Source: Deinococcales bacterium (GTDB lineage Bacteria > Deinococcota > Deinococci > Deinococcales > JAAFIG01). From it: 64,000 nt of DNA. The translations under genes and the position numbers were made by a program. A model generated the notes under the pieces. The model was given only the letters and a program-made list of their open reading frames with translations, was not told the DNA's origin and did no database searches. The stretch spans positions 64,784 through 128,783 of the forward strand of contig JANYHH010000077.1 in the NCBI GenBank assembly GCA_025359505.1. The letters are read 5' to 3'. Below are positions 1 through 64,000 of this stretch, in pieces. How positions within the stretch are numbered: position 1 is the first letter of the stretch; each line of letters opens with the position of its first letter.

Positions 1-2
1 GG

Positions 3-707
3 TTGATTACAGAACTGCTGTATGAACTCAAAAGTGGCAAGGAAGCCACCGTCTACGTCGCACAAGGCAACGAGGGCTTGGTCGCCGTCAAACTCTACGT
101 GGACTCGAGGGTGCGGAGTTTCAAAAACGACGCGATTTACCGCGAGGGCAGATTCATCGCCGATGGACGGATGAAAAAAGCGATTGACCAGCGCAGCGAC
201 ACGGGGGTCAGCGCCCAGAATTACCTCTGGGTCGGCGAGGAGTTCTCGCAGCTCCACGCGCTTTACAACGCTGGATTACGCAGCCCCAAACCGCTGGCGC
301 ACGAGGGCGGCGTGATCCTGATGGAGTTCGTCGGTGACGAATCCGGCGCAGCCCCAAGGGTCGCCGACGCACGCTTAACTCCGAGCGAAGCCGAGATCGC
401 CTTCGACCAGTCGCTCGAGCAATACGCGATCATGCTCAGCATCGGACGGGTTCACGGCGATTACAGCACCTTCAATTTGTTGTGGTGGAACGGGCAATGC
501 GTGGTGATCGACTTCCCACAGGTCATCAAAGTCAAAGAGAACCCGAGCGCCAGCGGCATTTTGGAGCGCGACATTCAAGGGCTGTGCCGCACGTTCAGGA
601 CGTTTGGGATCAAGAAGGACTGGGTAGCGGCATTGGCGACGATCAAAGCCAAAGCTCGAGCCTTGCAAACGACCATGTTGCCCGAGGAATTGGAGCAGAT
701 TCTGTGA
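3..707 (+). CDS. RIO-type serine protein kinase (5' end cut by window edge)
   Basis: ORF runs from the window edge. LKSGKEATVY...VAVKLY nucleotide-binding region and an HGDYSTFNLLW catalytic-loop-like segment are typical of the RIO1 family. Confidence 0.75.
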   Translation: MITELLYELKSGKEATVYVAQGNEGLVAVKLYVDSRVRSFKNDAIYREGRFIADGRMKKAIDQRSDTGVSAQNYLWVGEEFSQLHALYNAGLRSPKPLAHEGGVILMEFVGDESGAAPRVADARLTPSEAEIAFDQSLEQYAIMLSIGRVHGDYSTFNLLWWNGQCVVIDFPQVIKVKENPSASGILERDIQGLCRTFRTFGIKKDWVAALATIKAKARALQTTMLPEELEQIL

Positions 708-1624
708 GGCTCGAGTCCACGGAGTCCATTAGCGTTAGGCTAGCTCGAGCCGAGGACTACGAAGCCATCGCAGCGCTGCACAACGCAGATAACGAACCTC
801 ACTTTCAGGCTTCGTTGGAACAGTTGCAGAAGTCCGACACCAAGAACACGAGTGGCGGGCGCACCGTGGCAATCCAAAACGGACGCGTGGTTGGAACTTT
901 GGAGTTTTGGCTCTGGGCGGAAGTCGAAGCCTACCGGATCGGCATTCACACCGTTCAAGGCGCGATTGGTGCGAACGCAGCCACGCAATTGATAGTTGAT
1001 CTCGAGCGCCGCATAACCAACGCCAAGCGACTGCTGGCCACGGTTCGGAGCGACTTCCTCAGCGGCGCTCAGCACCTGCAATCTGGCTTCAGCGAAGTCT
1101 TCCGGTCGTTCGGGGCGAATCTCGAGCTGGCGAACTTTGACAGCGGGCGTGTCAGTCACCTCGAGACCGATTTGCTCGAGCAAGGTATCCGAATTATTCC
1201 CCGTAGCGAATGGCTTGCGCCCGATGCAGACGCGCAACTCGAGGCGATTCAGCTCGAGGACAACGCGGACATCCCCAGTTACGAACCGGTCGTGACGAAC
1301 GAAATGGATTTCAAAACCCGTAAGTTGCTCGAGCCGTTCTGGGTGGCGCTGTCTGGCGACGAGTGCGTCGGTTTCGTCAGCTTGGACGGCAAGCCCGATC
1401 AGCCCGTGATTCACTTCGACTCCTCGGCGGTCTCGAGGTCGCAGCGCAATCGAGGGATCGGACTGGCGCTGGCCGCTCGAGCGGTCGCGTGGGCGAAAAC
1501 GCAAGGGTTTGCTGAAGTCAACGACGGCGGCGCAAAATCGAATCCCGCACACATCAAGATTCTGGAGCGTTTAGGGTTTGAACTCGAGCCAGACTGGGTG
1601 ACTTATGAAAAAGTCCTTGGATGA
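704..1624 (+). CDS. GNAT family N-acetyltransferase (two-domain)
   Basis: GTG at 704 overlaps the upstream stop as GTGA. The C-terminal RSQRNRGIGLALAARAVAWAKTQGF matches the GNAT acetyl-CoA motif A. I trimmed the 482 ORF because its first part lies out of frame inside the kinase gene. Confidence 0.8.
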   Translation: MRLESTESISVRLARAEDYEAIAALHNADNEPHFQASLEQLQKSDTKNTSGGRTVAIQNGRVVGTLEFWLWAEVEAYRIGIHTVQGAIGANAATQLIVDLERRITNAKRLLATVRSDFLSGAQHLQSGFSEVFRSFGANLELANFDSGRVSHLETDLLEQGIRIIPRSEWLAPDADAQLEAIQLEDNADIPSYEPVVTNEMDFKTRKLLEPFWVALSGDECVGFVSLDGKPDQPVIHFDSSAVSRSQRNRGIGLALAARAVAWAKTQGFAEVNDGGAKSNPAHIKILERLGFELEPDWVTYEKVLG

Positions 1625-1660
1625 ACCCTCGCAACAAGACGCACTGCCGCAATACGCATT
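1570..1660 (+). repeat. junction repeat A1 (GNAT 3' end plus nucleotidyltransferase 5' start)
   Basis: The 33-nt core 1583-1615 (ctcgagccagactgggtgacttatgaaaaagtc) is identical to 2445-2477. Flanks are degenerate but alignable. Confidence 0.9.
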
Positions 1661-2486
1661 CGCAGACCGATTAGCAACTGCGCTCAGTCTGGACTCGAGG
1701 GTGCGAGCGGTCTGGCTCGAGGGTAGCTTGGGACGTGGGCAGGGCGACCGGCACTCAGACGTGGATTTGCACGTTGCACTCAAAGCCGAAGATTTGCCCG
1801 AGTTTCGCACGGGATTCGAGACGACCCTGAATCGCGTGGGACGCGTGCTGAGACACCACGTACTGTTCGGTGGAACGATGGTCGGCACGTTACTGTTAAA
1901 CAAAGACGATCAACTGATCGCGCTCCAAACTTGGCTCAGCGACGCATCAAGCCTCGAGATCAACGAAAGACGCGCTCGTGTGCTGTATGACGCTGACCAG
2001 ACCGTGCGACTCGTCCCCGGGAGCGCCACCAAACCGGATGAAATTCGGCAATCGTTGCACGTGGAAATCACTTATTTCTGGACTTTGTTTTCGACGCTCC
2101 CCGCGATTGAGCGTGGCGAATTGCTGTCCACCGCGCATCGCGTACACCTTTTAGCAAATCAGGTCATCCTCGTGGCTTCGCTCGGGCGAGGCAGAACTCG
2201 AGATGTGGGCGATTGGCGGTTGAACGAACTGCTGTCCGAGCATGAACGCCGACATCTCGAGCAAATCGTGCATCTGCCAGAGCTTTCGCAGCCCGCGATT
2301 ATCGCCGCGCATTACAGACTCGCCGCTTTCATGCGCGAAATTGGACAAGCAGCCAGCAGCGCTTGGCAAGGCGAGTATCCCGCAACGCTCGAGCGTGCGG
2401 TGATGACGCACGTATCCAGGGATTTAGAGCGGATGGGGTTCGCACTCGAGCCAGACTGGGTGACTTATGAAAAAGTCATCAAATGA
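1605..2486 (+). CDS. nucleotidyltransferase domain protein (Pol-beta superfamily, aminoglycoside-NT-like)
   Basis: GSLGRGQGDRHSDVDLHV matches the G[SG]-x-D-x-D nucleotidyltransferase motif. The C-terminal 19 aa copy the upstream GNAT C-terminus (see repeats). Confidence 0.7.
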   Translation: MKKSLDEPSQQDALPQYAFADRLATALSLDSRVRAVWLEGSLGRGQGDRHSDVDLHVALKAEDLPEFRTGFETTLNRVGRVLRHHVLFGGTMVGTLLLNKDDQLIALQTWLSDASSLEINERRARVLYDADQTVRLVPGSATKPDEIRQSLHVEITYFWTLFSTLPAIERGELLSTAHRVHLLANQVILVASLGRGRTRDVGDWRLNELLSEHERRHLEQIVHLPELSQPAIIAAHYRLAAFMREIGQAASSAWQGEYPATLERAVMTHVSRDLERMGFALEPDWVTYEKVIK

Positions 2487-2522
2487 AACCTCTCAAAATG
2501 TTGCTGCCCGAAAGACTCGAGC
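2432..2522 (+). repeat. junction repeat A2 (second copy, at nucleotidyltransferase 3' end)
   Basis: Perfect 33-nt match to A1. The following ATGAAAAAGTCATCAAATGAAACCTCTCAA resembles the NT gene start ATGAAAAAGTCCTTGGATGAACCCTCGCAA. Confidence 0.9.
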
Positions 2523-2578
2523 GGATTTTGTGAGTTCGCAAGATGTAAGTTTCAGTGTGAAAGGAGTACATTTTCACC

Positions 2579-2803
2579 ATGAGCCAACTTGAACTTGAAA
2601 AAGCATTGTTCGATTTACCGCGTGAGGCCCGCGCCGAACTCGCCCATCGCCTGATCTCGAGCCTTTCAGAGCCGAGCGAAGCAGAGTCTGATGCGTTGGT
2701 GGCGCGGGTTGCGTTGAAACGATTCGAGGAAATTAAATCAGGAAAAGTTCAAGGTATTTCGGGAGAGGAAGCGTTACAGCGTGCCAAACAAGCGCTACCG
2801 TGA
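2579..2803 (+). CDS. putative addiction-module antitoxin component
   Basis: 74-aa acidic protein with GGAG-like RBS upstream. Its N-terminus LELEKALFDLPREARAELAHRLISSL resembles the putative addiction module component family. It overlaps the downstream toxin gene. Confidence 0.6.
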   Translation: MSQLELEKALFDLPREARAELAHRLISSLSEPSEAESDALVARVALKRFEEIKSGKVQGISGEEALQRAKQALP

Positions 2804-3095
2804 CACTTTTCACCCAGAGGCATTGGAAGAACTGATCCAAACCGAGTTGTACTACGCGGATGTTTCACCGTCATTGGCGAGTGATTTCTTCAACGAGATT
2901 GAATCAGCGCTCGAGTACCTACGTGAATTTGCCGACGCTGGACAAATCATTCATTCGCGCAACGTGCGAAAATCGTCACTGAAACGCTTTCCCTACAACG
3001 TTGTTTATGTACTCGAGAACGATGAAATTTTCATCCTCGCTGTCGCGCATCAGCGCAGTCAACCGCTGTATTGGTTCAGAAGATTGAGCAACTAA
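2781..3095 (+). CDS. RelE/ParE family toxin
   Basis: 104 aa with a GTG start overlapping the antitoxin. The FPYNVVYVLENDEIFILAVAHQRSQP C-terminal pattern is typical of ParE/RelE plasmid-stabilisation toxins. Confidence 0.7.
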   Translation: MPNKRYRDTFHPEALEELIQTELYYADVSPSLASDFFNEIESALEYLREFADAGQIIHSRNVRKSSLKRFPYNVVYVLENDEIFILAVAHQRSQPLYWFRRLSN

Positions 3096-3096
3096 G

Positions 3097-3609
3097 GTGT
3101 CCAGAATCATTTACCGCTTGAAGTCTTTCACTTCACTGTGCTCGCTTGCACTGGCAATGTTGATGATCGCCCCTCTCGCCATCTCTCGAGCGAGTGGCGG
3201 CAATCTCGAGTCGAGCGTCTTTGACCATCCCTACTTCAAGGGTCGCACCGTGCCGTGTCTGACGGCGTATTTGAATACGATGCAACCCAAACTGACTGGC
3301 TCGAGAACGTTTTTCATTTCGACCGTGCAAATGTTTGAAGCCGGTTCAGCCAACGCAAACGTCTTTGACCCGTCCAGAAACCACATCATGCTGTGGGAGC
3401 CGTACAGCAGTCCAGCGTGCGACGACCTGCGCCACTCGAGGCGCGATTGGGATTTGCAGCGCGACGTGCGCGACGACACTCGGGGCAGCACCTACCTGTT
3501 GGGGCGGCTCGAGGCGAAGTCGTTGAAGGCGCGGTGTCTGGCTGGGGATCACGTGACGATCAGGTTGAAGGCGGGGCGCTTCGTCAACGCTAAAATCGAA
3601 CGTCGCTAG
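3097..3609 (+). CDS. hypothetical secreted protein
   Basis: 170-aa ORF with a hydrophobic N-terminus (LCSLALAMLMIAPLAISRASG). No recognisable domain. Confidence 0.4.
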   Translation: MSRIIYRLKSFTSLCSLALAMLMIAPLAISRASGGNLESSVFDHPYFKGRTVPCLTAYLNTMQPKLTGSRTFFISTVQMFEAGSANANVFDPSRNHIMLWEPYSSPACDDLRHSRRDWDLQRDVRDDTRGSTYLLGRLEAKSLKARCLAGDHVTIRLKAGRFVNAKIERR

Positions 3610-4158
3610 TTAAGTTGCCAGTATCCCCGCGTAAATCCCCTCGAGCGTCAGGGTCGCCCCAATGCATGGCACATCGAACGATCCCGTCCCCTCGAGCAAA
3701 GAAAAGCGCCATTCCGCCCCGTCCCTCGCGTAAACCATCACGAAAGCGCGATCTTGGCGCAGCAGCACGTAGCGTTGCACCGACGGAATTTTCAGGTACT
3801 CCTCGAGCTTTTCTCTAACATCCACGTCTTCGGTGCTGTCCGACAGCACTTCAAACACCGCGCAAGGCGCTTGGATCATGTATTCGTCGGCATCGTCCTC
3901 GCAAGTCACCACCACATCCGGGTAGCGATAGCGGTCATTTGGCACGCGCATTTTGACGACGGTGAAGAACACGTCGCAACCTCGTGCCTCTGCTGCTTGG
4001 TCGAGCAGTCGCACCAGTCGCCCAACCAGCCGATTATGCGTTTTCGTTTCGCCTTTCATCGCGTGCATCACGCCATCAACGAACTCGTGTCGCTCTAGCG
4101 CTAACTTCTCAGCTCCGAGATACTGCTCTGGCATCATCCGCACGTCTGACATCATCAA
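3610..4158 (-). CDS. Uma2 family endonuclease (DUF820)
   Basis: HEFVDGVMHAMKGETKTHNRLVGRL...RYPDVVVTC...APCAVFEVLSDST...EKLEEY matches the PD-(D/E)xK Uma2 pattern. Confidence 0.8.
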   Translation of the reverse strand: MMMSDVRMMPEQYLGAEKLALERHEFVDGVMHAMKGETKTHNRLVGRLVRLLDQAAEARGCDVFFTVVKMRVPNDRYRYPDVVVTCEDDADEYMIQAPCAVFEVLSDSTEDVDVREKLEEYLKIPSVQRYVLLRQDRAFVMVYARDGAEWRFSLLEGTGSFDVPCIGATLTLEGIYAGILAT

Positions 4159-4182
4159 AGCTTAGCAAAACAGGAGCCATTC

Positions 4183-4665
4183 ATGAGTCTTCAATTCAAA
4201 CCAATGAGCCACATCCCCATCCCAGACTGGCTCGAGTTGCTGAACCATCCGCTCGTCAAGCGCCACATGCCGCTCGCGACCGAGGATTTCACCGTGTCGT
4301 CGTGCCAAAGCTGGATCGAAGGTAAGGAGCGGTTGTGGCAAACGCACGGGCATGGCCCACAAGCGATTGTGCATCAGGACGAGTTCGTTGGCTGGGGCGG
4401 CTTTCAGCCTGACGGGGACGACATCGACTTGGGACTGGTCTTGCATCCGCAGCACTGGGGGCTGGGCATTACGCTTTTCAAAGCTTTCCTGCGCCAAGGG
4501 TTCGAGACGCACCGTTTTCGCAGCATCGTGATCGCATTGCCAGAATCGCGCACGCGCACGCGGGCACTCTCGAGAATTGGGTTTCAGCGCGACGGCGATT
4601 ACGACGTGGGCAACGTTTTATTTCATCGCTGGCGGCTCGAGAACACAAGCGCTCGTGACCTATGA
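4183..4665 (+). CDS. GNAT family N-acetyltransferase
   Basis: 160 aa with HPQHWGLGITLFKAFLRQGF (motif A-like) and a RimJ/L-like C-terminus RIGFQRDGDYD. Confidence 0.8.
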   Translation: MSLQFKPMSHIPIPDWLELLNHPLVKRHMPLATEDFTVSSCQSWIEGKERLWQTHGHGPQAIVHQDEFVGWGGFQPDGDDIDLGLVLHPQHWGLGITLFKAFLRQGFETHRFRSIVIALPESRTRTRALSRIGFQRDGDYDVGNVLFHRWRLENTSARDL

Positions 4666-4762
4666 CGCGTGTTGCAGTGCGCCCCGAATCTCGAGCAAAC
4701 TTTTCGCAATCATTCCGACCACTGCCAACACCAAAAACAAGGAGCTATTGATGAACATCCAA
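4578..4762 (+). repeat. junction repeat B1 (GNAT 3' end, spacer, DinB RBS and start)
   Basis: It aligns with 6705-6855 at roughly 80% identity by eye, with one internal gap of about 30 nt. Confidence 0.75.
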
Positions 4763-5275
4763 ACGTATTACACGTACCTAACTCGAGCCAGACGCGACTT
4801 ATGGGCATTCCTCGAGACCTTACCCGACGAAGTGCTGTCAAAGTCCATGATTCCGGCAGAGCGGATGCATTCCATGAAAGACCTCGTGTTGCACATCGCT
4901 GTCGTAGAAGACTCGTGGTTGCACGAGGACATCCTGCGCGACCAACCCGTCTGGGAGCGCACGTCTGGCTTTCCACAAGAATTTGAAGAGCGGTATCACG
5001 AGGCCAAACCGCTCGAGTGGCTGCTCGAGTATTGGCGGGCGGTTGAGGCGAGTACGCTCGAGTATCTGAAAACCGTGACCGACGCGGAACTCACGCAACG
5101 CGTGAGCGTGATGGGTTCCACGGACGATGTGACGTTCAGCGCCAGCGATGTGCTGTGGCACGTCGCACAGCACGAAACGCGCCACACCGCGCAGCTCGCG
5201 CTGCTGGGACGACTGGCAGGGCATACACCGCCGCAGCTTGACCTCATCAAATACCTGAGGAGCGATCATGTCTGA
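4751..5275 (+). CDS. DinB family protein
   Basis: ATG at 4751 follows an AAGGAG RBS (4738-4743). DLVLHIAVVEDSW...HVAQHETRHTAQL is the DinB/YfiT-type His triad pattern. The 4577 start was rejected because it overlaps the GNAT gene. Confidence 0.8.
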   Translation: MNIQTYYTYLTRARRDLWAFLETLPDEVLSKSMIPAERMHSMKDLVLHIAVVEDSWLHEDILRDQPVWERTSGFPQEFEERYHEAKPLEWLLEYWRAVEASTLEYLKTVTDAELTQRVSVMGSTDDVTFSASDVLWHVAQHETRHTAQLALLGRLAGHTPPQLDLIKYLRSDHV

Positions 5276-5723
5276 ACCTACCGAAACCGTGAAATCCAAC
5301 TTGCTCGAGTTGCTCGAGGAAACCTTTGAAACCCCACGAGGGATTTACTTGGATCGTTCCAAAGGCGGGTTGTTCACGACGCTCGAGGGGATCAGTAGCG
5401 ATACCGCTTCAAGCGAGTCTGGGGCGCAGCGCAGCATCGCGGCGCATGCGGAGCACCTGCGGGTGTACGTCGCGGCGCTACACGGGTACATGAATGGCGC
5501 GACGGGCAAGACCGATTGGGAGGCGAGTTGGGCGACGCACAAAGTCTCGAGCCTCGAGTGGGAGATGTTGCGAGCGGCACTACAACGCGATTATCTGGCG
5601 CTCAAAGCTGACCTCGAGCAGATTCCCAATGGTGACTTGCGCTTGGCGGAGGGAATGGCGATTTTGGCGCATACGGCGTATCACTTCGGCGCGATTCGGC
5701 AATTGCTGTTGGGGATCGAGTGA
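5268..5723 (+). CDS. DinB superfamily protein
   Basis: 151 aa with IAAHAEHLRVY...ILAHTAYHFGAIRQL His-containing helices. The start overlaps the upstream stop (ATGTCTGA). Confidence 0.6.
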   Translation: MSEPTETVKSNLLELLEETFETPRGIYLDRSKGGLFTTLEGISSDTASSESGAQRSIAAHAEHLRVYVAALHGYMNGATGKTDWEASWATHKVSSLEWEMLRAALQRDYLALKADLEQIPNGDLRLAEGMAILAHTAYHFGAIRQLLLGIE

Positions 5724-6422
5724 CTGCGCTCAAGTGGCTCGAGTTGCAGTTTGAAACCTTGTACGTCAGCGACGATCTCGGACGATTGCGGTTCATCCGC
5801 GAGCCGGGGTACGAGGAATCCGAGTTGGACGCCGCGCCACGCTTCTGGATGGATCGCTCCAAGCAAGGCAACATCTGGCGATTTCGGAATGACTTGCCCG
5901 CAGACGTGATGCTCGAGCTGGACGGGCTGTGCCGGGCTGAATCGGTCGTAGCGAATTGGCAGGTTGAGGCTCGGCAGGCGGTAGCAATTCGCACGGTGCT
6001 CGAGCGGCACGCGCCGATCACTGCGGAGGAGCGTGGGCCCGCGTACACCATTCCCGAGACCGCCAACGCAACTTTAAACACGGTGATCGTGACCGAAGCA
6101 AACGCGGCTGTGCTCGAGCAGCATTTCGCGTGGAAGCTAACCTCGAGAAACAGTTTCAGGTCGTCACTGCTCGCGGCGACCGTCGTCGACGGCGACGCAG
6201 TGGCAATCTGCTATTGCTTGCGCCCGCCTGACTTCGAAGGCTGCCGAAGCGGGCGTGGAGACCGTAGAGCTGGCTCGAGGCCGCGGTTACGCGGTGGCGG
6301 CGTGGGCGGCAGCGATTCGCGCCATTGGTCTAGAGCCTCTGTACAGCACGTCTTGGCAGAATACGGCGTCGCAGCGCGTGGCGCAAAAAATTGAGGCGGC
6401 GCAGGACGGTGAAGACTGGTAG
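5720..6422 (+). pseudogene. GNAT-like acetyltransferase with apparent +1 frameshift near 6215-6222
   Basis: After AICYC the annotated frame becomes Arg/Gly-rich nonsense. The +1 frame reads ARLTSKAAEAGVETVELARGRGYAVAAWAAAIRAIGLEPLYSTSWQNTASQRVAQKIE, a normal GNAT C-terminus ending at TAG 6420-6422. Confidence 0.55.
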
Positions 6423-6530
6423 ATCGTATAGCTCGATGAGTACGCATCCATGCACGACACCCAGCGCCTCGGCAATCAGCGACACCAGCCAGATTGCGGA
6501 TTGAATCCAACCTGCTCGAGAATCGGGGGC

Positions 6531-6792
6531 ATGTCCGATCCAGTGATCCGCGCCGCCAGCTTTCCTGATGAATTTGAATCGATTGTCGTGGTGCTGAACG
6601 TCGTCTGTCCGCTGCATCCGCGCAGCGTTAAAGAATTGCAGCACGACTGGTTCCATCTAGAGCCGGATTTGAAACCGCATTTCGCGGTCGCTGAACTGGC
6701 GGGTCGGGTTTCAGCGCGATGGCGATCACGACTTGCGCGGCGTGCTATTTCCTTGCTGGCAGCTCAAGAACCCAAGCGCTGGTGATGAGTGA
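6531..6792 (+). pseudogene. internally deleted, frameshifted GNAT remnant
   Basis: A GNAT-like N-terminus (VIRAASFPDEFESIVVVLN) is joined, in a different frame, to VGFQRDGDHDLRGVLFPCWQLKNPSAGDE. That tail is about 80% identical in nucleotide sequence to the 3' end of the 4183-4665 GNAT. Confidence 0.45.
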
Positions 6793-6855
6793 GTCGTGTT
6801 CCGGTTCACCCTGAAGTCTCGAGACACCGCTTTGGAGCTATTCATGAACATTTGA
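6705..6855 (+). repeat. junction repeat B2 (decayed copy; DinB start truncated to ATG AAC ATT TGA)
   Basis: gggtttcagcgcgatggcgatcacgac... and ggagctattcatgaacatt match B1's gggtttcagcgcgacggcgattacgac... and ggagctattgatgaacatc. Confidence 0.75.
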
Positions 6856-6995
6856 GCGGCGCAGCACTGGTCACATCTTTGCTCGATGTGCAATTTGAAA
6901 TGACGTGCTGGACGAGCGTGCACAGGGCTGCGTAACTCCAGAAAAGACTGAGAACTCACAAAACGCAGCGGTGCGACTCATGGAACATCGGTAAA

Positions 6996-7096
6996 TTTCA
7001 ATTACTGAGTTCAGTAACTTCAGGGTAAGAATTCGTCGCAATTCAGTGCGTCTGTGATGTAAGCGTGAGTTAACCGAATCATGCCGTTATCAGTAG
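6996..7096 (+). mobile_element. MITE-like / small noncoding repeat, copy 1
   Basis: About 100 nt, roughly four-fifths identical to the reverse complement of 30243-30347. End blocks are near-perfect (tactgagttcagtaacttcagg; aaccgaatcatgccgttatcagta). TACTGA/TCAGTA motifs sit at both ends. No coding capacity. Confidence 0.6.
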
Positions 7097-7140
7097 TTAC
7101 TAACTCTGATACGAAATCCAATCGATCTTTGGGAGTCGTC

Positions 7141-8904
7141 ATGAAACACGCAAAACCCCTGCTCGCCTTCGGACTTAGCCTGTTGCTCAACGCTTGCGGC
7201 GATGCCAACCTGACCAGCTCATCGCAGCAACCCGAATCCTCGAGCGGCCCGCAACCCAACGCGGTCATCAATGGTTTGAACGCCGAGTACTTTGACACTC
7301 AAGACTTTAGCGGCCCTAGCCTGTCGAGGCTCGAGCCGAACGTCGATTTTGATTGGGGCAACGGTTCGCCGGCTTTGAACCTCGAACCCGACACCTTCTC
7401 GGCTCGTTACAGCGGTGAGCTTGTTGCGCCGAGCACGGGGACGTACACGTTTTACGCCACGTCCGACGACGGCGAACGCCTTTACATCAACGGACAGACC
7501 GTGCTCAGCGATTTCGAGGACCACTGGGCCCGGACGACCAGCGGCACGATCAACTTGCTGGCCGGAAAACGGGTTCCGATCAGGCTCGAGTATTTTGAAA
7601 ACACACAAAGAGCCAGCTTGAAGCTCGAGTGGAGCGGGCCCGGCGTGACCCGCCAAGTGATCCCAACGGCGCAATTATTCGGAATCGCGGTGGTTGCAAC
7701 ACCGCCGATCGGAGCGGTTTTTTTCATCGCAGCGATCGGCAATGACGACAACATCGGCACTGAGGCGTTGCCGTGGAAGACCATTCACAAGGCTGTCGGA
7801 ACGCTGAAGGCGGGCCAAACGGTGCTGATCAAAAACGGCACGTACTTCGGTGGGCTGTACATCCAACAGTCCGGCGCTCCCGGCAAACCGATCACCTTCA
7901 AGGCTTTCCCCGGGGATGAACCGATCATCAATGTCAATCAAGCAACGAGCGGCGCGTTTCTCGAGGGCGTGTCCTATGTCAACCTCGAAGGTCTGGATTT
8001 TGAGTACACCGCTCCCGGTGCTCAGCAGGCCAATGGTGAACGCGGCGAGGCCGGGATCATGATGCAAGATTCGCCCAGCGGGGCGCATTCGCATCACATC
8101 ACGATCATCAACAATCGGGTTCACAACTTCCCCGGTGGTGGCATCGGCAGCAACCTTTCGGATTACATCACCATTGAAGGCAATACGGTCTGGGAGAACG
8201 CGCTCTGGTCAAAGTACGATGGGAGCGGCATTTCTTTATACAGAAGCCTGAACGTCGATACCGCCAGCGGGTTTCATAATTTCATTCGCGGCAACACGGT
8301 TTTCAACAACGAGAACCGCGTGCCAGATTTCAAGAGCCTCGCCATCACCGATGGCAATTGCATCATCATTGACGACTCCAGAAACACCCAGCACGAGCTT
8401 GGTGATCCCCTCAAAGATAAGCGGTACACGGCCGCGACTCTGATCGAGAACAACATCTGCTCGGGCAACGGTGGTGGCGGGTTGCGGATTTACTCCTCAG
8501 ACAACGTGCTGGCACGCCACAACACGCTGTATCAAAACCAGTTCACTCCGACGATCAACACCGGCGAGATGACCGCCTACGATGCCAGCAACGTGCGATT
8601 TATCAACAACATTGTCTACACCAGCAAACGGGCCAATGGAACCGCCAATGCCACGGACATCGTTTACGAACGCAACCTGTACTTTGGCACGACCGACATT
8701 CCGATCTTCACCTCGAGCGATCTGAATGCCGATCCTCTGTTCGAGGCTCCCAGCAGCAACTTGACCTCGGCCAATTTTCGTTTGCGAGTCGGCAGTCCGG
8801 CGATCGATACAGCGTTGAACGGTCAATCACCCGCGACCGACATCGCTGGTCGCTCGAGACCGTTGGGGCTTGGGTCAGATTTGGGCGCGTGGGAATCCCG
8901 TTGA
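7141..8904 (+). CDS. lipoprotein with PA14 domain and right-handed parallel beta-helix (polysaccharide lyase/hydrolase-like)
   Basis: Signal peptide plus lipobox (LLLNAC). NAEYFDTQDFSG...TFSARYSGELVAPSTGTYTFYATSDDGERLYINGQ...LEYFEN is a PA14 domain. It is followed by repeated NN-x-V/I-x-N beta-helix turns. Confidence 0.8.
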   Translation: MKHAKPLLAFGLSLLLNACGDANLTSSSQQPESSSGPQPNAVINGLNAEYFDTQDFSGPSLSRLEPNVDFDWGNGSPALNLEPDTFSARYSGELVAPSTGTYTFYATSDDGERLYINGQTVLSDFEDHWARTTSGTINLLAGKRVPIRLEYFENTQRASLKLEWSGPGVTRQVIPTAQLFGIAVVATPPIGAVFFIAAIGNDDNIGTEALPWKTIHKAVGTLKAGQTVLIKNGTYFGGLYIQQSGAPGKPITFKAFPGDEPIINVNQATSGAFLEGVSYVNLEGLDFEYTAPGAQQANGERGEAGIMMQDSPSGAHSHHITIINNRVHNFPGGGIGSNLSDYITIEGNTVWENALWSKYDGSGISLYRSLNVDTASGFHNFIRGNTVFNNENRVPDFKSLAITDGNCIIIDDSRNTQHELGDPLKDKRYTAATLIENNICSGNGGGGLRIYSSDNVLARHNTLYQNQFTPTINTGEMTAYDASNVRFINNIVYTSKRANGTANATDIVYERNLYFGTTDIPIFTSSDLNADPLFEAPSSNLTSANFRLRVGSPAIDTALNGQSPATDIAGRSRPLGLGSDLGAWESR

Positions 8905-9014
8905 CGCACAGCGATTTCCCATGGAATTCACGGGCGAATCAAACATCCCGAACTTGAGTGGATTCAGCCCGCTCATGTGTTCCGGGAATCGCTACTGATC
9001 CAACCGAGGTCAAG

Positions 9015-10790
9015 ATGTTCAACAGGCAATTCTCCAGACAATCGTCTACCGTTCAGGCTACTGATTTTACTGCGCGACCAAAGCGGTGGATCGCGATTGG
9101 GTGCTGTTTACTGACCGCTTGCACCCTTGCCGACCAGCCTGTGACCGTGCCACCTCCAGCCGTGATTCCCCCAATGCCGCCTCCGGTCACGCAATCGTCG
9201 GTTGCCGCACCGCGTTCGTTTTCCTCTAACTTCGCATGGAGCAGTTCGGCCGCCACCCCAACGCCGCGACTCAGCGACAGCGATGCTCCGTCTAGTTTCG
9301 TTAAAGAGGGCGAAGACTTCTACGAGGTGCACAGCAATGGCAACGGAACGTGGAAAGTCTTCAAGGGAACGTCGCTCGAGGAAATGACGCAAAGCGCCGA
9401 GTTCTACACCTTCGATGCCGTCGGCAAAGCCAATGGTTTCACGCAACCACACGGTGACGATGTTTACTGGACGAGCGGTGGTATCTGGGTTGATCCGAGC
9501 GGAACGTGGTACACCACCGTTCACATTGAGTTTAACTACGCCGGATCCAACTACGCCTTTCCCCACTTTCGGCGCATCGGTTACGCAACCACGACCAATC
9601 ACGGCGCGACTTGGCAATTCAAGGCAGACATCCTCACGAGCGACAATCCCACCGACTCGAAGGATGATTTCCCCGGGTCGTATTTTGATTTTGGTGTCGG
9701 CGACCAACAGCTTTACGTCGATACCGTCGGTGGCTATTTCTACGTCAATTACGAAAAAACTTGGTTTGATAAAAAGAATTTGAAGCGCTTTGAGGGCACG
9801 GCCATTGCACGCTGCCCGATCCGGGCGGCGATGGCTCCCGGTTGCTGGAAGCAATGGTTCAAGGGCGGATGGACTGAGCCGGGTTTGGGTGGCCACGCGA
9901 GTCTCGTTTTACCCAACGTCGCCGTCGGCGGTATCTTTTACAGCACGTATCTGAACAGGTTCGTCTACATCGGCATGATTAGTGATGACGGCTCGAAATC
10001 AACCGCCGTCATCACGACCGCCAGCAGCCTCGAGACTCAGGACTGGACACCACTGGATCACTTCGGCACGGTTGATAACTTTGACACGTTCCCCGAGAGC
10101 CTGCAATTTTATCTCACGGCAATGAATCCGATCAGTGGCGGACGGGTGGTCGGTCAAAGTGTTCGGTTGTTGTACTCGGCTTCCAACGCGGTGCTCGGCG
10201 CGACGAACTCTAGAACCATCACCTTCGCACCCGGCGCAACTGTCGCTTACAGAGCACCAACGCAACGCTACCCCGCTGAATCCGTCACCAACGGCGACGA
10301 CCTCTGGCAGTGGGATTTGAACCCGGACGGGGATATCAATCTCGCGTTGCACAAACCCGCTTCGCAATCGAGCACAGCTTGGAACTCGAGCGTTTTCAGT
10401 GCCGACAAAGCCGTCGATGGAAACGTCTCGAGCGATTTGCAATGGGGTTCGGTGACGCAGACCGAACCGGACGGCGAGACCAATCCGTGGTGGCAGGTTG
10501 ACCTCGGTTCGGTTCAAGCCATTGGCAAAATCAAGATTTACAACCGCACCGATTGCTGCCCTACGCTAACCAACTTCAGAGTGTTCGTTTCCGACACGCC
10601 GTTCGGTTCGACGAACCTGCCTGCGACGACCGCCCAGTCGGGTGTAAGCACCTTCGCAGTCGACGGTGAGAGCCGTACCGTGACCTTGGTGAACGCCAAC
10701 CGAACCGCTCGGTTCGTGCGGGTACAGCTCGGCAGTGCCCAGTCTCTGTCACTGTCCGAGGTTCAGGTGTTGAGTCCGAAAAACCGCTGA
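9015..10790 (+). CDS. secreted protein with C-terminal F5/8 type C (discoidin/fucolectin-like) domain
   Basis: ATG 9015 follows a GAGG RBS. Hydrophobic N-terminus. The C-terminus NLALHKPASQSS...AVDGN...NPWWQVDLG...IYNRTDCC...RFVRVQL is a discoidin-type carbohydrate-binding signature. Confidence 0.75.
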   Translation: MFNRQFSRQSSTVQATDFTARPKRWIAIGCCLLTACTLADQPVTVPPPAVIPPMPPPVTQSSVAAPRSFSSNFAWSSSAATPTPRLSDSDAPSSFVKEGEDFYEVHSNGNGTWKVFKGTSLEEMTQSAEFYTFDAVGKANGFTQPHGDDVYWTSGGIWVDPSGTWYTTVHIEFNYAGSNYAFPHFRRIGYATTTNHGATWQFKADILTSDNPTDSKDDFPGSYFDFGVGDQQLYVDTVGGYFYVNYEKTWFDKKNLKRFEGTAIARCPIRAAMAPGCWKQWFKGGWTEPGLGGHASLVLPNVAVGGIFYSTYLNRFVYIGMISDDGSKSTAVITTASSLETQDWTPLDHFGTVDNFDTFPESLQFYLTAMNPISGGRVVGQSVRLLYSASNAVLGATNSRTITFAPGATVAYRAPTQRYPAESVTNGDDLWQWDLNPDGDINLALHKPASQSSTAWNSSVFSADKAVDGNVSSDLQWGSVTQTEPDGETNPWWQVDLGSVQAIGKIKIYNRTDCCPTLTNFRVFVSDTPFGSTNLPATTAQSGVSTFAVDGESRTVTLVNANRTARFVRVQLGSAQSLSLSEVQVLSPKNR

Positions 10791-11138
10791 ATGCCGTGGG
10801 CGTCGCCAATATCGCTGGACGCCGAGTTTTTACGGGATGCTCCGTTCGTGACGCTCAGGGACACTCGGATCGTCGGCTTCACGGGCGCGTATCAGGGCGG
10901 CTCGAGCGGACTGACCGATCAGTGATTGACGCTTGTGACCCGCGAAATGAGGGGGCACAAAGTCGCGCTTGCCTTGAAATTCAAGCAACTCGAGACGCTC
11001 CAGAAACTGGGGTTTCGGGCGGTTCGCACCGATAACGACACGCGCAACGCGGCGATGCTGGCGGTCAATGCGAACTTGGGCTTCGTGCGACAAGTCGCGG
11101 TGCTGGTGATGCAAAAAGACTTCGCGCTGGAGAGTTAA
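10791..11138 (+). pseudogene. GNAT C-terminal-domain fragment with in-frame TGA (10923-10925)
   Basis: One frame reads MPWASPISLDAEFLRDAPFVTLRDTRIVGFTGAYQGGSSGLTDQ*LTLVTREMRGHKVALALKFKQLETLQKLGF...NAAMLAVNANLGF. This is only the second half of a two-domain GNAT like the neighbouring 11148 gene. Confidence 0.6.
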
Positions 11139-11147
11139 ACTTCTACC

Positions 11148-12104
11148 GTGCTGAGCATTCGCGCTTTTGAGCCAGACCGCGATCTCGAGGGGCTGGTCTG
11201 GCTCGAGAACGGGCTGCACAGCTCGAGTCTGACCACCGACGAGTTGCAAATCAGAGACTTGGCTCGAGAGAGTGATCTGGCATTCATGCGGCTGGTGGCG
11301 CTGTGGGATTGGCAGATCGTCGGCGCAATTGAGGCGACGCAGAAACCGTGGCCGTGGCAGGATCGGGCTGAAGTCAGGGTCGGCGTACTACCCGATCATC
11401 GCGGGCTGGGCATCGGACGGGCACTGGTCGCGGCGCTCGAGACGCAACTGGGTGAGGCTGGTGGGCAGATGATGCTGGCATACACGGGTGAATTTGACTT
11501 TGGTTACAACCATTTCCTGTGGCGCGTGGGTTTTCTAGAAGCGTTTCGGGGCTACCCGCAGTATTTGCCCCTACAGACTGTCCGCCTCGAGCAGATCAGC
11601 GTCGATTGGGGGCGGATCGCTGCGGCGGGCGTAGAGTTTCGCACGCTGTCGCAAGTGCGCTTCGAATGGGACTGCGCCCAAAAACTTTACGACTTGTACG
11701 TTCAACTCGAGGCGGACGTGCCCAGAGTGGACGAGGTAATCGCACCAAAATCGTTTGAAGATTTTTGCACCGACATCTTCGACTCGCCCTCGAGCCTGCC
11801 GGACGGCGTAACGCTAGCGGTGCAAGTGCGGAGCTGGGGTATGGAGTACGTCGGTTGCAACATCCTTTACCGCGACGACTCGGGGTTGGTGCTGCACAAC
11901 GGTCTGACCGGCGTCAGGCGCGACCTCAGGGGCTTGGGCTTGGCGGCAGCCCTCAAATACAACGGCATCGAGTTTGCCGCCAAAGCGGGTTACGCGGGGA
12001 TCACGTCGTTCAACGCCCGCGACAACCACGCGATCCTGAACCTCAACGCCAAATTCGGTTTCGAGCGTGGGGCCGCAACCCTCGAGTGGCGCAAATCATG
12101 GTGA
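11148..12104 (+). CDS. GNAT family N-acetyltransferase (two-domain)
   Basis: It carries HRGLGIGRALVAALETQL and RRDLRGLGLAAALKYNGIEFAAKAGY, which are two acetyl-CoA motif A copies. Confidence 0.8.
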   Translation: MLSIRAFEPDRDLEGLVWLENGLHSSSLTTDELQIRDLARESDLAFMRLVALWDWQIVGAIEATQKPWPWQDRAEVRVGVLPDHRGLGIGRALVAALETQLGEAGGQMMLAYTGEFDFGYNHFLWRVGFLEAFRGYPQYLPLQTVRLEQISVDWGRIAAAGVEFRTLSQVRFEWDCAQKLYDLYVQLEADVPRVDEVIAPKSFEDFCTDIFDSPSSLPDGVTLAVQVRSWGMEYVGCNILYRDDSGLVLHNGLTGVRRDLRGLGLAAALKYNGIEFAAKAGYAGITSFNARDNHAILNLNAKFGFERGAATLEWRKSW

Positions 12105-12590
12105 GCGCTGCACGGATACGCGCTGAACGGGCACGCGCTCGAGGGCGCAGTACGCGCTGAGCATCAGCAGTGCGCCGATCCAACCGGGCACGCCGTCTAA
12201 CGTCACCGTAAAGCTTTTGCCGCCGACACCGCCGATGCGCCCCTCGAGCGTGTCCTCGCGCTGCGCGGCCCGCATGGAAATTGCGGTCAGTCCCGTGCCG
12301 ATTGCGCCGCTGATTTGATCCACGCCGCGTAAGTTGACGGCGTCCGCGCCGATCAAGCCGCTCAGCTCGCCTTGGTTGAGTTGTAAATCCACGGGCGTGC
12401 CACCTCGGCCGCCGAGCGTGCCGCGCACGCCTTGATCGGTCAGCGTCAAGTTGATCTCGCGGGCCATCAACGCGCCACCAATGCGCCCCTTGAGGACATC
12501 ACCCTCGAGCCGCGCTTGCATTTCAAAACCCTCGGAGCCGAGCAGTCCTTTAATCATCTGCTGCAAAGTATACAAAAATTGGACGATCAA
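12096..12590 (-). CDS. hypothetical repeat protein, possibly C-terminally membrane-anchored
   Basis: About five degenerate Gly-rich repeats of roughly 20 aa (L-x-G-R-IGG...v-x-L-x-L), then the hydrophobic GVPGWIGALLMLSAYCAL. Start codon uncertain. Confidence 0.4.
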   Translation of the reverse strand: MIVQFLYTLQQMIKGLLGSEGFEMQARLEGDVLKGRIGGALMAREINLTLTDQGVRGTLGGRGGTPVDLQLNQGELSGLIGADAVNLRGVDQISGAIGTGLTAISMRAAQREDTLEGRIGGVGGKSFTVTLDGVPGWIGALLMLSAYCALERVPVQRVSVQRSP

Positions 12591-12648
12591 CCGTCTGGCT
12601 CGAGGTCAGGCGGTGCGCGGGCAAAAGATGATAAAACTGGGTGCAGTG

Positions 12649-13551
12649 ATGTTCGACGTTTCCGTGCGGGTTCCCGCGACGATTGCCAATCTGGGCCCGG
12701 GCTTTGACGCGCTGGGTTTGGCGGTGTCGCTGTACTGCGAGGCTCGAGCGCTCCCAGCCCGGACGGATACGTTCGTTTACAACGGTGACGCCAATTTATT
12801 CGGCGCAGACAACTTGATGCACACCGGCTGGCGCGAGGCGCACCAAGCACTGGGGGAAGTCGCGCCGCAGGTGGAGTTGCACTGCCAGAACCAGATTCCG
12901 CTGGCTAGGGGCTTAGGGTCTTCGTCGGCGGCGCTGGTGGCCGGTGCGGCGCTGGCTGATGCAATTCTGGGCGGACGCTTGGGACGCCAGGGCGTGCTGC
13001 GGCTGTGCGCGGCGCTCGAGGGCCACCCAGATAACGTCGCTCCGGCGGTGCTGGGGGGATTCACGACATCGGTCATGGTGGCGGGCGAAGTGACCAGCGC
13101 TCAGTTCGATTTGTCGCCGAGGATCAGCGTACTGGTGTCCGTGCCAGATTTTGAATTGAAAACCAGCGAAGCCCGCGATGCGCTTCCCGCATCGTACAGC
13201 CGCGCCGACATGGTTTTTAACCTGTCGCGCAGCGCGTTGTGGGTCGCGGCCGTCGCGTCTGGCGATTACAAACTCTTGCGCGAAGCTAGCCGCGACCGCG
13301 TGCATCAGCCTTACAGGGCGCGGTTCGTGCCGAAACTGGAGCAAACGATTGACGAGGCACTGAACGCTGGCGCACTGGCGGCGTTTTTGAACGGCGCGGG
13401 CCCGAGCCTTGGCGCACTCGTCACAGATGAGTCTCGAGCAGCGGTCGCAGCGATACTCGAGGCGTTCGCGCCCCAAGTTTTACACCTGACCTCGAGCGCC
13501 GGGTACGCGCTGAGCGCCACTGACGACCTGCGACCCAGCGGGGGGATTTGA
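12649..13551 (+). CDS. thrB: homoserine kinase
   Basis: VPATIANLGPGFDALG and the GHMP motif PLARGLGSSSAALVAG. An alternative in-frame ATG lies at 12628. Confidence 0.85.
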   Translation: MFDVSVRVPATIANLGPGFDALGLAVSLYCEARALPARTDTFVYNGDANLFGADNLMHTGWREAHQALGEVAPQVELHCQNQIPLARGLGSSSAALVAGAALADAILGGRLGRQGVLRLCAALEGHPDNVAPAVLGGFTTSVMVAGEVTSAQFDLSPRISVLVSVPDFELKTSEARDALPASYSRADMVFNLSRSALWVAAVASGDYKLLREASRDRVHQPYRARFVPKLEQTIDEALNAGALAAFLNGAGPSLGALVTDESRAAVAAILEAFAPQVLHLTSSAGYALSATDDLRPSGGI

Positions 13552-13552
13552 G

Positions 13553-14320
13553 ATGGAAGGCAACCTGCGCGACACGCCGCTGTCCTCGGTGCTCGAGTTG
13601 ATTCACCTGACCAAGCAGTCTGGGCGCGTGGCCGTGACGGGGCGCGTGCCGCTGTCGTTGACGGTCGTGCAGGGCGAGATCCTCGCTGGCGGAATCTTAG
13701 ATTGGCAGGGATTGGAGGCGATCCAGAGCTTTGAGTTGCACGCCTCGCAAGGCAACTTCAGGTTCGCCCCTTCGAGCGCTCAGGTGCTGGCGCAATTCAA
13801 ACTGTCGTTCGCGGCCCTGATGACCGATTGGGCGCGGGTCAACGACGAGTGGGCCCGCATTCGCACGGTGATCGACAGCCCCAGCCGCGTGCTCGAGTTC
13901 AGCGGCCCGGCCCAGCAGCCCGCGCACGCCTTTCAGGGCGGCAAGAGTATTCGCAGCGTCTCAAAAGCCATTGACGAGGGCGTATTTGAGGTTTCCACTC
14001 GCGCCGCGCCGCTGGTGCTGAGCGGTCAGTTGAAACTGAAAGACCGTTACGCGTGGATGGGTTTGCGCGTGCGTCACCCGTCGGCCATCGGCAGTTTCAC
14101 GCCGATGACTCGAGGAACCGAGGAAATTCCGCTGATGCTCAACGGCAAGCGCAACCTCGCGGAGCTGCTGGAGTGGGGATTCAAGCCCAGTCAATTGCGT
14201 CAGTATCTGCTCGGCGCGATTCAGAGCGGCGTGGTGCAAGTCCCGGGCAGCGGTTGGTTGCTGCGCGACCTGACATGGGAACTCGAGGCGCTGGTCGCAG
14301 CGGGCCAAGGCGACGCGTAG
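13553..14320 (+). CDS. DUF4388 domain-containing protein
   Basis: The N-terminus GNLRDTPLSSVLELIHLTKQSGRVAV...VQGEILAG...GLEAIQSFELHASQGNFRF is the DUF4388 pattern. Confidence 0.6.
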   Translation: MEGNLRDTPLSSVLELIHLTKQSGRVAVTGRVPLSLTVVQGEILAGGILDWQGLEAIQSFELHASQGNFRFAPSSAQVLAQFKLSFAALMTDWARVNDEWARIRTVIDSPSRVLEFSGPAQQPAHAFQGGKSIRSVSKAIDEGVFEVSTRAAPLVLSGQLKLKDRYAWMGLRVRHPSAIGSFTPMTRGTEEIPLMLNGKRNLAELLEWGFKPSQLRQYLLGAIQSGVVQVPGSGWLLRDLTWELEALVAAGQGDA

Positions 14321-14469
14321 CCAAAGCCTCTACAGTGCGTCTCGAGTCCGCTCTCACCCTCCCCTTCGCGGTCAGGTTTTTCACTCAACTCGAGGTTTTG
14401 AGTCGCACCGCTCGCCGTGTTTATTGCCTCAAACATGGGAAAGCCCTCTATTTGGACTCGAGATAAAAA

Positions 14470-15123
14470 GTGTTACAGTCTGCCCCTGTGATTGTCACTC
14501 CACCCCAACCGTTACTGCACGACGACATCAAATTATCCCTGCGCGAACGCCAAAAAATCCGTCGCCGCAACCGCATTTACCAAGTCGCCATCGCGCTCTT
14601 CAAGGAGCGCGGCTTCGTCAACACGACCGCTACCGACATCGCCAAAACCGCTCACGTCTCACGCGGCACGTTTTTTAATTACTACCCGTACAAAGAGGCC
14701 GTGCTGCTCGATTACGGCGCGTTCGTCGTGGCTAAACTCAACGAACTGGTGCGTACACGCGTGGCCGCAGGCATCGGTTCCGAAGCGCTTTTAGAGGAGT
14801 TCTGGCTCGAGCTGGGACGCGTCACGAACGAGGAACGCGACTTGATCCCACCGCTGACTTACGAACTGATCAATCCCGATCCCGTGCGGGCCAAAGCCGC
14901 TTACGAAGCCATGCCGCTGGCCAAAATCATTGAAAGCCTGCTGCGCGACACCAAGAAATTGCGCCCAGACATCAGTTTGGAGCGCATCAGCGCGACGCTG
15001 GCGTACACGTTTTTGATGACCGCACTGCGCTGGAGCGCCTTTCACCCCAACCGACCCGTGCAGGACGAATTGCGTAAGGCACTGACGCTGGTTTTAGACG
15101 GCGCGTACCAGCGCGATTCGTAG
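14470..15123 (+). CDS. TetR/AcrR family transcriptional regulator
   Basis: HTH region: IYQVAIALFKERGFVNTTATDIAKTAHVSRGTFFNYYPYKEAV. Confidence 0.85.
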   Translation: MLQSAPVIVTPPQPLLHDDIKLSLRERQKIRRRNRIYQVAIALFKERGFVNTTATDIAKTAHVSRGTFFNYYPYKEAVLLDYGAFVVAKLNELVRTRVAAGIGSEALLEEFWLELGRVTNEERDLIPPLTYELINPDPVRAKAAYEAMPLAKIIESLLRDTKKLRPDISLERISATLAYTFLMTALRWSAFHPNRPVQDELRKALTLVLDGAYQRDS

Positions 15124-15364
15124 GCTGTCAGCTTTGGTTCGTAGAGAATTTGCTCGAGTGCAATTCTAGTCTTAGCGACTCGAGTACCGTTCCAAACGGC
15201 AGCTCGAGTCTCACGGCTAAAGCGGTGACGGTGCGGGATCAACGTGAGAGTCCAGAAACGGTTCGTCCGCAAAAACCCCACTCGGGCACGCGCTTAGCTC
15301 GAGTGCCCGCAACACCATCTCGAGGATCACGATTTGAGCCGTGACTTCGCAGCGAAATCGTTGT

Positions 15365-16123
15365 TCACACATCAACGAAGGTGCAGGTCTGCTCGCGCAC
15401 CAGCCCAGCTTCATCACTGGCTAGTTCCAAAAGCACTTCACGCCCGGGCACGGGTGTACCGCGCAAGATCACGGTTTCCAAAGTATCCGTATCGACCGTG
15501 CAAAGCTGACCGCTGAACACCGCGCCGGTGTCGACGTATAGGTGCTGCCCGACCCATGTCGGCACGCCGAGCGGCGTGTGTCCGTGGATACTGCCGATCA
15601 ACCCCGGCTCGAGGGCGAACGGCCCCTCGTTGGGTCTGGCCCACATCATCGTCATCTCTTCACTGCCGTAGCGCTCCAAGGTCACGGGTGGCGCGGCGTG
15701 CGTGCAGAGGTACTGGTTGGCGGTCGTGATTGAAAGCTGCATCCGAGCGATGAACTCGAGCAGATCGTCCGGGATGTTGCCGGGCCCGAACAACCCGTAT
15801 TCTCTGAAGAGTGTATTGCCACCGTTGCGTTGCCAGTTGAGGAATTCCTCCCTCGCCGCTGCCAGTAACCGGATGTCGCCAGACTCCTGCGCTTGCAGGT
15901 CAAAGGTCGCGGCTCTGAGCAGCATGTTCTCGTGATTGCCGCGTAGCAGGGTCACGCGCCCCGCGTCGCTCAGCTCCAGTAGACGCCGCACTGTGCCTCT
16001 GGAATCTGGGCCGCGATCGATCGCGTCACCCAGAAAAATAAATTCGGCATCGTCTGCAAAATGCTCGAGCGCCGCGTGGAGCAGATCGGAACGGCCGTGT
16101 AAATCCGGGATGACGATGGGCAC
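15365..16123 (-). CDS. metallophosphoesterase (PPP-family Ser/Thr phosphatase-like)
   Basis: Motifs DLHG, GDAIDRGPDS and GNHE. Confidence 0.85.
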   Translation of the reverse strand: MPIVIPDLHGRSDLLHAALEHFADDAEFIFLGDAIDRGPDSRGTVRRLLELSDAGRVTLLRGNHENMLLRAATFDLQAQESGDIRLLAAAREEFLNWQRNGGNTLFREYGLFGPGNIPDDLLEFIARMQLSITTANQYLCTHAAPPVTLERYGSEEMTMMWARPNEGPFALEPGLIGSIHGHTPLGVPTWVGQHLYVDTGAVFSGQLCTVDTDTLETVILRGTPVPGREVLLELASDEAGLVREQTCTFVDV

Positions 16124-16249
16124 GGTAGGTACAGGCTAACCTATTCCCGGAAATTCGGATCACGAGAAACGCACAGCGCTGTTCCAGACAATCTGGTTGT
16201 CAGCCGCGAAACTTATTGTTTCTCGAGGTAACTCGGGTAGAGTGCAGCC

Positions 16250-16648
16250 ATGCCGATCACCACATTACTCGCCCAGAGCGCCAAACCAACGACCTCGCCA
16301 CCCGCCGCATCACAAGGCGCGATTGACGGCGCGTTCAACGCGCTCGCACCGTATTTAGGTCAGATCAGCTTCGGGGCACTGGCGGGCTTTGCGACCGGCT
16401 ACGCACTGAAAAAAGTCGGGCGGGTCGCACTGGTGATTTTTGGATTGCTGTTCATCGCCGTGCAACTGCTGGCGTATTACGGCGTGGTGCAAGTCGACTG
16501 GCTGAGAATCCAGAGTTACGCCGATCCGCTCCTCAAACGCGAGTCATTGCAAGGCTTCTTCAACTCGCTGGTCGCTATCCTCACCAACAACGTGCCATTC
16601 GCTGGCGCGTTCGTACCCGGCTTCCTGCTCGGGTTGCGCTTCGGGTGA
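16250..16648 (+). CDS. FUN14 domain membrane protein
   Basis: GALAGFATGYALKKVGRVALVIFGLLFIAVQLLAY and a C-terminal Gly-rich TM segment. Confidence 0.65.
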   Translation: MPITTLLAQSAKPTTSPPAASQGAIDGAFNALAPYLGQISFGALAGFATGYALKKVGRVALVIFGLLFIAVQLLAYYGVVQVDWLRIQSYADPLLKRESLQGFFNSLVAILTNNVPFAGAFVPGFLLGLRFG

Positions 16649-16769
16649 TTTGCCTCGAGCAGTTCGCCCGTACAGGTCAGCGCAAATGCTCAAGCAGTGA
16701 ATGACGCGGTTGCCCTGATATCTCGAGCTGAATTTGGCGGCTCGAGGCTAAACCCGTATTCTTAAATGC

Positions 16770-17924
16770 GTGTTTCGTCAACGTTTGATCGCGCCCGGCC
16801 CCGTCGAGATTTCCGGTGATGTCCAGCGAGCCTTGTCGCTGCCGCAGATTCACCACCGCAGCCCCGAAGCCAAAATTATCCTCAAGCGCTCGCTCGAGTT
16901 GCTGCGCGTCGTCGCGGGACTGCCAGAAACGACGGGTTGGCAACCGCTGATTCTGACGATGAGTGGCACGGGCGCGTTCGAGGCGGTGCTGAGCAGCCTC
17001 GTGCCGCGCGGCGCGAAGTTTGCCAGTCTCAGCGCGGGCAAGTTCGGCGAGCGCTGGTCGGACATGGCCAAGTTGCTCGGTTACGAAGTCACGGAGCAGC
17101 GCTTCGCGTGGGGCGAGTCGATCCCGCCAAGCGCCGCCTCGAGCATCGCGCCGGAGACTCGAGCGCTGCTGGTGACGCACAGTGAGACCAGCACGGGGGC
17201 GCTGCACGACCTCGAGCGGATTGCCCGCGCAGCGCGGGCGGTGAGTCCAGAGATTTTAATCATTGTGGACGCGATTACCAGTCTCGGCATGGCAGAGCTG
17301 CGCCCCGTCGAGTGGGGATTGGACGCCATCGTCAGCGGATCGCAGAAAGCCGTGGCTGGGCCACCCGGACTGGGCTTGGTGTTCCTGTCACCCAGAGCGC
17401 TCGAGGTGCTGAATACGGGCGGCTCGAGCGGGTGTTACCTTGACCTGCGCCGCGAGCTGAAGGTGCAACCGCAAGGCGAGACCGCCTTTACGCCCGCGAT
17501 CAACCTGATTGTAGGGTTGAACGCCAGCCTCGAGCCGATTGCCGCTGAAATCGAGCAGATCGGTCTCCCAGCGTACTGGGCGGGTAAAAAAGCGCTCAAC
17601 GACGCGCTGTTGGCGGCGGCACTCAGCTTGGGCTGCTCGAGCTTCGCGCAAGTTCCCAGTCCCGCCTGCGTGACGCTGATCCCACCCGCGCCGATCACCG
17701 GGCGGATGCTGTGGAGTGCGCTGCTCAAACGCGGCGCGAGGGCGCAGACGGGGCAGGACGCGATCAAGGACGCCATCTGCCGCATCAGCTTCATGGGGCA
17801 TTTCGACCGTTACGACGCGCTCGCTTTTGCGGGCTTGCTCGAGGAGGCGCTGGTCGATTGCGGCGCTCAAGTCACTCGAGGCGCTGGGGTCGCAGCCGCT
17901 TGGCAGGCGCTCGAGGGCAAGTGA
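16770..17924 (+). CDS. class V aminotransferase (alanine-glyoxylate / serine-pyruvate type)
   Basis: LIAPGPVEISGDV...HRSPE at the N-terminus and the PLP-lysine motif SGSQKAVAGPPGLG. Confidence 0.85.
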   Translation: MFRQRLIAPGPVEISGDVQRALSLPQIHHRSPEAKIILKRSLELLRVVAGLPETTGWQPLILTMSGTGAFEAVLSSLVPRGAKFASLSAGKFGERWSDMAKLLGYEVTEQRFAWGESIPPSAASSIAPETRALLVTHSETSTGALHDLERIARAARAVSPEILIIVDAITSLGMAELRPVEWGLDAIVSGSQKAVAGPPGLGLVFLSPRALEVLNTGGSSGCYLDLRRELKVQPQGETAFTPAINLIVGLNASLEPIAAEIEQIGLPAYWAGKKALNDALLAAALSLGCSSFAQVPSPACVTLIPPAPITGRMLWSALLKRGARAQTGQDAIKDAICRISFMGHFDRYDALAFAGLLEEALVDCGAQVTRGAGVAAAWQALEGK

Positions 17925-17995
17925 ACTCAGCCCGCTCGCCAAGCTTTTATCGTGATCCAAGTCTAAGAATTCATCGAGCGTGTGAGCGACGACCC

Positions 17996-18023
17996 GTAGG
18001 GGCGAGCGGCCGCTCGCCCCTAC
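17996..18023. terminator. perfect 28-nt palindrome between convergent genes (possible bidirectional terminator)
   Basis: gtaggggcgagcggccgctcgcccctac is its own reverse complement. It sits between the aminotransferase stop (17924) and the crcB stop (18150). There is no U-tract. Confidence 0.45.
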
Positions 18024-18149
18024 CACCGCGCAGCCCTATGCCAAACACATGAAATGTCTCGAGCTTCACGTCTTCGTTTTAGCAAGTTTGAATTTAGGCT
18101 GTGACAAAAGCTTGCTTGCTCGAGACGACCGAACCCAGCCTGCTCGAGA

Positions 18150-18515
18150 CTAAAGCCGTTCCACCCACTGCCCGAGCAGCACCGCTCCAAATCCCAGCGC
18201 GAGGCTCGAGGCGACGTAAGCGAATGCCTCGAGTGGGCGTCCAGCGGCGATCAATTGCTGCACTTCCAACTCGAAGGTTGAGAAGGTCGTGAACGCGCCG
18301 CAAAAGCCGACGCCGATCGCCAGCCGCAGTTCCTCGGAGACCCGCCCGGAGAGTGCCAGCGTGACGATCAGCGCCAGTAAAAAACTGCCGACGAGATTGA
18401 CCGCCAGCGTTCCAAACGGAAAACTCGCGCCCAGCCACACTTTGGCGGCCAAGCCCACGCCGTACCGGGCGAGGCTGCCGAGCGCTCCGAAAACCGCGAT
18501 CCACACGAGTTGCAT
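18150..18515 (-). CDS. crcB: fluoride ion channel CrcB
   Basis: 121 aa with four TM segments. Contains FPFGTLAVNLVGSFLL and GFCGAFTTFSTF, the signature motifs. Confidence 0.9.
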   Translation of the reverse strand: MQLVWIAVFGALGSLARYGVGLAAKVWLGASFPFGTLAVNLVGSFLLALIVTLALSGRVSEELRLAIGVGFCGAFTTFSTFELEVQQLIAAGRPLEAFAYVASSLALGFGAVLLGQWVERL

Positions 18516-18526
18516 CTCAAAACTCA

Positions 18527-19147
18527 GTGTATCAACGTAAACTCATCGGCGTGAACGATCAGTTGCAACTGAAATTCGACCTCGAGATCAGCGCCCCGGT
18601 GATCCGGCATCACCTCGAGCGCTTGGTGGCGCGAATTGATTTGCCGCTGGTCGTGCCGGGCGTGCTGCCTATTCAACTCGGAACGCTGGCAGGTGGGCGC
18701 GTGGACGCCTTTGCGATCACTTCAAACACCGTGAATGCGACGCTGAGCTTCGAGCGCGGACGCAAGACGCCCGTGCGGATTGAATTGCGGCTCGAGGGCG
18801 TGAAATTTAATAGCGACACGCAAATCCTCGAGCTGACCCTCGAGCGGCTGAACGTCAGCGGTTTGACGCCGCTATCGGCGCTCGTCAACCCGCTGCGCGG
18901 TCAACTCGTTAAAGGAACAGTGCAAGCAGCCAATCAGCGCGTGCCGGGATTGTTGAGCGCATTAAAAGACCAGCGCCTCGAGCTGCATTTGGACGTGCTG
19001 ACCAGCCACGCGCTGACCGACGCGGGAGCAGATTTGAGAACTGCCCTCGAGCCGCTGCTGCCCGTGCCTGCCCACGCTCAGGTGCGCGTGTTGAGCCTCG
19101 AGCTAAAGCCAGATGGGCTTAGCTTGGGTGTGCAAATCGCGGTGTGA
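18527..19147 (+). CDS. hypothetical protein
   Basis: 206-aa ORF with a GTG start, divergent from crcB. No recognised domain. Confidence 0.4.
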   Translation: MYQRKLIGVNDQLQLKFDLEISAPVIRHHLERLVARIDLPLVVPGVLPIQLGTLAGGRVDAFAITSNTVNATLSFERGRKTPVRIELRLEGVKFNSDTQILELTLERLNVSGLTPLSALVNPLRGQLVKGTVQAANQRVPGLLSALKDQRLELHLDVLTSHALTDAGADLRTALEPLLPVPAHAQVRVLSLELKPDGLSLGVQIAV

Positions 19148-19235
19148 CGAGCGCTCGAGCGGCTGGTGATCCGAGATTTGCGAGAGGCTCCTCGAGCGTT
19201 TGCGACCTCGAAGCCAGACGAACGGCTACAGCCGC

Positions 19236-20426
19236 TTACAAGCGCCGCAGCATCAACGCCAGACCATTCGCGCCGCCCATGCACAGGCTCGCCACGCCCG
19301 TTTCCAAACCGCGCTGCTGCAAAGCGTGCAGCAGCGTCACGACGATTCGCGCTCCGCTGCACCCGATCGGATGCCCGAGCGCGACCGCCCCGCCGTTGAC
19401 GTTGACGCGCCCCAAATCGACCCCGAGTTCGCGGGTCACGGCCAGCGCTTGCACCGCGAACGCCTCGTTGAACTCGAATAAATCAACGTCAGCCAGTGTC
19501 ATGCCCAAATTCTCGAGCAGCTTGCGCGTCGCGGGCACGGGTGAGCGCGTGAACCACTTGGGTTCCACGCCGCTGGTGGCGTAACCGACGATCTGGGCCA
19601 GCGGCTTCAAACCGCGCTCGAGGGCGGCCGATTCGGACATCACCAGCAGCGCGGCCGCGCCATCGTTGATGCTCGGCGCGTTGCCGGGCGTGACGCTGCC
19701 GCCGTCTTTGAAGGCGCTTTTTAATTTACCCAGTGACTCGAGGCTGCTGTCGCGGCGCGGCCCCTCGTCGGTGTCGATCGTCACCGATCCGGCTCTGGTG
19801 GTGACGGTCACGGGCGCGATCTCGGCCGCGAAACGCCCAGCGTCGATGGCAGCAATGGCGCGGCGGTGCGACATCAGCGCGAACTCGTCCTGCTCGAGCC
19901 TGCCGATGCCCAATTCCGTGGCCGTCATCTCGGCCGCGTCACCCATCCGCCAGTGTTCAACAGCGCAGGTCAGCCCGTCGTGCATGTTGGCATCGCGCAG
20001 CTCCTGATGACCAGCCCGCACACCCTCGCGCTGCCCGAACAGCAGGTACGGGGATCGGCTCATGCTTTCCATACCGCCCGCGATCACGGCGCTCGCGTCC
20101 CCAGCCCGCACCGCGCTGGCGGCCAGCATCAGCGCTTTCATGCCACTGCCGCACACGACGTTGACCGTCGTCGCGCCGCTGGCGACGCTCAATCCCGCAC
20201 CGAGCGCCGCTTGCCGCGCCGGGTTCTGTCCGACGCCCGCTTGGATCACGTGACCCATGTACGTCTCTTCGATCAGTTCAAAGTCCAGCCCAAGGTCGAT
20301 CCCGCTGCGCTCGAGCACCGCACGAATGGCGACCGTTCCGAGCTGCGGGGCGCTCAGGTCTTTTAACCCGCCCAGAAAGCGTCCAATCGGCGTGCGAGCA
20401 GCGCTAACGATCACGGCTTTGTGCAT
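19236..20426 (-). CDS. acetyl-CoA C-acetyltransferase (thiolase II)
   Basis: [17 protein letters not shown] start, VCGSGMKAL active-site Cys, and C-terminal [18 protein letters not shown]. The ORF was trimmed from 20561 to ATG 20426. Confidence 0.9.
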
Positions 20427-20478
20427 ACTGAGCAGTCTAGCAGTGCGACCGCCCAGTCTCGAGTCACGTAGAGGGAAA

Positions 20479-21118
20479 ATGACGACGTTGTTGTTCATCG
20501 TGATCTGGCTGGGAGCGCTGATTGCCACCTGCGTGCCCGTCGTCCCCGCGACGCTTATCATTTGGGGGGCGGCGCTGCTGCACGCGGTCTTGACCGGGTT
20601 TCAGCCGATCACTTGGGGCTTGCTCGCGGGTTTGGGCGCACTGGCGATCGCGGCGATGCTGGTCGATAATCTCGCAGCCGCATGGGGCACAGCCAAATTC
20701 GGTGGCTCGAGCGCGGCCGCTTGGGGCGCACTGGCGGGTGGTCTGGTCGGCTTGCTGCTTGGGCCGCTCGGGTTCGTGATCGGGCCGTTTCTGGGCGCGG
20801 TAAATAGCAGAGCTGATCTTGACGCGCAAATCGGTGCTCGAGGCGGTGAAAAGCGGCCTCGGCACGCTGCTCGGGTTGCTTGGCGGGATCGGTGCGAAGC
20901 TGGTGATTCACCTGACGATGGGCGTCTTTGTGCTGGTGCGAATTTGGAGCGCTTCAATCGGTTGCCAGACAAATGCTCGAGACTCGAGCGGAGACGCCAT
21001 TTCAGTGGAGGGTTTGAAACCGCTCCACTCGAGCTTGCTGTCTTTTGAGACCACAGGTCGATCAATCACATCAGGCGTTGCAACCACTCGCCGAACAGTC
21101 CTCGCTCCGCCTCACTGA
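20479..21118 (+). pseudogene. DUF456 membrane protein with apparent 1-nt insertion in A-run 20802-20804
   Basis: Frame A gives [30 protein letters not shown]...GPFLGAV and then nonsense. Frame +1 continues IAELILTRKSVLEAVKSGLGTLLGLLGGIGAKLVIHLTMGVFVLV, a typical DUF456 C-terminus. The 3' end is uncertain. Confidence 0.5.
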
Positions 21119-21755
21119 GCGGCGTCTCGAGCTTCGGCAACAAAGCCGCCAGCGCGACCGCGTGGCTGGCCGCTCGAGGCTCGAGGTCTTCGCTGGTTGT
21201 CCGAACTTCTTGGGTGAGGATCGCGTTCAGTACAGCGTTCAGCATCAGGCCTGAGAGTTTGGTGTCTTTACCTTGAGTGCCCAGCAAACTAAGCGTCGTG
21301 CCCAGAGCGCCGCCGTGCACCATCGCCGCCGCACGGTCTACGCTGACGGACAAGCGTCCGGCCTCGGCCACGCGTTGCAGCAGACCCTCGAGCATCTCAA
21401 AAGCTTGGCTAGAGTCTGGATCGGCTTTGGGGGCGGCGTACATCAATTTGTACAGGTGCGGATGGGTCAATCCAAACTCTATGTGCAGATTCCAGCCATC
21501 AATCAGCTCTTGGATCGGATCACTGAGCTGCACCCGCGCCGATTTGGACTCGAGGTAAGCGTTGAATCCAGCGCGGGCGACCTCGCTCAGTAAGCCTCGC
21601 ATATCACCGAACTGACGGTAAATCGTCGGCGGTTGCACGTCGGCCGCCGCGCTGACCGCTCGGGTGGAGACGGCCTCCACGCCTCCAGCCTCGAGTAGCC
21701 TCAGTGCGGATTGGAGGATGCGTTCTCGAGGGGCTGCGAGCGGGCTGATCTTCAT
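21066..21755 (-). CDS. TetR/AcrR family transcriptional regulator
   Basis: HTH region: ILQSALRLLEAGGVEAVSTRAVSAAADVQPPTIYRQFGDMRGLL. Confidence 0.85.
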   Translation of the reverse strand: MKISPLAAPRERILQSALRLLEAGGVEAVSTRAVSAAADVQPPTIYRQFGDMRGLLSEVARAGFNAYLESKSARVQLSDPIQELIDGWNLHIEFGLTHPHLYKLMYAAPKADPDSSQAFEMLEGLLQRVAEAGRLSVSVDRAAAMVHGGALGTTLSLLGTQGKDTKLSGLMLNAVLNAILTQEVRTTSEDLEPRAASHAVALAALLPKLETPLSEAERGLFGEWLQRLM

Positions 21756-21765
21756 TTTTCAATGA

Positions 21766-21826
21766 TAACACCGCTGTGTTAGCGACTTGACATATCACTG
21801 GACAATGTTTTATGTTAGCGGTGTAA
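21766..21826. promoter_or_regulatory. TetR/SDR divergent promoter with flanking inverted repeat (candidate operator)
   Basis: TAACACCGCT (21766-21775) and AGCGGTGTAA (21817-21826) form an imperfect inverted repeat. They bracket TTGACA (21787-21792), an 18-nt spacer and TATGTT (21811-21816). TGTTAGCG also occurs as a direct repeat. Confidence 0.5.
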
Positions 21827-21896
21827 ACAATTCATCTCGAGCCTTCAATCTCACCCAAAAAACACTCACCACAGGAATTATGAAACGAGAGCAGCG

Positions 21897-22757
21897 ATGA
21901 TTTTAGTCACTGGAGCATCTGGACAACTCGGCAGAGCCGTCATTCAACAACTCTTAAAGAACACCGCAGCCGACCAAATCGCTGCGTTGGTGCGTGATGA
22001 AAACAAAGTCGCTGACCTAAAAGCCGCTGGCGTCGCCATTCGCGTCGGTCATTACGACGATCCAGCCTCGCTCGAGACTGCCATGAACGGGGTGATGCGG
22101 GTTTTACTGATCGCTGGCACAGACGAGGAGCGCCGCGTCCAGCAGCACCAAAACGTCGTGAACGCCGCAAAGAAAGCGGGCGTCGAGGGCATCGCGTACA
22201 CCAGCCGAACCTTGAAAGACAGAAGCACGCTGGCGAATAAACTGATGGAAGGACATTTCCAGACCGAGGACGCCCTGCAAACCAGTGGATTGTCCTACGC
22301 GATTTTTCGCAACGTCTTGTACATGGACACGATCCCGCAATTTGTCGGCGAGCGCGTCTTTGACGCAGGCATTACGCTGCCCGCCGGTCAAGGCAGACTC
22401 GCCTTCGCCCTCAGAAGCGACATGGGCGAGGCGATCGCCAATGCGCTGCTGGCGGAGCGCTGGAATGAGACGATCTATCACCTGACCGGCAACGCGTCGT
22501 ATTCGTTCGACGATGTGGCGGCTGCGCTGACGCGCTTATCAGGTCGTCAAGTGAGTTACACGCCCGTCGAAGCCAGCACCTTCGGAGCGCAGATGCTCGA
22601 GCGCAGCCTGCCGGCTGTTGTTGTCCAGCGCATGATCGGCTTCATGACCGACATCAAAAACGGTCAGGAAGACCAGATCAGCCCAGACCTCGAGCAATTG
22701 CTCGGGCGCGAACCGACGAGTCTCGAGGCTGGGTTGAAAATGCTGTACAAGTTGTAG
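21897..22757 (+). CDS. NmrA-like / SDR family NAD(P)-binding oxidoreductase
   Basis: MILVTGASGQLGRAV Rossmann motif. Length and pattern resemble YtfG/QOR2-type proteins. Divergent from the TetR gene. Confidence 0.85.
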   Translation: MILVTGASGQLGRAVIQQLLKNTAADQIAALVRDENKVADLKAAGVAIRVGHYDDPASLETAMNGVMRVLLIAGTDEERRVQQHQNVVNAAKKAGVEGIAYTSRTLKDRSTLANKLMEGHFQTEDALQTSGLSYAIFRNVLYMDTIPQFVGERVFDAGITLPAGQGRLAFALRSDMGEAIANALLAERWNETIYHLTGNASYSFDDVAAALTRLSGRQVSYTPVEASTFGAQMLERSLPAVVVQRMIGFMTDIKNGQEDQISPDLEQLLGREPTSLEAGLKMLYKL

Positions 22758-22878
22758 ACGGCCCGTTACGACACACCTGTCAGCTCGAGCGGCAGCCGTG
22801 ACCGTTGTTTTTGTCTGGCAACGAAGTTTGACATGAAAACACCGCTCGAGGTTCAAACCAAGCGCTTATGATGCGCTG

Positions 22879-23577
22879 ATGCCACTTGCTGACAACCGAT
22901 CATTGCAGCCTCGCCTCGAGCGGGGCGTTTTTTTGCTGCTCGGTGCGTCCGGCAGTGGCAAGGGCAGCGTCGGCGCAGCGCTACTCGAGCGCGGAGCAAT
23001 CACCGCGCACGCCAGCATGGGCGCGTGGCTGCGCGAGGCGTTGCTTGACCCCGCAACCGCAACCCTCGAGCCGCATCTTGCGCCGCAACTCGCTGAATTC
23101 GCGTCGCCGCTCGAGTACCTGCGACATTGCGTGATGAACGGTCTGCTGATTCCAGATGCGTGGACGCAGGCGGTGATCGACTTGCGCCTCGAGCACGCCC
23201 CGGCTGGACTCTGGCTGCTCGACGGCTACCCGCGCACGGTCGGCGCGGCGCAGCACCTCATCACCGCGCTCGAGCGAAAGGGAATAGCGCTGCTCGGCGT
23301 GGTTCACCTTCGCGTGTTAAATGAGGTTGCCATGCAACGCTTGCTGGCTCGAGGACGCAGCGACGATCGGGAATCTGCGATTCTCGAACGATTGGAGTTT
23401 TACCACTTCAGTGTCCTACCGACCCTCGAGTGGCTGGAAACGCACGGTGTCGAGGTCGTCGAAATCTCGAGTGAACAGCATCTCGAGCTGGTGGTGAGCG
23501 CGGTCGAATCGGCGCTCGAGGGCTGGCGTGAAAAAAGCGCGGACGTGAATCCGCGCTCCTCGAGACCAACACTTTAA
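22879..23577 (+). CDS. adenylate kinase-like nucleoside monophosphate kinase
   Basis: P-loop GASGSGKGS, LLDGYPRT (NMP-binding) and ARGRSDD (LID-like). Confidence 0.6.
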   Translation: MPLADNRSLQPRLERGVFLLLGASGSGKGSVGAALLERGAITAHASMGAWLREALLDPATATLEPHLAPQLAEFASPLEYLRHCVMNGLLIPDAWTQAVIDLRLEHAPAGLWLLDGYPRTVGAAQHLITALERKGIALLGVVHLRVLNEVAMQRLLARGRSDDRESAILERLEFYHFSVLPTLEWLETHGVEVVEISSEQHLELVVSAVESALEGWREKSADVNPRSSRPTL

Positions 23578-23587
23578 TTTGCTGGAA

Positions 23588-24136
23588 TCAAAATCCAAAC
23601 TTCAAGCCTAGACCGACGCCGAACGTGCCGCCGAATCCGACTTGCAGCTTGGCATACGCGTCGATGGCGCGGCTGAGCGCGAAATCCGCTCCGAGATCGA
23701 TATTTCCAGCAAAGCCCGGCACGACGATGAATCCGAGGTGCGCGAACAAGTTGACGGCTGGCGAGACGAGGTAATCCACGCCGGTGACGAAGCCGAAGAT
23801 GAATTGTGTGAAGCCGTCGCCGCCGTTGAGACCTAAGGCCAAACCAGCGTAAATATTGCCTAAGTTGCGGTTCAAACCGAAGTTAATTGTCGGGCCGACC
23901 ACACCCCTAAAACTGACACTGCCGCCACCGAAGCCAATTCCGAGGCTGCTGTACAAACCCAGACTGAGGCTCGAGTCGAATTTAACGACGTTCTTGCCGT
24001 TCAGTTCAGCCCCAATGGCAAACGCGAAGCCGGGCGCGAAAGTGAAACCCGGCCCGAAACGAATAGTGAAATTCTCGGCCTGTGCTGCGCTGAAGAAACC
24101 GAAGAACGCGACCATGATGATTAAAAACTTTTTCAT
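23588..24136 (-). CDS. small outer-membrane beta-barrel-like protein
   Basis: Signal peptide (FFGFFSAAQA), alternating Gly/aromatic beta-strand pattern, and a C-terminal ...GLGLKFGF ending in Phe. Confidence 0.55.
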   Translation of the reverse strand: MKKFLIIMVAFFGFFSAAQAENFTIRFGPGFTFAPGFAFAIGAELNGKNVVKFDSSLSLGLYSSLGIGFGGGSVSFRGVVGPTINFGLNRNLGNIYAGLALGLNGGDGFTQFIFGFVTGVDYLVSPAVNLFAHLGFIVVPGFAGNIDLGADFALSRAIDAYAKLQVGFGGTFGVGLGLKFGF

Positions 24137-24214
24137 TTGACTCCCCTATCTTCTTGTGGCCTATTTTGCTGCGAATTGTCCTGCAACTTCAACCTGCACC
24201 TGCTAGAGTGCCGT

Positions 24215-24436
24215 GTGACACTGTACACGAAACCCAGTTGCTCGCTGTGTACGAAAGCTAAGGTTTTGCTGCTCCAAGCAAAGCTTAAATTCACAGAAAT
24301 CAACGTGCTCGAGGACGCTGATTTGATGGAACGCTACCAATTTGAGATTCCCGTGCTGATCGGTGACGACGGGCGCGAGCTGATGAAAGGCGCGTTCAGC
24401 GCCGGACGTATCGCGTCGCTGGTCGCTCGGGGTTGA
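24215..24436 (+). CDS. glutaredoxin-like protein (DUF836 type)
   Basis: VTLYTKPSCSLCTKAK carries the CxxC motif. ...FEIPVL. A GTG start is chosen because the upstream part of the ORF overlaps the divergent promoter region. Confidence 0.65.
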   Translation: MTLYTKPSCSLCTKAKVLLLQAKLKFTEINVLEDADLMERYQFEIPVLIGDDGRELMKGAFSAGRIASLVARG

Positions 24437-24439
24437 AGC

Positions 24440-25159
24440 GTGCTGCACCTGCACGGCTTGCGTTATGAAATGGACAATTGGCGCGACGCCCATCCCTATA
24501 ACGTCCCTGCCGTCGAGCACATCCTCAAACACGGTTTGCGTTTCACTGCACCGATCACGTTTTTCATCGGTGAGAACGGCACGGGCAAAACCACGGTTCT
24601 GGAGAGCATCGCCGTGCGTTACCCCAGAATCGGCGCGTTCACGCCTCACCTCAACACGTTAGGGACGACGCTCAGCCTTGAGGACGCGCCGCTCGGGTGG
24701 AACGCGAGACTCGAGACGAACCGCAATGCGGCCGCGCACGGGTTTTTCCTGCGGGCTTCGACGTTGAACGCGCTACTCGGGTCGCTCGAGAGTGAAACGC
24801 GTCCACGAAGGGGACGCACCGCGTCGTACCTTGATCGCTCGCACGGCGAGGGCTTACTGAACGTGCTGCAACAGCATTTCGACGCAAAGGGGTTTTACCT
24901 GCTCGACGAACCCGAAACCGCTTTGTCGCTGCGCTCACAGCTCAGCGTCGTCGCCTTGCTGCATCAGCTCGCCGCTCGAGGGTCGCAGGTGTTGTGCGCC
25001 ACGCACTCACCAATACTGCTCTCCTTGCCCGACGCGCAGATTCTCGAGTTCGGCGAGTTCGGCATTCGCGTAGTCCAGCGCGAGGATTTGGAGCTGCTGC
25101 GCGACTGGAAATCTTTTTTGGCCAACCCCGAGCTGTGGCTGCGTCACCTGCTGACCTGA
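24440..25159 (+). CDS. AAA/ABC-like ATPase (COG3910-type predicted ATPase)
   Basis: Walker A GENGTGKTT, Walker B FYLLDEPETALS, and ATHSP. Confidence 0.75.
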   Translation: MLHLHGLRYEMDNWRDAHPYNVPAVEHILKHGLRFTAPITFFIGENGTGKTTVLESIAVRYPRIGAFTPHLNTLGTTLSLEDAPLGWNARLETNRNAAAHGFFLRASTLNALLGSLESETRPRRGRTASYLDRSHGEGLLNVLQQHFDAKGFYLLDEPETALSLRSQLSVVALLHQLAARGSQVLCATHSPILLSLPDAQILEFGEFGIRVVQREDLELLRDWKSFLANPELWLRHLLT

Positions 25160-25165
25160 CAAAAA

Positions 25166-25198
25166 CGCTCGAGGGGTGAAAAAATTTCCCCTCGAGCG
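25166..25198. terminator. hairpin between convergent genes (ATPase gene / hpf)
   Basis: cgctcgagggg-tgaaaaaattt-cccctcgagcg has an 11-bp perfect stem built from two CTCGAG sites. Confidence 0.5.
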
Positions 25199-25230
25199 CG
25201 AACCCGATTGCTTACTTTGCGGTTCGAGCA

Positions 25231-25300
25231 GTTAACCGATGTGGGACTCAAGCACTGCCCGATGTGCGGCTCGAGCGTTCAACTGATGTGCGGCTCGAGC
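25231..25300. repeat. three tandem degenerate copies (about 23-24 nt) of the hpf 3' terminus
   Basis: The GATGTG(C/G)GGCTCGAGC-like units begin at about 25238, 25261 and 25285. The last one encodes the hpf C-terminus LEPHIS-stop. Confidence 0.7.
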
Positions 25301-25827
25301 AAGCCGTAATGTCCATCGCGGCGTTTGTAAATCACGTTAACCTGATCTGATTTGGCATTATAAAACATGTAAAAGTCGTGCCCGAGTGCTTCCATCTGCA
25401 TGGCTGCGTCTTCCGGGGACATCGGGCGCAGCTCGAAGCGCTTGTTGCGAACGATCTGCACCTCCATGTCCTCTTCGTCCGGCTCTGGCGTGACCGTCTC
25501 GAGCGGTAATTCACCGCGATGCGTGCGCGTGATGTATTTGCTGCGAAATTTCTTCAATTGGCGCTCCAGCACCTCGGTCGCCGCGTCGATCGCCACGTAC
25601 ATGTCTTGGCGGGCTTCCTCGGCGCGAATCACGCCGTGCGGCACGTTGAGTTGCATCTCGACTCGGTGCGGCGCGAACGTCGTGCCATCGTTCTTGACGC
25701 TCAGCACGACCCGCGCATCGACGATGTGCTCCTCGAAGCGCTCTAATTTACTTAATCGCTGTGCGACGTGAGCGCGGATGCCTTCGGTGATCTCCAAATT
25801 TCTGCCGACTAACTTGTAGACGTTCAT
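25279..25827 (-). CDS. hpf: ribosome hibernation promoting factor (long form)
   Basis: N-terminal S30AE domain (GRNLEITEGIRAHVAQRLSKLERF) plus a C-terminal dimerisation domain (RFELRPMSPEDAAMQMEALGHDFYMF). Confidence 0.9.
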   Translation of the reverse strand: MNVYKLVGRNLEITEGIRAHVAQRLSKLERFEEHIVDARVVLSVKNDGTTFAPHRVEMQLNVPHGVIRAEEARQDMYVAIDAATEVLERQLKKFRSKYITRTHRGELPLETVTPEPDEEDMEVQIVRNKRFELRPMSPEDAAMQMEALGHDFYMFYNAKSDQVNVIYKRRDGHYGLLEPHIS

Positions 25828-26008
25828 AAACGCCTCCTGAATCAGAGCGGTGCAGTGAAGAATTGTGTGCTCTGATCTGAGGAGAGTCTAACAAGCCTCG
25901 TGAGTCCACGATGACGCAGCGATCACGGCGCTTTAGAAGCGGTGGTGATACGCTGGCTTTTGGGTTTGAAAAACCGCAGTTTGAATAAACCGCGTTAACA
26001 CTCGAGGC

Positions 26009-26554
26009 TCAGTGCGATTTGACGCTCGAGATGAACGGGATGTTGCGGTCGAAATACTCGCGGTCTAAACCGTACCCGTAAACATACGCGTCGGGGATGG
26101 TGAAGCCTAGATATTTGACGGGAACTTCCACTTTTCGTCTCGAGGGTTTGCTGAGGAGCGCGGCAACCTCGAGTGTGGCGGGGTTACGGCCGCTTAAGTA
26201 ATGCAGCAGGTACGTCATCGTCAGTCCGGTGTCGACGATATCTTCGACGAGGATCACATCGCGGTCGTGCAGTGGCAAACTGAGGTCTTTGACGAGCTTG
26301 ACCTCGCCGCTGGTTTTGGTGTCCATGCCGTAACTGCTGACCGCCAAGAAATCCACGGTGATCGGCAAGTGAATTTGGCGACACAGATCTGCCATGAATA
26401 GAAACGCGCCGTTCAACACGCAGATCAGGTGCGGTTTTCGCCCAGCGTAATCGCGGGTGATTGCAACGCCGAGTTCCTTGATGCGCTCGGCAATCTGAAT
26501 TTCGGAAAGTTGAACCTCTCCCTCGCCGATCTCCCACGCGGGCGGGTAACTCAC
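26009..26554 (-). CDS. hpt: hypoxanthine phosphoribosyltransferase
   Basis: PRPP-binding VILVEDIVDTGLT, ICVLNGAFLFMADL and KYLGFTIPDAYVYGYGLD. A GTG start at 26554 gives a normal length of about 181 aa. Confidence 0.9.
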   Translation of the reverse strand: MSYPPAWEIGEGEVQLSEIQIAERIKELGVAITRDYAGRKPHLICVLNGAFLFMADLCRQIHLPITVDFLAVSSYGMDTKTSGEVKLVKDLSLPLHDRDVILVEDIVDTGLTMTYLLHYLSGRNPATLEVAALLSKPSRRKVEVPVKYLGFTIPDAYVYGYGLDREYFDRNIPFISSVKSH

Positions 26555-26721
26555 TGAAATTTCTTTCGCTGCGCGAAACTGCGCGAGAACAAGTAAATCC
26601 CAGCCGCAATCACGACAATGCCAACCAGCGGGTACTGCACCAGTAAAAACGGCATCAGCACGCACAGCACCAGTGAGACAATTAAGAAAAACAAGGCCCG
26701 AACAAAAAACATCGCATTCAT
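26551..26721 (-). CDS. small (56 aa) two-TM membrane protein, translationally coupled to hpt
   Basis: It is too short for the ORF track. It reads MNAMFFVRALFFLIVSLVLCVLMPFLLVQYPLVGIVVIAAGIYLFSRSFAQRKKFQ, and its TGA overlaps the hpt GTG as GTGA. Confidence 0.4.
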   Translation of the reverse strand: MNAMFFVRALFFLIVSLVLCVLMPFLLVQYPLVGIVVIAAGIYLFSRSFAQRKKFQ

Positions 26722-26927
26722 GCGCTTCAGTTTAGCGTGTCACCACCGGATCTGACCAGCTATTCATCACGAAACTTGACCGACCTCGAGCTTTGAACCT
26801 CGAGCCGCGCTGATCCACGTGCTCAAGCGACCCATGTCTTGCACCTTACGGGGGCTTTCACGAGCGGCGGTGTACAGTTAGCACAGCAGCAGGCTCGAGG
26901 GGCATCCTTCGGGCATTGGAGGTCACA

Positions 26928-27263
26928 ATGGGTAAATACGTTGAGTTGAACGATGCGAATTTCGATGGCAATACGGCAACTGGGTTGACGTTAGTGGATT
27001 TCTGGGCCCCGTGGTGCGGGCCGTGCCGTGCGGTTGCGCCAACGATTGAGAAATTGGCCGAGGAATACGAAGGCAAAGTCACGATTGGTAAGTTGAACGT
27101 CGACGACAACCAGATTGCCGCGAAGTTCCGCGTGATGAGCATTCCGACGGTGATTTTATTCAAAGACGGTCAACCGGCTGAAATGTACGTCGGTGCGGAC
27201 ATCAGCGGCAACAAATACCGCCAGATGATCGCTAAGCACTTGCCTGTCGCAGCAACAAACTAA
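26928..27263 (+). CDS. trxA: thioredoxin
   Basis: WAPWCGPCR active site, GGAGG RBS at 26917-26921, intrinsic terminator downstream. Confidence 0.92.
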   Translation: MGKYVELNDANFDGNTATGLTLVDFWAPWCGPCRAVAPTIEKLAEEYEGKVTIGKLNVDDNQIAAKFRVMSIPTVILFKDGQPAEMYVGADISGNKYRQMIAKHLPVAATN

Positions 27264-27283
27264 TTCAGGCGGTGGCAACGAGA

Positions 27284-27311
27284 AGCGTCCCAGATTTGGG
27301 GCGCTTTTTTG
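27284..27311 (+). terminator. rho-independent terminator of trxA
   Basis: GCGTCCCA-gatt-TGGGGCGC stem (one G-U pair) followed by TTTTTT. Confidence 0.75.
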
Positions 27312-27521
27312 CTATATGGCTGCTCGAGATTGACACTGGCTCGCCACCCTCTGAAGAATTTGCTCGAGGTTGGCCGCGAACTCGAGTGACCGCAAATCCC
27401 TTTCTCAAAGGCATCTCGAGTTTGCTCCATTCGAGCAATGACTGTGCAGTATTGGCGTGACGACCCACTCAGAACACACGAACAAAGAGGACTCGAGCTT
27501 GCACCCGCGCAGTCCTCCCCT

Positions 27522-28646
27522 TTAAGGCTGCTCGAGCAGTTCGCGCTCGAGGGTTTCAGCGCACAGCAAGGCAATCCCGATCAGCCCAGCGTCGCGCCCG
27601 AGACTGGAAATCTCTAGTGGTGCGGGCAGTCCGACGCGCTCGAGCATCAATCGCAGTGGCTCAAGCACCAGTTCTTTGGTGTGCGGGAACTCTTCGCGCA
27701 GCACGATGCGTTCCGGGTCGATCACGGCGATGATCCCGGCGACCGCCAGCGCCAGGTGCTCGACCGCTTTTTGCACGGCGCTCGCAGCCCGCTTTTGACC
27801 TCGAGCGGCCGCGTGGAAGATTTCAGCCTCCCAGTTCGGCGCGTTCGGGTCTGGGCTGGCGGCTTTGAGCGCCTCGAAGAACCCGTAGGCCAGCGCCCCC
27901 ATGCGCGGTTTGGTGCTGAACCCAGATAGTGTGGGCGGCAAGTAACTGAGTTCCCCAGCCGCGCCGCGTGCGCCGCGCAACAAGCGTCCAGACGCGACGA
28001 TGCCCGCACCGATGCCGAAGGCGAAAATCATCAACGCGAAATTGTCCGTACCGCGCCCGCGTCGCAGTTCGCCCCAAGCGGCGCTACGTGCGTCGTTTTC
28101 TAAAATCACGGGCAGCCCGAGCAGGCGCTCGACGGTGCGGCGCTCGAGCGTTTTCAAACCGAACAACCAACTGCGTTCCAGCGCGTCAAACGGGGTGACG
28201 ATGCCCGGAGCGCAAATACCGACGCGTCGCGCCTCTGGAAAATGCTGCGTCACCTCCCTCAGGTGATCCAGCGCCGCAGCGCGACTGAGTTTGGAGAAGC
28301 TGTAAAGCGAGATCGTTTCCAGTTCACGCAATCGCGCCCCGTGTAAATCAAACAGCGCAGCCCTGACGCTCGAGCCGCCCAGATCGATCCCCAACACGGC
28401 ATTGGCTACGGGCGTGATCCGAACCGTCCGGGCCGGTCGTCCCGCACCGCGCTGCGCTTTGGCAGCCTCGAGCAGGTGCTGGCGCTCCAATCGCTCAACA
28501 GCCGCGATGACCGTCGGCAGACTCAGCCCGGTGATCTGCGCCAGTTGCGGTTGCGACAGCATTTTGCTGCTCCGCAAAGCCTCGTAAACCCGCACGTGAG
28601 CGCGAGGCGCAACGGGTGGAGTGATGAGCACACTTGACCTTAGCAT
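27522..28646 (-). CDS. ROK family transcriptional regulator
   Basis: N-terminal wHTH (LSQPQLAQITGLSLPTVIAAVERLERQHLL) followed by the ROK sugar-kinase fold (GIDLGGSSVRAAL...). Confidence 0.85.
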   Translation of the reverse strand: MLRSSVLITPPVAPRAHVRVYEALRSSKMLSQPQLAQITGLSLPTVIAAVERLERQHLLEAAKAQRGAGRPARTVRITPVANAVLGIDLGGSSVRAALFDLHGARLRELETISLYSFSKLSRAAALDHLREVTQHFPEARRVGICAPGIVTPFDALERSWLFGLKTLERRTVERLLGLPVILENDARSAAWGELRRGRGTDNFALMIFAFGIGAGIVASGRLLRGARGAAGELSYLPPTLSGFSTKPRMGALAYGFFEALKAASPDPNAPNWEAEIFHAAARGQKRAASAVQKAVEHLALAVAGIIAVIDPERIVLREEFPHTKELVLEPLRLMLERVGLPAPLEISSLGRDAGLIGIALLCAETLERELLEQP

Positions 28647-28655
28647 CAAAACTTA

Positions 28656-28671
28656 CTAAAGTGTAGTTTAG
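28656..28671. promoter_or_regulatory. candidate operator in ROK / sugar-ABC divergent region
   Basis: The inverted repeat CTAAA-gtgtag-TTTAG lies in the AT-rich 130-nt divergent spacer. Confidence 0.3.
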
Positions 28672-28778
28672 AAATTTTCAATCAGCGGCCACCCTCGAGA
28701 CCCACACGCTCGAGGAATCGGCATTCAAACAGCAGCGCTTCAGCGCTGATGTTATCAGTTCCTCAAGGAGATATGCGT

Positions 28779-30083
28779 ATGAGAAAACGGCTCGCAACAC
28801 TGGTGACTTTCGGGATCGCAGCGGGCATCACGGGCTTGGTCAGTGCACAGTCCCCGGCCGCACCCGCGACCAATCCTTTAAAAGGCAACCCCGATTTGAA
28901 GGGCGAAATCACCGTTTTTAGTTGGGCCGAAGCCAGTTACAGCAGCGTTCTACCAGACTTCAACAAGCTCTATCCAAACATCAAAGTCAAATTCGCCACG
29001 GTCGGCTACGCCGATGCGTACCCAAAGATCACCGCAAGTCTGGCGGGCAACGTGCCGCTGGCCGATGTCGTGATGATCGAAAGCGAGCGCGTCGAGATTT
29101 ACGGTACGCGCTTCCCGAATGCCTTCACTGATTTGAGCAACTGGGGCAGCAAATTTGAGCGCAATTTCGACCGCACAAAGTGGACGCAGAGCGTCGTTAA
29201 AGGCAAACTGATCACCATGCCAACCGACGCCGCGCCAGTCGGCATGTGGTATCGCAGCGACCTGTTTGATAAGGCTGGCATCAACCCGCAAAGCATTAAA
29301 ACGTGGAACGATTACCTAGAAGCGGGTAAGAAAATCGTCGCTGCCAATCCCGGCGTGAAGATGTCTGGCATTGACGCCACGGGTTCAGAGACGCTGATGC
29401 GGATCCTGATTCAGCAACAAGGCAGTTTTTACATTGACGGTGACGGCAAGATTGCTGTGAACAGCCCAAAAATGGTACGGGCGCTGAGCTTCGTGAAGTC
29501 CGCTTGGGACGCTGGGATTTTGCTGAACGTGCAAGGTACGGACGGACTGATCGGCTCGATCAAGGCCAGTCGCGTTGCGGCCGTCAACCTGCCCGTCTGG
29601 ATGATCGGGGTCTTCAAAGGCTACGCCCCAGAACAAAAAGGCAAGTGGGGCGTGGTTCAAGTGCCCGCGCTGACCGTCGGTGGCGGACAAAGCGCTTACA
29701 TCGGTGGCAGCACCCTAGCCATTCCCGCCAACAGCCCGAACAAGGACGCGGCTTGGGCATTTGTCGAGTGGTACACGACTTACGGCTCCAAGAATGTCTT
29801 AGAGAAGCGCGGCTCGTGGCCAAGCTTCCTGCCCAGCCTGCAAGCCCCGGTGCTGAACGCGCAAGACAATTTCTTTGCGACACCCAACGTCTTCGCGCCA
29901 TTCAAACAAAGCGCTTTTCTGGGCCGCCCGCTGAAATACTCGAGCGATTACGATAAGGCAGTAGCCGCCGTCGTCACCGCGCAAGCCAGCGTGCTGACGG
30001 GTGGGCAGAATGTCAAAGCCGCACTGGACAAAGCAGCCAACGACCTGAAAAACCAGACTGGGCGCGAGATCGCCGGGCAGTGA
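28779..30083 (+). CDS. sugar ABC transporter substrate-binding protein (family 1)
   Basis: AAGGAG RBS 8 nt before ATG 28779, signal peptide, and typical ITVFSWAE...YPNIKVKF...WYRSDLF pattern. Confidence 0.85.
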   Translation: MRKRLATLVTFGIAAGITGLVSAQSPAAPATNPLKGNPDLKGEITVFSWAEASYSSVLPDFNKLYPNIKVKFATVGYADAYPKITASLAGNVPLADVVMIESERVEIYGTRFPNAFTDLSNWGSKFERNFDRTKWTQSVVKGKLITMPTDAAPVGMWYRSDLFDKAGINPQSIKTWNDYLEAGKKIVAANPGVKMSGIDATGSETLMRILIQQQGSFYIDGDGKIAVNSPKMVRALSFVKSAWDAGILLNVQGTDGLIGSIKASRVAAVNLPVWMIGVFKGYAPEQKGKWGVVQVPALTVGGGQSAYIGGSTLAIPANSPNKDAAWAFVEWYTTYGSKNVLEKRGSWPSFLPSLQAPVLNAQDNFFATPNVFAPFKQSAFLGRPLKYSSDYDKAVAAVVTAQASVLTGGQNVKAALDKAANDLKNQTGREIAGQ

Positions 30084-30102
30084 TGTAAACGCCTGTAGCG
30101 GC

Positions 30103-30139
30103 GGCTCGAGGTGTGAACATCTGTAAAGCTCCTCGAGCC
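30103..30139 (+). other. intercistronic hairpin after the SBP gene
   Basis: GGCTCGAGG-19 nt-CCTCGAGCC forms a 9-bp stem 20 nt after the stop codon. No U-tract. It may act as an mRNA stabiliser or attenuator. Confidence 0.35.
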
Positions 30140-30242
30140 ACCGAATGAATGCGCCCGTCAAAAGATTCAATCTCGAGCCGCTCCAGCTTTGAACAAGTCT
30201 CGAGCAAACCAAGCCCCATTCAGATGCGGCGGAGTCCACGAC

Positions 30243-30347
30243 TTACTGATAACGGCATGATTCGGTTCACTCACGCCTCCGACGGAAACGCACCAAATTG
30301 CGCTGTATCCTTAACCTGAAGTTACCGAACTCAGTAGCATGATTGAA
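30243..30347 (-). mobile_element. MITE-like / small noncoding repeat, copy 2 (inverted)
   Basis: It is the reverse complement of copy 1. It lies in the SBP-permease spacer and reaches the permease ATG. Confidence 0.6.
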
Positions 30348-31238
30348 TCTCGCGCACTCCTCCCCTCGAGCCGCCGCTTGCAACGCACCCGGTTGACGCC
30401 GTTCGCGTTCCTGATGCCCGCACTGGTGCTGTACGCACTGTTCACCGCGTACCCAGTTGCCCGCGCCTTCGTATTGAGCGTGCAACGCAACGTCGATGGC
30501 GAGGTGCGTTTCTCTGGACTGGCGCAGTACCAGCGCTTGCTGAGCGACGATGTTTTTCGGCAAGCGCTGTTCAACACGCTGATTTTTTTAGTCGCCCAAG
30601 TTCCCGTGATGCTGATCGCGGCGCTGCTGATCGCCGTGGCACTCAACTCGCCGCACTTCCCGTTTCGCAGCGCCCTTCGCAGCGCGTACTTCCTGCCGAG
30701 CATCATGAGCCTCGTCGCGGTTGGAACGCTGTTTCGGGTGCTGCTGAACGAGGATTTGGGTTTGGTGAATTACGTGCTGCGCGAATTTGGGCTGGCGGGC
30801 GTGCCGTGGATCACCCATCCGTGGTGGGCGAAAATCACCGTGATGCTGCTGTTGACGTGGCGCTACACCGGCTTCATGATGGTGATTTACTTGGCTGGAT
30901 TGCAAAATATCCCGCCTGAACTCTACGAAGCCGCTCAGATCGACGGAGCTGAGCCAGTGCAGTCTTTTTGGCACATCACCCTGCCGCTGCTGCGCCCGAC
31001 GATTCTGTTTACAACCGTGCTGTCGACCATTAGCGTGCTGCAAATCTTCGACGAAGCACTGATCGTCACGCGGGGCGGGCCCGCCAACGAAACCCTGACG
31101 ATCGGCTTGTACCTCTACCAGACGGTTTTCTCGAGCGTGGATTTCCACTATGCGGCTGCGATCTCGGTGGTGTTGGTCGTGGTGATTGGGGCGCTGGCGG
31201 TGCTGCAACTCAAAGCCGGCGAGCGAGGACAAACGTGA
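30339..31238 (+). CDS. carbohydrate ABC transporter permease (MalF/UgpA-like)
   Basis: Six TM segments. EAA loop: YEAAQIDGAEPVQSFWHITLPLLRP. Confidence 0.9.
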   Translation: MIESRALLPSSRRLQRTRLTPFAFLMPALVLYALFTAYPVARAFVLSVQRNVDGEVRFSGLAQYQRLLSDDVFRQALFNTLIFLVAQVPVMLIAALLIAVALNSPHFPFRSALRSAYFLPSIMSLVAVGTLFRVLLNEDLGLVNYVLREFGLAGVPWITHPWWAKITVMLLLTWRYTGFMMVIYLAGLQNIPPELYEAAQIDGAEPVQSFWHITLPLLRPTILFTTVLSTISVLQIFDEALIVTRGGPANETLTIGLYLYQTVFSSVDFHYAAAISVVLVVVIGALAVLQLKAGERGQT

Positions 31239-32077
31239 AGCGGCGCTGGTCATTCGCGCAAACGCTGGCATTGATCGTCGTGGCACTTGGAGCGCTGCTG
31301 GCGGTTTTTCCGTTCTACTGGATGTTCAGCGCCGCGACGCGACTCTCGAGCGAGGTGCTGGGCATCCCGCCGCGCTTAGACATCGGGAGTGCTCTGCTCA
31401 CCAACCTCGAGACGCTGGTCGGTAAGGGTTTCCTGCTGGCGGCTTGGAACTCAGCCTTCATCGCCCTGACCACGACTGCGTTGACGGTGCTGGTCTCGAG
31501 CATGGCGGGTTTCGCGTTCACGCAGTACCGCTTCGGCGCTCGGGAGCCGCTGTTCGCTTTCTTTTTGGTGACGTTGATCGTCCCGCCGCAGGTGACGATT
31601 GTGCCGCTGTTTCAACTGATGGCGGGGCAAAATCCGCTCGGGCTGAACCTGCTGGGCACGCCGTGGGCGATTATTTTGCCAGCGCTCAGCAACAGCTTCG
31701 CTATTTTTTTCTGCCGTCAAACCTTTCAGAAATACCCGCCAGAACTGAGCGACGCGGCTCGAGTCGATGGGGCGAACGAATGGCAGGTCTACTGGCAAGT
31801 TGCCATGCCCAGCGTCCGCTCGTCGCTGGCCGCGCTGAGCGTCTTCGTGTTTTTAGGGCAATGGAATAGCTTTTTCCTGCCGCTGATCATGAACGGCAAC
31901 AACGATGCTGGGCGCACTTTGCCGCTGGCGATCTCGGCATTGATCGGCGAGAACAGCGTCGATTACGGCGCGTTGATCGCGGGAACAGCACTGTCGGTGC
32001 TGCCGGTGCTGGTGTTTTTCCTGTTCGCACAACGCCTGTTCGTCAGCGGCGCGTTGTCGGGATCAGTCAAGGGTTAA
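31235..32077 (+). CDS. carbohydrate ABC transporter permease (MalG/UgpE-like)
   Basis: EAA loop SDAARVDGANEWQVYWQVAMPSVRS. There is a 4-nt overlap with the upstream permease. Confidence 0.9.
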   Translation: MKRRWSFAQTLALIVVALGALLAVFPFYWMFSAATRLSSEVLGIPPRLDIGSALLTNLETLVGKGFLLAAWNSAFIALTTTALTVLVSSMAGFAFTQYRFGAREPLFAFFLVTLIVPPQVTIVPLFQLMAGQNPLGLNLLGTPWAIILPALSNSFAIFFCRQTFQKYPPELSDAARVDGANEWQVYWQVAMPSVRSSLAALSVFVFLGQWNSFFLPLIMNGNNDAGRTLPLAISALIGENSVDYGALIAGTALSVLPVLVFFLFAQRLFVSGALSGSVKG

Positions 32078-32193
32078 AGGACGTATCAAGTCTCGAGAGC
32101 TTTGAACGCACAGTAAAGCACTTCGAGTCATCACTGGGCGCGACCCTCGAGAGTCAAGCAGCATCACCGATCTCACCGCTATAGAGGAGCGTT

Positions 32194-34344
32194 ATGACCA
32201 CCAACAACGATCAGTCGCCGTTGCCGCAATCCGACCTCGAGACTCGAGCGCTGGAGTTGCTGTCGCAGATGACGCTGAATGAAAAAATAGCGAATCTGTC
32301 TGGTTCCACGCCGTTCTGGTCTGGACTGGCGGATATCCTCGGTGGCGCTTACAACCGCCACACGTGGGACGCGGGGCATACGCAGCGCCTTGGGTTGGAC
32401 GGCATCCGCTTCACGGACGGCCCACGCGGCATCGTCATCGGACAGGCCACGACCTTTCCGGTCAGCATGGCCAGAGGCGCGACGTGGGACGTTGACTTGG
32501 AGCGCCGGATCGGGGAGGCGATGGGCAGGGAGGCTCGAGCGGTCGGGGCGAACCTGTTCGGTGGCGTGTGCATCAACTTGTTGCGTCACCCCGCTTGGGG
32601 ACGCGCTCAGGAAACCTACGGCGAGGACTCGCATCTGCTGGCAGAGTTTGGTGTGGCGCTCACAGTCGGGGCGCAGCATCACGTGATGGCGTGCGTCAAA
32701 CATTTCGCGCTCAACAATATGGAAAACGCTCGCTTCAGCATCGACGTGCAAGCCTCCTCTCGAGTGCTGCACGAGGTTTACCTGCCGCATTTCAAGCGGG
32801 TCGTCGACGCGGGCGTGGCTTGCGTGATGAGCGCCTACAACAGCGTCAACGGGCAATGGGCTGGGCACTCGAGTGAATTGCTGACCGAGATTCTCAAAAC
32901 CCGTTGGGGCTTTGGCGGTTTCGTCGTCACCGATTGGATTTTCGGGATGCGCGACTCACGGCTGGCTATGCTCGGCGGACAGGATCTCGAGATGCCGTTT
33001 CAAATGCACCACCACCGCGATTTGCAGCGGCTGGTCGAAGCGGGTGAAGTCTCAGTGGCTCGGATTGACGACGCGAACCTGCGGATGCTGCGAATGCAAC
33101 TGCATTTCACGCAATCTGACACCGTGGACGTGAGCGTGATGGGGTCATCGGCGCACCGGCAACTGGCGCTCGAGGCGGCGCAAAAGAGTATTGTGCTGCT
33201 GAAAAACGCGGGTGATCTGCTGCCGCTCCGCAGCGATACAAGGCTGGCGGTGATCGGAGCATTGGCGGCGATCCCCAACACGGGCGATGGCGGGTCATCC
33301 AATACCGTGTCTCAGCACATCGTCACGCCGCTCGAGGGCGTGCAGGCTGGGTTCACGCAGGTCACCTACGACGACGGTCAGGATCTCGAGCGAGCTAAAA
33401 TGCTGGCTCGCTCGAGCGAAGCTGTGCTGCTGGTCGTTGGCTACACCAAAGCCGACGAGGGCGAGTTCGTCTCGCCCGACACCACCAGCGGGCTGCGGAG
33501 TTTGTTTCCCGCCCCAACCTCGCCCACAGAGATTGAGATTGCTGGGCTTGTCGCCAGCGGACTGGCGGCTCGAGCCGAAGCCAGCGGTGCATTTTCACGC
33601 GGCGGTGATCGCGCCAGTTTGCATTTGAACTCCAGCGACGAAGCGTTGATTCAGGCCGTGGCGAGTGCCAACCAGAACGTCATCGTCGCCGTTATGGCCG
33701 GCAGCGCCGTGTTGATGAACGCTTGGGAGGACGCGGTGAGCGCGATTGTCTTGCTGTGGTATCCGGGCATGGAGGGCGGGCACGCACTGAGCGACGTATT
33801 GCTTGGGCGCGTCAACCCAAGCGGGAAACTGCCATTCAGCATCGCCAAAACCGACGCGCACTACCCATATTTCGACCGCGATGCGGTGAGTGTCACCTAC
33901 GACCTTTGGCACGGCTACCGCAAGCTGGAACGCGACGGGAACCCAGCCGCCTACCCGTTCGGCTTTGGATTGAGCTACACCACTTACGCCTACAGTGACT
34001 TGCGGCTCGAGCAGCAACAGAGCAGCGTGACGGCGACGGTGCGAGTGACGAACACGGGACGAAATGCGGGAGAGGAAATCGTTCAGCTTTACGTGTCCGC
34101 ACTGGATTCTGCGGTCGAGCGGCCCGTCAAGGAACTGAAAGCCTTCGCCAGAATCGCGTTGCAGCCTTTAGAGTCCAAACGTGTCTCGCTTAACGTGCTG
34201 ACCTCGAGCCTCGAGTATTTCGACGAGCTACTTGGTGAATTTATCTTAGAACCTAGGGAGTACGAATTTATTGTCGCTCAACATTCAGCGGACGCGAATG
34301 CGCTGCGCGGCAAAATCCGCTTAGGCGAACGCGGGGATACGTGA
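32194..34344 (+). CDS. glycoside hydrolase family 3 beta-glucosidase
   Basis: KHFALNNMEN, the GFVVTDW nucleophile region, and a C-terminal Fn3-like domain (VRVTNTGRNAGEEIVQLYV). Confidence 0.9.
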   Translation: MTTNNDQSPLPQSDLETRALELLSQMTLNEKIANLSGSTPFWSGLADILGGAYNRHTWDAGHTQRLGLDGIRFTDGPRGIVIGQATTFPVSMARGATWDVDLERRIGEAMGREARAVGANLFGGVCINLLRHPAWGRAQETYGEDSHLLAEFGVALTVGAQHHVMACVKHFALNNMENARFSIDVQASSRVLHEVYLPHFKRVVDAGVACVMSAYNSVNGQWAGHSSELLTEILKTRWGFGGFVVTDWIFGMRDSRLAMLGGQDLEMPFQMHHHRDLQRLVEAGEVSVARIDDANLRMLRMQLHFTQSDTVDVSVMGSSAHRQLALEAAQKSIVLLKNAGDLLPLRSDTRLAVIGALAAIPNTGDGGSSNTVSQHIVTPLEGVQAGFTQVTYDDGQDLERAKMLARSSEAVLLVVGYTKADEGEFVSPDTTSGLRSLFPAPTSPTEIEIAGLVASGLAARAEASGAFSRGGDRASLHLNSSDEALIQAVASANQNVIVAVMAGSAVLMNAWEDAVSAIVLLWYPGMEGGHALSDVLLGRVNPSGKLPFSIAKTDAHYPYFDRDAVSVTYDLWHGYRKLERDGNPAAYPFGFGLSYTTYAYSDLRLEQQQSSVTATVRVTNTGRNAGEEIVQLYVSALDSAVERPVKELKAFARIALQPLESKRVSLNVLTSSLEYFDELLGEFILEPREYEFIVAQHSADANALRGKIRLGERGDT

Positions 34345-35037
34345 ACTGCTCCCCCGAAAAATCTGCAAATTCACTGCTCGAGCGGTCAATTCCGAGCAGT
34401 GGTCAGGGATGGCGTTGTGGCCGCTGGAGACGGTTTGACCTCGAGTACAGGCGCGGGTGAACTCCGTAAGATTTCCGAAAAAAGTTCCTGAGGTATTTTC
34501 TGCTCGTTTTCAGCGTCGAGCGATGAGTCGAGGTTAGTTCTCGAGCGCGTAACACAAGCAGTTGCCCATTTTTCGTATGCCCATGCGTGGAGTGCCGACC
34601 GTATTCGCCTGCATAAAAAAGCTGTAAATCTCGAGCGTAGCGAGCACGGCTTTTACAGTTCTCGAATGACCCGCAGCCGATCCCATGAACGTGAAATCAG
34701 CAATACGATAACAGGGACTGGTTTTGCACGTCGCGGCGCAGTAACCGCTCGTGCAGCTCGAGCCGCGATGCGCTGGCGCGGCAGCACCACCTCGCGCAAC
34801 CCGTTTGAGCGTCAGCGGCTCGAGTACCTGAGGCGATTATCTGTCAAGCACGGGCTGGGCGAGATACCGCCGAAAAACCATTTCACTGTCTTGTCATGAT
34901 GGCGCGGCTCGAGACCCAGCGCATTGCGTTGACAAGTCGTTGATCTGAATCAGCGTGTCTGCTTTGTGGAATCCTCGGCCATCGACAAAAACGCCGACTG
35001 CGGTAGGAAATTAGCGGTTGCCCTCGAGCGTCCCGCG

Positions 35038-37512
35038 TTACTTACCGGCCACGACGTTGATGCGTATCACCGTGTTCTCCTTGACGGACCCATCATCGTA
35101 AGGCACGGTGCGGTCGTAAGTTTTCTCGAACAGCACTTTGCTCGAGGCGCGGCTGCTGGTGCTCAGCACGAGTCCTACCTGCGGCGCACCGCCACCGGAC
35201 AGCAACTGCCCGCGCTCGGAAGTGTGAATACCAATGAAATCCCCGAACCAGCCGGGCGCGGTGACCCTGCGTCCGCACATCGGGCCGCCAGTCAGTTCGT
35301 AGGTTTCTTGTGGCGGCGCACCACCGCCACCGCTGGGGAAACCGGGGTTGAGCAGCATGTTCAGCGCATCCGACGTATCGTCATCGGCGCTGAGGTTGAC
35401 CTCCATCATGCCCGTGATGACATCGGTGATTTTTACAGTGCAGTCCTTAGACCCCCCGGTGATGCTGCGCTCCAAGTAGCTCAACCTGCCTGAGCCACCC
35501 ATGCTCGTCAAGCGCTCCAAATCCCCACTGCCGGAGAACTTGGCGGTTAACGCAAATTGCGCGCCCAGTTTGAAGTGCAGCTTCCCGCCACTTTTATCAA
35601 CGACATCAATGGTCGAAGTGAATTCCAGCTCGAGCTTTGGCGGAGCGAAGAAAATCACTGTCAAGAGTTCATCGGCGATGCCGGTTTTGTTGCCGCTGCG
35701 AACACCGGCTTCGATGGTGGACCACTTTTTGGGCATCAGGTTGCTGACGTCAACGCCGATGTTGCCGGTTTTAGCGTTTTCCTGCACCCGCAGCGCCTTC
35801 GGGATACGCTCAAACTTCGCATCGAACTTGGCCTTGGCAGTGCCCTGCGCGTCGGTGGTGTTCTGCACCAGTTTGAACTCCTCGTCCAGCGCGTATGGCA
35901 GCAGCGTGTTCGGCATGGTCCACTTCACGGCCTTACCCGCCGCATCGCCGGGATACGGGACTTCGCAACCGATTTTCTCCAATAACTGCGCGGCCGTGCC
36001 AATGTTGCCCGTCAAGCGCGTTCCGAAAACTTTGCTGCGGTAATCGTCCATGAAGCTGACGTGCACCGACAGCGAACTCGAGTACGGTTTGGAGCTGTCG
36101 CCTCGAGTGCGACGGTAGATCGTGGTTGGTGAGCGAGTCAGTTGAATCTGGTAGCCGTACAGAATCACCGAGGCGCAAAACGCGGCGCTGGCGTTTTCTT
36201 TTAAGGCCTGCACGATGGCGTCCTTAAGCGATTTGGGATCCACGCCTTCGGGGATTGGGAACGGAATCCCTAAATACTCCTGAATCGCGTCGTCAATCTG
36301 CGGGGTGATCTCACCCTTCACCTCATCTACAGCCTTGTCCGCGACTTTCTCGAAGAACCAGCGCAGCGGTTTAGGGGCATCGCCTTGTGCGCTGGCGCTC
36401 CAAATTGCGCCGTGCGAGGTTCCAACCCGCTCGAGTGAGGATAAGAGCGGCTCGAGGACGAAACGGCTGAGCGTCATCAGCGGCGCAGGGCTGGGCAGTG
36501 CTGCACTTAGCCGCAGTTGCGGGCTGGGCGGGCCCGCCTCGAAGAGCGCGGTCAGCAACCTAAACTGCATCGGATCGAGGGTTTTCTCGCCCCAGAACGC
36601 ATCGATATTCGCGCCGTCCCGTGAGCGCAACCCGCGCCGCAGGCGCTCGCGCCCGAGCGCCCCAACAAACGAGATGAGCGCCTGCGAGTACGTGAAATGC
36701 GGCTGCGCGAAGAAACCGCCAATCATCGCGGTGAAACTGAGCGCATCGAACGCCCCACCGGCTCGAGGCTTCAAACCGCTCTGCGACTCAGATTTCAGGA
36801 ACGATTCCAGTGATATGAACGAGCCTTTGTCGTAGCCCGCTCGCATCGCGGGGAATTCTAGGGTGAGCGCGAACGGGCGGTGCGCGAAGAGCCGCAGGCC
36901 AATTTGGTCGGTGTCGGCAATGCGGGCGTCGCCGTAAACGGGAATTTGAAAGCCCTCCAGCACGGCATTCAGCAACGGAGCAAAATCCTTTCCAGAAGTC
37001 ACGGCGTCGTAGAACTCCTTCGCGGCCCGCTCCAAATCTGCGCCCTCGAGACCGCTCGGCGCGAACCGGGTTGCTGCGGCTGGCGGCGCTGTGGGAGGGG
37101 CGCTATTGAGGGCGGGCGCGGCGCTAACACTGAGCGTCAACTCAGTGTCAGCGCCTGTGACCGTGCCCTGCAGTCCAAGTGCGGAGAGCGCCTCGAGCGC
37201 CGCGACGTAAATCGTGTTGCTGTTCGTCGTTGGGTCTTTGTGCAGCACGAAACTGACCGTGGCGGTCTTGCTGCCATCGCCGGAGGTGATCGTCACGAGC
37301 GCCTGCGTCTGATCGACCTTGACAGGCCGAGCGCCGCCCCCAATGGCTTGAAAGAACGGCAGCGCCGAAACCCAGAGCCTGCCGCCATCTGTGAAGCCGT
37401 CAACGCTGCCACTGCGGTTGTTTACAATGAGTTTCACGGGTTCGGCATGGGCAGTTGAACCCACGGCCACCCAAGTCAGCAGCGCGGCGAGGCAGACCAG
37501 CAATCGTTTCAT
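35038..37512 (-). CDS. large secreted orphan protein with N-terminal copper-amine-oxidase-N-like (stalk) module
   Basis: GGAGG RBS before ATG 37512 and signal peptide LTWVAVGSTAHA. The N-terminal roughly 100 aa resemble modules in three other operon members. The rest has no recognised domain. Confidence 0.6.
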   Translation of the reverse strand: MKRLLVCLAALLTWVAVGSTAHAEPVKLIVNNRSGSVDGFTDGGRLWVSALPFFQAIGGGARPVKVDQTQALVTITSGDGSKTATVSFVLHKDPTTNSNTIYVAALEALSALGLQGTVTGADTELTLSVSAAPALNSAPPTAPPAAATRFAPSGLEGADLERAAKEFYDAVTSGKDFAPLLNAVLEGFQIPVYGDARIADTDQIGLRLFAHRPFALTLEFPAMRAGYDKGSFISLESFLKSESQSGLKPRAGGAFDALSFTAMIGGFFAQPHFTYSQALISFVGALGRERLRRGLRSRDGANIDAFWGEKTLDPMQFRLLTALFEAGPPSPQLRLSAALPSPAPLMTLSRFVLEPLLSSLERVGTSHGAIWSASAQGDAPKPLRWFFEKVADKAVDEVKGEITPQIDDAIQEYLGIPFPIPEGVDPKSLKDAIVQALKENASAAFCASVILYGYQIQLTRSPTTIYRRTRGDSSKPYSSSLSVHVSFMDDYRSKVFGTRLTGNIGTAAQLLEKIGCEVPYPGDAAGKAVKWTMPNTLLPYALDEEFKLVQNTTDAQGTAKAKFDAKFERIPKALRVQENAKTGNIGVDVSNLMPKKWSTIEAGVRSGNKTGIADELLTVIFFAPPKLELEFTSTIDVVDKSGGKLHFKLGAQFALTAKFSGSGDLERLTSMGGSGRLSYLERSITGGSKDCTVKITDVITGMMEVNLSADDDTSDALNMLLNPGFPSGGGGAPPQETYELTGGPMCGRRVTAPGWFGDFIGIHTSERGQLLSGGGAPQVGLVLSTSSRASSKVLFEKTYDRTVPYDDGSVKENTVIRINVVAGK

Positions 37513-37565
37513 GAAGCCTCCAGTTTCAGTCAGACTGTACCTCTCAGGTCTCACTGATACCGTCA

Positions 37566-38879
37566 TCACGGAACCGTCAGCAGCAAAATCGTGCTCACTC
37601 CGGTCGGGCAGCCGTCGGCATTCACGTCCACCGTGTACGTGCCTGACGAAACGCCTGAGCCGACCGCCAGATTCAGCAGGCTCGAGTTACCAACTGTACT
37701 GTTGGGCGCGAACGAACCCGAGACCGTGCCGCTCGAGGCTGCGCCAACTGGGGCGGGCCCGGCGCTGCCAACGGTCGAGCTACCGGAGATGCTCAAGTTC
37801 AGGGCGGCCGCGCAATTCGCGCCGCGCTCGAACTCGAGGGCGACTGTCTGGCTCGCGCCTTTGGCGATGGAAACCGGGTTTGGAACGCCCTGCGTTGAAA
37901 AAAGAATGTTCAGACCATCCGGATTAAGCGTCGCGGTGCTCAGAAAAATGCCCTCCGCACCGTAGCTGAGGTTCGCGCCAAATCTGGTTCTGACGCGCAC
38001 GTCGTAACTCGTGCTTGGGTTTGCGGGGACGGTTGCCGTCGTCGCTGTCGTGTCAATCGCTGGGCCGTACTGACCAACGCCGTTCCCCAGATCCAGTCCG
38101 GCGGAGCGTATTTGCAGGCTGTAACCCGTGGCCTCGGGGACGGCGTCCCATTTTAGCAGCAGCTTCTTGGCGGTGTCAGACCTGACTTGCGCGATATTGG
38201 CGGTTTCTGGTAGCACGAGAAAGAATTTCTGGTCGCTCGAGACCGCGCCCGAAGTGAAGGTTTCGACGATGGGCGTGGTGGCGCTTAAATCGTGCCCGGC
38301 GAGGCTGATGTTGAGGATGTTCCAGCCCTGAACGAAGGACACGTTGTCGTAGGTGTAGGTGTATTTCGGCGTTCCCGTCGTGGTGGTGCAGGAGCCGCTC
38401 AGGATCGTATTTTTCGTTACAAAAATGCGGTACGTGCCATTGCTACCGGGGTCGAACGCCGAGCTGCTAGATTCGACAGCGTTCGCCTGATACACGTCGC
38501 TTCCCGAGTTGGGTTTCGTCGTGAGCAGCGCGAAGACGGCCTTGCCATCGCTCGGGGTCGCGGTGATGCTCCCGCCGCTGCACGATCCCAGCAGGTTGCC
38601 GCCACCGTTCAGCTCCGCATCGGTCGGCGTGGGCAACACGAGGTTACTGAACGAGCCATCCGCCGCAACGGTTACACCCACGCTTGTCGATGGGGTGCTC
38701 GAGAAAACCTGCGCGTAGAGGGTTGCGGTTTTCCCCGGAATCCAATTCGAGATCGTGCCGAAGACAGGCGAACCGTTCGCCACTGGGGACTGCGGAGGCG
38801 CGACCGTTCCGCTCGAGTTGCAAGCGACCAACAACGAGACGAAGCCGGGAACAACGAGTAAAATCTGCCAACGTTTCAT
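37566..38879 (-). CDS. lipoprotein with Fn3/Ig-like domains
   Basis: Lipobox LLVAC. KLLLKWDAVPEATGYSLQIRS is an Fn3-like segment. The protein is Thr/Ser/Gly-rich and beta-rich. Confidence 0.6.
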   Translation of the reverse strand: MKRWQILLVVPGFVSLLVACNSSGTVAPPQSPVANGSPVFGTISNWIPGKTATLYAQVFSSTPSTSVGVTVAADGSFSNLVLPTPTDAELNGGGNLLGSCSGGSITATPSDGKAVFALLTTKPNSGSDVYQANAVESSSSAFDPGSNGTYRIFVTKNTILSGSCTTTTGTPKYTYTYDNVSFVQGWNILNISLAGHDLSATTPIVETFTSGAVSSDQKFFLVLPETANIAQVRSDTAKKLLLKWDAVPEATGYSLQIRSAGLDLGNGVGQYGPAIDTTATTATVPANPSTSYDVRVRTRFGANLSYGAEGIFLSTATLNPDGLNILFSTQGVPNPVSIAKGASQTVALEFERGANCAAALNLSISGSSTVGSAGPAPVGAASSGTVSGSFAPNSTVGNSSLLNLAVGSGVSSGTYTVDVNADGCPTGVSTILLLTVP

Positions 38880-38951
38880 AAATCACTCCTTGACCGCCCT
38901 TGGGAAGCTCGAGCGGCGGTATTGCGTGTGGTGCGACCCGAGTCAGCGCTG

Positions 38952-39068
38952 GCTCGAGCAGGTGAGGGCAAAAAGATTCGGTCGTCTCGAGCTGGGAAAA
39001 AGCCGATCACTGCCACGCGGCGGTCAACGCAATGTGCTTCAAAATCCGCTCGAGCACAGGTGAGGGCA
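38952..39068. promoter_or_regulatory. two direct repeats GCTCGAGCA(CA)GGTGAGGGCA, 96 nt apart, in an internal operon gap
   Basis: Copies at 38952-38970 and 39048-39068. They lie 73-190 nt upstream of the 38879 start codon on the minus strand. Confidence 0.35.
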
Positions 39069-39177
39069 CATCAGCATTGGCCCGCATGGTGCAGCGTTGC
39101 GACCCTCGAGCCATCGTGGTGTAGAACTTTTGCGAGTATCACGCGGTATGCGAGCCGGGCGATGTTGTCCTCGAGCA

Positions 39178-40122
39178 TCACTTGGCTGGAATCGGCGCGA
39201 TGTTGCCGATGAAATCCACAGACTCAGCATTTGGGACTTTCAGGGTGATCGGTTTCTCGCTGGTTTTAGTGGCGATCAGGCGCACGCTGGACTGCCCGCC
39301 CGCCACGACTGCCGCGATGATCCCTCGACCGTCCGGCGTCCACGCAGCGGTTGGCCTGACGAAATTGCTCGAGTCGGTTTTGAGATCGCTCAGGGCGCGG
39401 TCGCTCGTGCCATCTGGTTTAACGGTGTGCAGCACGCCTTTGTAGAGGTCACTGGCGTTGGTGCGTAAGAAAACAATAGCTTTGCCGTCGGGCGACCACG
39501 CGGGCCACGCATCGCCCGTCAATGTCCCGGCAATTTGCTTGGCATTGCCGCCGCTCGCGTCCATGATCCACAATCCACCAGCGGCGAAATTGGCGTTGTG
39601 AAACACGATCTGACCCGTCACGGGATTGACGTTTGGCGCGTCGTCAAAGCAGTTGGCATCGCGCAAAGTAGTTACGCTCGAGCCTTCTAGGGTCACGCGC
39701 CCGAGGCTGCACTGCTCATCGAAAATCAGCGCTTGGCTATCAATCGTCCAACCGGCGGAGACCATGTAATCGCTGCCGTTCATCACGTTCTGTTCGCTGG
39801 ATGTCTCGAGGTTTCGCACAAACAGGTGGTCGCCCTTGCCAGATGGATATTCGCCGTCGCGCTGGAACGAAAACGCTTTCCCGTTTGGCGCGAGATGCGG
39901 ATTCCAGCCGATCGCCACGACTTGATTTGAACTGCCATCGAGTTTCAGTAGATGCACGAAATGCGAGCCGTCGGCTGGATCAGTGCTGCTGTACACCAGT
40001 TGGCTCGAGGCGATGGAGTCGATTGGCGTGGTCGGCGTGCTGGCGGGATCGCCAGTGACGACGACGATGCAGCCGGAGAGCGCAACCGCCAGCGCGGGAA
40101 TCAGCAGGAGTTTGGTTTTCAT
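39178..40122 (-). CDS. TolB-like beta-propeller lipoprotein (PD40 repeats)
   Basis: Lipobox ALSGC. Repeated W-x-P-D/N-G-K/R motifs: WNPHLAPNGKAFSF, WSPDGKAIVF, WTPDGRGII. Confidence 0.75.
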   Translation of the reverse strand: MKTKLLLIPALAVALSGCIVVVTGDPASTPTTPIDSIASSQLVYSSTDPADGSHFVHLLKLDGSSNQVVAIGWNPHLAPNGKAFSFQRDGEYPSGKGDHLFVRNLETSSEQNVMNGSDYMVSAGWTIDSQALIFDEQCSLGRVTLEGSSVTTLRDANCFDDAPNVNPVTGQIVFHNANFAAGGLWIMDASGGNAKQIAGTLTGDAWPAWSPDGKAIVFLRTNASDLYKGVLHTVKPDGTSDRALSDLKTDSSNFVRPTAAWTPDGRGIIAAVVAGGQSSVRLIATKTSEKPITLKVPNAESVDFIGNIAPIPAK

Positions 40123-40180
40123 GGGTGTGTCCTTTCAAAACTCGAGGGATCTCAGGTGAAATGCAAAAGTGATGCGGGCG

Positions 40181-41041
40181 CTACGGCTGCCCAATCAGTT
40201 CGTAACTGAGCGTCGCACCGAAGTACTGGCTCGAGGCGGACAGGTGTTGACTCGAGGCGGTGGTCAGTCCCAAGCCGTCTGCGGTGGGATCGCTGTGCAG
40301 CAGTAGTTGCAAGCCACCCGCGCCATCAGTACCGTCTGGGCAGACGATGCCGTCAATCGCCAATGCGTAGCGGCTGGGCGAAGTGAAATTGATGATGCCC
40401 GCGAACGGCGTCTGCGCGGTGATGTCTGAACCGATCAGGTATTTGGTTTGCGTACACGCGACATTGAACGGCGCTGGGATGACATCGAGCGTGACCGCGC
40501 CACTGACCGTGCGGTACGAACCTTGACCGCCTTCTTTGAAGACGACTTGCCCGTGACCCTCGAAGCCAGCTTTATTTTGAAACTTGAAGCTGCCCGAATA
40601 CGATTTCATAGCGCGGCTCGAGCGAGGCACAGGCGGAGTGGCGGGCGGCGGGGTCGGCTCGACGTTCTGGGCTGCGGCGGGTGCAGTGCTGGGTAAATCG
40701 GCAATCGTCACCGAATTGCTCGAGGCTCGCAGGATCACGAAACCCAGTCCAGTCACCAGATCGCTCAAACTCGCGTACAGCTTGCCCTTTAAGCCGGTCA
40801 ACGCCAGCCGCACGCTGCGGCTGCGGTGCGCGAACAGAGCTTTCTTGCCACCGGATTCCACGGTGACTTTGCTGGCGCTGCCAGCGGCAAAGCCTTGCAC
40901 CTCGAGCATCAGTTGGTTGTTCACGGACGCACCCAGCACGGACTTTGAAGCGCCAGCGTAGTTCAGGGTGAACGGCGTTTGAGCGCTGGCCATAGTCAGC
41001 AATGTAATAGCGACCATCAACAACCAGATCGTAGGTTTCAT
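40181..41041 (-). CDS. secreted orphan protein with N-terminal stalk-like module
   Basis: Signal peptide LLTMASAQ, shared N-module, Pro-rich linker PTPPPATPPVP, and an unrecognised C-domain. Confidence 0.55.
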   Translation of the reverse strand: MKPTIWLLMVAITLLTMASAQTPFTLNYAGASKSVLGASVNNQLMLEVQGFAAGSASKVTVESGGKKALFAHRSRSVRLALTGLKGKLYASLSDLVTGLGFVILRASSNSVTIADLPSTAPAAAQNVEPTPPPATPPVPRSSRAMKSYSGSFKFQNKAGFEGHGQVVFKEGGQGSYRTVSGAVTLDVIPAPFNVACTQTKYLIGSDITAQTPFAGIINFTSPSRYALAIDGIVCPDGTDGAGGLQLLLHSDPTADGLGLTTASSQHLSASSQYFGATLSYELIGQP

Positions 41042-41126
41042 GCAGCCTCCTCGAGCGCTATGGGCGAGATTTGACTAACTCGAGGGTCTAGCTCGAGCGG
41101 GATTGAACGGTGCGGGATTCGAGTCT

Positions 41127-42110
41127 TTACTTGATTGGCTCGAGTTTCAGGCGCGTGTCTTGGATCAGGGTCGCCTTGCCAATTTTTAGCGGCGCGTTGT
41201 TACCGACGCTGTACTCAACGGTAGCGCTTGGGGTGAGTTCCGGCAAACCGTTCAACAACAGCGCCGGACGCGGCGAGTCTTGGGATACGATCACCACGCC
41301 GAGGTTGCCCTTGACCGAATTGGTGAACGCCGAGTACCAGCCCTGCAACCCAAGTGCGCGTGGACACTGCACGGTTTCGCTCGGGGCGAGTCCGCGACCG
41401 CCCGGCAGGCCGGGGTCAAATGCGATCACGCGCAGCTTGCCGCCCTTTGGGAGCGTCGTCTCCAGCAGCATCAGGTACGCAAAGCCATTGCGTCCGACGA
41501 TGGGGCACTTTGGCGGACTGAGGGTGACGCTCTCGTAACTCAAGTCCAGCCTGCCCTCCGCGAGAATCGTGAACGGCGCACCCACGGGCAGGTCACTGCC
41601 TTGCAGGTACGTCTCCCCCGCTCGAGCCTCGCTCAACACCGCGTGACCCTCGAGCCGGTACGTGTAGTACGTGTAGCCGCTCCCACCGTCTTTGAGAGAC
41701 ATCGTGGAGGTGAAGGTCGCGTTGTACCCGATGCCGGGCGGCGCGGTCGGGTTCGCCGGGGCGCAGTTGCCCGCGTCACCGGTCACGGTCAGGGTCGTGC
41801 CGCTAGCGCTGACCTGAAACCCGAGTGCTCGAGCGCTCAGCACGCCGTCCATGAACGGCGTGGCGTCGCGCACCTCGAAGGCTAAGTCCGTGGTCTTGCC
41901 GCAGAGCTTGACCGATGCCTTGTTCGGGGACAGTCGCACCACACTCGCGCCGAGGGCGGGCAGGAAGGTTCGGGCAGAAACAAAAATCGTGTTGCCTGCC
42001 GCGAATCCGGGCATCGTACTGGCTGTGCCGTTCACGACAACCGCCACCGAACCCGCCGCCAGTCCCAGCCCGAGCGCCAGCGCCAGCGCCGCGCCAAGCA
42101 TTGATTTCAC
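41127..42110 (-). CDS. secreted orphan protein with N-terminal stalk-like module
   Basis: GTG 42110 overlaps the upstream stop (GTGA). Signal-like ALALALGLGLAAG. The N-module is VVVNGTASTMPGF...FLPALGASV. The 497-aa ORF's N-terminal 169 aa were rejected as Arg-rich and overlapping the upstream gene. Confidence 0.55.
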   Translation of the reverse strand: MKSMLGAALALALGLGLAAGSVAVVVNGTASTMPGFAAGNTIFVSARTFLPALGASVVRLSPNKASVKLCGKTTDLAFEVRDATPFMDGVLSARALGFQVSASGTTLTVTGDAGNCAPANPTAPPGIGYNATFTSTMSLKDGGSGYTYYTYRLEGHAVLSEARAGETYLQGSDLPVGAPFTILAEGRLDLSYESVTLSPPKCPIVGRNGFAYLMLLETTLPKGGKLRVIAFDPGLPGGRGLAPSETVQCPRALGLQGWYSAFTNSVKGNLGVVIVSQDSPRPALLLNGLPELTPSATVEYSVGNNAPLKIGKATLIQDTRLKLEPIK

Positions 42111-42541
42111 TTGAACCTCGCGCTCGAGGCGATCTGACGCAGCGACTGCTCCAAGGGAGCGGTGTTTTTCAGGTCGGTGTTGGAGCGCACGATGCAGCCC
42201 CGTGCGCCTTGAAAGATCGCCTCGTAGTATTCCCGCGTGGCGAAGGCCGCCAGTTCCTCGGTGATTGTGATTCGGTAAAGCACGTGGTGCGCGTCTTGCT
42301 CCAAGGTTTGCTTTTTGAAACTGGCGGTGGCCGTCGTGATGTCCGCTGGCGTGTACGCGCCGCTGATCGCACTGGCTCGAGCGTGACCGCCCGGTTGCAC
42401 GGCGAACGTACCGCTCTTTTTCCAGTTTTGCGGAAACGTAAAAGCGCAAACGCCGCGCTTGTCGGTCATGGTTTGCGAGTCGTTTGGAGCCGCGAGTGCG
42501 AGGCTCGAGATCAGTACGAAGGGCAAAAGTTTCAGCTTCAC
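42107..42541 (-). CDS. small secreted orphan protein
   Basis: 144 aa with signal peptide FVLISSLALAAP. No known domain. Confidence 0.5.
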   Translation of the reverse strand: MKLKLLPFVLISSLALAAPNDSQTMTDKRGVCAFTFPQNWKKSGTFAVQPGGHARASAISGAYTPADITTATASFKKQTLEQDAHHVLYRITITEELAAFATREYYEAIFQGARGCIVRSNTDLKNTAPLEQSLRQIASSARFK

Positions 42542-42673
42542 AGGGATCTCCTGACCGAGTTGCCAACGAAGTCCATCCAGTCGGCATGGGCAAGGTTGAG
42601 GGTGATGATCTCGCTCGCACTGCTCGTGAGCGCAGGGCGAAGGCTCGAGAGTAGAGCAGGCAATCCAGCGCGG

Positions 42674-43984
42674 TCAGTTCAGGTTGCTGATGTCCAACTC
42701 GGCTGTTCTCGAGCCTTGCCAGACCAACCTGACCTTCTTGGGTTGCACGCCGCTGGGGACATCAATCAGCGCCCGCACCTGCACTTCTTGATTGTACTGC
42801 AAATCAATCGACTCGAGGTTCGCGTCGCGGCTTGCGCGGTAGATCCAGTCCGATTTGCGGCTCTCAATGCGGTCTTGGTCGATGAAGGAAATTGCACCGT
42901 AACCGCCGTAAATGCCCGTGGGTGCTTTGGCGATGTTCTTGACGGTGAAATACAGCACCAGCCAGCGTCCACCCTCGGGCGGGGCTGAACCGTCGAACCA
43001 TGGCTCGGTGGAGTAGATCACCTTGTCGAGCCTAAAATTGGTGACCGCCGGGTAGTAAACGCCGATCTGCGCTGGAAATACTGTCAGGGCACTCGAGCCG
43101 TCGGTCACAGTCGGGTCAGCGAACGGCGTAGGCAGCGGCGCGATTTTGCCGCGCAAGTCGTAGCGCCAGACCGCGTTGTTGCTGTCGTCCACGATCAACT
43201 TGGGCAAGCTGACATCGCCGTCCACGACGATGCGCGTGAAAACAACGACCTTCTGCGCGGGTTTGAGGCTGAGGCTGACGGGTCGCAGTGTGCCCTGTTC
43301 GTACCAGTAACCGTCACCAGACACGTTGCTGTTCTTACTGTCCACGCCGGTAAACCGAATGCTCGAGCCGTCGACAGAGCGTTCGGTCTTGTTGGGGTTC
43401 TGGATCGTCAGCGAGATCACCAGCGCTTTTTTGTCGGGCGCGACGATGTAATCGTTTTTGCTCGGGCTGTCGTAGAGGTAATTGCCGACGCTCCACTCGA
43501 GCTTGGTGATGGAATAGTTCAGTGCGCCTTCGCCGCGAAACAGCGTGTAGGTCTGACCCAGCACGCCCTCGCCGCCGCTCAGTTGACTCGCGCCCTGAAC
43601 GCTCGGGGCCGTCATTGGCATCGCTGGCGTGGGGTTGGTGATCGTCACCGTCGTTCCAGCGAGGCTCGAGGCCAGCCCGAGACCTTTGACGACCACCGCG
43701 ACACTTGCGTAGGCGATGTCTTTTTGGATCGTCACCGCGACCTTGGCGGTCTTGGCGTTGCGCGTGAAAGTCGCGGCTTTACCGGCGAAGTCGAGGCTGA
43801 CGCTCGCGCCGAGCGCGGCCGCCAAGGGCTTGCTCGAGAGTGCGAGCTTGCCAGTGACGGTGATGCCTGCCACGCTGCTGCTTTTACTACCGAAGACGAC
43901 TTTGTACGTGCCTTGCGCGAGCGCGATGGCCGCCGCGAGCGTGAGGGCGAAAACAAGTGTACCGCCGAGTTTTTTCGCGTTCAT
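42674..43984 (-). CDS. secreted protein: stalk-like N-module plus two DUF4352-like beta-sandwich regions
   Basis: Signal peptide ALTLAAAIALAQG. N-module ITVTGKLALSSKPLAAALGASVSL. Then KKALVISLTIQNPNKTERSV and RWLVLYFTVKNIAKAP, which resemble the DUF4352 core strand. Confidence 0.55.
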   Translation of the reverse strand: MNAKKLGGTLVFALTLAAAIALAQGTYKVVFGSKSSSVAGITVTGKLALSSKPLAAALGASVSLDFAGKAATFTRNAKTAKVAVTIQKDIAYASVAVVVKGLGLASSLAGTTVTITNPTPAMPMTAPSVQGASQLSGGEGVLGQTYTLFRGEGALNYSITKLEWSVGNYLYDSPSKNDYIVAPDKKALVISLTIQNPNKTERSVDGSSIRFTGVDSKNSNVSGDGYWYEQGTLRPVSLSLKPAQKVVVFTRIVVDGDVSLPKLIVDDSNNAVWRYDLRGKIAPLPTPFADPTVTDGSSALTVFPAQIGVYYPAVTNFRLDKVIYSTEPWFDGSAPPEGGRWLVLYFTVKNIAKAPTGIYGGYGAISFIDQDRIESRKSDWIYRASRDANLESIDLQYNQEVQVRALIDVPSGVQPKKVRLVWQGSRTAELDISNLN

Positions 43985-44196
43985 TGCTGCTCCTTTTGAT
44001 TTGCTTTGAGTGACTGACTGAGGCGTTGTTTTTCATGCCCAATTTCAGTCTCGAGGTGTTTGACGAGTTCCGAGATTCGACTGAAGCCGCGTATCTGTTT
44101 GGTGTCGACGTTTGTGACGGTCGCCCGCCACGCGTTGACGCCGCCCTCCTCGAGCCAAGCGCGAATCACGAGGTTTTTGGCTTTGCCAATATTCAT
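43981..44196 (-). CDS. small (71 aa) conserved-looking hypothetical protein at head of operon
   Basis: AGGAGG RBS. LVIRAWLEEGGVNAWRATVTNVDTKQIRGFSRISELVKHLE resembles a widespread small-protein pattern of unknown function. ATGA overlap with the next gene. Confidence 0.45.
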   Translation of the reverse strand: MNIGKAKNLVIRAWLEEGGVNAWRATVTNVDTKQIRGFSRISELVKHLETEIGHEKQRLSQSLKANQKEQQ

Positions 44197-44220
44197 GGGC
44201 TGGGTTGACCTCCTGAGCTG

Positions 44221-44241
44221 TGAACGCTGAGCACGCGTTCA
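44221..44241 (-). other. hairpin between regulator stop and small-ORF RBS
   Basis: TGAACGC-tgagcac-GCGTTCA forms a 7-bp stem immediately upstream (minus strand) of the AGGAGG RBS. Confidence 0.35.
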
Positions 44242-44285
44242 GCGGTGCTTGGAGATCACGCTAAGGGTGCAGCGTTAATTGAGCG

Positions 44286-46244
44286 TCAATTGGTTGAAGA
44301 CCCCAGCAGCTCGAGTACCGCAGCGCGGGTCAGGTCGAGCGGCTCGAGGGTCTCGAGCAAGGCGTGGGCTTTGTCCCGCTGCGCTGCCGCCTCGATTGCC
44401 AAGTCGTTTGGCGCGTGATGGACGGCGATCGCCAGTGCGCTGATCTCCAAGCCGCCCATGCCGAGTTCAGCGGCCGCAGCGGCGACCATGAGCGCCAAGC
44501 GGTAGCCGCCCGGCGAGGCGCTCTTTGTCGCCCGCAACAGGTGCGCTCGCAGCAGGTACGATCCCGGGCCGCTTTGCTCCAGTGAACGCTCGGCTTGGGT
44601 CAGCGTCGCGTCCCAATCCGCGCCGCGCTGAGCGCAGATTCGGGCGCTCAGCAGTTGCGCGAAGCCGACGCCCTTGGCGTGAACGCCCGCGCTGGCAAGC
44701 GCCCGCTCGAGGTCGCGCTCAGCGTCGTCGGGGCGGTTGAGCAGCAGGTACACCTGAGCGCGGCGATAAAAAACGAAACTGCACGGCAGATTGTTCGTCA
44801 CGCTCAGGCTCTCAGCCCGTGCCAGCCACTCGAGGGCTTCTTCAAAGCGCCCAAGCTGAGTCAGCACCTCGGCGCGATTGGCGTAACCGTAGCGTTCGTC
44901 ATCGACGAGTCCCGGCAACTGGCTCAGCAGCCGCGCAGCGATCTCGAGCGGCTCGAGGGCGGCTTGGGCGCGGCCCTGATGTTTATAGGTCATGGCGAGG
45001 TTGTTGAGCAGCGTGATGCGTTGCCGCCACGCGCCAAACAGTTCCAGCAGCGCGTCTGCTTCCAGATACGCGGCTTCGGCCTCACTGTAACGGTCAGAGT
45101 TGGCCAGCGACAGCGCGTACTCCGCCAGCGCGACGGCCGCCTCGAGCGAGTGGTGCGGCAGGGATTGCACGGCCCGCTGCTGCCACCCGAGCGCCTCGGA
45201 CGTGCGGTCAAGCCGCAGCAGTGCGGCCGCGATTTCAGCCTCGAGCTGCGAGCGCAAACCCGCATCGCCCGTCAGCTCCAATCCGCGCTCGGCGTGCCTT
45301 TGGGTTTCCGCGAACTGTCCACGCTGGTAATGCAACCACGCGCTAGCCAGCGCGGTTTTGGCGTGCTGCTCAGGCGTCTGCGCTCGGCTGGATAAGTCAA
45401 CAATCAGCCGCTCCAATGCGTCGGTGGCTTCGATTTCAGACAGCACCGCGCTGGCGGCCAGCAGCGTATCGAAGGCGGTCTCCGTGCGCCCGAGCGAATC
45501 CAGCACGCGGGTCGCCTCGAGCAGCGCGGCCACTTCGCGGTTGGAGTCGGATGAGCGTTGCGGCAAGCTGGCGGGCACGTGACCAACGCTCGGTAGGCGC
45601 ACGCCGCGAGCGACCAGCAAGGCGAGGCGCTGCGTTTCCAAGCTCGGCTCGAGGTTCAGTTCTCTTCTGAGCACGTCGCGGCAGGCTTCAAAGGCTCGTA
45701 CGGCCGCGGCGCGATCACCGAGCGCTTCGTGCAGGCGCATCACGCGGCGGTGATTGGCTTCGCTCAACGCCTCCAGCGCCACGAGTTGCTTGGCATAATG
45801 AAGCGCCGCGCCGTAGTCGTGCGCGGTTTCAAAAGCCGCACAGCGCTTGGCGTACCCCTCGAGTTGCCTGAGGGCTAAACGTTGGCGTTCGGTGAACAGC
45901 CAATCGTCAAAGGTTGGGCAGTCATCGTAGCTGAAGTTTCCAAGCAGCTCACCAGCGCCAGCTCCTGACTCATTGGACAAATGCAAATCAACCCGCACGT
46001 CAGCCGCAAGGCAAAGCTGATCATGGCCGACCAACAAACCCTTGGGGAGCTTAAAAACCACTTGCCGCAGGCTGTTGCGGGCCGCGCTTGCATCCGACCA
46101 CAGCCACGACGCCAGTTTAGCGCGGGCCTGCTGCCCCTCGAGCGCCAGCAATGCCAGCACAGCGGCCGTTTTACGATCCAGCAACGTGCGTTGCTGACCA
46201 TCGTACAGCGACGGCTGACCCCGCAGTTGCAGCTCGAGCGGCAC
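44286..46244 (-). CDS. SARP/AfsR-like regulator: winged-helix plus BTAD domain plus TPR repeats
   Basis: The N-terminus (LELQLRGQPSLYDG...RKTAAVLALLALEG...LASWLW) is OmpR/SARP-like. The BTAD segment is ALHYAKQLVALEALSEANHRRVMRLHEALGDRAAAVRAFEACRDVLRRELNLEPSLETQ. A long TPR-like helical region follows. Confidence 0.8.
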   Translation of the reverse strand: MPLELQLRGQPSLYDGQQRTLLDRKTAAVLALLALEGQQARAKLASWLWSDASAARNSLRQVVFKLPKGLLVGHDQLCLAADVRVDLHLSNESGAGAGELLGNFSYDDCPTFDDWLFTERQRLALRQLEGYAKRCAAFETAHDYGAALHYAKQLVALEALSEANHRRVMRLHEALGDRAAAVRAFEACRDVLRRELNLEPSLETQRLALLVARGVRLPSVGHVPASLPQRSSDSNREVAALLEATRVLDSLGRTETAFDTLLAASAVLSEIEATDALERLIVDLSSRAQTPEQHAKTALASAWLHYQRGQFAETQRHAERGLELTGDAGLRSQLEAEIAAALLRLDRTSEALGWQQRAVQSLPHHSLEAAVALAEYALSLANSDRYSEAEAAYLEADALLELFGAWRQRITLLNNLAMTYKHQGRAQAALEPLEIAARLLSQLPGLVDDERYGYANRAEVLTQLGRFEEALEWLARAESLSVTNNLPCSFVFYRRAQVYLLLNRPDDAERDLERALASAGVHAKGVGFAQLLSARICAQRGADWDATLTQAERSLEQSGPGSYLLRAHLLRATKSASPGGYRLALMVAAAAAELGMGGLEISALAIAVHHAPNDLAIEAAAQRDKAHALLETLEPLDLTRAAVLELLGSSTN

Positions 46245-46492
46245 GGGTTTCAGTCTACGTTGCCCCGCAGTGCTGACGCGGTGGAATTCAAACAGATTCG
46301 TGCTGGACTGGCTTTCAGGGTGACAGATTCAGGCGGTGGTCGGTGGCACAAACGATTGGCTGTCGCGTGTCAAGGGATTTTGACCATCAAAAGCATGACT
46401 CGTCTCGTAAGCTCACCAAAGGTTCATTTCACCTTCACCGCAACCCACAACTCTTGCTCAGCTCTTTCGCACACAAACCACGAAGGGAATCC

Positions 46493-47683
46493 ATGCTGAA
46501 CAACGCTTACTCCGTGGCCATCACGGCTCCACCCGCCGGCGACCTCACTCCATTCGTCGATGCACTGGCGCAAACACTGAACGCCCAAAACCCGCAAATC
46601 GTGCAGTTGCTCGAGCGCTTGCAGGCCGGGCCCGTGACCGTCACCAAACCGATTCCGGAGGACGCAGCGCGGCAGCTCGCGCAGCAACTCGAGCGGCTTG
46701 GCTTCAAAACGCAGGTGCGCGTCAGCGCCCAGCCAGCGCCGTCCACCAGCCAAGCACTGCCCCTCAGCAGCGATCTCGTCGCGCCGCCCGCGCCGCCAGC
46801 CCGCAAGCGCTCGAGCCTCAGCAACCGCATTTTGCTCAGCACATTGATCCCGCTGTTGGTGCTGATCGCGGCGATCCTCGGGTTCACCGCACTGAGCTTG
46901 CCGAGCACGGTCAGGCAACTGATTCTCGAGGGCGCGGATCAACTGGCCATCGCGGTTGGCAACTCAATCGAACTGAACAATCCGGGGGGTGAGAACCGCC
47001 GCTTGACGTTGCTGACCCAACAACCCAAGGTCTTTTTCGTGGCGGTCAAACTGCCCGATGGCTCAGCGCTGTTTCGCGCCAAAAACGCCGATGACGAGAT
47101 CATCGTTCGCACGCCACTGACTGAATTCATGGACGCCAATCCAGCGGGCGGCACGTACTCGTGGACGGACAACCGCGCTGCCGCCTTTGCGACGGTCATC
47201 AAGCAGATGCAGTCCTCAGGGCAAGCGACGGACGCATCTGTCAAATCAGTGCAGCAAAACGTTGATCGCACCGTGTCGTCGGCTGGGCAAGTGACGATTC
47301 TCGAGGTCAGGCGCATTGGCTTTAAAGAAATTGGCGGCGTGCGCCAAGTCGTGCCGATCAATCAAGCGGACTTCGTGGTCAGCGTTGGCGTGATCGCCAA
47401 TGACAGCTTGAGTATTCGCAATAACTTCCTACTGATCTTCGGTGTGGTCGCGCTGCTGGCGACCGTCGTGATCGTTGCCATCACCTCGGCCGCACTGCGC
47501 CGCGTGGTGCAACCGATTTTGGAGATGTCAAAAATCGCGGATCGCATCAGCATGGGTGAAATTGATCAACCCGTACCGAACTTTGGCAACGACGAATTGG
47601 GTGATCTGTCTCAGTCGATTGATCGCCTGCGAATCAGCGTCAAGGTGCTGTTAGAAAGGATGGTCAGCAAACGCAATTCTTAG
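46493..47683 (+). CDS. membrane sensor ending in a HAMP domain, with no output domain
   Basis: Soluble N-domain, TM1 (ILLSTLIPLLVLIAAILGF), a roughly 200-aa extracytoplasmic region, TM2, HAMP (RRVVQPILEMSKIADRISMGEIDQPVP...DELGDLSQSIDRLRISV), then the stop codon. Confidence 0.7.
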   Translation: MLNNAYSVAITAPPAGDLTPFVDALAQTLNAQNPQIVQLLERLQAGPVTVTKPIPEDAARQLAQQLERLGFKTQVRVSAQPAPSTSQALPLSSDLVAPPAPPARKRSSLSNRILLSTLIPLLVLIAAILGFTALSLPSTVRQLILEGADQLAIAVGNSIELNNPGGENRRLTLLTQQPKVFFVAVKLPDGSALFRAKNADDEIIVRTPLTEFMDANPAGGTYSWTDNRAAAFATVIKQMQSSGQATDASVKSVQQNVDRTVSSAGQVTILEVRRIGFKEIGGVRQVVPINQADFVVSVGVIANDSLSIRNNFLLIFGVVALLATVVIVAITSAALRRVVQPILEMSKIADRISMGEIDQPVPNFGNDELGDLSQSIDRLRISVKVLLERMVSKRNS

Positions 47684-47744
47684 CGCCGTCCGCTTTCTTT
47701 GTTGCCCGACGAAACATCTGCACAGCACGATCTGAAAGGTCAAT

Positions 47745-48854
47745 ATGAAAAAGTGGATTGCAACCCTAGGTATCCTGAGCCTCGCCGTCAGCAGCGCCCA
47801 AAAACCCTTCGATGTCGGCATTATCTTCAGCAACTCTATTAAGAACGACCGCTCATTCAACCAACGCACGTTTGAGGGTTTGCAGCGAGCCTCGAAAGTA
47901 TTTGGCAACGGCGTCAAAGAGTTTATTCCGAGCGATCCAACGCAAATCGAGGTTGGGATTCGCAAAATGGTCAGCGAAGGCGTGCAACTGATCGTGGGCG
48001 TAGGCTTCGCCAGTGAATCGGCGATCAGCGCCGTCGCCAAAGATTCGCCGAACACCAAGTTCGCGGTGATTGACGCTGTGCCTCAGGGCAGCAACACCAC
48101 CGGCTTGGTGTCTCGTGAGCAGGAAGGCTCCTACCTCGTTGGCTACATCGCTGGGACATCCTCAAGCACCGGCGTGGTCGGTTTCGTCGGCGGTATGGAC
48201 ATTCCACTGATTCACAAGTTTGAAGCCGGTTATCGCGCTGGCGTGCTGCGGGCCTGCCCAAGCTGCACCGTCAAAGCCGAGTATGTCGGCACGACCCCTT
48301 CGGCGTGGGACGACCCGGCCAAAGCCAAGGAGATCGCCGCTAAGCAAGTCGCGGCGGGCGCTGACATCATCTACGCGGCCGCTGGAGCATCGGGCAACGG
48401 CGCTCTGGATTTCGTCAAATCTCAACGCTGCCTGAACACCAACGATTTACCCAGCGGCATGCGTTTCAAAAGCACCAATATCGCCGCCAACGTCCCCAAG
48501 CCAGCCGCGTACTCGAAGGTGTGCCAAAGCACTTCGCGCCCGGTGTTTTTCATCGGCGTGGATTCAAACCAGAATTACCTCGGTGACACCGATAAAAATC
48601 CAAAAACGCTCAACGTCGTTTTGACTTCGATGGAGAAGCGCGTGGACAACGCTGTTTATGCCATCGTTCAGGCGTTCTCCAAAGGAGCGGCTTGGCGCAG
48701 CGGCGCGGTCGAGTTTGGACTTAAAGAGTTTGGCGTTGGTTACGCCGTGGACGAGTACAACAGCGCACTGATTCCCAGCGGTCTGATTGCGAAAATCGCA
48801 CAGATCAAACAAATGATCATCAGCGGCAAAATCGTCGTGCCAACCAAACGCTGA
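47745..48854 (+). CDS. BMP family (PnrA/Med-like) substrate-binding lipoprotein-type protein
   Basis: FDVGIIFSNSIKNDRSFNQRTFEGLQRA...LIVGVGFA...KFAVIDAV...GVVGFVGGMDIPLIHKFEAGY matches the basic membrane protein family. Confidence 0.85.
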   Translation: MKKWIATLGILSLAVSSAQKPFDVGIIFSNSIKNDRSFNQRTFEGLQRASKVFGNGVKEFIPSDPTQIEVGIRKMVSEGVQLIVGVGFASESAISAVAKDSPNTKFAVIDAVPQGSNTTGLVSREQEGSYLVGYIAGTSSSTGVVGFVGGMDIPLIHKFEAGYRAGVLRACPSCTVKAEYVGTTPSAWDDPAKAKEIAAKQVAAGADIIYAAAGASGNGALDFVKSQRCLNTNDLPSGMRFKSTNIAANVPKPAAYSKVCQSTSRPVFFIGVDSNQNYLGDTDKNPKTLNVVLTSMEKRVDNAVYAIVQAFSKGAAWRSGAVEFGLKEFGVGYAVDEYNSALIPSGLIAKIAQIKQMIISGKIVVPTKR

Positions 48855-48870
48855 AGCAGGAACACCCAAT

Positions 48871-48904
48871 AATGAACGGCCACCTGAGCAGGTGGCCGTT
48901 CATT
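48871..48904 (+). terminator. strong hairpin terminator after the BMP gene
   Basis: aatgaacggccacc-tgagca-ggtggccgttcatt has a 14-bp perfect stem followed by a weak T-tract (atttac). Confidence 0.65.
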
Positions 48905-49022
48905 ATTTACGAGACGCCGATTGAGCGTTAGAATGACTCGAGCACAGCGCCCAGCATCTGTGCTCGAGTCCAGCTCGCAGCGTTCAGTCCACTCCGGCTC
49001 AGAAATTGCGGTGATTGATTCC

Positions 49023-49718
49023 ATGAGTGCGCCTTTCCCACCCAACACTTCGGGTTCGTACACCCGCGAATCGCTCAGCCAGTTGCTGCGCGAGATTCAA
49101 GCGACCCAACTGTCTGGGGTCTTGCAGATGATGGTTTCCGACCACGCGGCCACGATGCAATTCATCCAAGGCAAATTGGTGTCCGCTGATTTGGCGGAGC
49201 TGGGTGGAGAGCTGGCGTTTCAGGGCATTCTCGCCAGTCAAGGTGGCGCTTACGAGTTCAAGGCAGGTTTCGTGCAATTTTCGCAAATCGGGATGAACAA
49301 ACGCATCTATGCTTCGCTCGAGTCGCTGCTCTCAACCAGTGAAGTGCAATCCTTAAATGGGTCGAAATCAGTGTCCACTGGTGTCAAACCGCTCGCAGAC
49401 TTCAACCTTGAGGCGTTTGATTTGGATGCGCTCTCTGACGACAACGCACCTGACAGTCCAGCCGATGTCAGACTTTCAGCGCAGAGGATGCCAGCGGGTT
49501 TCTTGAAGGCGCTGCTCTCGGAATTCGTGCGAAGTGTCGGGCCGGCCGGTTACGTGCTGATCGAGGAAATCGCTGTAGAACTCCGCCTTGACTTGCAGGC
49601 AATGACGCCAGCTCAGGCGACGCGTCTGACCGCCATGATGGTCGGACAGGTTCCCGTCAGCAAACGAAACGCTTTTCAAAGCAGTTGCGCGGGTTTTCTC
49701 GAGCAATTCAAGCCCTGA
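49023..49718 (+). CDS. DUF4388 domain-containing protein
   Basis: SLSQLLREIQATQLSGVLQMM...MQFIQGKLVSA...GELAFQGILASQGGAYEFK. The start is trimmed to ATG 49023. Confidence 0.55.
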   Translation: MSAPFPPNTSGSYTRESLSQLLREIQATQLSGVLQMMVSDHAATMQFIQGKLVSADLAELGGELAFQGILASQGGAYEFKAGFVQFSQIGMNKRIYASLESLLSTSEVQSLNGSKSVSTGVKPLADFNLEAFDLDALSDDNAPDSPADVRLSAQRMPAGFLKALLSEFVRSVGPAGYVLIEEIAVELRLDLQAMTPAQATRLTAMMVGQVPVSKRNAFQSSCAGFLEQFKP

Positions 49719-49739
49719 GGGTGACGGTCGCGCCCGTGG

Positions 49740-50030
49740 TCATCGAGGCGAATCGACCTCGAAAGTTCTGCATTCCAACACTGGGATCAGCAGTGCGCCC
49801 ATCTCATCATCCAAGTACTCGAGGTCTGAGCGCGGGATGCTCTTCCAATGCTCCAAAGTTTCCCAGCGGATCACGACGATGGTCGCGCCAGTGTCGGGTT
49901 CAAACCACGTTTCTTTACCGATAAACCCCTGACACTTCGACAGTGCCAGCGTCCAGACCTGCGCGTCGCGTGTCAAAAAATCGGCACGCAACTCGGGCGG
50001 GACGTCAAATCTCAACCATTCGATCACCAT
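49740..50030 (-). CDS. ABM-like (dimeric alpha/beta barrel) protein, TIGR03792-like
   Basis: 96 aa: MVIEWLRFDVPPELRADFLTRDAQVWTLALSKCQGFIGKETW...VIRWETLEHWKSI. Confidence 0.55.
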   Translation of the reverse strand: MVIEWLRFDVPPELRADFLTRDAQVWTLALSKCQGFIGKETWFEPDTGATIVVIRWETLEHWKSIPRSDLEYLDDEMGALLIPVLECRTFEVDSPR

Positions 50031-50191
50031 CGCTAAACATTAGCATGGCGAACAAGTCAACTCGAGACGTATAAAGCGCAAAGTGTCATAAAATCTCTGC
50101 ACATTTTACCTATTCGTGGAAAGAATCACCTCACAAATAGTCAAATTTTAGTCGTTTGATACCAAATGTTGCTACAGCCAGCACGTCCTGC

Positions 50192-50221
50192 TTGACACCC
50201 TCGAACGCGACGCGTTACAGT
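50192..50221 (+). promoter_or_regulatory. candidate sigma-70-type promoter for the ABC/amidohydrolase cluster
   Basis: TTGACA (50192-50197), 18-nt spacer, TACAGT (50216-50221), located in an AT-rich 230-nt intergenic region. Confidence 0.35.
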
Positions 50222-50261
50222 CTGTGAAACAAAGGTTTCTTCACACTCGAGAGGTCAAGTC

Positions 50262-51059
50262 ATGACACGAACCCAAGCCTTCACCGAACGCTCGAGCCGC
50301 AGTGAAACGCTGGTCAGTGTGCGCGGCGTCGATAAGCAATACGGCAATGGCACGGTTGCGATTTCTGGGATTGATCTCGAGGTGAAAACTGGCGAGTTCG
50401 TCTCGCTCGTCGGGCCCAGCGGTTGCGGCAAAAGCACTTTGCTCAGAATCATCGCTGGACTGGGTGAGGCCACCACTGGCGAGGTCTTGGTCGACGGCGC
50501 TGCTCCCGGCGACGCGCAGACCAGAGGGCAATCGAGCTTCGTTTTTCAGGAAGCCACCCTGCTGCCGTGGCGACCAGTGCGCCAAAACGTGGAACTGCCC
50601 CTAGAACTGATGAACGTCCCTCGCATCCAGTGGGCTGAACGCGTCGGTGAAGCGCTCCACATGGTTGGCTTAAGCAACTTCGCGGGCGCGTACCCGCGTG
50701 AACTGTCCGGCGGCATGAAAATGCGGGTTTCAATTGCCAGAGCGCTGGTGACCAAGCCGCGCCTGCTGCTGATGGACGAGCCGTTCGGAGCACTAGACGA
50801 AATCACCCGTCAACGACTCAACGACGATCTGATGCGCGTTAAGGAGATTACCGGCGCGACCGTGATTTTCGTCACTCACAACGTCTTCGAGGCGGTCTTC
50901 TTAAGCAGTCGAATCGTCGTGATGAGCGTGCGCCCGGGGCGAATCCTCGAGCAGATCGCAGTTGACACGCCCTACCCACGCTCGAGCGATTACCGCACGT
51001 CAGCAGCGTTCACCAAAGACGCGGGCGTGGTGATGAAATTGTTGGCCCACACCCATTAA
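50262..51059 (+). CDS. ABC transporter ATP-binding protein (NitT/TauT family)
   Basis: Walker A GPSGCGKST, signature LSGGMKMRV, Walker B LLLMDEPFGALD. Confidence 0.9.
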   Translation: MTRTQAFTERSSRSETLVSVRGVDKQYGNGTVAISGIDLEVKTGEFVSLVGPSGCGKSTLLRIIAGLGEATTGEVLVDGAAPGDAQTRGQSSFVFQEATLLPWRPVRQNVELPLELMNVPRIQWAERVGEALHMVGLSNFAGAYPRELSGGMKMRVSIARALVTKPRLLLMDEPFGALDEITRQRLNDDLMRVKEITGATVIFVTHNVFEAVFLSSRIVVMSVRPGRILEQIAVDTPYPRSSDYRTSAAFTKDAGVVMKLLAHTH

Positions 51060-51117
51060 CGCCGCGCTTTTCGCCAGTGAAGATCACTCCCTCGAGTGAT
51101 GAGCCAGAAAAAACGGA

Positions 51118-51966
51118 GTGACCATGACAGAATCCACACCCAAACCCGTCACCATCGCCGTCCCTCGAGAACTCAAAGCCCCCGCTTGGCTCGAGCGCTT
51201 CTTTCCGCCGCTGGCTTCGTTCGTGCTGTTCATTGCCGTCTGGCAGGGAATTATCCTCGCCGCGCAACTCAAACCGTATGTACTGCCCGGGCCGCTCGCG
51301 GTGATCGGCGCGGTCGTCGATAACCGCTCGAGTCTCGGAGAATCGGCGCTGTTCACCTTTCAGGCATCGTTCGTCGCGTTTTTGGTGGTGATGGTGCTGG
51401 GAACCGTGATCGCGTTCGTGCTGGCCAGCTCTAAATTTATCGAAAAAGCCTTTTACCCTTACGCGGTGATGCTGCAAAGCACGCCGGTGATTGCGATTGC
51501 GCCGATCATCATCATCTGGTTTGGTTTTGGATTCACCAGCATCGTCACGATCAGCGTGATCATCGCCATTTTCGCGGTGGTCGCCAACACCACGCAGGGA
51601 CTGATCAGCGTCGAAAACAACCTGCAAAACCTCTTCAAACTCTACGGAGCCACTAAACCGCAAACCCTGCTGAAATTGCGCCTGCCGTTCGCACTGCCGT
51701 TCATGGTCACAGGCTGGCGCATCGCGGCCGCACAGGTCGTGATCGGCGTGATCGTCGGCGAGTACATGGCCGGCGCTGGCGGCGGCGGCATGGGCGGGCT
51801 GGGCTTAATCATCGCCGAAACCAGTGCGCGGCTGCAAACCGCGTACTTGTTCGCGGCCGCGCTGTGCGCGGCCTTGCTCGGGATCGGGTTCTTCTTGGTT
51901 GTCAACCTGTTCGGGCATTTACTCTTAAAAAACTGGCACGAATCCGCGATTCAATTCGAGAACTGA
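51118..51966 (+). CDS. ABC transporter permease (NitT/TauT family)
   Basis: Multi-TM BPD-type permease, e.g. QSTPVIAIAPIIIIWFGFG. Confidence 0.85.
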   Translation: MTMTESTPKPVTIAVPRELKAPAWLERFFPPLASFVLFIAVWQGIILAAQLKPYVLPGPLAVIGAVVDNRSSLGESALFTFQASFVAFLVVMVLGTVIAFVLASSKFIEKAFYPYAVMLQSTPVIAIAPIIIIWFGFGFTSIVTISVIIAIFAVVANTTQGLISVENNLQNLFKLYGATKPQTLLKLRLPFALPFMVTGWRIAAAQVVIGVIVGEYMAGAGGGGMGGLGLIIAETSARLQTAYLFAAALCAALLGIGFFLVVNLFGHLLLKNWHESAIQFEN

Positions 51967-52047
51967 CCACCGATCCTCGAGCCAGCAACCTCAAACGCTC
52001 GAAACACACTTGCCGTCACATTTGCCCACTTTCGGGCTGGAGGATGT

Positions 52048-53022
52048 ATGAAGAAACGCATTGCACTGGCGGTACTCGGCGCGGGCTTGGCAGTTGGAGT
52101 GGCGTCGATGGTGAACGCGCAAAAAGCCATGCCAGAAGTCAGCATCATCCTCAACTGGTTCGCCGAGCCACCGCACGGCGGCTACTACGCGGCCGTGCAA
52201 GACGGTCTGTACGAGAAAGCGGGCGTTAAGGTCAAGCTGATTCCCGGCGGGCCAAATGTCGCGGGGTACAGCCTCGTATCGACCGGCAAAGCCGAATTCG
52301 CGCAGATGGACACGGCCGGCATTCTGCAATCACGCGAGCAGGGCCTGCCCGTGGTCGGCGTCTTCGCCGATCTGCAACTCTCGCCGCAAGTGCTGATGTT
52401 CCATAAATCCAACCCCGTCAAAGGCTTCGCGGATCTAGCCGGACGCCAAGTCGCCGTCACACCGGGCGCTCCGTACTGGGATTACATCGTCGCTAAGTAC
52501 AAACTCGAAGGCAAAGCCCAGCAAGTCAATTACACGGGTCAGGTCGCCACGTTCCTCAACGACAAAAAGCTCGTCAGTCAAGGCTACGCAGTCGCGGAAC
52601 CGTACACCATCGAACAGGCCGGCGGCGACATCGATTATCTACTGGTCAGCGATTCGGGGTTCAGCCCTTACGGAGTCTTGGGCACGAACGAGGATTTCTT
52701 AAAAAATAACCGCGCCGTCGTAAAAGCCGTGGTTGAAGCCAGTCAAGAAGGCTGGAACCGCTACGTCGCCAACCCCGCCAAATACGGCGACGCGATCAAA
52801 GCCGACAACAAAGATTTGACGCCGGGTTTCCTCGCATGGAGCGGCAAAGCCGTCGTGCCATTCGCCACCGGCAAAGATGGGCAAGTCAAAAAATACGGTT
52901 TCGGCACGATGCAACTCAGCCGCTGGAACGAGATTTACAAGGCGCTGAAAGCCGTCGGGATCTTAAAGAAGGATCAAGTCGTGCAGCAGGCCTTCAACAC
53001 GACCTTCATCAAAAAGCCATAA
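52048..53022 (+). CDS. ABC transporter substrate-binding protein (NMT1/THI5-like, SsuA/ThiY type)
   Basis: Signal peptide. ILNWFAEPPHGGYYAAVQDGLYEKAGVKVKLIPGGP matches the NMT1/THI5-like pattern. Confidence 0.85.
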   Translation: MKKRIALAVLGAGLAVGVASMVNAQKAMPEVSIILNWFAEPPHGGYYAAVQDGLYEKAGVKVKLIPGGPNVAGYSLVSTGKAEFAQMDTAGILQSREQGLPVVGVFADLQLSPQVLMFHKSNPVKGFADLAGRQVAVTPGAPYWDYIVAKYKLEGKAQQVNYTGQVATFLNDKKLVSQGYAVAEPYTIEQAGGDIDYLLVSDSGFSPYGVLGTNEDFLKNNRAVVKAVVEASQEGWNRYVANPAKYGDAIKADNKDLTPGFLAWSGKAVVPFATGKDGQVKKYGFGTMQLSRWNEIYKALKAVGILKKDQVVQQAFNTTFIKKP

Positions 53023-53042
53023 CCGTTGAGTGACATCAGTTT

Positions 53043-53067
53043 GGGGCGGGCGAACTCCGCCCCTTTC
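53043..53067 (+). terminator. rho-independent terminator after the NMT1-type SBP gene
   Basis: The stem-loop GGGGCGG-gcgaact-CCGCCCC is followed by TTTC. Confidence 0.6.
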
Positions 53068-53147
53068 ATCACCCTCGAGTTTGGAACGCATTTATACTGA
53101 GTCTCACCACGAGTCTCGAGTTGCTTGGCCTCACTCGAGGGGCAACG

Positions 53148-53666
53148 ATGCGCGTTTTTCTCGAGATAAAGCGGTCTATTTCAGAACTGGAGTTGTGTTT
53201 TTTGAACTTTGATTTGGTGACGGTCAAACAGGGAATTATTTTGTTCTGGGCGGTCTGGTTAACGCTGGTGGTGATCCTCAATTTGCTGGACGTGCTGAAA
53301 AACACGGGCGTGCTCAGCACCAATTGGAAGTTCAACAGCGGGAACTTCCCGTTCATGCAGGCGGTCGTGAAAGTCTACGGCACGCCAAATGCGATCACGT
53401 GGGCATTGTACGCGGGCGCGATTGTCTGGGAGATCGTCGCTATTGTCTTGCTGTGGGCTGCCTTAGGCACATTCGACCCGAGCAACTTGCGGTTGGTCAA
53501 TCTGGCGTTTCTGGTCAATCTGGCGCTGTGGGCAGTGTTCGTCATCATGGACGAGATTTTTCTGGCCTTCCTCGTGCCGGGCTTCAACATCATGGAAACG
53601 CACCGCAGCCTCTTCACCGCCAATCTGGTCAGCCTGATGGCAATTCACCTGTTGCCGAACACCTAA
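53148..53666 (+). CDS. hypothetical integral membrane protein
   Basis: Four predicted hydrophobic helices. GAGGGG RBS before ATG 53148. Confidence 0.5.
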   Translation: MRVFLEIKRSISELELCFLNFDLVTVKQGIILFWAVWLTLVVILNLLDVLKNTGVLSTNWKFNSGNFPFMQAVVKVYGTPNAITWALYAGAIVWEIVAIVLLWAALGTFDPSNLRLVNLAFLVNLALWAVFVIMDEIFLAFLVPGFNIMETHRSLFTANLVSLMAIHLLPNT

Positions 53667-53702
53667 ACTCAGCCCTCGAGCCTGCTCGAGTAAAGGACAG
53701 CC

Positions 53703-54476
53703 ATGCGAGACTCGAGATACCTGCCTCACCTGACATGGAATGAAGTGCGCGACCTCGAGAAGCAAGCTGGGGTCGTGGTCTTGCCGATTGGCGCGATCGA
53801 GCAGCACGGCCCGCACCTGCCGACGGCGACCGACGCGCTGCTGGCGGAGGAAATCACGAAACTGGCGCTCGAGCGCTTGCCAAAGGGCGCGAAGGTCTGG
53901 CGTTTACCCGTTCAAAGTTACGGCAAATCCAACGAGCATCTGGGTTTCGCGGGGACGATCTCCTTGCGGGCGGAAACGTTGATGGCGGTCGTGATGGACA
54001 TTGCCGTCAGCGTCGCGGCCTCTGGTTTCCGGCGCTTGTGTTTCGTCAACGCCCACGGCGGCAACAGCGCACTGCTGGCGATGATGGCGAGAGAGATTCG
54101 CGTCACCACTGGCTTGATGGTCTTCAACACCTTCACCAACGCCGGAGCGCCCGATCCAATCGAGATTCCAGCGCTCGAGGCAAAGTACGGCATTCACGCC
54201 AACGACTGGGAGACGAGCTTGATGCTGCATCTCAGGCCAGACTTGGTGCAGATGGACAAAGCCGTCAGAGAATACCCGCAGCTCGAGGGCAATGTCGGGC
54301 TGACGGGCGGTGCGGCAGTCGCGGCGTGGCTGACCCGTGACTGGTCTACGACTGGCGTCTTTGGCGACGCGACGCTGGCGACGCCTGAGCGCGGCGCGGC
54401 GCGGCTCGAGGTTAGCGTTGCAGCGCTGGCGAAGGTACTCGAGGAGATCAGTCGATTTGAGGTGCAGCAGCCGTGA
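53703..54476 (+). CDS. creatininase family amidohydrolase
   Basis: LPIGAIEQHGPHLPTATD and FVNAHGGN motifs. Confidence 0.85.
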   Translation: MRDSRYLPHLTWNEVRDLEKQAGVVVLPIGAIEQHGPHLPTATDALLAEEITKLALERLPKGAKVWRLPVQSYGKSNEHLGFAGTISLRAETLMAVVMDIAVSVAASGFRRLCFVNAHGGNSALLAMMAREIRVTTGLMVFNTFTNAGAPDPIEIPALEAKYGIHANDWETSLMLHLRPDLVQMDKAVREYPQLEGNVGLTGGAAVAAWLTRDWSTTGVFGDATLATPERGAARLEVSVAALAKVLEEISRFEVQQP

Positions 54477-55711
54477 ACGATTTTCTGATTCGCCATGCGC
54501 GGCTAGTGACGGGGGAGCTGGTCAGCATCGCCGTCAAAGACGGCAAAATCGCGGCGATCGGCAGTGATCTCGAGGCGATGGCGTTTGAAACCAAAGACGC
54601 GCACGGGCGCGTGGTGATGGCGGGCTTGGTCGAGGCGCACTGTCACTTGGATAAGAATCTGACGCTCTCCTCCGTCGGGAATCAAAGCGGCACGCTGATG
54701 GAAGCCATTACGAACTGGGTCGCTTACAAACCGAGCTTGACGCACAGCGATTACCTCGAGCGAGCCAGCGCGGGTCTCGAGTTGGCACTGGTCAACGGCG
54801 TCACTGCGCTGCGGTCACACGTGGATGTCAGCGTCGTCGGTGGTTTGCTGGCGCTCGAGGCGGTCAGTGAGGCGAAATCGAAATTCGCTGACGCGATGGA
54901 CGTGCAACTGGTGGCGCTGGGCATGGCAGGCGTCAGCGAGGCGGAAAGCGCGATCATGCTCGAGGCAATGAACACCGACGCGGATGTCGTCGGCGGCTGC
55001 CCGTGGATCACCCCAGACCCTCGAGCGGCGGTGACGGCAGTTTTTGATCTGGCGCAAAAAACGGGCAAGCCGATTGACTTGCACGTCGACGAGACCGAGG
55101 ACGCTGGCGTGAACACACTCGAGGTCATCGCTGGATTGACCTATGATCGCGGCATGCAGGGACTGGTGACGGTCGGACACTGCTGCTCGCTCGAGTTCAT
55201 GACGCAACGTGATGCCGAGCGCGTGATGGATTTGGTGGCGCGAGCTGGCTTGCACGTCGTCAGTTTGCCCGCGTGTAACCTAAACTTGCAGGGACGCGGG
55301 GCGCATCCAGCGCCCAGAGGCTTGACGCGAGTGGACGAACTGCTCGAGCACGGCGTCAACGTCTCGTTCGGTTCGGACAACGTGCGCGACCCGTTTCACC
55401 CGATCGGCGATTACGACCCGCTCAAGGCAGCCAACCTCGGCGTGATCGCCGCGCACATGAGCAGCTCCACGCAGATGCTGACCACCCTCGAGATGGTCAG
55501 CAGTCACGCAGCGCGGGCGCTACGCTTGCCGAATTACGGGCTGACGGTTGGCTCGAGCGCCGATTTTGTGGTGCTGGACGCGACCTCGGCGCTCGAGGTC
55601 TTGAGCCGGATTCCGGCTCGGGTTGCGGTCTACAAGCGCGGGCAGTTGGTCTCGAGCACCGAAGTTAAACGCAGCAGCCGTGGGAAGCTCGAGGTCAGCG
55701 CGTGGACGTGA
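54473..55711 (+). CDS. amidohydrolase family protein (cytosine deaminase-like)
   Basis: GLVEAHCHLDK metal-binding motif, DLHVDE, and GSDNVRDPF. Confidence 0.8.
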   Translation: MNDFLIRHARLVTGELVSIAVKDGKIAAIGSDLEAMAFETKDAHGRVVMAGLVEAHCHLDKNLTLSSVGNQSGTLMEAITNWVAYKPSLTHSDYLERASAGLELALVNGVTALRSHVDVSVVGGLLALEAVSEAKSKFADAMDVQLVALGMAGVSEAESAIMLEAMNTDADVVGGCPWITPDPRAAVTAVFDLAQKTGKPIDLHVDETEDAGVNTLEVIAGLTYDRGMQGLVTVGHCCSLEFMTQRDAERVMDLVARAGLHVVSLPACNLNLQGRGAHPAPRGLTRVDELLEHGVNVSFGSDNVRDPFHPIGDYDPLKAANLGVIAAHMSSSTQMLTTLEMVSSHAARALRLPNYGLTVGSSADFVVLDATSALEVLSRIPARVAVYKRGQLVSSTEVKRSSRGKLEVSAWT

Positions 55712-56946
55712 TCCTCAGAAACGCCCTCATTAACGGTGGGCTGACCGATGTCGGCATCGAGGACGGTGTGATCTCGCAGCTCGAGCCGAAGCTTGAAGGT
55801 CGGGCGAAGCTCGAGTTAGACGCGGGCGGGTGTTTGACCGTGCCAGCTTTCGTCAACGGGCATTTGCACGCCTGCAAAAGCGATTGGCGCTCAAGCTTAC
55901 TGGCGCTCGAGCCGAATTTCGATTTCACCGATATGAGCGCCCGTTTCGCGGGCATTGCTCGAGTGAAACGTCAGTACACGGCTGCCGACGTGCTGGCTCG
56001 AGCCGAAACGACGGTGCGGCTGGCGGTGCGGCACGGCACTTGCGCGATGCGCTTGTTCGCCGATGTGGACGCCGACGCGGGCTTGCAGGCGCTCGAGGGG
56101 CTGCTGCAACTCAAAACCAAATACGCGGGGACGCTCGAGTTGCAAGTCGCGGCTTTTCCGCAAAACGGCGTGTTCAGCGCAGCCGACAGCACCACGGAGC
56201 TGATGACGCAGGCGCTGGACATGGGAACGGATGTCGTCGGCGGCATTCCGTGGCTCGAGCCGACGGTCGACGCCCAACTCGCCCACATTGACCTCGTGCT
56301 CGAGTTAGCGCGGCGTTACAACAAGCCTGCTCATTTCGTGCTGGACGACACGGACGATCCGACCTCGAGAACGGCGGAACTGGTGGCGGCTCGAGTGATT
56401 GAGTTGGGAATGCAGGGGATGGTCAGCGGCACGCAAGCCAACGCGCTGGCGTATTACGACGACGCGCACGCCGAGCGGGTGATTCGGCTGCTCAAATCAT
56501 CCGGCATGACGATTTTCAGCAACGCCCACGTCGCGCTCGTGACCACCGCGCAGCGTCACCAGCCAGCTCCGAGAGGTCACACACGGATTCTCGAGCTGCT
56601 GCGTGCGGGCGTACCTGTGGCGACCGCGCAGGACGACATCGACAACCCGTATTACCCGTTCGGGCGCAACGATCTCTTGGAGGTCGCGCAGTACATGGCG
56701 CACCTCGCGCCGCTGGCGTGGGGAGCGCAGTTGAACCAAACGCTGGCGATGGTCACGCACGTTCCCGCCAAAGCGATTGGTCTCGAGGGGTACGGGTTAA
56801 GTGTCGGCTGCAAGGCGAATCTGTTGGTGCTAAACGCGCCGAATTGGTTTGAAGCGATCAAATTGCAATGCGAGAAAACTTTCGTGATCGCTCACGGCAA
56901 ACTCATCTCGAGCAGCCAACGCAGCACAACACTGAATTTGCCGTAA
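55702..56946 (+). CDS. amidohydrolase family protein (cytosine deaminase/AtzC-like), paralog of the upstream gene
   Basis: PAFVNGHLHACKS, HFVLDD, and TAQDDIDNPYYPFG. Confidence 0.8.
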   Translation: MDVILRNALINGGLTDVGIEDGVISQLEPKLEGRAKLELDAGGCLTVPAFVNGHLHACKSDWRSSLLALEPNFDFTDMSARFAGIARVKRQYTAADVLARAETTVRLAVRHGTCAMRLFADVDADAGLQALEGLLQLKTKYAGTLELQVAAFPQNGVFSAADSTTELMTQALDMGTDVVGGIPWLEPTVDAQLAHIDLVLELARRYNKPAHFVLDDTDDPTSRTAELVAARVIELGMQGMVSGTQANALAYYDDAHAERVIRLLKSSGMTIFSNAHVALVTTAQRHQPAPRGHTRILELLRAGVPVATAQDDIDNPYYPFGRNDLLEVAQYMAHLAPLAWGAQLNQTLAMVTHVPAKAIGLEGYGLSVGCKANLLVLNAPNWFEAIKLQCEKTFVIAHGKLISSSQRSTTLNLP

Positions 56947-57008
56947 GCTCGCGGTTTAAGTAATCACCGCACCGTCCAGCTCTACCACCGCCCGAGGAGG
57001 CACTGCCC

Positions 57009-58424
57009 ATGAACGACGCGCTCATCACTGCACTGAAAGCAATTGTCGGCGACAGTCAGGTCTTCACCGACCCGCGCTCGCTCGAGGTGTTCAGTAAAGA
57101 CCACTCTTGGTTCTCGCCGGTGCTGGTGGAAACGCTGAAAGACAAACTGGCGGAGGTCGTCGTCGCGCCCGGCTCGAGCGACGAGTTGCAGCGCATCGTC
57201 GCGCTGGCCGTAGAACACGGCGTGCCATTGACGGTGCGCGGCGCGGGCACGGGCAATTACGGGCAGGCTGTACCGCTGAGCGGCGGCATTCTGGCGAACC
57301 TGCACCGATTGAATCGCATCTTGGAGATCGACGCGGTGGCGGGCACAGCTCGAGTCGAGGCGGGCGTGCGGATGGGCGCGTTGGAGCGCAAAGCCCGTGA
57401 GCTTGGTTGGGAGCTGCGGATCTACCCGAGCACGTGGGCGACCTGCACGATCGGCGGCTTCGTCGGCGGGGGTTTTGGCGGCGTCGGCAGCATCAATCAC
57501 GGCACGCTCTGGGACGGCAACGTCTTGGCAGCGCAGGTGATCCCGATGACCGCTGACCCAGAGAAAATCGAGCTGACCGGCTGGGACTGCGCGGCGATCA
57601 TTCACGCGTATGGCACGACGGCGATCATGACCGAATTGACGATTCCATTAGCAAAAGCCGTGGACTGGGCGGAAGCCGTCATCAGCTTCCCGACGCTCGA
57701 GGCGGCAATTCAGTACGGCTTGAAACTGGCCAATGACCCCAGCATCACCAAGCGCGAGCTGAGCATCAACGAATCAGGCATCCCCGAGTATTTCACGCCA
57801 CTGAAAAACGAGGGCGCGATCCTGCCAGATCGGGCGAACGTGCTGCTTGAGGTCGACGGTGCGAAACTCGAGGTTGCCGTGCAAATGGCGCTCGAGTTTG
57901 GCGGCAGTCTGGATTGGCACAATCCGATTGACAAGTACCACAAGGGCGGCATCGCTGTTTCAGATTTCACGTGGAACCACACGACGCTGTGGGCATTGAA
58001 AACCGACTCGAGCCTGACCTACCTGCAATCGCGCTTTGAGGTCGACAAATTGCTCGAGCAGGTCAGGTTATTAAAAGCGAGATTCGGCGACGAGATTCTG
58101 CTGCATTTAGAACTAATCCGCGAGAACTTGGCGGACGGCGGCCCGCTGGTGGCGGCGTCCCTGCCGATCGTGCGCTTCACGACCAAAGAGCGCTTGTACG
58201 AGATGATCCATTACTGCGAGCAGATCGGCATTCAAATCGCCGATCCGCACGTCTATTACTTGGACGAGGACTCGAGGTGGAACGGCGAGGCGGTCATCAA
58301 AGCGGTCGCCCGCTTTAACCCGCTGGGCTTGCTGAATCCCGGCAAAATCAAGCAGCTCGAGACGGGTGAGATCGGCGTGCAGGCGGGATCGTGGTTCGGC
58401 GGCAAGACCGCGACGACGGTGTAA
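57009..58424 (+). CDS. FAD-binding oxidoreductase (FAD_binding_4 / GlcD-like)
   Basis: VVAPGSSDELQRIVALAVEHGVPLTVRGAGTGNYGQAVP is a PCMH-type FAD domain. Confidence 0.85.
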   Translation: MNDALITALKAIVGDSQVFTDPRSLEVFSKDHSWFSPVLVETLKDKLAEVVVAPGSSDELQRIVALAVEHGVPLTVRGAGTGNYGQAVPLSGGILANLHRLNRILEIDAVAGTARVEAGVRMGALERKARELGWELRIYPSTWATCTIGGFVGGGFGGVGSINHGTLWDGNVLAAQVIPMTADPEKIELTGWDCAAIIHAYGTTAIMTELTIPLAKAVDWAEAVISFPTLEAAIQYGLKLANDPSITKRELSINESGIPEYFTPLKNEGAILPDRANVLLEVDGAKLEVAVQMALEFGGSLDWHNPIDKYHKGGIAVSDFTWNHTTLWALKTDSSLTYLQSRFEVDKLLEQVRLLKARFGDEILLHLELIRENLADGGPLVAASLPIVRFTTKERLYEMIHYCEQIGIQIADPHVYYLDEDSRWNGEAVIKAVARFNPLGLLNPGKIKQLETGEIGVQAGSWFGGKTATTV

Positions 58425-58427
58425 GCC

Positions 58428-59459
58428 GTGATCGACTCGAGCGCCGCTCTCCCCTCTTCAGGCTGCCCGAAACAGATGACCTACGGCCCATGCGCGGGGC
58501 TGCGCGGTGCGACCGAGTGCGAACTGCCGGGCGTGACCTGCCCGTTCGTCGGTCTCGAGCGCGTAGCGACGTGGGCGGGTACTGCACCAACCCAGTCCGT
58601 CACCACCAGCGCGGGCTTAGTCTTCCTCGAGAACATGGCGCGGCGACCCGTGTTCGTGACCGACATCCCGACCGTGCCACTCGACGCGGATAGCATTGGC
58701 AAAATAGCCGATCTGATCGGTGACAGCGCCGACGCGGTGCTGATCGGCGATCACGGTGGGGCGCGGGTGCAATTCCCGCCCGCGTACCGCGCCATGCTGA
58801 TGCGTCAAGCTGGACTCGAATCGTGGGTGGGCTTCAACTGCCGCGACCGCAACCGCGTGGCGCTGGAAAGTGAAGCGGCAGCCTTGGCGCATCTCGGCGT
58901 GGCGGGCGTCAACTGCGTGACCGGCGATCACACGATGAGTGGGCATCGCAGCGATGCCAAGCCCGTCTTTGACCTCGACAGCACGAGATTAGCCAGTCTG
59001 GCTCGAGCGGCTGGGCTGCTGGTCAGTGTCGGCGAGAATCCAATTGCGCCGCCGCTGCATTTGCGAGCCGAGCGCTTGGCGCAGAAAGTCAAAGCGGGAG
59101 CGCACCTGTGCTTCGTCAACCTACCGCACAGCACCGAACTGGTGCTCGAGTTCAGGCAGGCGGTGCTGCGGCATGGCGTAGATGTGCCGCTGATCGTCGG
59201 CGTGCCGGTTATCACGTCGCACGGTGCGGCTGAGCAGATGATGGGCTTTCAAGGCTTAAAGCTCCCACACGGCTACCTCGAGCGGATTCTAGGCAGCCGC
59301 AACCCGAGGCTCGAGGGGATCAAGGCCAGCGTCGAACACGCGCAGGCGATGCTTGGCGTCGCGGGCGTGCGCGGGCTGAACCTGTCAGGCCCGGCAGCAG
59401 CGGGCGAGGAGCAAAGCATGGCGCGTGACTTCGCCGAGGTCGCTCGGGCGTTGAGGTGA
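58428..59459 (+). CDS. methylenetetrahydrofolate reductase-like protein with N-terminal Cys-rich MTHFR_C-type module
   Basis: CPKQMTYGPCAG...CELPGVTCPF Cys cluster followed by a TIM-barrel-like MTHFR region. Confidence 0.65.
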   Translation: MIDSSAALPSSGCPKQMTYGPCAGLRGATECELPGVTCPFVGLERVATWAGTAPTQSVTTSAGLVFLENMARRPVFVTDIPTVPLDADSIGKIADLIGDSADAVLIGDHGGARVQFPPAYRAMLMRQAGLESWVGFNCRDRNRVALESEAAALAHLGVAGVNCVTGDHTMSGHRSDAKPVFDLDSTRLASLARAAGLLVSVGENPIAPPLHLRAERLAQKVKAGAHLCFVNLPHSTELVLEFRQAVLRHGVDVPLIVGVPVITSHGAAEQMMGFQGLKLPHGYLERILGSRNPRLEGIKASVEHAQAMLGVAGVRGLNLSGPAAAGEEQSMARDFAEVARALR

Positions 59460-59514
59460 TTGACTCGAACCTTTCTAGTCTCGAGCAATCAATAGGCTAG
59501 GGCAAGAGCAAACC

Positions 59515-59959
59515 ATGAAACGAAGCATCACAACCATCCTGACTGTCTCGAGCCTCGCGGTACTGGGCGTTTCGGTGCGGGCGCAAGGCGCTGATGTGTG
59601 GGACAGATTTCTGTCGCCTTCAGGCAACATTTTTTGCGAGGTTATCGGTTTCACAGACAGAGCCCCGGCTATGGTCAAACTCAGTTGCGGAAATAAATCA
59701 GTCGAGCGCCAAACTGCCACCAAAACCCAACAACTGCGAGCTGACTTGGGGAAAAGAGTTTTACGTCGAGGCTCGAGGTAAGGCAAGCAGGAGTTGTGGA
59801 GACGTTACGAGATTCAATCCCAATGTCCCAGTCTTGCCATACGGTCAAGTCTGACAAGTCGGCGGGTTTCGCTGCGATGCCACTACCTTGCGGGTGCGCT
59901 GCGCCAACCTCGACCAGCATGGCTTCGAGCTGTCCAGAGCGCGACAGATTCTATTTTAA
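59515..59959 (+). pseudogene. small secreted Cys-containing protein, disrupted by one frameshift (about 59689-59695) and one in-frame TGA (59852-59854)
   Basis: Frame 1 gives a signal peptide plus ...VKLSCG. The +1 frame gives INQSSAKLPPKPNNCELTWGKEFYVEARGKASRSCGDVTRFNPNVPVLPYGQV*QVGGFRCDATTLRVRCANLDQHGFELSRARQILF. The TGA sits where TGG (Trp) would fit. Confidence 0.55.
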
Positions 59960-60543
59960 CTCGAGGGTTTCAGCGCAATTGGACTCTGCTTGCTCGGGTC
60001 GCGCCCAAATTTATCGGCGTAAAAAACTTTCAACAATGCGAAATCCGCCTCGAGATCGCCGGTCGGCTGAATGTACGCGCCGATGCCGATTTCCTTTTTG
60101 CGCCAGTCCACGAAGCCCAGCCCGATTGGCACATTGGCTTTCAACGCCATGTAGTAAAAGCCGCTGCGCCAGTATTCGGCGCGGCTGCGCGTACCCTCGG
60201 CAGCGATAATCAGCGTGATCTCTTCGCGCTCGCGGATCATCGCCGCCACCGCTTCCACGAAGTTGCTCGAGCCACGACGATCTAATGGGATTCCACCGAG
60301 TTTCAACATCACAGGCCCCAGCAAGCCTGTGAACAGCTCTCTTTTACCAACCCAGTTCATTTTGGAACCCGTTGCCCACGCCCAGAGGATCACCGGCAAA
60401 AAATCGTGGTTGCTGGTGTGCGGGTAGCCAACCGCGACGAACTTCTTCCCCGGCGCTGGCTCGAGGATGGCTGACCACCCGAGCCATTTGAGCAGGGTGG
60501 TTGCGACGCGTTGACGCGCCGTGACTGGAACGTGCTGGTGCAT
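59956..60543 (-). CDS. lysophospholipid (1-acyl-sn-glycerol-3-phosphate) acyltransferase family protein
   Basis: HX4D motif (HTSNHDF) and the AAEGTRS motif. Confidence 0.8.
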   Translation of the reverse strand: MHQHVPVTARQRVATTLLKWLGWSAILEPAPGKKFVAVGYPHTSNHDFLPVILWAWATGSKMNWVGKRELFTGLLGPVMLKLGGIPLDRRGSSNFVEAVAAMIREREEITLIIAAEGTRSRAEYWRSGFYYMALKANVPIGLGFVDWRKKEIGIGAYIQPTGDLEADFALLKVFYADKFGRDPSKQSPIALKPSS

Positions 60544-60624
60544 GGCGGCAGATTACCTCGAGCCAGCGCGTCGCAGGGTGACGGCGTGGTCTTCGCACGG
60601 TTGCTTTCTGACTTTGCGGCTATC

Positions 60625-61857
60625 ATGGGAACTGTGAAACGGCTCTTCGCCATGACAGCACTCACCCTCGGCATCACTGCCTTAGTGCTAAGCCATTCCT
60701 TCTCGAGCGCCAGCGCACCAGTGAAAATCACCTTCTGGCAGTACCTCGCGCCGGAAGCGGGCGGGCAGGCCTTGCTGAGCTTTGCGGCTGAGTTCAATAA
60801 ATCTCAGTCGCGCTACGCCGTCGAGATCGTCGACGCGGGCGATTTCAAAACCGTGCAAATCAAGCTGATTAACGCGCTGCGTTCCGGCACGGGCTTACCG
60901 AGCATCTCAATGGTGGACAACGCGTTCTTCACGCGGCTGGCGCTCGGTGGCACGCTCGAGCCGCTGGATGCGTTGACGGACACACTGCCTAAAGCGACTG
61001 TGGATGACTTTCAGCCCGTGTTGTGGGAATACGGCGAGGTCAAAGGGCAGCGCTTGGGCTTGCCGTGGGCGGAGAGTACGCTGGTGAACGCTTACAACGC
61101 CGATGCGTTCAAGCAAAAGGGTTTGTCCGCGCCGCGCACTTGGGAGGATTTCGCCAAGGCCGCCAAAGCGCTGACGACGCGCAGCTCCAAGGGCGCGGTC
61201 TTTTTCATCGACGCGTGGATCTTCGCGTCAATGGTCTCGAGCCGAGGTGGGGACGTGCTGACGGACGACAATAAACCCGCGTTCGACAGCGCTGCTTCAA
61301 AAGAGGCGTTACAGTTCATGTTCGATCTGACCAAGGGCGGGCAGGCGCTGGTCAGGCGCTTTGACGAGGCGAACTTCGCGGTGATCGACTGGGTACGCAC
61401 CAAAACCTTCATGGTGACTGTGCCAACCAGTGCGTACCCATTTGTCAAAAACAATGTCTCGTTCACGGTCGGCGCAACGCCGATGCCGGGCAGGACGCTG
61501 GCGGGCGAATCGCAGTTGGTGATCCCGAAAGCCGCCAGCGACGCCGAGCGCGACGGCGCGTTTGCGTTTTGGGAGTTTCTGACAAAGGTCGAAAACGTGG
61601 CGAAGTTCTCTAAACAGTCGTATTACTTGCCCGTGCGCCGCAGCGCGATTAAGCTCTTGGGCGAGACCGCCAACGATCCCGTGATGAAAGCGGGTCTCGA
61701 GGCGCTGAGCACCGCCTACAACCCGCCGCACCTGATCGAGTACGGCGCGTGGCGCACGATTTTGGAGGCGCAGCTCGAGCGTTCGCTCAAGGGCGGCGTT
61801 GATCCGAAAGTGGCCTTGAGTGAGGCGCAACGCCAGATTCTCTTGTACAAACCCTGA
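60625..61857 (+). CDS. sugar-type ABC transporter substrate-binding protein (orphan)
   Basis: Signal peptide. ITFWQYLAPEAGGQALLSFAAEFNKSQ matches the family-1 SBP pattern. An alternative GTG start lies at 60634. Confidence 0.8.
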   Translation: MGTVKRLFAMTALTLGITALVLSHSFSSASAPVKITFWQYLAPEAGGQALLSFAAEFNKSQSRYAVEIVDAGDFKTVQIKLINALRSGTGLPSISMVDNAFFTRLALGGTLEPLDALTDTLPKATVDDFQPVLWEYGEVKGQRLGLPWAESTLVNAYNADAFKQKGLSAPRTWEDFAKAAKALTTRSSKGAVFFIDAWIFASMVSSRGGDVLTDDNKPAFDSAASKEALQFMFDLTKGGQALVRRFDEANFAVIDWVRTKTFMVTVPTSAYPFVKNNVSFTVGATPMPGRTLAGESQLVIPKAASDAERDGAFAFWEFLTKVENVAKFSKQSYYLPVRRSAIKLLGETANDPVMKAGLEALSTAYNPPHLIEYGAWRTILEAQLERSLKGGVDPKVALSEAQRQILLYKP

Positions 61858-62195
61858 TGCCCTACCAGCCGATCATCACGCGGTTCGGGATGCTGCGCGG
61901 GCGCGACGCGCTCGAGGCGGTCAGCCTGACGCTGAGCGGCGCGACCTTGCGGCTCGAGGCGATTCTCAACTTGGAGGAGTTGCACCGTTGCCGTTTGGAG
62001 TTCGACGGCGTGCGCTCGTATCGTGTGACGGCACTGGACGATTTTCTGGGTGATCTGTCCAGCAGCTTCGACGAGGTGATCGGCTCGGATTGGGCGCAGT
62101 CGGCCAAGCATTATCAGGTGATTACCTATCACTTCGCGCTCGAGGTGCAATGCGTGGCGGGCCGAATTCGGATTGGTGACCTCGAGACGCAATGA
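61857..62195 (+). CDS. hypothetical protein
   Basis: 112-aa ORF whose ATG overlaps the upstream stop. No recognised domain. Confidence 0.4.
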   Translation: MPYQPIITRFGMLRGRDALEAVSLTLSGATLRLEAILNLEELHRCRLEFDGVRSYRVTALDDFLGDLSSSFDEVIGSDWAQSAKHYQVITYHFALEVQCVAGRIRIGDLETQ

Positions 62196-62213
62196 TCTCG
62201 AGTAATCTAACTG

Positions 62214-62864
62214 GTGATGATCGACATCACGCGCCGCATCAGCAACATTTCGCCAAACTGGCCCGGCGATACGCCCGTGCAGTACCGCCAGACTGCCTTG
62301 ATCGCGGAAGGCTCGAGCGTCAATGTCGCTTACGTTGGCTTCAGCACGCATACGGGCACGCACGTGGATGCGCCTTGGCATTACATCGACTCTGGTCTGA
62401 AACTCCACGAAGTGCCGCTCGAGACTTGGATTGGGGCGTGCCTCGTCGTGGATGTCAGCGGTGCGAGCATCCTCAACGCGGCGCTGCTCGAGGGCGTGGA
62501 TTTAACAGGCGTGACGAAAGTCTTGTTTCACACCGGGCAGCCAAACGTCTGGCATACTTTTCCGCAAGTCTGGGCGAACGTTGATCCAGACCTGCCGCCG
62601 TACTTGGCGGCGCACGGCGTGACGCTGATTGGCACGGATGCGCCGAGTGCGGACACGTTGACGAGTAAAGACTTGCCCGGACACGCTGCGCTGGCTTTGA
62701 GCAACGTCTGCATCGTCGAAAGCCTCGCGCTGGGCGGCGTGTCAGCCGGACATTACCGCCTCGTGTGCCTGCCGCTCAATCTCGAGGGGGCTGATGGCGC
62801 TCCGGCCCGCGTGATTCTCGAGTCGCTGAGATCCTCGAGTGACATGAACCTCGAGCTGTTGTAA
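62214..62864 (+). CDS. cyclase family protein / kynurenine formamidase-like
   Basis: The Zn-binding motif STHTGTHVDAPWH (HxGTHxDxPxH) is present. Confidence 0.8.
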   Translation: MMIDITRRISNISPNWPGDTPVQYRQTALIAEGSSVNVAYVGFSTHTGTHVDAPWHYIDSGLKLHEVPLETWIGACLVVDVSGASILNAALLEGVDLTGVTKVLFHTGQPNVWHTFPQVWANVDPDLPPYLAAHGVTLIGTDAPSADTLTSKDLPGHAALALSNVCIVESLALGGVSAGHYRLVCLPLNLEGADGAPARVILESLRSSSDMNLELL

Positions 62865-62865
62865 A

Positions 62866-63636
62866 TCACCAGACGTTGTTGGTCAGCACGCCGCCGTCCA
62901 CAGCGAGGGTCGCGCCCGTAATCCAACGTGCGGCTGGGGACAGTAAGAACAGCACGGCGTCCGCCACGTCGTCGGGTTGCCCCAAACGCTCGAGCGGGCA
63001 GGCGGCCTGCCAGCGCTGCACCCCTTCGGGCCAAGCGGTCGCTAGACCCGGCGCGTCGATCAGTCCGGGCGCGACGGCGTTGACGCGGATGCCGTGGCGT
63101 CCCAGCTCTAAGGCTGCCGAGCGCGTGTGCATCAGCACGGCTGCTTTTGAGGTCGCGTAGTGGCTGTGACCTAGCGCAGGTTGCAAGCCTTCAATCGAGG
63201 CAATGTTGACGACTGCTCCCCCACCGCTCGAGATCATCAGCTTGGAGGCTGCCGCCGTCATCGCCATCACGCCGAGCGTGTTGACGCGCAGCATCTCCGT
63301 GCGGTCTTCGGACGTTTGCTCGAGCAGCATCCGCACGGGTTGAATGCCCGCGTTGTTGACCAGTCCCGTCAGCCCTGCAAACGCACTCATGGCTTCAGCG
63401 CACAGCCGCTCCGCATCGCGCTCGACATCGCCCTGCACGATCACGACCCTCGAGCCGAGCGCGGCAGCCAACGTCTCTACACTCGAGCGGTTGCTGGTGC
63501 AGTGCAGCGCCAGATTCGCGCCCGCTTCATGTAGGCGACGGGCGATGCCCGCGCCGATGTTGCCGCTCGAGCCAGTGACGAGAATCGTTTGATTGGTCAG
63601 GTTGAGCAGGTCAGTGACGCTTGGGGGCATGGGCAT
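62866..63636 (-). CDS. SDR family oxidoreductase (FabG-like)
   Basis: TGSSGNIGAG, NNAG, and YATSKAAV (YxxxK). Confidence 0.9.
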   Translation of the reverse strand: MPMPPSVTDLLNLTNQTILVTGSSGNIGAGIARRLHEAGANLALHCTSNRSSVETLAAALGSRVVIVQGDVERDAERLCAEAMSAFAGLTGLVNNAGIQPVRMLLEQTSEDRTEMLRVNTLGVMAMTAAASKLMISSGGGAVVNIASIEGLQPALGHSHYATSKAAVLMHTRSAALELGRHGIRVNAVAPGLIDAPGLATAWPEGVQRWQAACPLERLGQPDDVADAVLFLLSPAARWITGATLAVDGGVLTNNVW

Positions 63637-63695
63637 ATTTTGACACCGTTTCGAGTCTCGAGCGTCGGTTGGCGGATGGGCAACACTGTTATTAT

Positions 63696-63729
63696 GTGAA
63701 TAGATTCACGATTATCGTGTTCGTGAACA
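63696..63729. promoter_or_regulatory. two adjacent palindromes (candidate operators) in an AT-rich divergent region
   Basis: GTGAAT-ag-ATTCAC (63696-63709) and TGTTC-gt-GAACA (63718-63729), between the SDR gene and the 63910 ORF. Confidence 0.35.
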
Positions 63730-63909
63730 TTTTATTGAAATGAGAAGCATCATGACTTGGCAATAAGAATCTAATTCAGGTAACCCCGCTACTGAAACGA
63801 ACGTTTGTCAAATGTGTATACTCAAATGACCGCAAAAAAGTTTTACAGTCATCCACAGCACCCGAGTCATCCTCGGGCTTTCAAAAAGCGCTGATCCAAC
63901 GGAGCCTCC

Positions 63910-64000
63910 ATGAACCCACTCGAGCCGCAACGCTCGCTGCCCACCCCAAGCGAAGACCTCAACCTCTGGCACGCATTTCTCGCACAGCTCGAGGACACGC
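63910..64000 (+). CDS. hypothetical protein (3' end cut by window edge)
   Basis: ATG 63910 follows a GGAG RBS at 63901. Only 30 codons are visible. Confidence 0.3.
   Translation, partial: MNPLEPQRSLPTPSEDLNLWHAFLAQLEDT

Follow-up and report, generated by a model that had tools for sequence, protein, structure and literature searches.

The hexamer CTCGAG is hyper-abundant in the 64,000-base window (59.2% GC), and this hyper-abundance is shared by a whole clade of uncultured Deinococcales. An exact count found 416 copies in the window. Dinucleotide-preserving shuffles (n=100) gave a mean of 24.3 copies (sd 4.8, maximum 36), and the observed/expected ratio is 16.5 under a first-order model and 24.7 against a background with the sites masked. 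CTCGAG is the most frequent hexamer in the window, and the runners-up are its own one-base shifts. A preliminary description of the sequence had claimed such hyper-abundance; the claim is borne out and was even an understatement (416 copies versus ~24 expected in 64 kb). Its by-eye count of about 25 copies in nt 1-3000 is exactly 25, and its site coordinates are right within 1 nt (104, 414, 655, 710, 744, 1001, 1121 and so on). The sites are spread evenly, with 16-35 in each 4-kb bin, and at least one is present in 58 of the 62 called genes.

1-64000, no strand: field of 416 CTCGAG sites, mean spacing 154 nt, median 105 nt, exponential.

The spacing has a CV of 1.0 and shows no helical or longer local period; the sole period at the local scale is the 3-nt codon signal. 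The flanks are near background composition, with a mild preference for G at -1 (48%) and C at +6 (44%). The commonest 10-mer in the window has only 21 copies. The 8-mer extension GCTCGAGC occurs 70 times versus 88 expected from independent flanks, indicating no 8-mer synergy.

CTCGAG is denser in the non-coding DNA of the window (10.8 per kb) than in coding DNA (5.9 per kb). The genes contain 332 copies, versus 28 expected when codon order is shuffled and 68 ± 7 in a synonymous shuffle that keeps the amino-acid sequence and codon usage. Counts in phases 0, 1 and 2 are 211, 38 and 83, versus 55, 2.7 and 10 under synonymous shuffling, so that every codon phase is enriched 4- to 14-fold. Three examples named in the preliminary description were verified as phases 0, 1 and 2:

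1583-1588, plus strand: phase 0, CTC-GAG, Leu-Glu, inside the GNAT gene 704-1624.
3185-3190, plus strand: phase 1, xCT-CGA-Gxx, Ser-Arg-Ala, inside gene 3097-3609.
11222-11227, plus strand: phase 2, xxC-TCG-AGx, Ser-Ser, inside gene 11148-12104.

CTCGAG has reshaped the proteins encoded by the window. Leu-Glu codon pairs account for half of the sites, and no other dipeptide is as strongly over-represented (295 versus 112 expected), with 72% of the Leu-Glu pairs spelled CTCGAG versus 10% predicted from codon usage elsewhere. Leu-Asp is depleted (58 versus 102 expected). The mirror word GAGCTC (Glu-Leu) is absent from the window, versus 16 copies expected. The greater density of sites in non-coding DNA, the enrichment in all phases and the retention of synonymous bases described below support the earlier proposal that the driver acts on the DNA and is not selection on peptides or codons, and the excess in genes persists under the codon and dipeptide control set beforehand.

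The nearest relatives are Deinococcales MAGs. In all 17 loci examined from uncultured members of this order, CTCGAG outnumbers every other hexamer, at 4.1-6.9 per kb over a GC range of 44-63% and with an observed/expected ratio of 7-70. The pooled clade DNA contains 1,626 copies versus 46 expected. Every relative's locus is enriched and these loci have only a thiolase gene in common with the window, so the enrichment is not a peculiarity of this one stretch, as had been considered beforehand.

19236-20561, minus strand: thiolase gene used as ortholog anchor, 6 CTCGAG sites.

The thiolase orthologs carry 5-11 sites each in the clade and none in Deinococcus. Some of these sites are common to the clade and others are lineage-specific; the latter arose via amino-acid replacements of LD, AE or MK to LE. 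The observed/expected ratio of Leu-Glu is 2.0-2.7 in all relatives versus 1.0 in Deinococcus, and 48-83% of Leu-Glu pairs are already spelled CTCGAG. The density of CTCGAG is equal in shared and unshared segments. Outside the clade the site is avoided, with 3 copies versus 27 expected in Deinococcus, 12 versus 29 in Thermus and 0 versus 29 in Blastocatellia. Blastocatellia that avoid CTCGAG co-occur with the clade.

Among relatives ~84% identical in DNA, CTCGAG is kept in 83% of cases, versus 41% for phase-matched flanking hexamers. Non-coding sites are kept in 69% versus 28% for the background, and synonymous third bases are kept in 93-94% within CTCGAG versus 60-63% in the same codons elsewhere. 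The exchange with CTCGAG per transition neighbour is 0.17-0.23 versus a baseline of 0.038 (95th percentile 0.136), and the loss per specific transition is 0.008-0.017 per motif. The ortholog mapping suggested in the preliminary description gave motif gains ~5-fold over baseline and losses ~3-fold under it; these rates assume equilibrium, and the pairwise comparisons behind them, among five genomes, are neither polarised nor independent. Expressed as a scaled advantage, the bias is about ln 15. The three half-site positions are alike in their behaviour and no neighbour word is depleted, as expected if a protein reads the whole hexamer; TTCGAG/CTCGAA and CTTGAG/CTCAAG stand at 1.89x and 1.46x in pooled clade DNA, the window values being 1.16x and 0.92x. 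The spacing is random and the flanks are unconserved, and therefore a selection-like force acts on the whole hexamer at the DNA level. This directional force is weak and pervasive, and CTCGAG is held at ~4-7 per kb in every clade member regardless of GC. Conservation and raised gain cannot separate molecular drive, biased repair and direct selection.

Our preferred reading, to which we give a probability of about 40%, is that CTCGAG is a HIP-type site of a DNA-handling protein of the clade, spread by molecular drive in transformation. CTCGAG would be the two-fold-symmetric recognition site of a sequence-specific protein, probably a DNA methyltransferase acting with a second protein that recognises the methylated site. 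Natural transformation would favour the uptake or recombination of kin DNA carrying (methylated) CTCGAG, and alleles bearing the site would thereby replace alleles without it. Over time, the drive would fill all tolerant positions (Leu-Glu, Ser-Ser, x-Arg-x and spacers) and shift amino-acid sequences towards Leu-Glu. Deinococcus and Thermus are naturally transformable, and drive through uptake is an accepted process for USS/DUS and has recently been suggested for HIP1. Weighing against this reading, the searches described below turned up no candidate methyltransferase or competence gene in the 282 kb of clade DNA scanned. Also counting against drive, we know of no sequence preference in Thermus and Deinococcus DNA uptake, and known uptake sequences are asymmetric 9-12-mers at ~1 per kb, unlike a 6-bp palindrome at 6 per kb. 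In addition, some IMG/VR viral contigs with phage tail/head genes, chosen for their CTCGAG clusters and with no host assigned, carry the site in every phase, at 2-4x the count expected from synonymous codon choice; a drive through uptake only would not predict CTCGAG-rich viral contigs. [quoted passage not shown] A broader reading, which we offer more tentatively, is that an uncultured freshwater/cryosphere Deinococcales lineage independently evolved the HIP/DUS principle, with a methylated 6-bp palindrome marking self-DNA for uptake or recombination and sister lineages restricting the same site. If true, molecular drive took CTCGAG to a genome-wide total of ~30,000, one per 150 bp, and was strong enough to rewrite proteins (Leu-Glu 2-2.7x).

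The closest likeness is to HIP1 (GCGATCGC) and the alternate HIPs (GGGATCCC, TCGATCGA, CAGGCCTG) of cyanobacteria. With these CTCGAG shares a short, GC-rich palindromic form, over-representation of 15- to 300-fold, occurrence in all frames of genes and in spacers, a lineage-wide spread, conservation among related genomes beyond background and a likeness to Type II methyltransferase sites. CTCGAG shows the abundance, the conservation and the spread over non-coding DNA and every reading frame that characterise HIPs, and the testable HIP-defining features uphold HIP1 as the closest precedent, as originally suggested. However, it occurs in Deinococcota rather than cyanobacteria, is a hexamer rather than an octamer, and has neither a GATC or CGATCG core nor a GGCC-based word, which places it outside the strict HIP1 definition. 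It is also denser (~6 per kb, whereas HIP1 is reported at >1 motif per gene in some cyanobacteria) and leaves a clear proteome footprint (Leu-Glu 2-2.7x). HIPs show 10-90 kb periodicity; the window spans 64 kb, and its local spacing is exponential. HIPs are linked to a methyltransferase for the palindrome or its core; none for CTCGAG was seen in 282 kb of clade DNA.

Other known systems resemble CTCGAG in part. The DUS of Neisseriaceae and USS of Pasteurellaceae are likewise hyper-abundant oligomers across a family-level clade, in genes and spacers, occupying tolerant coding positions and showing selection-like drive with a measurable protein effect. Some of their copies form inverted pairs at terminators, and a few CTCGAG pairs recall these in folding into terminator-like hairpins. 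DUS and USS differ in having a known or inferred uptake receptor and an extended flanking consensus, whereas the CTCGAG flanks reach at most the preferences given above. In Campylobacter, RAATTY is an abundant palindromic hexamer whose methylation by the orphan enzyme CtsM marks transforming DNA as self. RAATTY is frequent mainly through the AT-rich genome, and to our knowledge neither a 25- to 70-fold excess nor a similar reshaping of the proteome is on record for it. The identical word CTCGAG is the target of XhoI/PaeR7I restriction-modification; Deinococcus, Thermus and Blastocatellia show the usual avoidance, whereas in the clade the sign is reversed and the site is hoarded. Full-text literature searches found no report of CTCGAG hyper-abundance, in agreement with the earlier remark that no equivalent had been described. 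CTCGAG in uncultured Deinococcales looks like a second, independent HIP1-like case and a new HIP/DUS-like element.

The strongest alternative, possible but in our judgement unlikely, is methylation-directed biased mismatch repair, as in Elhai's ratchet model for HIPs. In this model, put forward for HIP1 (PMC4390886), the intact methylated strand steers mismatch repair in or beside a site to CTCGAG, shielding sites from loss and converting near-sites within the cell, and no uptake is needed. The Type II-like palindrome, the lowered loss and raised gain, and the equal protection of all positions agree with it. Acting on any resident DNA, it also agrees with viral contigs rich in CTCGAG and with a site density that is the same in shared as in unshared segments. 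However, a repair process relying on the intact methylated strand accounts better for protection than for a gain raised 5-fold, and Xu et al. took conservation as an argument that HIP1 is not continually replenished by neutral means (PMC5861425). The enzymes that the model calls for, a methyltransferase or a nicking enzyme, were not found in the clade DNA scan or the M.TaqI search. The 282 kb of clade DNA showed neither a competence gene nor any methyltransferase, restriction enzyme or Vsr/MutH-like nuclease, and a methyltransferase motif scan gave no match. Pfam annotation of the window likewise showed no methyltransferase and no competence genes, and the M.TaqI homolog search returned thermophile TaqI orthologs only. 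A Vsr-type very-short-patch version is contradicted because the T-containing neighbours are over-represented (TTCGAG/CTCGAA 1.9x, CTTGAG/CTCAAG 1.5x) rather than depleted. The Dcm/Vsr repair bias at CCWGG in E. coli is likewise methylation-linked and shifts the frequency of a palindromic site, but it yields a modest excess with depleted T-containing neighbours, whereas CTCGAG is in 25- to 70-fold excess with neighbours at 1.5-1.9x. The preliminary description did not choose between gene conversion, a protein-binding site and methylation-linked repair bias, and of these the evidence argues only against the Vsr-type form of repair.

Direct selection at the level of the organism, acting on each site through an abundant CTCGAG-binding protein for chromosome function, is improbable. 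Candidate functions are nucleoid compaction, replication or segregation, and the marking of a strand or of self DNA for repair or defence; a role of HIP1 in nucleoid structure has been proposed (PMC5861425). The near-constant density over a 19-point GC range looks as if a target density were kept, and the sites are conserved in coding and non-coding DNA alike. However, such a plateau equally fits saturation of tolerant positions, because 48-83% of Leu-Glu pairs are already CTCGAG. The exponential spacing without helical or longer local period also argues against it, and the benefit of any single one among ~30,000 sites would be minute.

Hypomutability alone, in which a bound protein or efficient local repair shields CTCGAG from mutation and sites build up passively with gain at the neutral rate, is very unlikely. 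It accounts for the strong conservation and for the ~3-fold lower loss per site, but 3-fold protection is insufficient for a 25- to 70-fold excess, and the raised pairing of transition neighbours with CTCGAG implies a ~5-fold raised gain at equilibrium.

We give even less credence to an RNA-level role, in which the self-complementary CUCGAG would act in the stability, processing or termination of transcripts. Two strong site-pair hairpins lie at gene ends, and both, already named in the preliminary description, are real by folding energy:

25166-25198, plus strand: hairpin with a perfect 11-bp stem and CTCGAG in each arm, -23.4 kcal/mol, z -5.8.
30103-30139, plus strand: hairpin with CTCGAG in each arm, -26.6 kcal/mol, z -5.1.

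The first sits between convergent genes and is terminator-like; the second is just 3' of the sugar-binding-protein gene 28749-30083. However, only 13 of the 138 close pairs form stems of at least 9 bp, with these two as the strong terminator-like cases, and coding and non-coding pairs are alike in stem extension. Divergent promoter spacers are also dense in sites, and for HIP1 no function at the RNA level emerged from the work of Xu et al. (PMC5861425).

A by-product of composition, of a preference for certain codon pairs or dipeptides (Leu-Glu, Ser-Arg) or of a CTCGAG-containing dispersed repeat or mobile element can practically be dismissed: Leu-Glu pairs do make up half of the sites, and in high-GC phage contigs codon bias alone lifts CTCGAG alongside GAGCTC, GCCGGC and similar words, but the preference version is refuted by the shuffles (24, 28 and 68 versus 416 or 332 observed), the densest compartment being non-coding, the missing GAGCTC and the 72% versus 10% CTC-GAG spelling of Leu-Glu, and the repeat version (REP, MITE, CRISPR) by the nearly uninformative flanks, the low copy number of the top 10-mer and the exponential spacing. 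A Chi-type recombination hotspot, an oriented and strand-skewed oligomer, was also rejected, since CTCGAG is its own reverse complement and cannot carry orientation.

Several minor features accompany the excess. Many other palindromes are almost absent in the clade, among them GCGCGC, CGCGCG, TGCGCA, GGCGCC and CAGCTG as well as GAGCTC, and CGATCG stands at 0.6x expectation. A 7-nt spacing between sites is mildly over-represented, with 14 cases pooled versus 0-8 at other spacings below 20 nt.

5546-5558, no strand: CTCGAG doublet CTCGAGNCTCGAG with 7-nt spacing, repeated at 20976-20988 and 21173-21185.
47305-48936, no strand: longest CTCGAG-free stretch, 1,637 nt from site start to site start.

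This longest stretch spans the Bmp/PnrA-type substrate-binding-protein gene 47745-48854.

The hexamer CTCGAG occurs 416 times in the window (64,000 nt, 59.2% GC), against 24.3 ± 4.8 copies (maximum 36) in 100 dinucleotide-preserving shuffles. The preliminary description had called it hyper-abundant, citing about 25 copies within nt 1-3000. Direct counting confirmed that number and the coordinates of the sites, and the excess proved to be stronger than claimed and clade-wide, since the loci of relatives behave likewise. Among the hexamers of the window CTCGAG ranks first by a factor of two, and the next words (GCTCGA, TCGAGC, TCGAGG and CCTCGA) are its own shifts. A first-order model gives an observed/expected ratio (O/E) of 16.5, which rises to 24.7 if the sites are masked before the background is estimated. 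A maximal-order Markov model expects 330 copies; CTCGAG itself dominates the 5-mers, which makes this figure uninformative.

All 4-kb bins of the window contain 16-35 sites. The spacing (mean 154 nt, median 105 nt, coefficient of variation 1.08) is that of exponential, or random, placement. The only periodicity detected locally was the 3-nt codon signal, with none at the helical or any longer scale, and regular spacing or helical phasing is thus rejected. The flanks are nearly information-free (G at position -1 in 48% of sites, C at +6 in 44%), which rules out a dispersed repeat element as the source. The 8-mer GCTCGAGC, with 70 copies, does not exceed the 88 predicted from independent flanks; therefore, the unit is the hexamer. 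Distances below 20 nt between sites occur at about half the expected frequency, with a small peak at 7 nt (CTCGAGNCTCGAG). Pooled over the clade of uncultured Deinococcales MAGs related to the window, 7 nt is the only over-represented short distance, with 14 cases and 0-8 for each of the other spacings below 20 nt. In the window, this doublet forms a 13-bp palindrome at three places:

5546-5558, CTCGAGNCTCGAG doublet
20976-20988, CTCGAGNCTCGAG doublet
21173-21185, CTCGAGNCTCGAG doublet

Two CTCGAG pairs fold into strong hairpins that resemble terminators and lie at gene ends (25166-25198 and 30103-30139); the preliminary description had correctly noted both hairpins. Stems of at least 9 bp were found in only 13 of 138 close pairs, equally in coding and non-coding DNA. 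Hairpin formation as a general role is rejected, since few close pairs extend past the 6-bp self-complement.

We called 62 genes in the window with an iterated codon-usage model and checked them with Pfam. CTCGAG density is 5.9 per kb in coding DNA (331 sites) and 10.8 per kb in non-coding DNA (85 sites). Within genes, the site is read as CTC-GAG (Leu-Glu) in 211 cases, as xCT-CGA-Gxx in 38 and as xxC-TCG-AGx in 83; the examples of the three phases singled out earlier, at 1583, 3185 and 11222, are correct. Gene-by-gene shuffling of synonymous codons, which preserves the protein sequence and the codon usage, gave 55, 2.7 and 10 sites in these phases, a total of 68 ± 7 (maximum 92) against the real 332, and shuffling the codon order gave 28. 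Together with the dinucleotide shuffles, these results reject codon or dipeptide preference as the cause. GAGCTC (Glu-Leu), the mirror word, has no copies where 16 are expected; therefore, there is no general affinity between the CTC and GAG codons. Leu-Glu is the most over-represented dipeptide of the window (295 against 112 expected from composition), and Leu-Asp, Val-Glu and Ala-Glu are depleted. CTCGAG spells 72% of the Leu-Glu pairs, compared with the 10% predicted from codon usage elsewhere. The motif has altered protein sequences.

A scan with the thiolase gene of the window, restricted to one genome per GTDB species, retrieved relatives, of which the best 17 (58-73% amino-acid identity) are 16 MAGs named ‘Deinococcales bacterium’ and one named ‘Deinococcota bacterium’ (locus L002). 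They are uncultured, come mostly from fresh waters, glacier-fed streams among them, and range from 44% to 63% GC. CTCGAG is the top hexamer in 17 of 17 of their loci, at 4.1-6.9 per kb and an O/E of 7-70; its density is constant across this 19-point GC range and shows no rise with GC. Window and relatives pooled (282 kb) contain 1,626 sites where 46 are expected. In every relative all three phases are populated, the O/E of Leu-Glu is 2.0-2.7, and CTCGAG spells 48-83% of the Leu-Glu pairs. Apart from one weak neighbour in locus L004, the thiolase gene is all that these loci have in common with the window; therefore, the trait is genomic and not local. Among close relatives, shared and unshared segments both carry 5.6 sites per kb, and no island effect on density was seen.

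Sites of the window were mapped onto orthologs in one gene, that for thiolase. In its alignment, each clade member carries 5-11 sites and Deinococcus carries none. Some sites are common to most members; others are private and lie at positions where the amino acids differ, for instance Leu-Glu in the window and Ile-Ala or Lys-Ala in other members. Elsewhere, Leu-Glu of the clade stands opposite Leu-Asp, Ala-Glu or Met-Lys of Deinococcus. Turnover was analysed in pairwise alignments of five relatives (L008-L011 and L013) that are collinear over 6-16 kb at ~84% DNA identity. Over ten non-independent genome pairs, with changes unpolarised and genes taken as simple long ORFs, CTCGAG was kept in 956 of 1,157 cases (83%), compared with 41% for same-phase hexamers 6-12 nt away and 42% for all hexamers; it ranks seventh of 1,237 hexamers in conservation. 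Outside the long ORFs, 69% of sites were kept, against 28% of other hexamers. Where Leu was retained, the synonymous third base of CTC was kept in 93% of cases inside the motif and 60% outside it; for GAG with Glu retained, the values are 94% and 63%.

Each of the six transition neighbours of CTCGAG aligned with CTCGAG in 17-23% of its own occurrences, against a baseline of 3.8% (95th percentile 13.6%) for a specific single transition. Seen from CTCGAG, a given transition neighbour lay opposite in only 0.8-1.7% of cases. If these unpolarised pairs are read as an equilibrium, gains would exceed the baseline about 5-fold and losses would lie about 3-fold below it. The gain/loss ratio of ~15 agrees with the abundance ratio. 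Such turnover is characteristic of a selection-like or conversion-like force with a scaled strength of ~ln 15; mere protection from mutation does not fit it, because gains are raised as well as losses lowered. Behaviour does not differ among the three half-site positions. The one-mismatch neighbours show no depletion (pooled, 1.5-2.1 times expectation for transitions and 0.6-1.35 times for transversions), a pattern that is a mild decay halo and the opposite of the trace expected of Vsr-type T:G repair.

These results place the force at the level of DNA, or at any rate not of protein, and show that it recognises the hexamer as a whole. It is directional and weak at each site, and a deep clade has it in common. 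CTCGAG, the XhoI/PaeR7I site, is a 6-bp word with two-fold symmetry, the type of target used by homodimeric or Type II-like DNA enzymes. Deinococcus and Thermus are known to be competent. HIP1, the highly iterated palindrome (HIP) of cyanobacteria, enhances transformation in a methylation-dependent way (10.1101/2024.09.10.611283; 10.64898/2026.06.24.733823). The explanation we favour, with a probability of about 0.4, draws on these last two points and follows the model of HIP and of DNA uptake sequences (DUS). Methylated CTCGAG would serve as a self-signature on the DNA, the signature would bias uptake or recombination of kin DNA, and site-bearing alleles would spread by molecular drive.

The main rival is a methylation-directed repair ratchet (Elhai; PMC4390886), which we regard as rather unlikely; it would account for CTCGAG-rich phage contigs too. 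Viral contigs were picked by a scan for three clustered CTCGAG, which yielded 120 contigs selected for the motif. Most of them are of high GC, with GAGCTC, GCCGGC and similar words raised as well; in these high-GC contigs, CTCGAG reflects codon bias. In two of these motif-selected contigs, CTCGAG is the top hexamer with an all-phase enrichment that resembles the clade: L198 (IMGVR_UViG_3300010354_016671, 14 kb, 57% GC; phases 22/21/17), which has genes for a tape-measure and a tail protein, and L185 (the first 9.7 kb of a 110-kb contig; phases 22/17/10). They are possibly phages or prophages of CTCGAG-rich hosts. Direct selection for a chromosome-structural role of CTCGAG is less probable still, and is weakened by the random spacing of the sites.

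Both the uptake model and the repair ratchet involve methylation. Regular-expression searches for N6/N4 and C5 methyltransferase catalytic motifs over the 282 kb of clade DNA returned false positives only, and Pfam annotation of all window genes revealed no methyltransferase; the window also contains no competence gene and no tRNA. A homolog search with M.TaqI, checked against PDB 1AQJ, gave at least 120 matches. Those listed are TaqI orthologs (56-98% identity), the ones with an organism name being from Thermus, Anaerolineae, Armatimonadota and Fervidibacter, and none of the matches listed was Leu-Glu-rich enough to be flagged as a clade member.

Other lineages avoid the word. Deinococcus loci contain 3 CTCGAG against 27 expected (P = 6e-9), and the site spells 2 of 87 Leu-Glu pairs there, though CTC and GAG are favoured codons. 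A Thermus brockianus locus (L202; AP025593.1, 1797301-1818488) has 12 CTCGAG against 29 by synonymous shuffling; TCGA is six-fold under-represented in it (15 against 90), as expected of a TaqI host. In this locus, a gene for a TaqI-type methyltransferase adjoins gyrB. Nine acidobacterial MAG loci (L029-L036 and L050; 146 kb), seven labelled Blastocatellia and four from the same glacier-stream surveys, contain no CTCGAG against 28.8 expected (P = 3e-13), and CGCGCG is often their top hexamer. The word hoarded by the Deinococcales clade is thus strictly avoided by co-occurring bacteria. Among the 80 loci, no other phylum had a CTCGAG excess above 2.4-fold. Many other palindromes are scarce in the window (observed/expected: GCGCGC 1/121, CGCGCG 1/124, TGCGCA 0/48, GGCGCC 0/44, CCGCGG 2/45, TCGCGA 2/40, GCATGC 3/38, CAGCTG 0/20, CTGCAG 1/20, GACGTC 2/23, TTCGAA 2/22), which suggests very heavy restriction pressure. 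AGCGCT, 2.9-fold enriched (71/25), is the sole NGCGCN palindrome tolerated. The set of avoided palindromes varies between clade members.

CTCGAG in the clade shows the testable defining features of HIP-type elements. Unlike the HIP of cyanobacteria, it has a host outside that phylum, is a different and shorter word, and occurs at higher density. All the literature found under ‘highly iterated palindrome’ concerns cyanobacteria. We found none that pairs CTCGAG with HIP terminology or over-representation, and for Deinococcota the word turned up in routine methylome lists only; both statements are provisional, as the full-text search was incomplete. To our knowledge, HIP1 has remained unexplained for thirty years and is known only from cyanobacteria, and the density found here is among the highest known for such a motif. 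A second, unrelated lineage with another word provides an independent test of the competing ideas on HIP1 (a methylation-linked repair ratchet, an uptake or recombination signal, a role in the nucleoid), and a gene set co-occurring with the motif in both phyla would be the prime candidate for the machinery. For HIP1, motif density has already been correlated with the presence of genes (10.64898/2026.06.24.733823). The clade is also a clean example of a DNA-level force that overrides protein-level constraint, with visibly biased amino-acid sequences. In practice, CTCGAG density can serve as a one-line marker for binning clade contigs and for spotting foreign DNA within them.

The functions encoded in the window are ordinary chromosomal ones, including a RIO kinase, a DinB-family protein, GNATs, homoserine kinase, thiolase, ABC sugar transporters, a GH3 glycosidase and amidohydrolases. 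Logan contigs from SRR20627842 contain the GH3 gene. No record was found of three other window proteins, among them those of genes at both window ends. The three longest site-poor stretches, of normal GC, each span one gene for a periplasmic substrate-binding protein:

28749-30083, SBP_bac_1 binding-protein gene, 1 CTCGAG
47745-48854, Bmp/PnrA binding-protein gene, 0 CTCGAG
52048-53022, NMT1/THI5-like binding-protein gene, 0 CTCGAG

High expression or recent acquisition are possible causes. A fourth binding-protein gene (60511-61857) contains 6 sites.

The GNAT gene at 704-1624 (+) and its neighbour at 1605-2486 are otherwise unrelated, and share a duplicated C-terminal tail (1562-1621 and 2424-2480) with CTCGAG in both copies; the final 19 residues of the former (ERLGFELEPDWVTYEKVLG) are 84% identical to those of the latter. 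Further genes are:

2781-3095, + strand, ParE toxin
3610-4158, - strand, Uma2-family putative PD-(D/E)XK nuclease
35038-37569, - strand, large ORF (843 aa), no Pfam match
41127-42620, - strand, large ORF (497 aa), no Pfam match

Cyanobacteria, which also have a highly iterated palindrome, possess a greatly expanded Uma2 family; no link between the two is known to us. The two large ORFs sit among probable secreted or lipoprotein genes (37566-43984) with little or no annotation.

Follow-up and report, generated by a model that had tools for sequence, protein, structure and literature searches.

The 64-kb window (the whole stretch of DNA that was analysed) contains two copies of a short repeat, each upstream of a protein-coding gene. 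Copy A lies in a ~350-nt spacer, 45 nt upstream of the ATG (7141) of a gene for a PA14/beta-helix lipoprotein, with Pfam matches to PA14 (3e-28) and Beta_helix (1e-11). The GGGAG motif and the ATG of this gene are intact, 35-45 nt 3' of copy A, and its start region is untouched. Copy B lies in a 255-nt gap of a sugar ABC operon (28749-34344); a solute-binding-protein (SBP) gene (28749-30083) precedes the gap, and the first permease gene follows it with its ATG at 30339. The operon also encodes a second permease and a GH3 glycosidase; a ROK regulator gene lies upstream and is transcribed divergently. Relative to their downstream genes, the two copies are oriented oppositely. The first-pass annotation had given the same gene context, with the PA14/beta-helix lipoprotein and a sugar permease downstream of the copies.

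The two copies form an inverted pair, 7003-7095 (+) and 30244-30336, recovered by a repeat finder as 93 nt with 83% complementarity. It is the longest inverted pair in the window. A repeat of ~100 nt with ~80% identity had been proposed from inspection of the sequence and proves to be real; the pair was correctly located, with 5' ends drawn too far out by 7 nt in copy A and 11 nt in copy B. A MAFFT alignment of wider 170-nt regions around the copies has a mean column identity of 82%, and the flanking sequence is not common to both. By block, the 5' end has 24/26 identical positions, the centre 21/34 and the 3' end 32/33, in agreement with the near-perfect ends and variable centre described earlier. 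Each end block occurs exactly twice in the window with at most 3 mismatches, and not once in 100 shuffles. The repeat unit is 89 bp long with one TA on each side (Table 1), and with a GC content of 43-50%, against 59% for the window, it is relatively AT-rich. The palindrome TTACTGA-gt-TCAGTAA noted at the start of the element is perfect in copy A; it does not hold for copy B or for nearly all other members of the family described below, in which position 11 is G and not A.

Table 1 Features at the two copies of the repeat, with positions in the window
Feature	Position	Strand	Basis
Copy A, left TA target-site duplication	7003..7004	+	sequence
Copy A, 89-bp body of the probable MITE (CTGAG...ATCAG)	7005..7093	+	nhmmer E=1.6e-28 vs family profile
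Copy A, 5' terminal repeat	about 7005-7026	+	part of the element body
Copy A, conserved 3' block, 34 nt	7062-7095	+	
Copy A, right TA target-site duplication	7094..7095	+	sequence
GGGAG Shine-Dalgarno-like motif and ATG (7141) of the lipoprotein gene	7131..7143	+	sequence
GGAG, presumed original Shine-Dalgarno of the permease gene	30231..30234	+	alignment of reconstructed empty site with L043
Copy B, TA target-site duplication, element 3' side	30244..30245	-	sequence, empty-site alignment, flank tabulation
Copy B, 89-bp body of the probable MITE, reverse relative to the operon	30246..30334	-	nhmmer E=1.1e-25
Copy B, TA target-site duplication, element 5' side, 2 nt before the permease ATG	30335..30336	-	
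First ABC permease gene, start codon abutting copy B	30339..31238	+	Pfam BPD_transp_1

Two pairs of direct repeats, 77-84% identical, are also present in the window (4540-4720 vs 6667-6847, and 1565-1634 vs 2427-2496). The first pair reads as coding sequence for the C-termini of small paralogous genes (GFQRDGD...), and one of these genes ends ~210 nt upstream of copy A. One partner of the second pair is located at the 3' end of ORF 482-1624, a GNAT acetyltransferase according to Pfam; the neighbouring ORF 1605-2486 has no Pfam match.

A dispersed family in a related genome

An 18-mer from the conserved end, GAATCATGCCGTTATCAG, was scanned exactly against one genome per species (596 Gb). It occurs at 40 loci, 21 of them in a single 5.09-Mb chromosome, OZ252252.1 ('MAG: Deinococcales bacterium'), a genome to which the window does not belong. 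The remaining 19 are scattered in unrelated taxa, where by our own calculation ~17 are expected by chance. A family profile run with nhmmer over the 21 OZ252252.1 loci of 8 kb each, about 168 kb in all, identifies 27 copies over their full length and a single 22-nt fragment. Six of these copies are diverged and lack the exact 18-mer; six additional copies in about 166 kb suggest that the whole genome may hold of the order of 100 or more, although this figure is only roughly extrapolated and the sample is biased. Among the OZ252252.1 copies, seven are identical and 12 are alike to at least 95%, which indicates that the family was recently active in this genome. The copies fall into at least three subfamilies that differ in their centres and have their ends in common. 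Stop codons interrupt five of the six frames of the master copy and no peptide is conserved across subfamilies, in line with the earlier statement that the repeat encodes nothing conserved. That statement came with the suggestion of a miniature mobile element, for which copy number would be informative, and the 21 exact sites and 27 full copies in a related genome show that the repeat is indeed multi-copy.

Copy A is 87% identical to L028, one of the OZ252252.1 copies, 85% identical to the master copy and 83% identical to copy B. Since copy A is closer to L028 than to copy B, the window copies represent independent insertions from different subfamilies; judged by these identities, they arrived separately and are not duplicates of each other. 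This bears on the alternative, raised in the first-pass annotation, of a local inverted duplication private to the 64-kb region. Just two copies are visible in the window, as a duplication would leave them, but another genome holds dozens of them, copy A has its better match in L028 (87%, against 83% for copy B), and no flanking sequence accompanies the pair. The OZ252252.1 copies and the identity between copy A and L028 refute a local origin, to which we assign practically no probability.

The genes adjoining the OZ252252.1 copies are mutually unrelated and include beta-lactamase-like, DinB, RNase T, P-loop kinase, LeuD-like, ureidoglycolate lyase and RibD_C genes. Copies are found in both orientations, many at the 3' ends of genes. 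The association with carbohydrate-related genes that had been pointed out for the window is in this light a coincidence of two copies.

The 22-nt fragment, at L020:6652-6674, consists of the last 22 nt of the 3' end and stands alone. Immediately before it ends a 380-aa ORF, rich in Ser, Pro and Gly, that has no Pfam match; an HTH/DUF6932 gene pair adjoins the fragment. A loose stretch resembling a terminal inverted repeat (TIR), 1.6 kb upstream at 5070-5100, would enclose this ORF together with the fragment but is not significant in nhmmer. We regard L020 as a solo fragment.

In the short-read assembly of the window's own sample (Logan SRR20627842), the contig that carries the PA14 gene (L042) starts at position 7066, inside the 3' block of copy A, and the contig with copy B reads through the element. 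The break at 7066 is a hint that the window's own genome carries more copies of the 'GAGTTAACCG...' type.

Insertion of copy B in a sugar ABC operon

Orthologous loci (L043-L050) have the same ROK-SBP-permease-permease-GH3 gene order, and the element is absent from all five of these operons. Their spacers are too diverged for blastn. When the element is taken out of the window and one TA is kept, the remaining sequence aligns unbroken with L043 (GCA_965193395.1), with a score of 112; with the element left in, the alignment is heavily gapped and the score falls to 80. The reconstructed junction in the window reads ...GGCGGAGTCCACGA-CT[TA]GCATGATTGAA, and that of L043 ...GACGGAGTTCA-GACCGCAG-ATGATTGAA. 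By this alignment, the SBP-permease spacer of L043 is the orthologous empty site of copy B. The junction itself has diverged (CCGCAG in L043 vs CT-TA-GC), so the duplicated bases are not directly countable there. Insertion polymorphism, another mark by which a mobile element was to be recognized, is therefore seen for copy B, which is missing from five orthologous operons and whose flanks are contiguous in L043. In the case of copy A, the element is absent from the closest homologue that has flanking sequence (79% amino acid identity; L059-61), where the upstream gene is a different one and the spacer does not align.

The position of copy B has changed the translation start region of the first permease gene. 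The orthologous permeases (90-93% identity) begin at the same place, and the insertion, 2 nt before the start codon, added 91 nt between GGAG, the presumed original Shine-Dalgarno sequence, and the ATG. The distance between these two is now 104 nt; it would be 13 nt without the insertion and is 12 nt in L043. At 30337-30341 element sequence now stands before the conserved ATG, and the 100 nt nearest to it contain no Shine-Dalgarno-like motif. The permease may be translated by coupling, by leaderless-like initiation or at a low level.

Copy B is probably co-transcribed with the operon. Its position, between the genes for the binding protein and the first permease of a sugar ABC operon, is equivalent to that of the REP/BIME palindromic repeat between malE and malF in E. 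coli, which tunes relative expression. Copy B may lower permease translation or make it dependent on coupling, or may affect mRNA decay in a REP-like manner. Such an expression effect belongs to malE-malF; REPs differ from the present element in that they are 20-40 nt long, leave no target duplications and are tied to RAYT enzymes, whereas the Deinococcales element is 89 bp long and has target duplications. Should copy B shift the proportion of binding protein to permease, this would most plausibly be a by-product of insertion and not a designed function. We also considered a split ribosome-binding site, in which a stem formed by the element would rejoin GGAG to the AUG, as in the precedent of phage T4 gene 38. 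The closing stem has an ensemble probability of only ~7% in a 241-nt mRNA, and the idea is unsupported.

The first-pass annotation had offered, as a fallback, an orientation-independent regulatory module, that is, a cluster of protein-binding sites that controls carbohydrate genes. Both window copies are located just 5' of carbohydrate-related genes, TACTGA/TCAGTA half-sites occur three times per copy, and the ROK regulator gene adjoins the operon of copy B, all of which would suit such a module. The five orthologous ROK-SBP-permease operons nevertheless work without the element, and copies in OZ252252.1 stand beside unrelated genes, often at their 3' ends. Seven identical copies point to recent spread and not to conserved regulation, and copy B sits within an operon, 2 nt from a start codon. 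Promoter and terminator scans revealed no promoter-like or terminator-like motifs around either window copy. A regulatory module finds no support in these data and is very unlikely.

Ends, target duplication and mode of transposition

Similarity starts and stops at the same base in all copies, and the body is exactly 89 bp long in 24 of the 28. All copies are bounded by CTGAG...ATCAG; the body begins with CTGAGTTCGG and terminates with CCGTTATCAG. The terminal and subterminal repeats are imperfect, with 5' CTGAGTTCGG[T/C]A... at one end and 3' ...[T/C]CGAATCATGCCGTTATCAG at the other, such that TACTGA pairs in inverted orientation with TCAGTA and TTCGG[T/C] with [A/G]CCGAA. The short terminal inverted motifs seen in the initial inspection, TACTGA...TCAGTA, are confirmed as part of these repeats. 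About 16 of the 22 terminal positions match in one subfamily, and in L021 the terminal repeat is perfect over 16 nt. The repeats are also asymmetric, a point against the MITE reading: the 5' end of the master subfamily lacks ~10 nt that are found in the reverse complement of the 3' end.

TA stands on both sides of the element in 21 of the 28 family copies, L010 and L033 among them. Two well-preserved copies have matched flanks other than TA, AA/AA in L013 and TT/TT in L028, and mismatched flanks are confined to visibly decayed copies. The matched AA/AA and TT/TT pairs imply that the flanking dinucleotide is a 2-bp target-site duplication and not the terminal bases of the element. A pyrimidine precedes the TA in 25 of 28 copies, and a purine follows it in 21 of 25, so that the target consensus is Y-TA-R. 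Defined ends and target duplications had been set out at the start as signs of a mobile element; the ends are fixed to the base, and the 2-bp duplications include matched non-TA cases.

As DNA, master copies are predicted to form long hairpins (z=-5.2 and -5.5). When 17 distinct copies are aligned, 86% of the cells pair in the chosen structure, and columns 13 and 71 show a clean compensatory switch, C-G in 10 copies and T-A in 7; an alternative pairing register of the same alignment shows no compensatory change. Two individual copies carry rearrangements of interest. In L011:1266-1363, a master-type copy, the 10-nt loop is exactly reverse-complemented (AAGCTTTGTA for TACAAAGCTT) with the stems unchanged, which is the signature of a hairpin-mediated loop inversion in DNA. 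In L021:1638-1736, four consecutive bases of the 5' arm are changed from GTTC to TAAC, and as a result the 5' end reads exactly as the 3' end does in reverse complement (TACTGATAACGGCATG), which resembles a templated conversion from arm to arm. Together, the inverted loop and the converted arm point to hairpin formation in DNA.

The potential to form a hairpin, with one or two covarying pairs, could also be taken as the mark of a structured non-coding RNA, be it a small RNA or a cis-regulatory leader, and copy B would be transcribed within the operon mRNA. The window copies, however, fold like shuffles on either strand (z from -1.2 to +0.15), the central helices vary between subfamilies, and the two copies face opposite ways relative to their downstream genes. 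Rfam gives no match for the whole window at the gathering score, and none at E<=1 for copy A or for one master copy. Covariation between inverted repeats is moreover expected for transposon ends regardless of any RNA function. This second fallback of the first-pass annotation fares no better than the regulatory module, and the Rfam, folding, gene-neighbour and motif-scan results taken together make both of them unlikely; we regard a dedicated RNA as highly improbable.

A hairpin in DNA would also fit an element moved as single-stranded DNA by an HUH/Y1 enzyme, such as a REPIN/RAYT or an IS200/IS605-derived palindromic element. The long hairpins of the master copies (z about -5), the compensatory change in the stem, and the loop inversion in L011 and arm conversion in L021 all speak for this explanation, and IS200/IS605 elements are active in Deinococcus. 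Yet HUH elements make no target duplication and insert beside a fixed tetra- or pentanucleotide, on one side only. The flanks observed here are two-sided 2-bp duplications, matched AA/AA and TT/TT pairs included. The ends are CTGAG/ATCAG where a GTAG-type REP head would be found, and there is no RAYT or TnpA gene near any copy examined. Movement by an HUH/Y1 enzyme is accordingly improbable.

Bacterial miniature inverted-repeat elements (MITEs) are defined as shorter than 200 bp, with TIRs, terminal TA and target duplication (PMC2229807). The present family has the features of the published definition, being 89 bp long and non-coding, dispersed in many copies, with TIRs, target duplication, and filled and empty sites. 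With copy number, ends, duplication, target preference, insertion polymorphism and hairpin potential observed, we conclude with good confidence that both repeats in the window represent a non-autonomous DNA transposon (MITE), which a transposase of the IS630/Tc1-mariner type probably mobilises in trans. The miniature mobile element that had been the first choice of the initial reading thus stands, on account of the multiple copies, defined ends, target duplications and insertion polymorphism.

A 2-bp TA duplication and a palindromic NTAN target are the hallmark of the IS630/Tc1-mariner superfamily, and the Y-TA-R target and 2-bp TA duplication of the present family fit this description. We infer the type of transposase and a cut-and-paste chemistry as follows. 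Both ends would be bound by a DDE transposase whose gene lies elsewhere, most likely one of the IS630/Tc1-mariner type; the element would insert at a TA in a Y-TA-R context; and repair of the 2-nt staggered cut would duplicate the TA. The partner was sought with orphan termini (at most 1 mismatch), all-against-all blastn of the loci, and Pfam on 25 copy-adjacent ORFs and the window. Neither a transposase nor a full-length IS whose ends match turned up in the window, in about 168 kb of OZ252252.1, in the plasmid database, in JGI metagenome contigs or in IMG/VR. The plasmid database and IMG/VR contain no match to the element, and all eight JGI metagenome matches represent one unrelated sequence that has only the 20-mer in common with it. 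Because no partner was found, the IS630 assignment is based solely on the 2-bp TA duplication and the YTAR target.

It seems unlikely, if somewhat less so than movement by an HUH/Y1 enzyme, that the element is more than a parasite, with selection on a hairpin used by the host, or that the family is moved by an unrecognised transposase. The latter option arises because no known partner was found. Behind the former are the 89-bp length in 24 of 28 copies despite different centres, the near-invariant 34-nt 3' block and the compensatory stem changes; in the operon of copy B, for example, host use could take the form of an RNA element within the operon, by which the amount of binding protein is set relative to that of permease.

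Comparison with known repeats, and palindromes in the window

The MITE reading places the family beside several known systems. The pneumococcal repeat unit (RUP) is 107 bp long and TA-targeting, and its partner, IS630-Spn1, is known from TIR identity (PMC2229807). RUP and the IS630-linked MITEs resemble the Deinococcales element in being ~100 bp long, non-coding and mostly intergenic, with TIRs, TA insertion and duplication, subfamilies, and tens to hundreds of copies. A further IS630-linked MITE is Nezha, of cyanobacteria. Neither RUP nor Nezha has sequence similarity to the Deinococcales element, which differs in that its ends start with CTGA and are asymmetric and that no partner has been found for it.

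The Correia elements of Neisseria and ERIC/RU-1 of Enterobacteria are small palindromic TA-flanked repeats (PMC2229807). The Deinococcales element is likewise small, palindromic and TA-flanked, and copy B would, like them, be co-transcribed with its neighbours. Correia and ERIC/RU-1 carry an IHF site, promoters and RNase III targets and can change mRNA processing or expression, whereas no promoter-like or terminator-like motif accompanies the copies in the window.

Small noncoding repeats (SNRs) number 295 copies in D. radiodurans and are absent from D. geothermalis (PMC1978522). SNR1-9 of D. radiodurans and the present family are alike as lineage-specific mosaic small non-coding repeats from the same order with a patchy distribution, compared here by description only. 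The likeness to these repeats put forward in the first-pass annotation is, as far as the exact 18-mer scan shows, only one of kind: no Deinococcus species representative matched GAATCATGCCGTTATCAG, and outside OZ252252.1 there are chance-level matches only.

Literature searches, which were not aimed at this sequence, found no publication that describes this MITE family, and nothing matching the family came up in Rfam, plasmids, viral contigs or the metagenome set. Bacteria commonly carry TA-flanked MITEs; the repeat is of an ordinary kind, and this particular family seems to be undescribed. It leaves the current view of how such elements work unchanged. It does provide a well-delimited MITE family for an uncultured Deinococcales lineage, in which seven identical copies suggest recent or current activity. 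In annotation it accounts for contig breaks and odd spacers and helps to avoid false calls of small ORFs and ncRNAs, and it is usable as a strain marker. Copy B represents a natural test of a 91-nt insertion between a ribosome-binding site and a start codon in an ABC operon.

Apart from the repeat family, the window is unusual in its 6-nt palindromes. GGCGCC, GAGCTC, CAGCTG and GGTACC have 0 copies each in 64 kb at 59% GC, where zero-order expectations are roughly 20-40, which suggests strong restriction-site avoidance. CTCGAG, by contrast with its zero-order expectation of 20.5, occurs 416 times in the 64 kb (6.5/kb), a ~20-fold excess, with a median spacing of 105 nt. It is by far the commonest hexamer in the window, usually as G-CTCGAG-C, and within genes it is found in all three codon phases. 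Its density reaches 16-20/kb in three of the four intergenic gaps checked and is 2.9/kb in the fourth, the 350-nt spacer of copy A. In related genomes (the L001-L040 loci of OZ252252.1, and L043, L045, L047, L048 and L059) it amounts to 3.4-6.8/kb. No link between CTCGAG and iterated palindromes was found in the literature searched. In its abundance CTCGAG resembles, by analogy, the 'highly iterated palindrome' HIP1 of cyanobacteria, and its excess may be more unusual than the MITE finding itself.

Follow-up and report, generated by a model that had tools for sequence, protein, structure and literature searches.

A lineage-restricted cluster of exported-protein genes behind a candidate SARP-type activator in a Deinococcales bacterium

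SARP-type activators have been studied almost only as antibiotic-gene switches in actinomycetes. A regulator of this type placed in front of a series of genes for exported proteins, in a Deinococcales bacterium, raises the question of whether it governs them and what such a gene set might do. The genes span positions 35038-46244 of the 64,000-nt stretch of DNA that was analyzed (hereafter, the window), and a sequence-only reading had described them as an orphan eight-gene operon behind a SARP-like regulator. In our analysis, with moderate confidence, they are best explained as a self-contained cluster of one lineage, in which a SARP-type activator would switch on a set of exported cell-envelope proteins. 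The term envelope is suggested by the export signals and the domain types of the products.

Layout and conservation of the gene cluster

The ORF check confirmed nine minus-strand genes with the order and coordinates given by the earlier reading, and the coordinates also yielded the two 4-nt overlaps that it had reported (43981-43984 and 42107-42110). The genes are as follows:

44286-46244, minus strand: regulator, 652 aa, with BTAD and TPR
43981-44196, minus strand: small cytoplasmic protein, 71 aa; its stop overlaps the start of the 436-aa gene by 4 nt
42674-43984, minus strand: 436-aa protein, exported; a signal peptide and an N1-like N-domain precede a DUF4352-like beta-sandwich region
42107-42541, minus strand: exported 144-aa protein; signal peptide; window-specific accessory gene
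41127-42110, minus strand: exported 327-aa protein; GTG start; N1-like N-domain and C-terminal two-cysteine beta domain
40181-41041, minus strand: exported 286-aa protein; N1-like N-domain, Pro/Ala/Thr linker and C-terminal domain; window-specific
39178-40122, minus strand: PD40 beta-propeller lipoprotein, 314 aa; lipobox LSGC
37566-38879, minus strand: Ig/Fn3-like lipoprotein, 437 aa; lipobox LVAC; preceded by a 298-nt gap
35038-37512, minus strand: exported 824-aa protein; signal peptide, N1-like N-domain, linker, helical domain and two beta-rich domains

Coding-type GC3 bias was found in all nine ORFs, including that of the 144-aa protein, and was absent from the upstream extension of the 327-aa frame. 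From the regulator to the 824-aa gene, the intergenic gaps measure 89, -4, 132, -4, 85, 58, 298 and 53 nt, so that the junctions are not tight throughout. The 298- and 132-nt gaps leave the co-transcription of the distal genes open, and independent promoters could be located there. A generic promoter and terminator scan gave chance-level results only, and an Rfam search returned no match within it. Seven products have hydrophobic N-termini (maximal 12-residue hydropathy at least 2.35), and both lipoboxes, LSGC and LVAC, are kept in the orthologues; signal peptides or lipoboxes could be assigned to the seven products and not to the 71-aa protein, as proposed before. The absence of catalytic and transport domains from the cluster products was also borne out in Pfam and NCBIfam searches, and so was the native-like density of CTCGAG (5.8 per kb in the cluster vs 6.5 per kb in the window). 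Literature searches on BTAD in Deinococcus, the N1 domain and CTCGAG abundance yielded nothing useful.

The genes for the regulator, the small protein, the 436-type protein and the 824-type protein occur together in every complete cluster. Besides the window, this core quartet is kept in at least five other lineages (loci L001/L002, L003, L004 and L009/L010 among them) with 30-66% identity, in shuffled gene order and between unrelated flanks, and on a sixth contig (L014/L015) the first three core genes are followed by the contig end. The two lipoproteins (PD40 and Fn3/Ig-like) are accessory, as is the 327-aa protein, and the 144- and 286-aa proteins are specific to the window. The gene neighbourhood is conserved as a syntenic quartet, and the fixed eight-gene operon of the earlier reading has to be given up in favour of four constant, three accessory and two window-specific genes. 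Since the synteny is conserved across lineages, it supports the view that the genes form a functionally linked unit.

The alternative that unrelated hypothetical genes merely lie side by side could appeal to the lack of homologues of the 144- and 286-aa proteins elsewhere and to the gaps of 298 and 132 nt. However, it is contradicted by the synteny data, as the core persisted in at least five lineages despite reshuffling and changed flanks; in addition, several members have domains in common and the start/stop overlaps are conserved. We regard chance adjacency as the least probable of all the explanations considered here.

Just downstream of the cluster, the opposite strand of the window encodes a GH3 enzyme and a sugar ABC transporter, and the exported beta-sandwich and propeller proteins are of the substrate-binding kind, so a nutrient-capture set akin to polysaccharide-utilisation loci, working together with these neighbours, would be conceivable. 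Nevertheless, the flanks differ at every other locus (MarR/topoisomerase, TetR/hydrolase, shikimate dehydrogenase/GDPD), the GH3 gene is convergent, and no version of the cluster contains a SusC/SusD, TonB-dependent or transporter gene; we consider this role improbable.

The cluster was found only in a narrow group of Deinococcus-like bacteria, most of them uncultured, so its immediate impact is modest. This lineage restriction, the mobility within the clade, the mosaic exchange of modules and the fact that the components are surface proteins would also suit a surface-based anti-phage or exclusion system. Against it, the PADLOC defence models gave one marginal match, that of the small protein to the CARF7 model (E 6.4e-4), and none for the other eight members; nuclease, ATPase and abortive-infection domains are absent, and the composition is native. 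A defence function seems very unlikely to us. SLH, S-layer, pilin, usher and SusC/SusD-type domains were likewise not detected in any member (Pfam, NCBIfam, E<=1), and the designation of the cluster as orphan stands in the sense that profile and structure searches assigned no member to an S-layer, pilus, polysaccharide-utilisation, Tol-Pal or defence system. The claim of the earlier reading thus withstood the checks for a known system and for missing synteny that it had named as able to overturn it.

The regulator, the small protein and the candidate SARP boxes

The BTAD domain of the regulator (PF03704) was matched in Pfam at residues 113-208 with E 1.3e-11 (45.5 bits, cut-off 22.1), and its C-terminal TPR array was matched above the cut-offs by TPR_2, TPR_8, TPR_12, TPR_1 and TPR_10. 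BTAD is also recorded in the orthologues, which share 36-59% identity and stand first in every complete cluster. These two parts of the proposed winged-helix/BTAD/TPR architecture were thus recovered from Pfam, but the winged helix was matched by no profile (Trans_reg_C gave no match at E<=1 in Pfam). Residues 1-90 show the conserved pattern LxRKxAAxLALLALEG...R..LA.W.W...R..LRQ..FKL, which in our own judgement looks SARP-like, and we infer that the N-terminus may be a SARP-like DNA-binding region of the winged-helix kind. No NB-ARC or AAA profile matched the regulator (Pfam, NCBIfam), and the Walker A motif was absent in all six orthologues. A search of the PDB with the regulator profile found TPR proteins as sole relatives and did not reach the solved AfsR and EmbR structures; the regulator is without detectable sequence similarity to solved SARP structures.

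A SARP-type regulator over an extracytoplasmic protein set had been called unusual, but it is not unprecedented. The mycobacterial EmbR (winged helix, BTAD and FHA) is SARP-like and controls the arabinan-synthesis genes embCAB, sensing through its FHA domain and kinase signalling. SARP-like control of envelope genes would be common to both systems, whereas the sensor in the cluster would be the TPR array with the small partner, and the targets are unrelated.

The gene for the small protein lies directly 3' of the BTAD gene in every family member examined, and the family comprises only 17 clusters among 5.8 billion proteins. Its length across the loci is 65-73 aa. The 4-nt overlap with the 436-type gene is kept in the window, L001, L003 and L004, and in the other loci the small gene is separated from the regulator gene by 15-47 nt, which implies that the two are on one transcript there. 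A hydrophobic N-terminal segment was absent in five of five orthologues (maximal 12-residue hydropathy at most 0.76); conservation is concentrated in a globular N-terminal and central core, the C-terminus being variable, and a profile search of the PDB gave no match.

A TPR regulator immediately before a 65-73-aa ORF at every locus resembles the RRNPP pairs (Rap-Phr, NprR-NprX, PlcR-PapR), in which a small ORF likewise directly follows the gene of a TPR regulator, and NprR and Rap were among the weak TPR matches of the regulator to solved structures (E 0.1-0.5, not significant). Under such an arrangement the two genes would be a cell-cell signalling pair and the exported proteins a quorum-controlled output. 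RRNPP pairs, however, use an exported pro-peptide and an XRE-type helix-turn-helix, whereas the small protein has neither a signal peptide nor a hydrophobic segment, its conserved part is a folded core rather than the variable C-terminus, and the DNA-binding module of the regulator is BTAD-type. We give this possibility as little credence as a defence function.

A closer parallel to the preferred reading, SARP-type activation of an envelope gene set, is provided by Streptomyces AfsR, which activates afsS and is bound by AfsS, with a rise in the promoter affinity of AfsR (PMC10832544). As in the cluster, a BTAD activator with a TPR array is accompanied by an adjacent small gene whose product is without a DNA-binding domain. 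In contrast, AfsR, a STAND protein, has a NOD/NB-ARC region between BTAD and TPR, which the cluster regulator lacks together with Walker A; on inspection of the small protein by itself, none of the AfsS repeat motifs was apparent; and AfsR/AfsS act on antibiotic genes in an actinomycete host, while the cluster would act on exported-protein genes in a Deinococcales-like one. By analogy, the TPR domain would set the activity of the regulator, probably via the small protein. With no ATPase module and an obligatory small partner, the pair could serve as a simpler model for the control of TPR-bearing SARPs.

In SARP target promoters, direct repeats are 11 or 22 bp apart and the 3' repeat is 8 bp from the -10 element (PMC10936776). 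The following elements lie in the gaps that precede the regulator gene and the small gene:

46252-46283, minus strand: candidate SARP box 1 and regulator promoter; CACCGCG-N4-CACTGCG (46266-46283), 8 bp, -10-like TAGACT (46252-46257)
44258-44290, minus strand: candidate SARP box 2, with the promoter for the small gene and the genes after it; ATTGACGCT-CA-ATTAACGCT (44271-44290), -10-like TAGCGT (44258-44263)
44221-44241, minus strand: inverted repeat TGAACGC-N7-GCGTTCA with 7-bp arms in the putative 5' leader of the small gene; an AGGAGG ribosome-binding site follows

Each of the two gaps has exactly one coding-strand TANNNT, and about 8 bp upstream of both there is a direct repeat of heptamers, identical in at least 6 of 7 positions, at 11-bp spacing. 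TAGACT ends 7 nt before the GTG start of the regulator, in a leaderless-type arrangement; candidate box 2 begins inside the regulator stop codon and is separated from TAGCGT by 7-9 bp, depending on the register. Only three sites with this heptamer-repeat/TANNNT geometry occur in 128 kb of strand (both strands of the window), and the joint chance of both gaps carrying such repeats is P about 6e-5. Both candidate boxes have the canonical SARP promoter geometry of 11-bp repeats 8 bp from the -10 element. At L014, the orthologous regulator is preceded by a box of this geometry with a related core (CACCGGA/CACCTGG), followed by TACAAT; no comparable box was seen at L001, L003, L004 and L012. The claim that the SARP-like regulator governs the gene set gains support from the two boxes but is weakened by their difference in sequence (CACYGCG vs TTRACGC).

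The regulator would then bind the two direct-repeat boxes 8 bp upstream of the -10 elements, at its own promoter and at that of the small gene, and the bound protein would replace the -35 contact, as in SARPs. Taken together, the cluster is a genuine, lineage-restricted and probably SARP-activated envelope module. Exported envelope proteins of a Deinococcus-like lineage seem to be encoded here in an operon under the promoter logic of SARPs.

Exported proteins and their shared N-terminal module

A divergent N-domain resembling Cu_amine_oxidN1 is common to four exported proteins, those of 436, 327, 286 and 824 aa. The best BLAST match of this domain between paralogues joined the 286- and 436-aa proteins (6e-8), and an HMM of the N-domain matched the 286-aa protein at 8e-22, with that protein in its own training alignment. 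Cu_amine_oxidN1 (PF07833) matched 10 of 15 N-domains, all below the Pfam cut-off and with a best E of 2.4e-4; the value for the 436-aa protein was 0.011. In Foldseek, the AlphaFold model of the 824-aa N-domain matched, with probability 1.0 and E 7e-4, that of a phage protein named 'copper amine oxidase'. Firmicute extracellular proteins with Cu_amine_oxidN1 have the same succession of signal peptide, N1-like module, linker and variable C-terminal domain, and the module is likewise present in several paralogues, but the cluster proteins differ in matching the family below its cut-off. The products would be exported by Sec, two of them lipid-anchored, and the shared N1-like module could anchor the four proteins to the cell wall or link them to one another.

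The 436-type proteins have orthologues in all complete clusters (32-65% identity). The 436-aa protein matched DUF4352 (PF11611) at 2.3e-4 (21.9 bits, below the Pfam cut-off of 25.9), and a precomputed DUF4352 match recorded for its L014 orthologue is labelled 'weak'. The C-terminal domain of the 327-aa protein, which has an orthologue in L009 (44% identity), is a paralogue of the C-terminal part of the 824-aa family proteins (hhalign probability 78%, E 1.8e-5), and a 715-aa protein of L005 matched the 325-aa protein of L009 at 2e-8 in BLAST. No hhalign link to this two-cysteine domain was found for the C-terminus of the 286-aa protein. The 286-aa protein has no homologues elsewhere and the 144-aa protein none in the other loci.

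The 314-aa lipoprotein had been called TolB-like. The PD40 propeller was found (Pfam, 1e-8), with orthologues in L001, where it is fused to a second propeller, and L003, and a PD40-repeat beta-propeller of the envelope is what it has in common with TolB. The TolB models, however, were far from reached (TIGR02800, 44.5 bits vs a cut-off of 343; PRK01029, 19 vs 405), the protein is lipid-anchored and without the TolB N-terminal domain, and there is no tolQRA or pal nearby. In the second lipoprotein the lipobox LVAC was retained and the fn3 assignment is weak (E 0.076 in Pfam); its orthologues in L004 and L009 are 60% and 64% identical. PDB profile searches with this lipoprotein and with the 436-type protein gave no match.

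The 824-aa protein and its family

The 824-aa protein consists of the N1-like domain (about 24-131), a Pro/Ala linker, a helical domain with disordered inserts (about 157-453) and two beta-rich domains (about 454-824). It has only four close homologues, and a word-indexed search repeated with a 67-sequence profile returned the same four proteins only; the wider family has about 130 cluster representatives. Neither a Pfam match nor a PDB sequence relative was found for the family. The AlphaFold2 model reached pLDDT 34 with a 4-sequence alignment and 80 with 67 sequences. In Foldseek comparison with the PDB it had no match with E<0.01 and no enzyme fold; the matches to the S-layer protein SbsC and the pilin CfaB were not significant (E 0.03-0.04, TM 0.1). 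This is an unannotated and undescribed extracytoplasmic family; the other family defined in this work is that of the small BTAD-tied protein.

In the proposed mechanism, this type of protein, of about 830 aa, would be the working component and would most likely bind or process cell-wall or surface glycan, which is the weakest step. Alternatively, the 824-aa protein may be a secreted enzyme or toxin against the peptidoglycan or surface glycan of competitors, or a remodeller of the own wall; its production would be triggered by the regulator, and the lipoproteins and smaller proteins would have helper or protective roles. Consistent with this, the core is fused to peptidoglycan-binding modules in 3 of 67 aligned members (PG_binding_1 in two, PASTA in one), which also speaks for the preferred reading, the family has a near-invariant polar patch (R290, W307, D309, D313, Q316), its two pairs of conserved cysteines would suit an extracytoplasmic location, and a lysozyme-inhibitor (MliC) gene adjoins the homologue in L007. 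However, MliC is adjacent in this one case only and is encoded on the opposite strand, the profile searches matched neither a hydrolase nor a toxin, and the C-terminus is conserved, whereas that of typical toxins is polymorphic. Moreover, 13 of 67 members have another residue in place of Glu289 in the GRERxRR motif, which argues against a simple Glu-based hydrolase. This alternative appears unlikely, if less so than nutrient capture.

A lysozyme or transglycosylase assignment, prompted in the helical domain by a Glu that ends a helix, a beta hairpin and a helix starting LDPxQ, was dropped because of the Glu289 replacements and the lack of a lysozyme fold. PHROG 'endolysin' matches concerned only two family members, the same number as PG_binding_1, and were attributed to that module.

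The SARP-activated envelope module, our preferred reading, can be taken one tentative step further, to a novel envelope apparatus; we think this extension doubtful, but more plausible than the enzyme or toxin. In this apparatus, the activity of the BTAD-TPR activator would be set by a small cytoplasmic protein of a new class, made in a constant ratio to an exported protein through the overlap of their genes; the N1-like module would direct proteins to the cell wall; and the effector, about 830 aa long, would belong to an undescribed but widespread family whose fold is not yet represented among solved structures. The wider family showed no recurrent partner gene in 34 metagenome loci, one subclade excepted, so it may have a role independent of the cluster. 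Of the other members among the 67 scanned, some have Big_1/2/5 domains, some carry a sorting tail for type IX secretion, and many have lipoprotein signals. In the exceptional subclade, an O-antigen-ligase-like gene lies directly downstream.

Gene set and export signals

In the sequence-only reading, nine ORFs had been placed on the minus strand at 35038-46244, and these coordinates matched exactly. The cluster is flanked by genes that are unrelated to it.

35038-46244, minus strand: nine ORFs, encoding a 652-aa regulator, a 71-aa protein, 436-, 144-, 327- and 286-aa proteins, a 314-aa PD40 lipoprotein, a 437-aa Ig/Fn3-like lipoprotein and an 824-aa protein
Downstream flank, plus strand: ROK regulator, sugar ABC transporter, GH3 enzyme
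Upstream flank, divergent transcription: HAMP-ending protein, Bmp-family binding protein

All nine ORFs carried the coding signature of the genome, with a GC content at third codon positions (0.61-0.79) above the second-position value. Where the 327-aa frame is extended upstream, over the 144-aa gene, the pattern was the inverse, and therefore the 144-aa gene and a GTG start at 42110 are to be preferred. The two 4-nt overlaps claimed earlier are real; the other junctions measure 89, 132, 85, 58, 298 and 53 nt, so that the description of the junctions as tight holds only in part.

Pfam searches bore out the BTAD/TPR regulator (BTAD at 1.3e-11, above the cut-off, and five TPR families) and the PD40 propeller lipoprotein (1e-8), and with these and further profile searches all remaining domain matches in the nine products were below threshold or absent. 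Hydrophobic N-termini were found in all seven exported products and the lipoboxes LSGC and LVAC were kept in orthologues; the 71-aa small protein, the one exception claimed, had no hydrophobic N-terminal segment. The orphan status proposed for the cluster also stood, as Pfam, further profile, PADLOC and Foldseek PDB searches gave no evidence for an S-layer, pilus, polysaccharide-utilisation, Tol-Pal or defence system in any member.

The divergent neighbour of the regulator (46343-47683, plus strand) encodes a 446-aa protein that ends in a HAMP domain without an output domain. The same arrangement was present in a near-identical contig (L016) and absent from other lineages.

Conservation, shared modules and the 824-aa family

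Close homologues of the 824-aa protein numbered only four among 5.8 billion clustered proteins, and 185,579 reference genomes yielded one match, an uncultured Deinococcales genome. The contigs that encode them, when read, showed the same gene core each time; two 824-aa homologues, in L005 and L007, stand alone, without the regulator.

Cluster versions in the compared loci (product lengths in aa)
L001/L002: regulator (652), small (65), 446, PD40 fused to a second propeller (710), 820
L003: regulator (663), small (73), 384, 840, PD40 (322)
L004: regulator (668), small (65), 439, 826, Fn3-type lipoprotein (430)
L009/L010: regulator (670), small (65, missed by annotators), 428, 832, 327-type (325), Fn3-type (431)
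L014/L015: regulator (720), small (70), 378, one more gene, then contig end

Identity to the window proteins ranged from 19% (small protein) to 66%. On the basis of gene content, the always-present core comprises the regulator, the small protein, the 436-type and the 824-type, and it was kept across lineages although the gene order was altered and the flanking genes were different in each. Thus, of the eight-gene secreted operon proposed behind the regulator, a conserved core remains; the PD40, Fn3-type and 327-type genes are optional, and the 144-aa and 286-aa proteins occur in the window only.

In comparison with L004, the 436-type and Fn3-type proteins of the window were 60-65% identical and the regulator, small protein and 824-type 19-36%, while the comparison with L003 gave the reverse pattern; this mosaic divergence suggests that modules were swapped between cluster variants. 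The PD40 lipoprotein orthologue at L001 7751-9883 is fused to a second, C-terminal propeller whose repeats read VVAW…vyVKRW (BNR_4 and Tricorn matched faintly). L004 encodes, at 17678-20149 on the minus strand, an 823-aa lipoprotein that carries about seven Ig-like repeats and has its repeat unit and C-terminal domain in common with the window's 437-aa lipoprotein; the latter therefore belongs to a larger paralogous family of surface lipoproteins in the lineage.

An N-terminal module of ~90 residues, right after the signal peptide, is common to the 436-, 327-, 286- and 824-aa proteins (BLAST E down to 6e-8). Cu_amine_oxidN1 was matched by 10 of 15 such modules, all below the Pfam cut-off (best 2.4e-4), and Foldseek matched the AlphaFold model of the 824-aa protein to a phage protein that bears the name copper amine oxidase (probability 1.0); a search with an HMM built from the module gave no further copies in the window or the fetched loci. 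Members of the 824-aa family have a two-cysteine beta domain at the C-terminus, and the C-terminal domain of the 327-aa protein is paralogous to it (hhalign probability 78%, E 1.8e-5; BLAST 2e-8 between the L005 and L009 members). Judging from these two relationships, the cluster is built partly of duplicated modules.

An exhaustive profile search extended the 824-aa family to 130 cluster representatives, about seven of them full-length and Deinococcales-type, the others of 450-1000 aa and matching two query blocks (about 130-320 and 437-625, the match reaching about 770 in some). The inspected members of the wider family had a signal peptide or a lipoprotein signal. The family core corresponds to no Pfam family; the accessory domains of 67 aligned members, namely Big_1 (8), PG_binding_1 (2), PASTA (1), Big_2, Big_5, fn3 and a type IX secretion sorting tail, point to a surface or cell-wall location. 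R290, W307, D309, D313 and Q316 (in the motif GRERxRR…DxxWGDxxLDPxQ) are near-invariant, as are two cysteine pairs and T553, G557 and P571. A profile search of PDB sequences returned nothing. The AlphaFold2 model from 67 sequences (pLDDT 80) consisted of an N1-like domain (resembling Cu_amine_oxidN1), a linker, a helical domain interrupted by disordered inserts and two beta-rich domains, and had no Foldseek match with E<0.01 in the PDB; a new fold is at most a possibility. The likeliest role for the family, albeit a doubtful one, would be directed at a glycan or at peptidoglycan.

In 34 metagenome loci the family gene had no recurrent partner except in one subclade (L034, L038 and L039), where the next gene downstream encodes an O-antigen-ligase-like membrane protein (Wzy_C). 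The L034 copy of Wzy_C also had a weak TPR match, and the upstream opposite-strand neighbour in L038 carried an eCIS_core domain and a weak YkuD match.

Regulator, small partner and candidate operators

Profile and motif searches found neither an ATPase module nor a Walker A motif in the regulator; it is a BTAD-TPR protein, unlike the STAND proteins of the AfsR type. The whole protein collection contained no more than 17 clusters of the small-protein family, with a BTAD gene directly 5ʹ of every placeable member; conservation lies in a central core (vIRxW…WRATVT…F…L…L), followed by a variable tail. In the window, L001, L003 and L004, the stop of the small gene and the start of the 436-type gene overlap. 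The closest precedent is Streptomyces AfsR-AfsS, in which AfsS, a protein that lacks a DNA-binding domain, binds to AfsR and increases the affinity of AfsR for promoters (PMC10832544); by analogy, the small protein would probably modulate the TPR domain of the regulator.

In SARP target promoters, direct repeats are spaced by 11 or 22 bp and a distance of 8 bp separates the 3ʹ repeat from the -10 element (PMC10936776). A scan for this geometry (TANNNT, 7-9 bp gap, heptamers at least 6/7 identical) gave three sites in the whole window on both strands, two of them on the minus strand in the gaps before the regulator and the small gene.

Candidate box 1, upstream of the regulator, minus strand: CACCGCG-N4-CACTGCG, 8 bp, TAGACT
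Candidate box 2, 89-nt gap before the small gene, minus strand: TTGACGC-N4-TTAACGC, 8 bp, TAGCGT

Each gap contains exactly one TANNNT on the minus strand and both have the repeat, with a chance of about 6e-5; upstream of the L014 regulator we found CACCGGA-N4-CACCTGG, then TACAAT. Against the operator reading, the two boxes are unlike each other in sequence and no comparable box was present at L001, L003, L004 and L012. At these four loci the regulator and small gene are only 15-24 nt apart, and therefore the two genes probably share one transcript that starts at the promoter of the regulator. TAGACT ends 7 nt before the regulator's GTG, suggesting a promoter of the leaderless type, in agreement with -10-like hexamers just upstream of the orthologues' start codons. 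The third site (52890-52895, minus strand; TCGTTCC/TCGTGCC 22 bp apart, 7 bp from TATTTT) may be a chance occurrence.

The best-supported reading is that a SARP-type activator drives an operon of exported envelope proteins, which it would switch on together with its own gene, autoregulation being probable. The exported proteins would probably be held at the wall or to one another by the N1-like module, beside the two membrane-anchored lipoproteins. Conserved uncharacterised gene clusters are common, and the regulator is a known kind of protein; what is new is the combination of a SARP-type regulator with an obligatory small partner, no ATPase, exported cargo and a non-actinomycete host. Two protein families of the cluster are undescribed, and its hosts are mostly uncultured.

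The CTCGAG palindrome

CTCGAG occurred 416 times in the 64 kb against 24 expected (about 17-fold), spread evenly over coding and non-coding DNA. It was dense in two unusually long non-coding stretches, with eight copies in 34345-35037 (693 nt) and six in 38880-39177 (298 nt); neither had an Rfam match, and the sole ORF of the former, of 77 aa, had no family match. Among the window, L001-L004, L009, L010 and L012-L015, the excess was 5.2-8.4 per kb in every complete-cluster locus over a GC range of 49-65%. CTCGAG appears to be a palindrome that is hyper-abundant throughout the lineage, of a kind comparable to HIP1 in cyanobacteria. The loci with stand-alone 824-aa homologues, L005 (22 kb), L007 (10 kb) and L008 (5.5 kb), had zero copies, which suggests that these relatives avoid CTCGAG, the opposite of the window's lineage.
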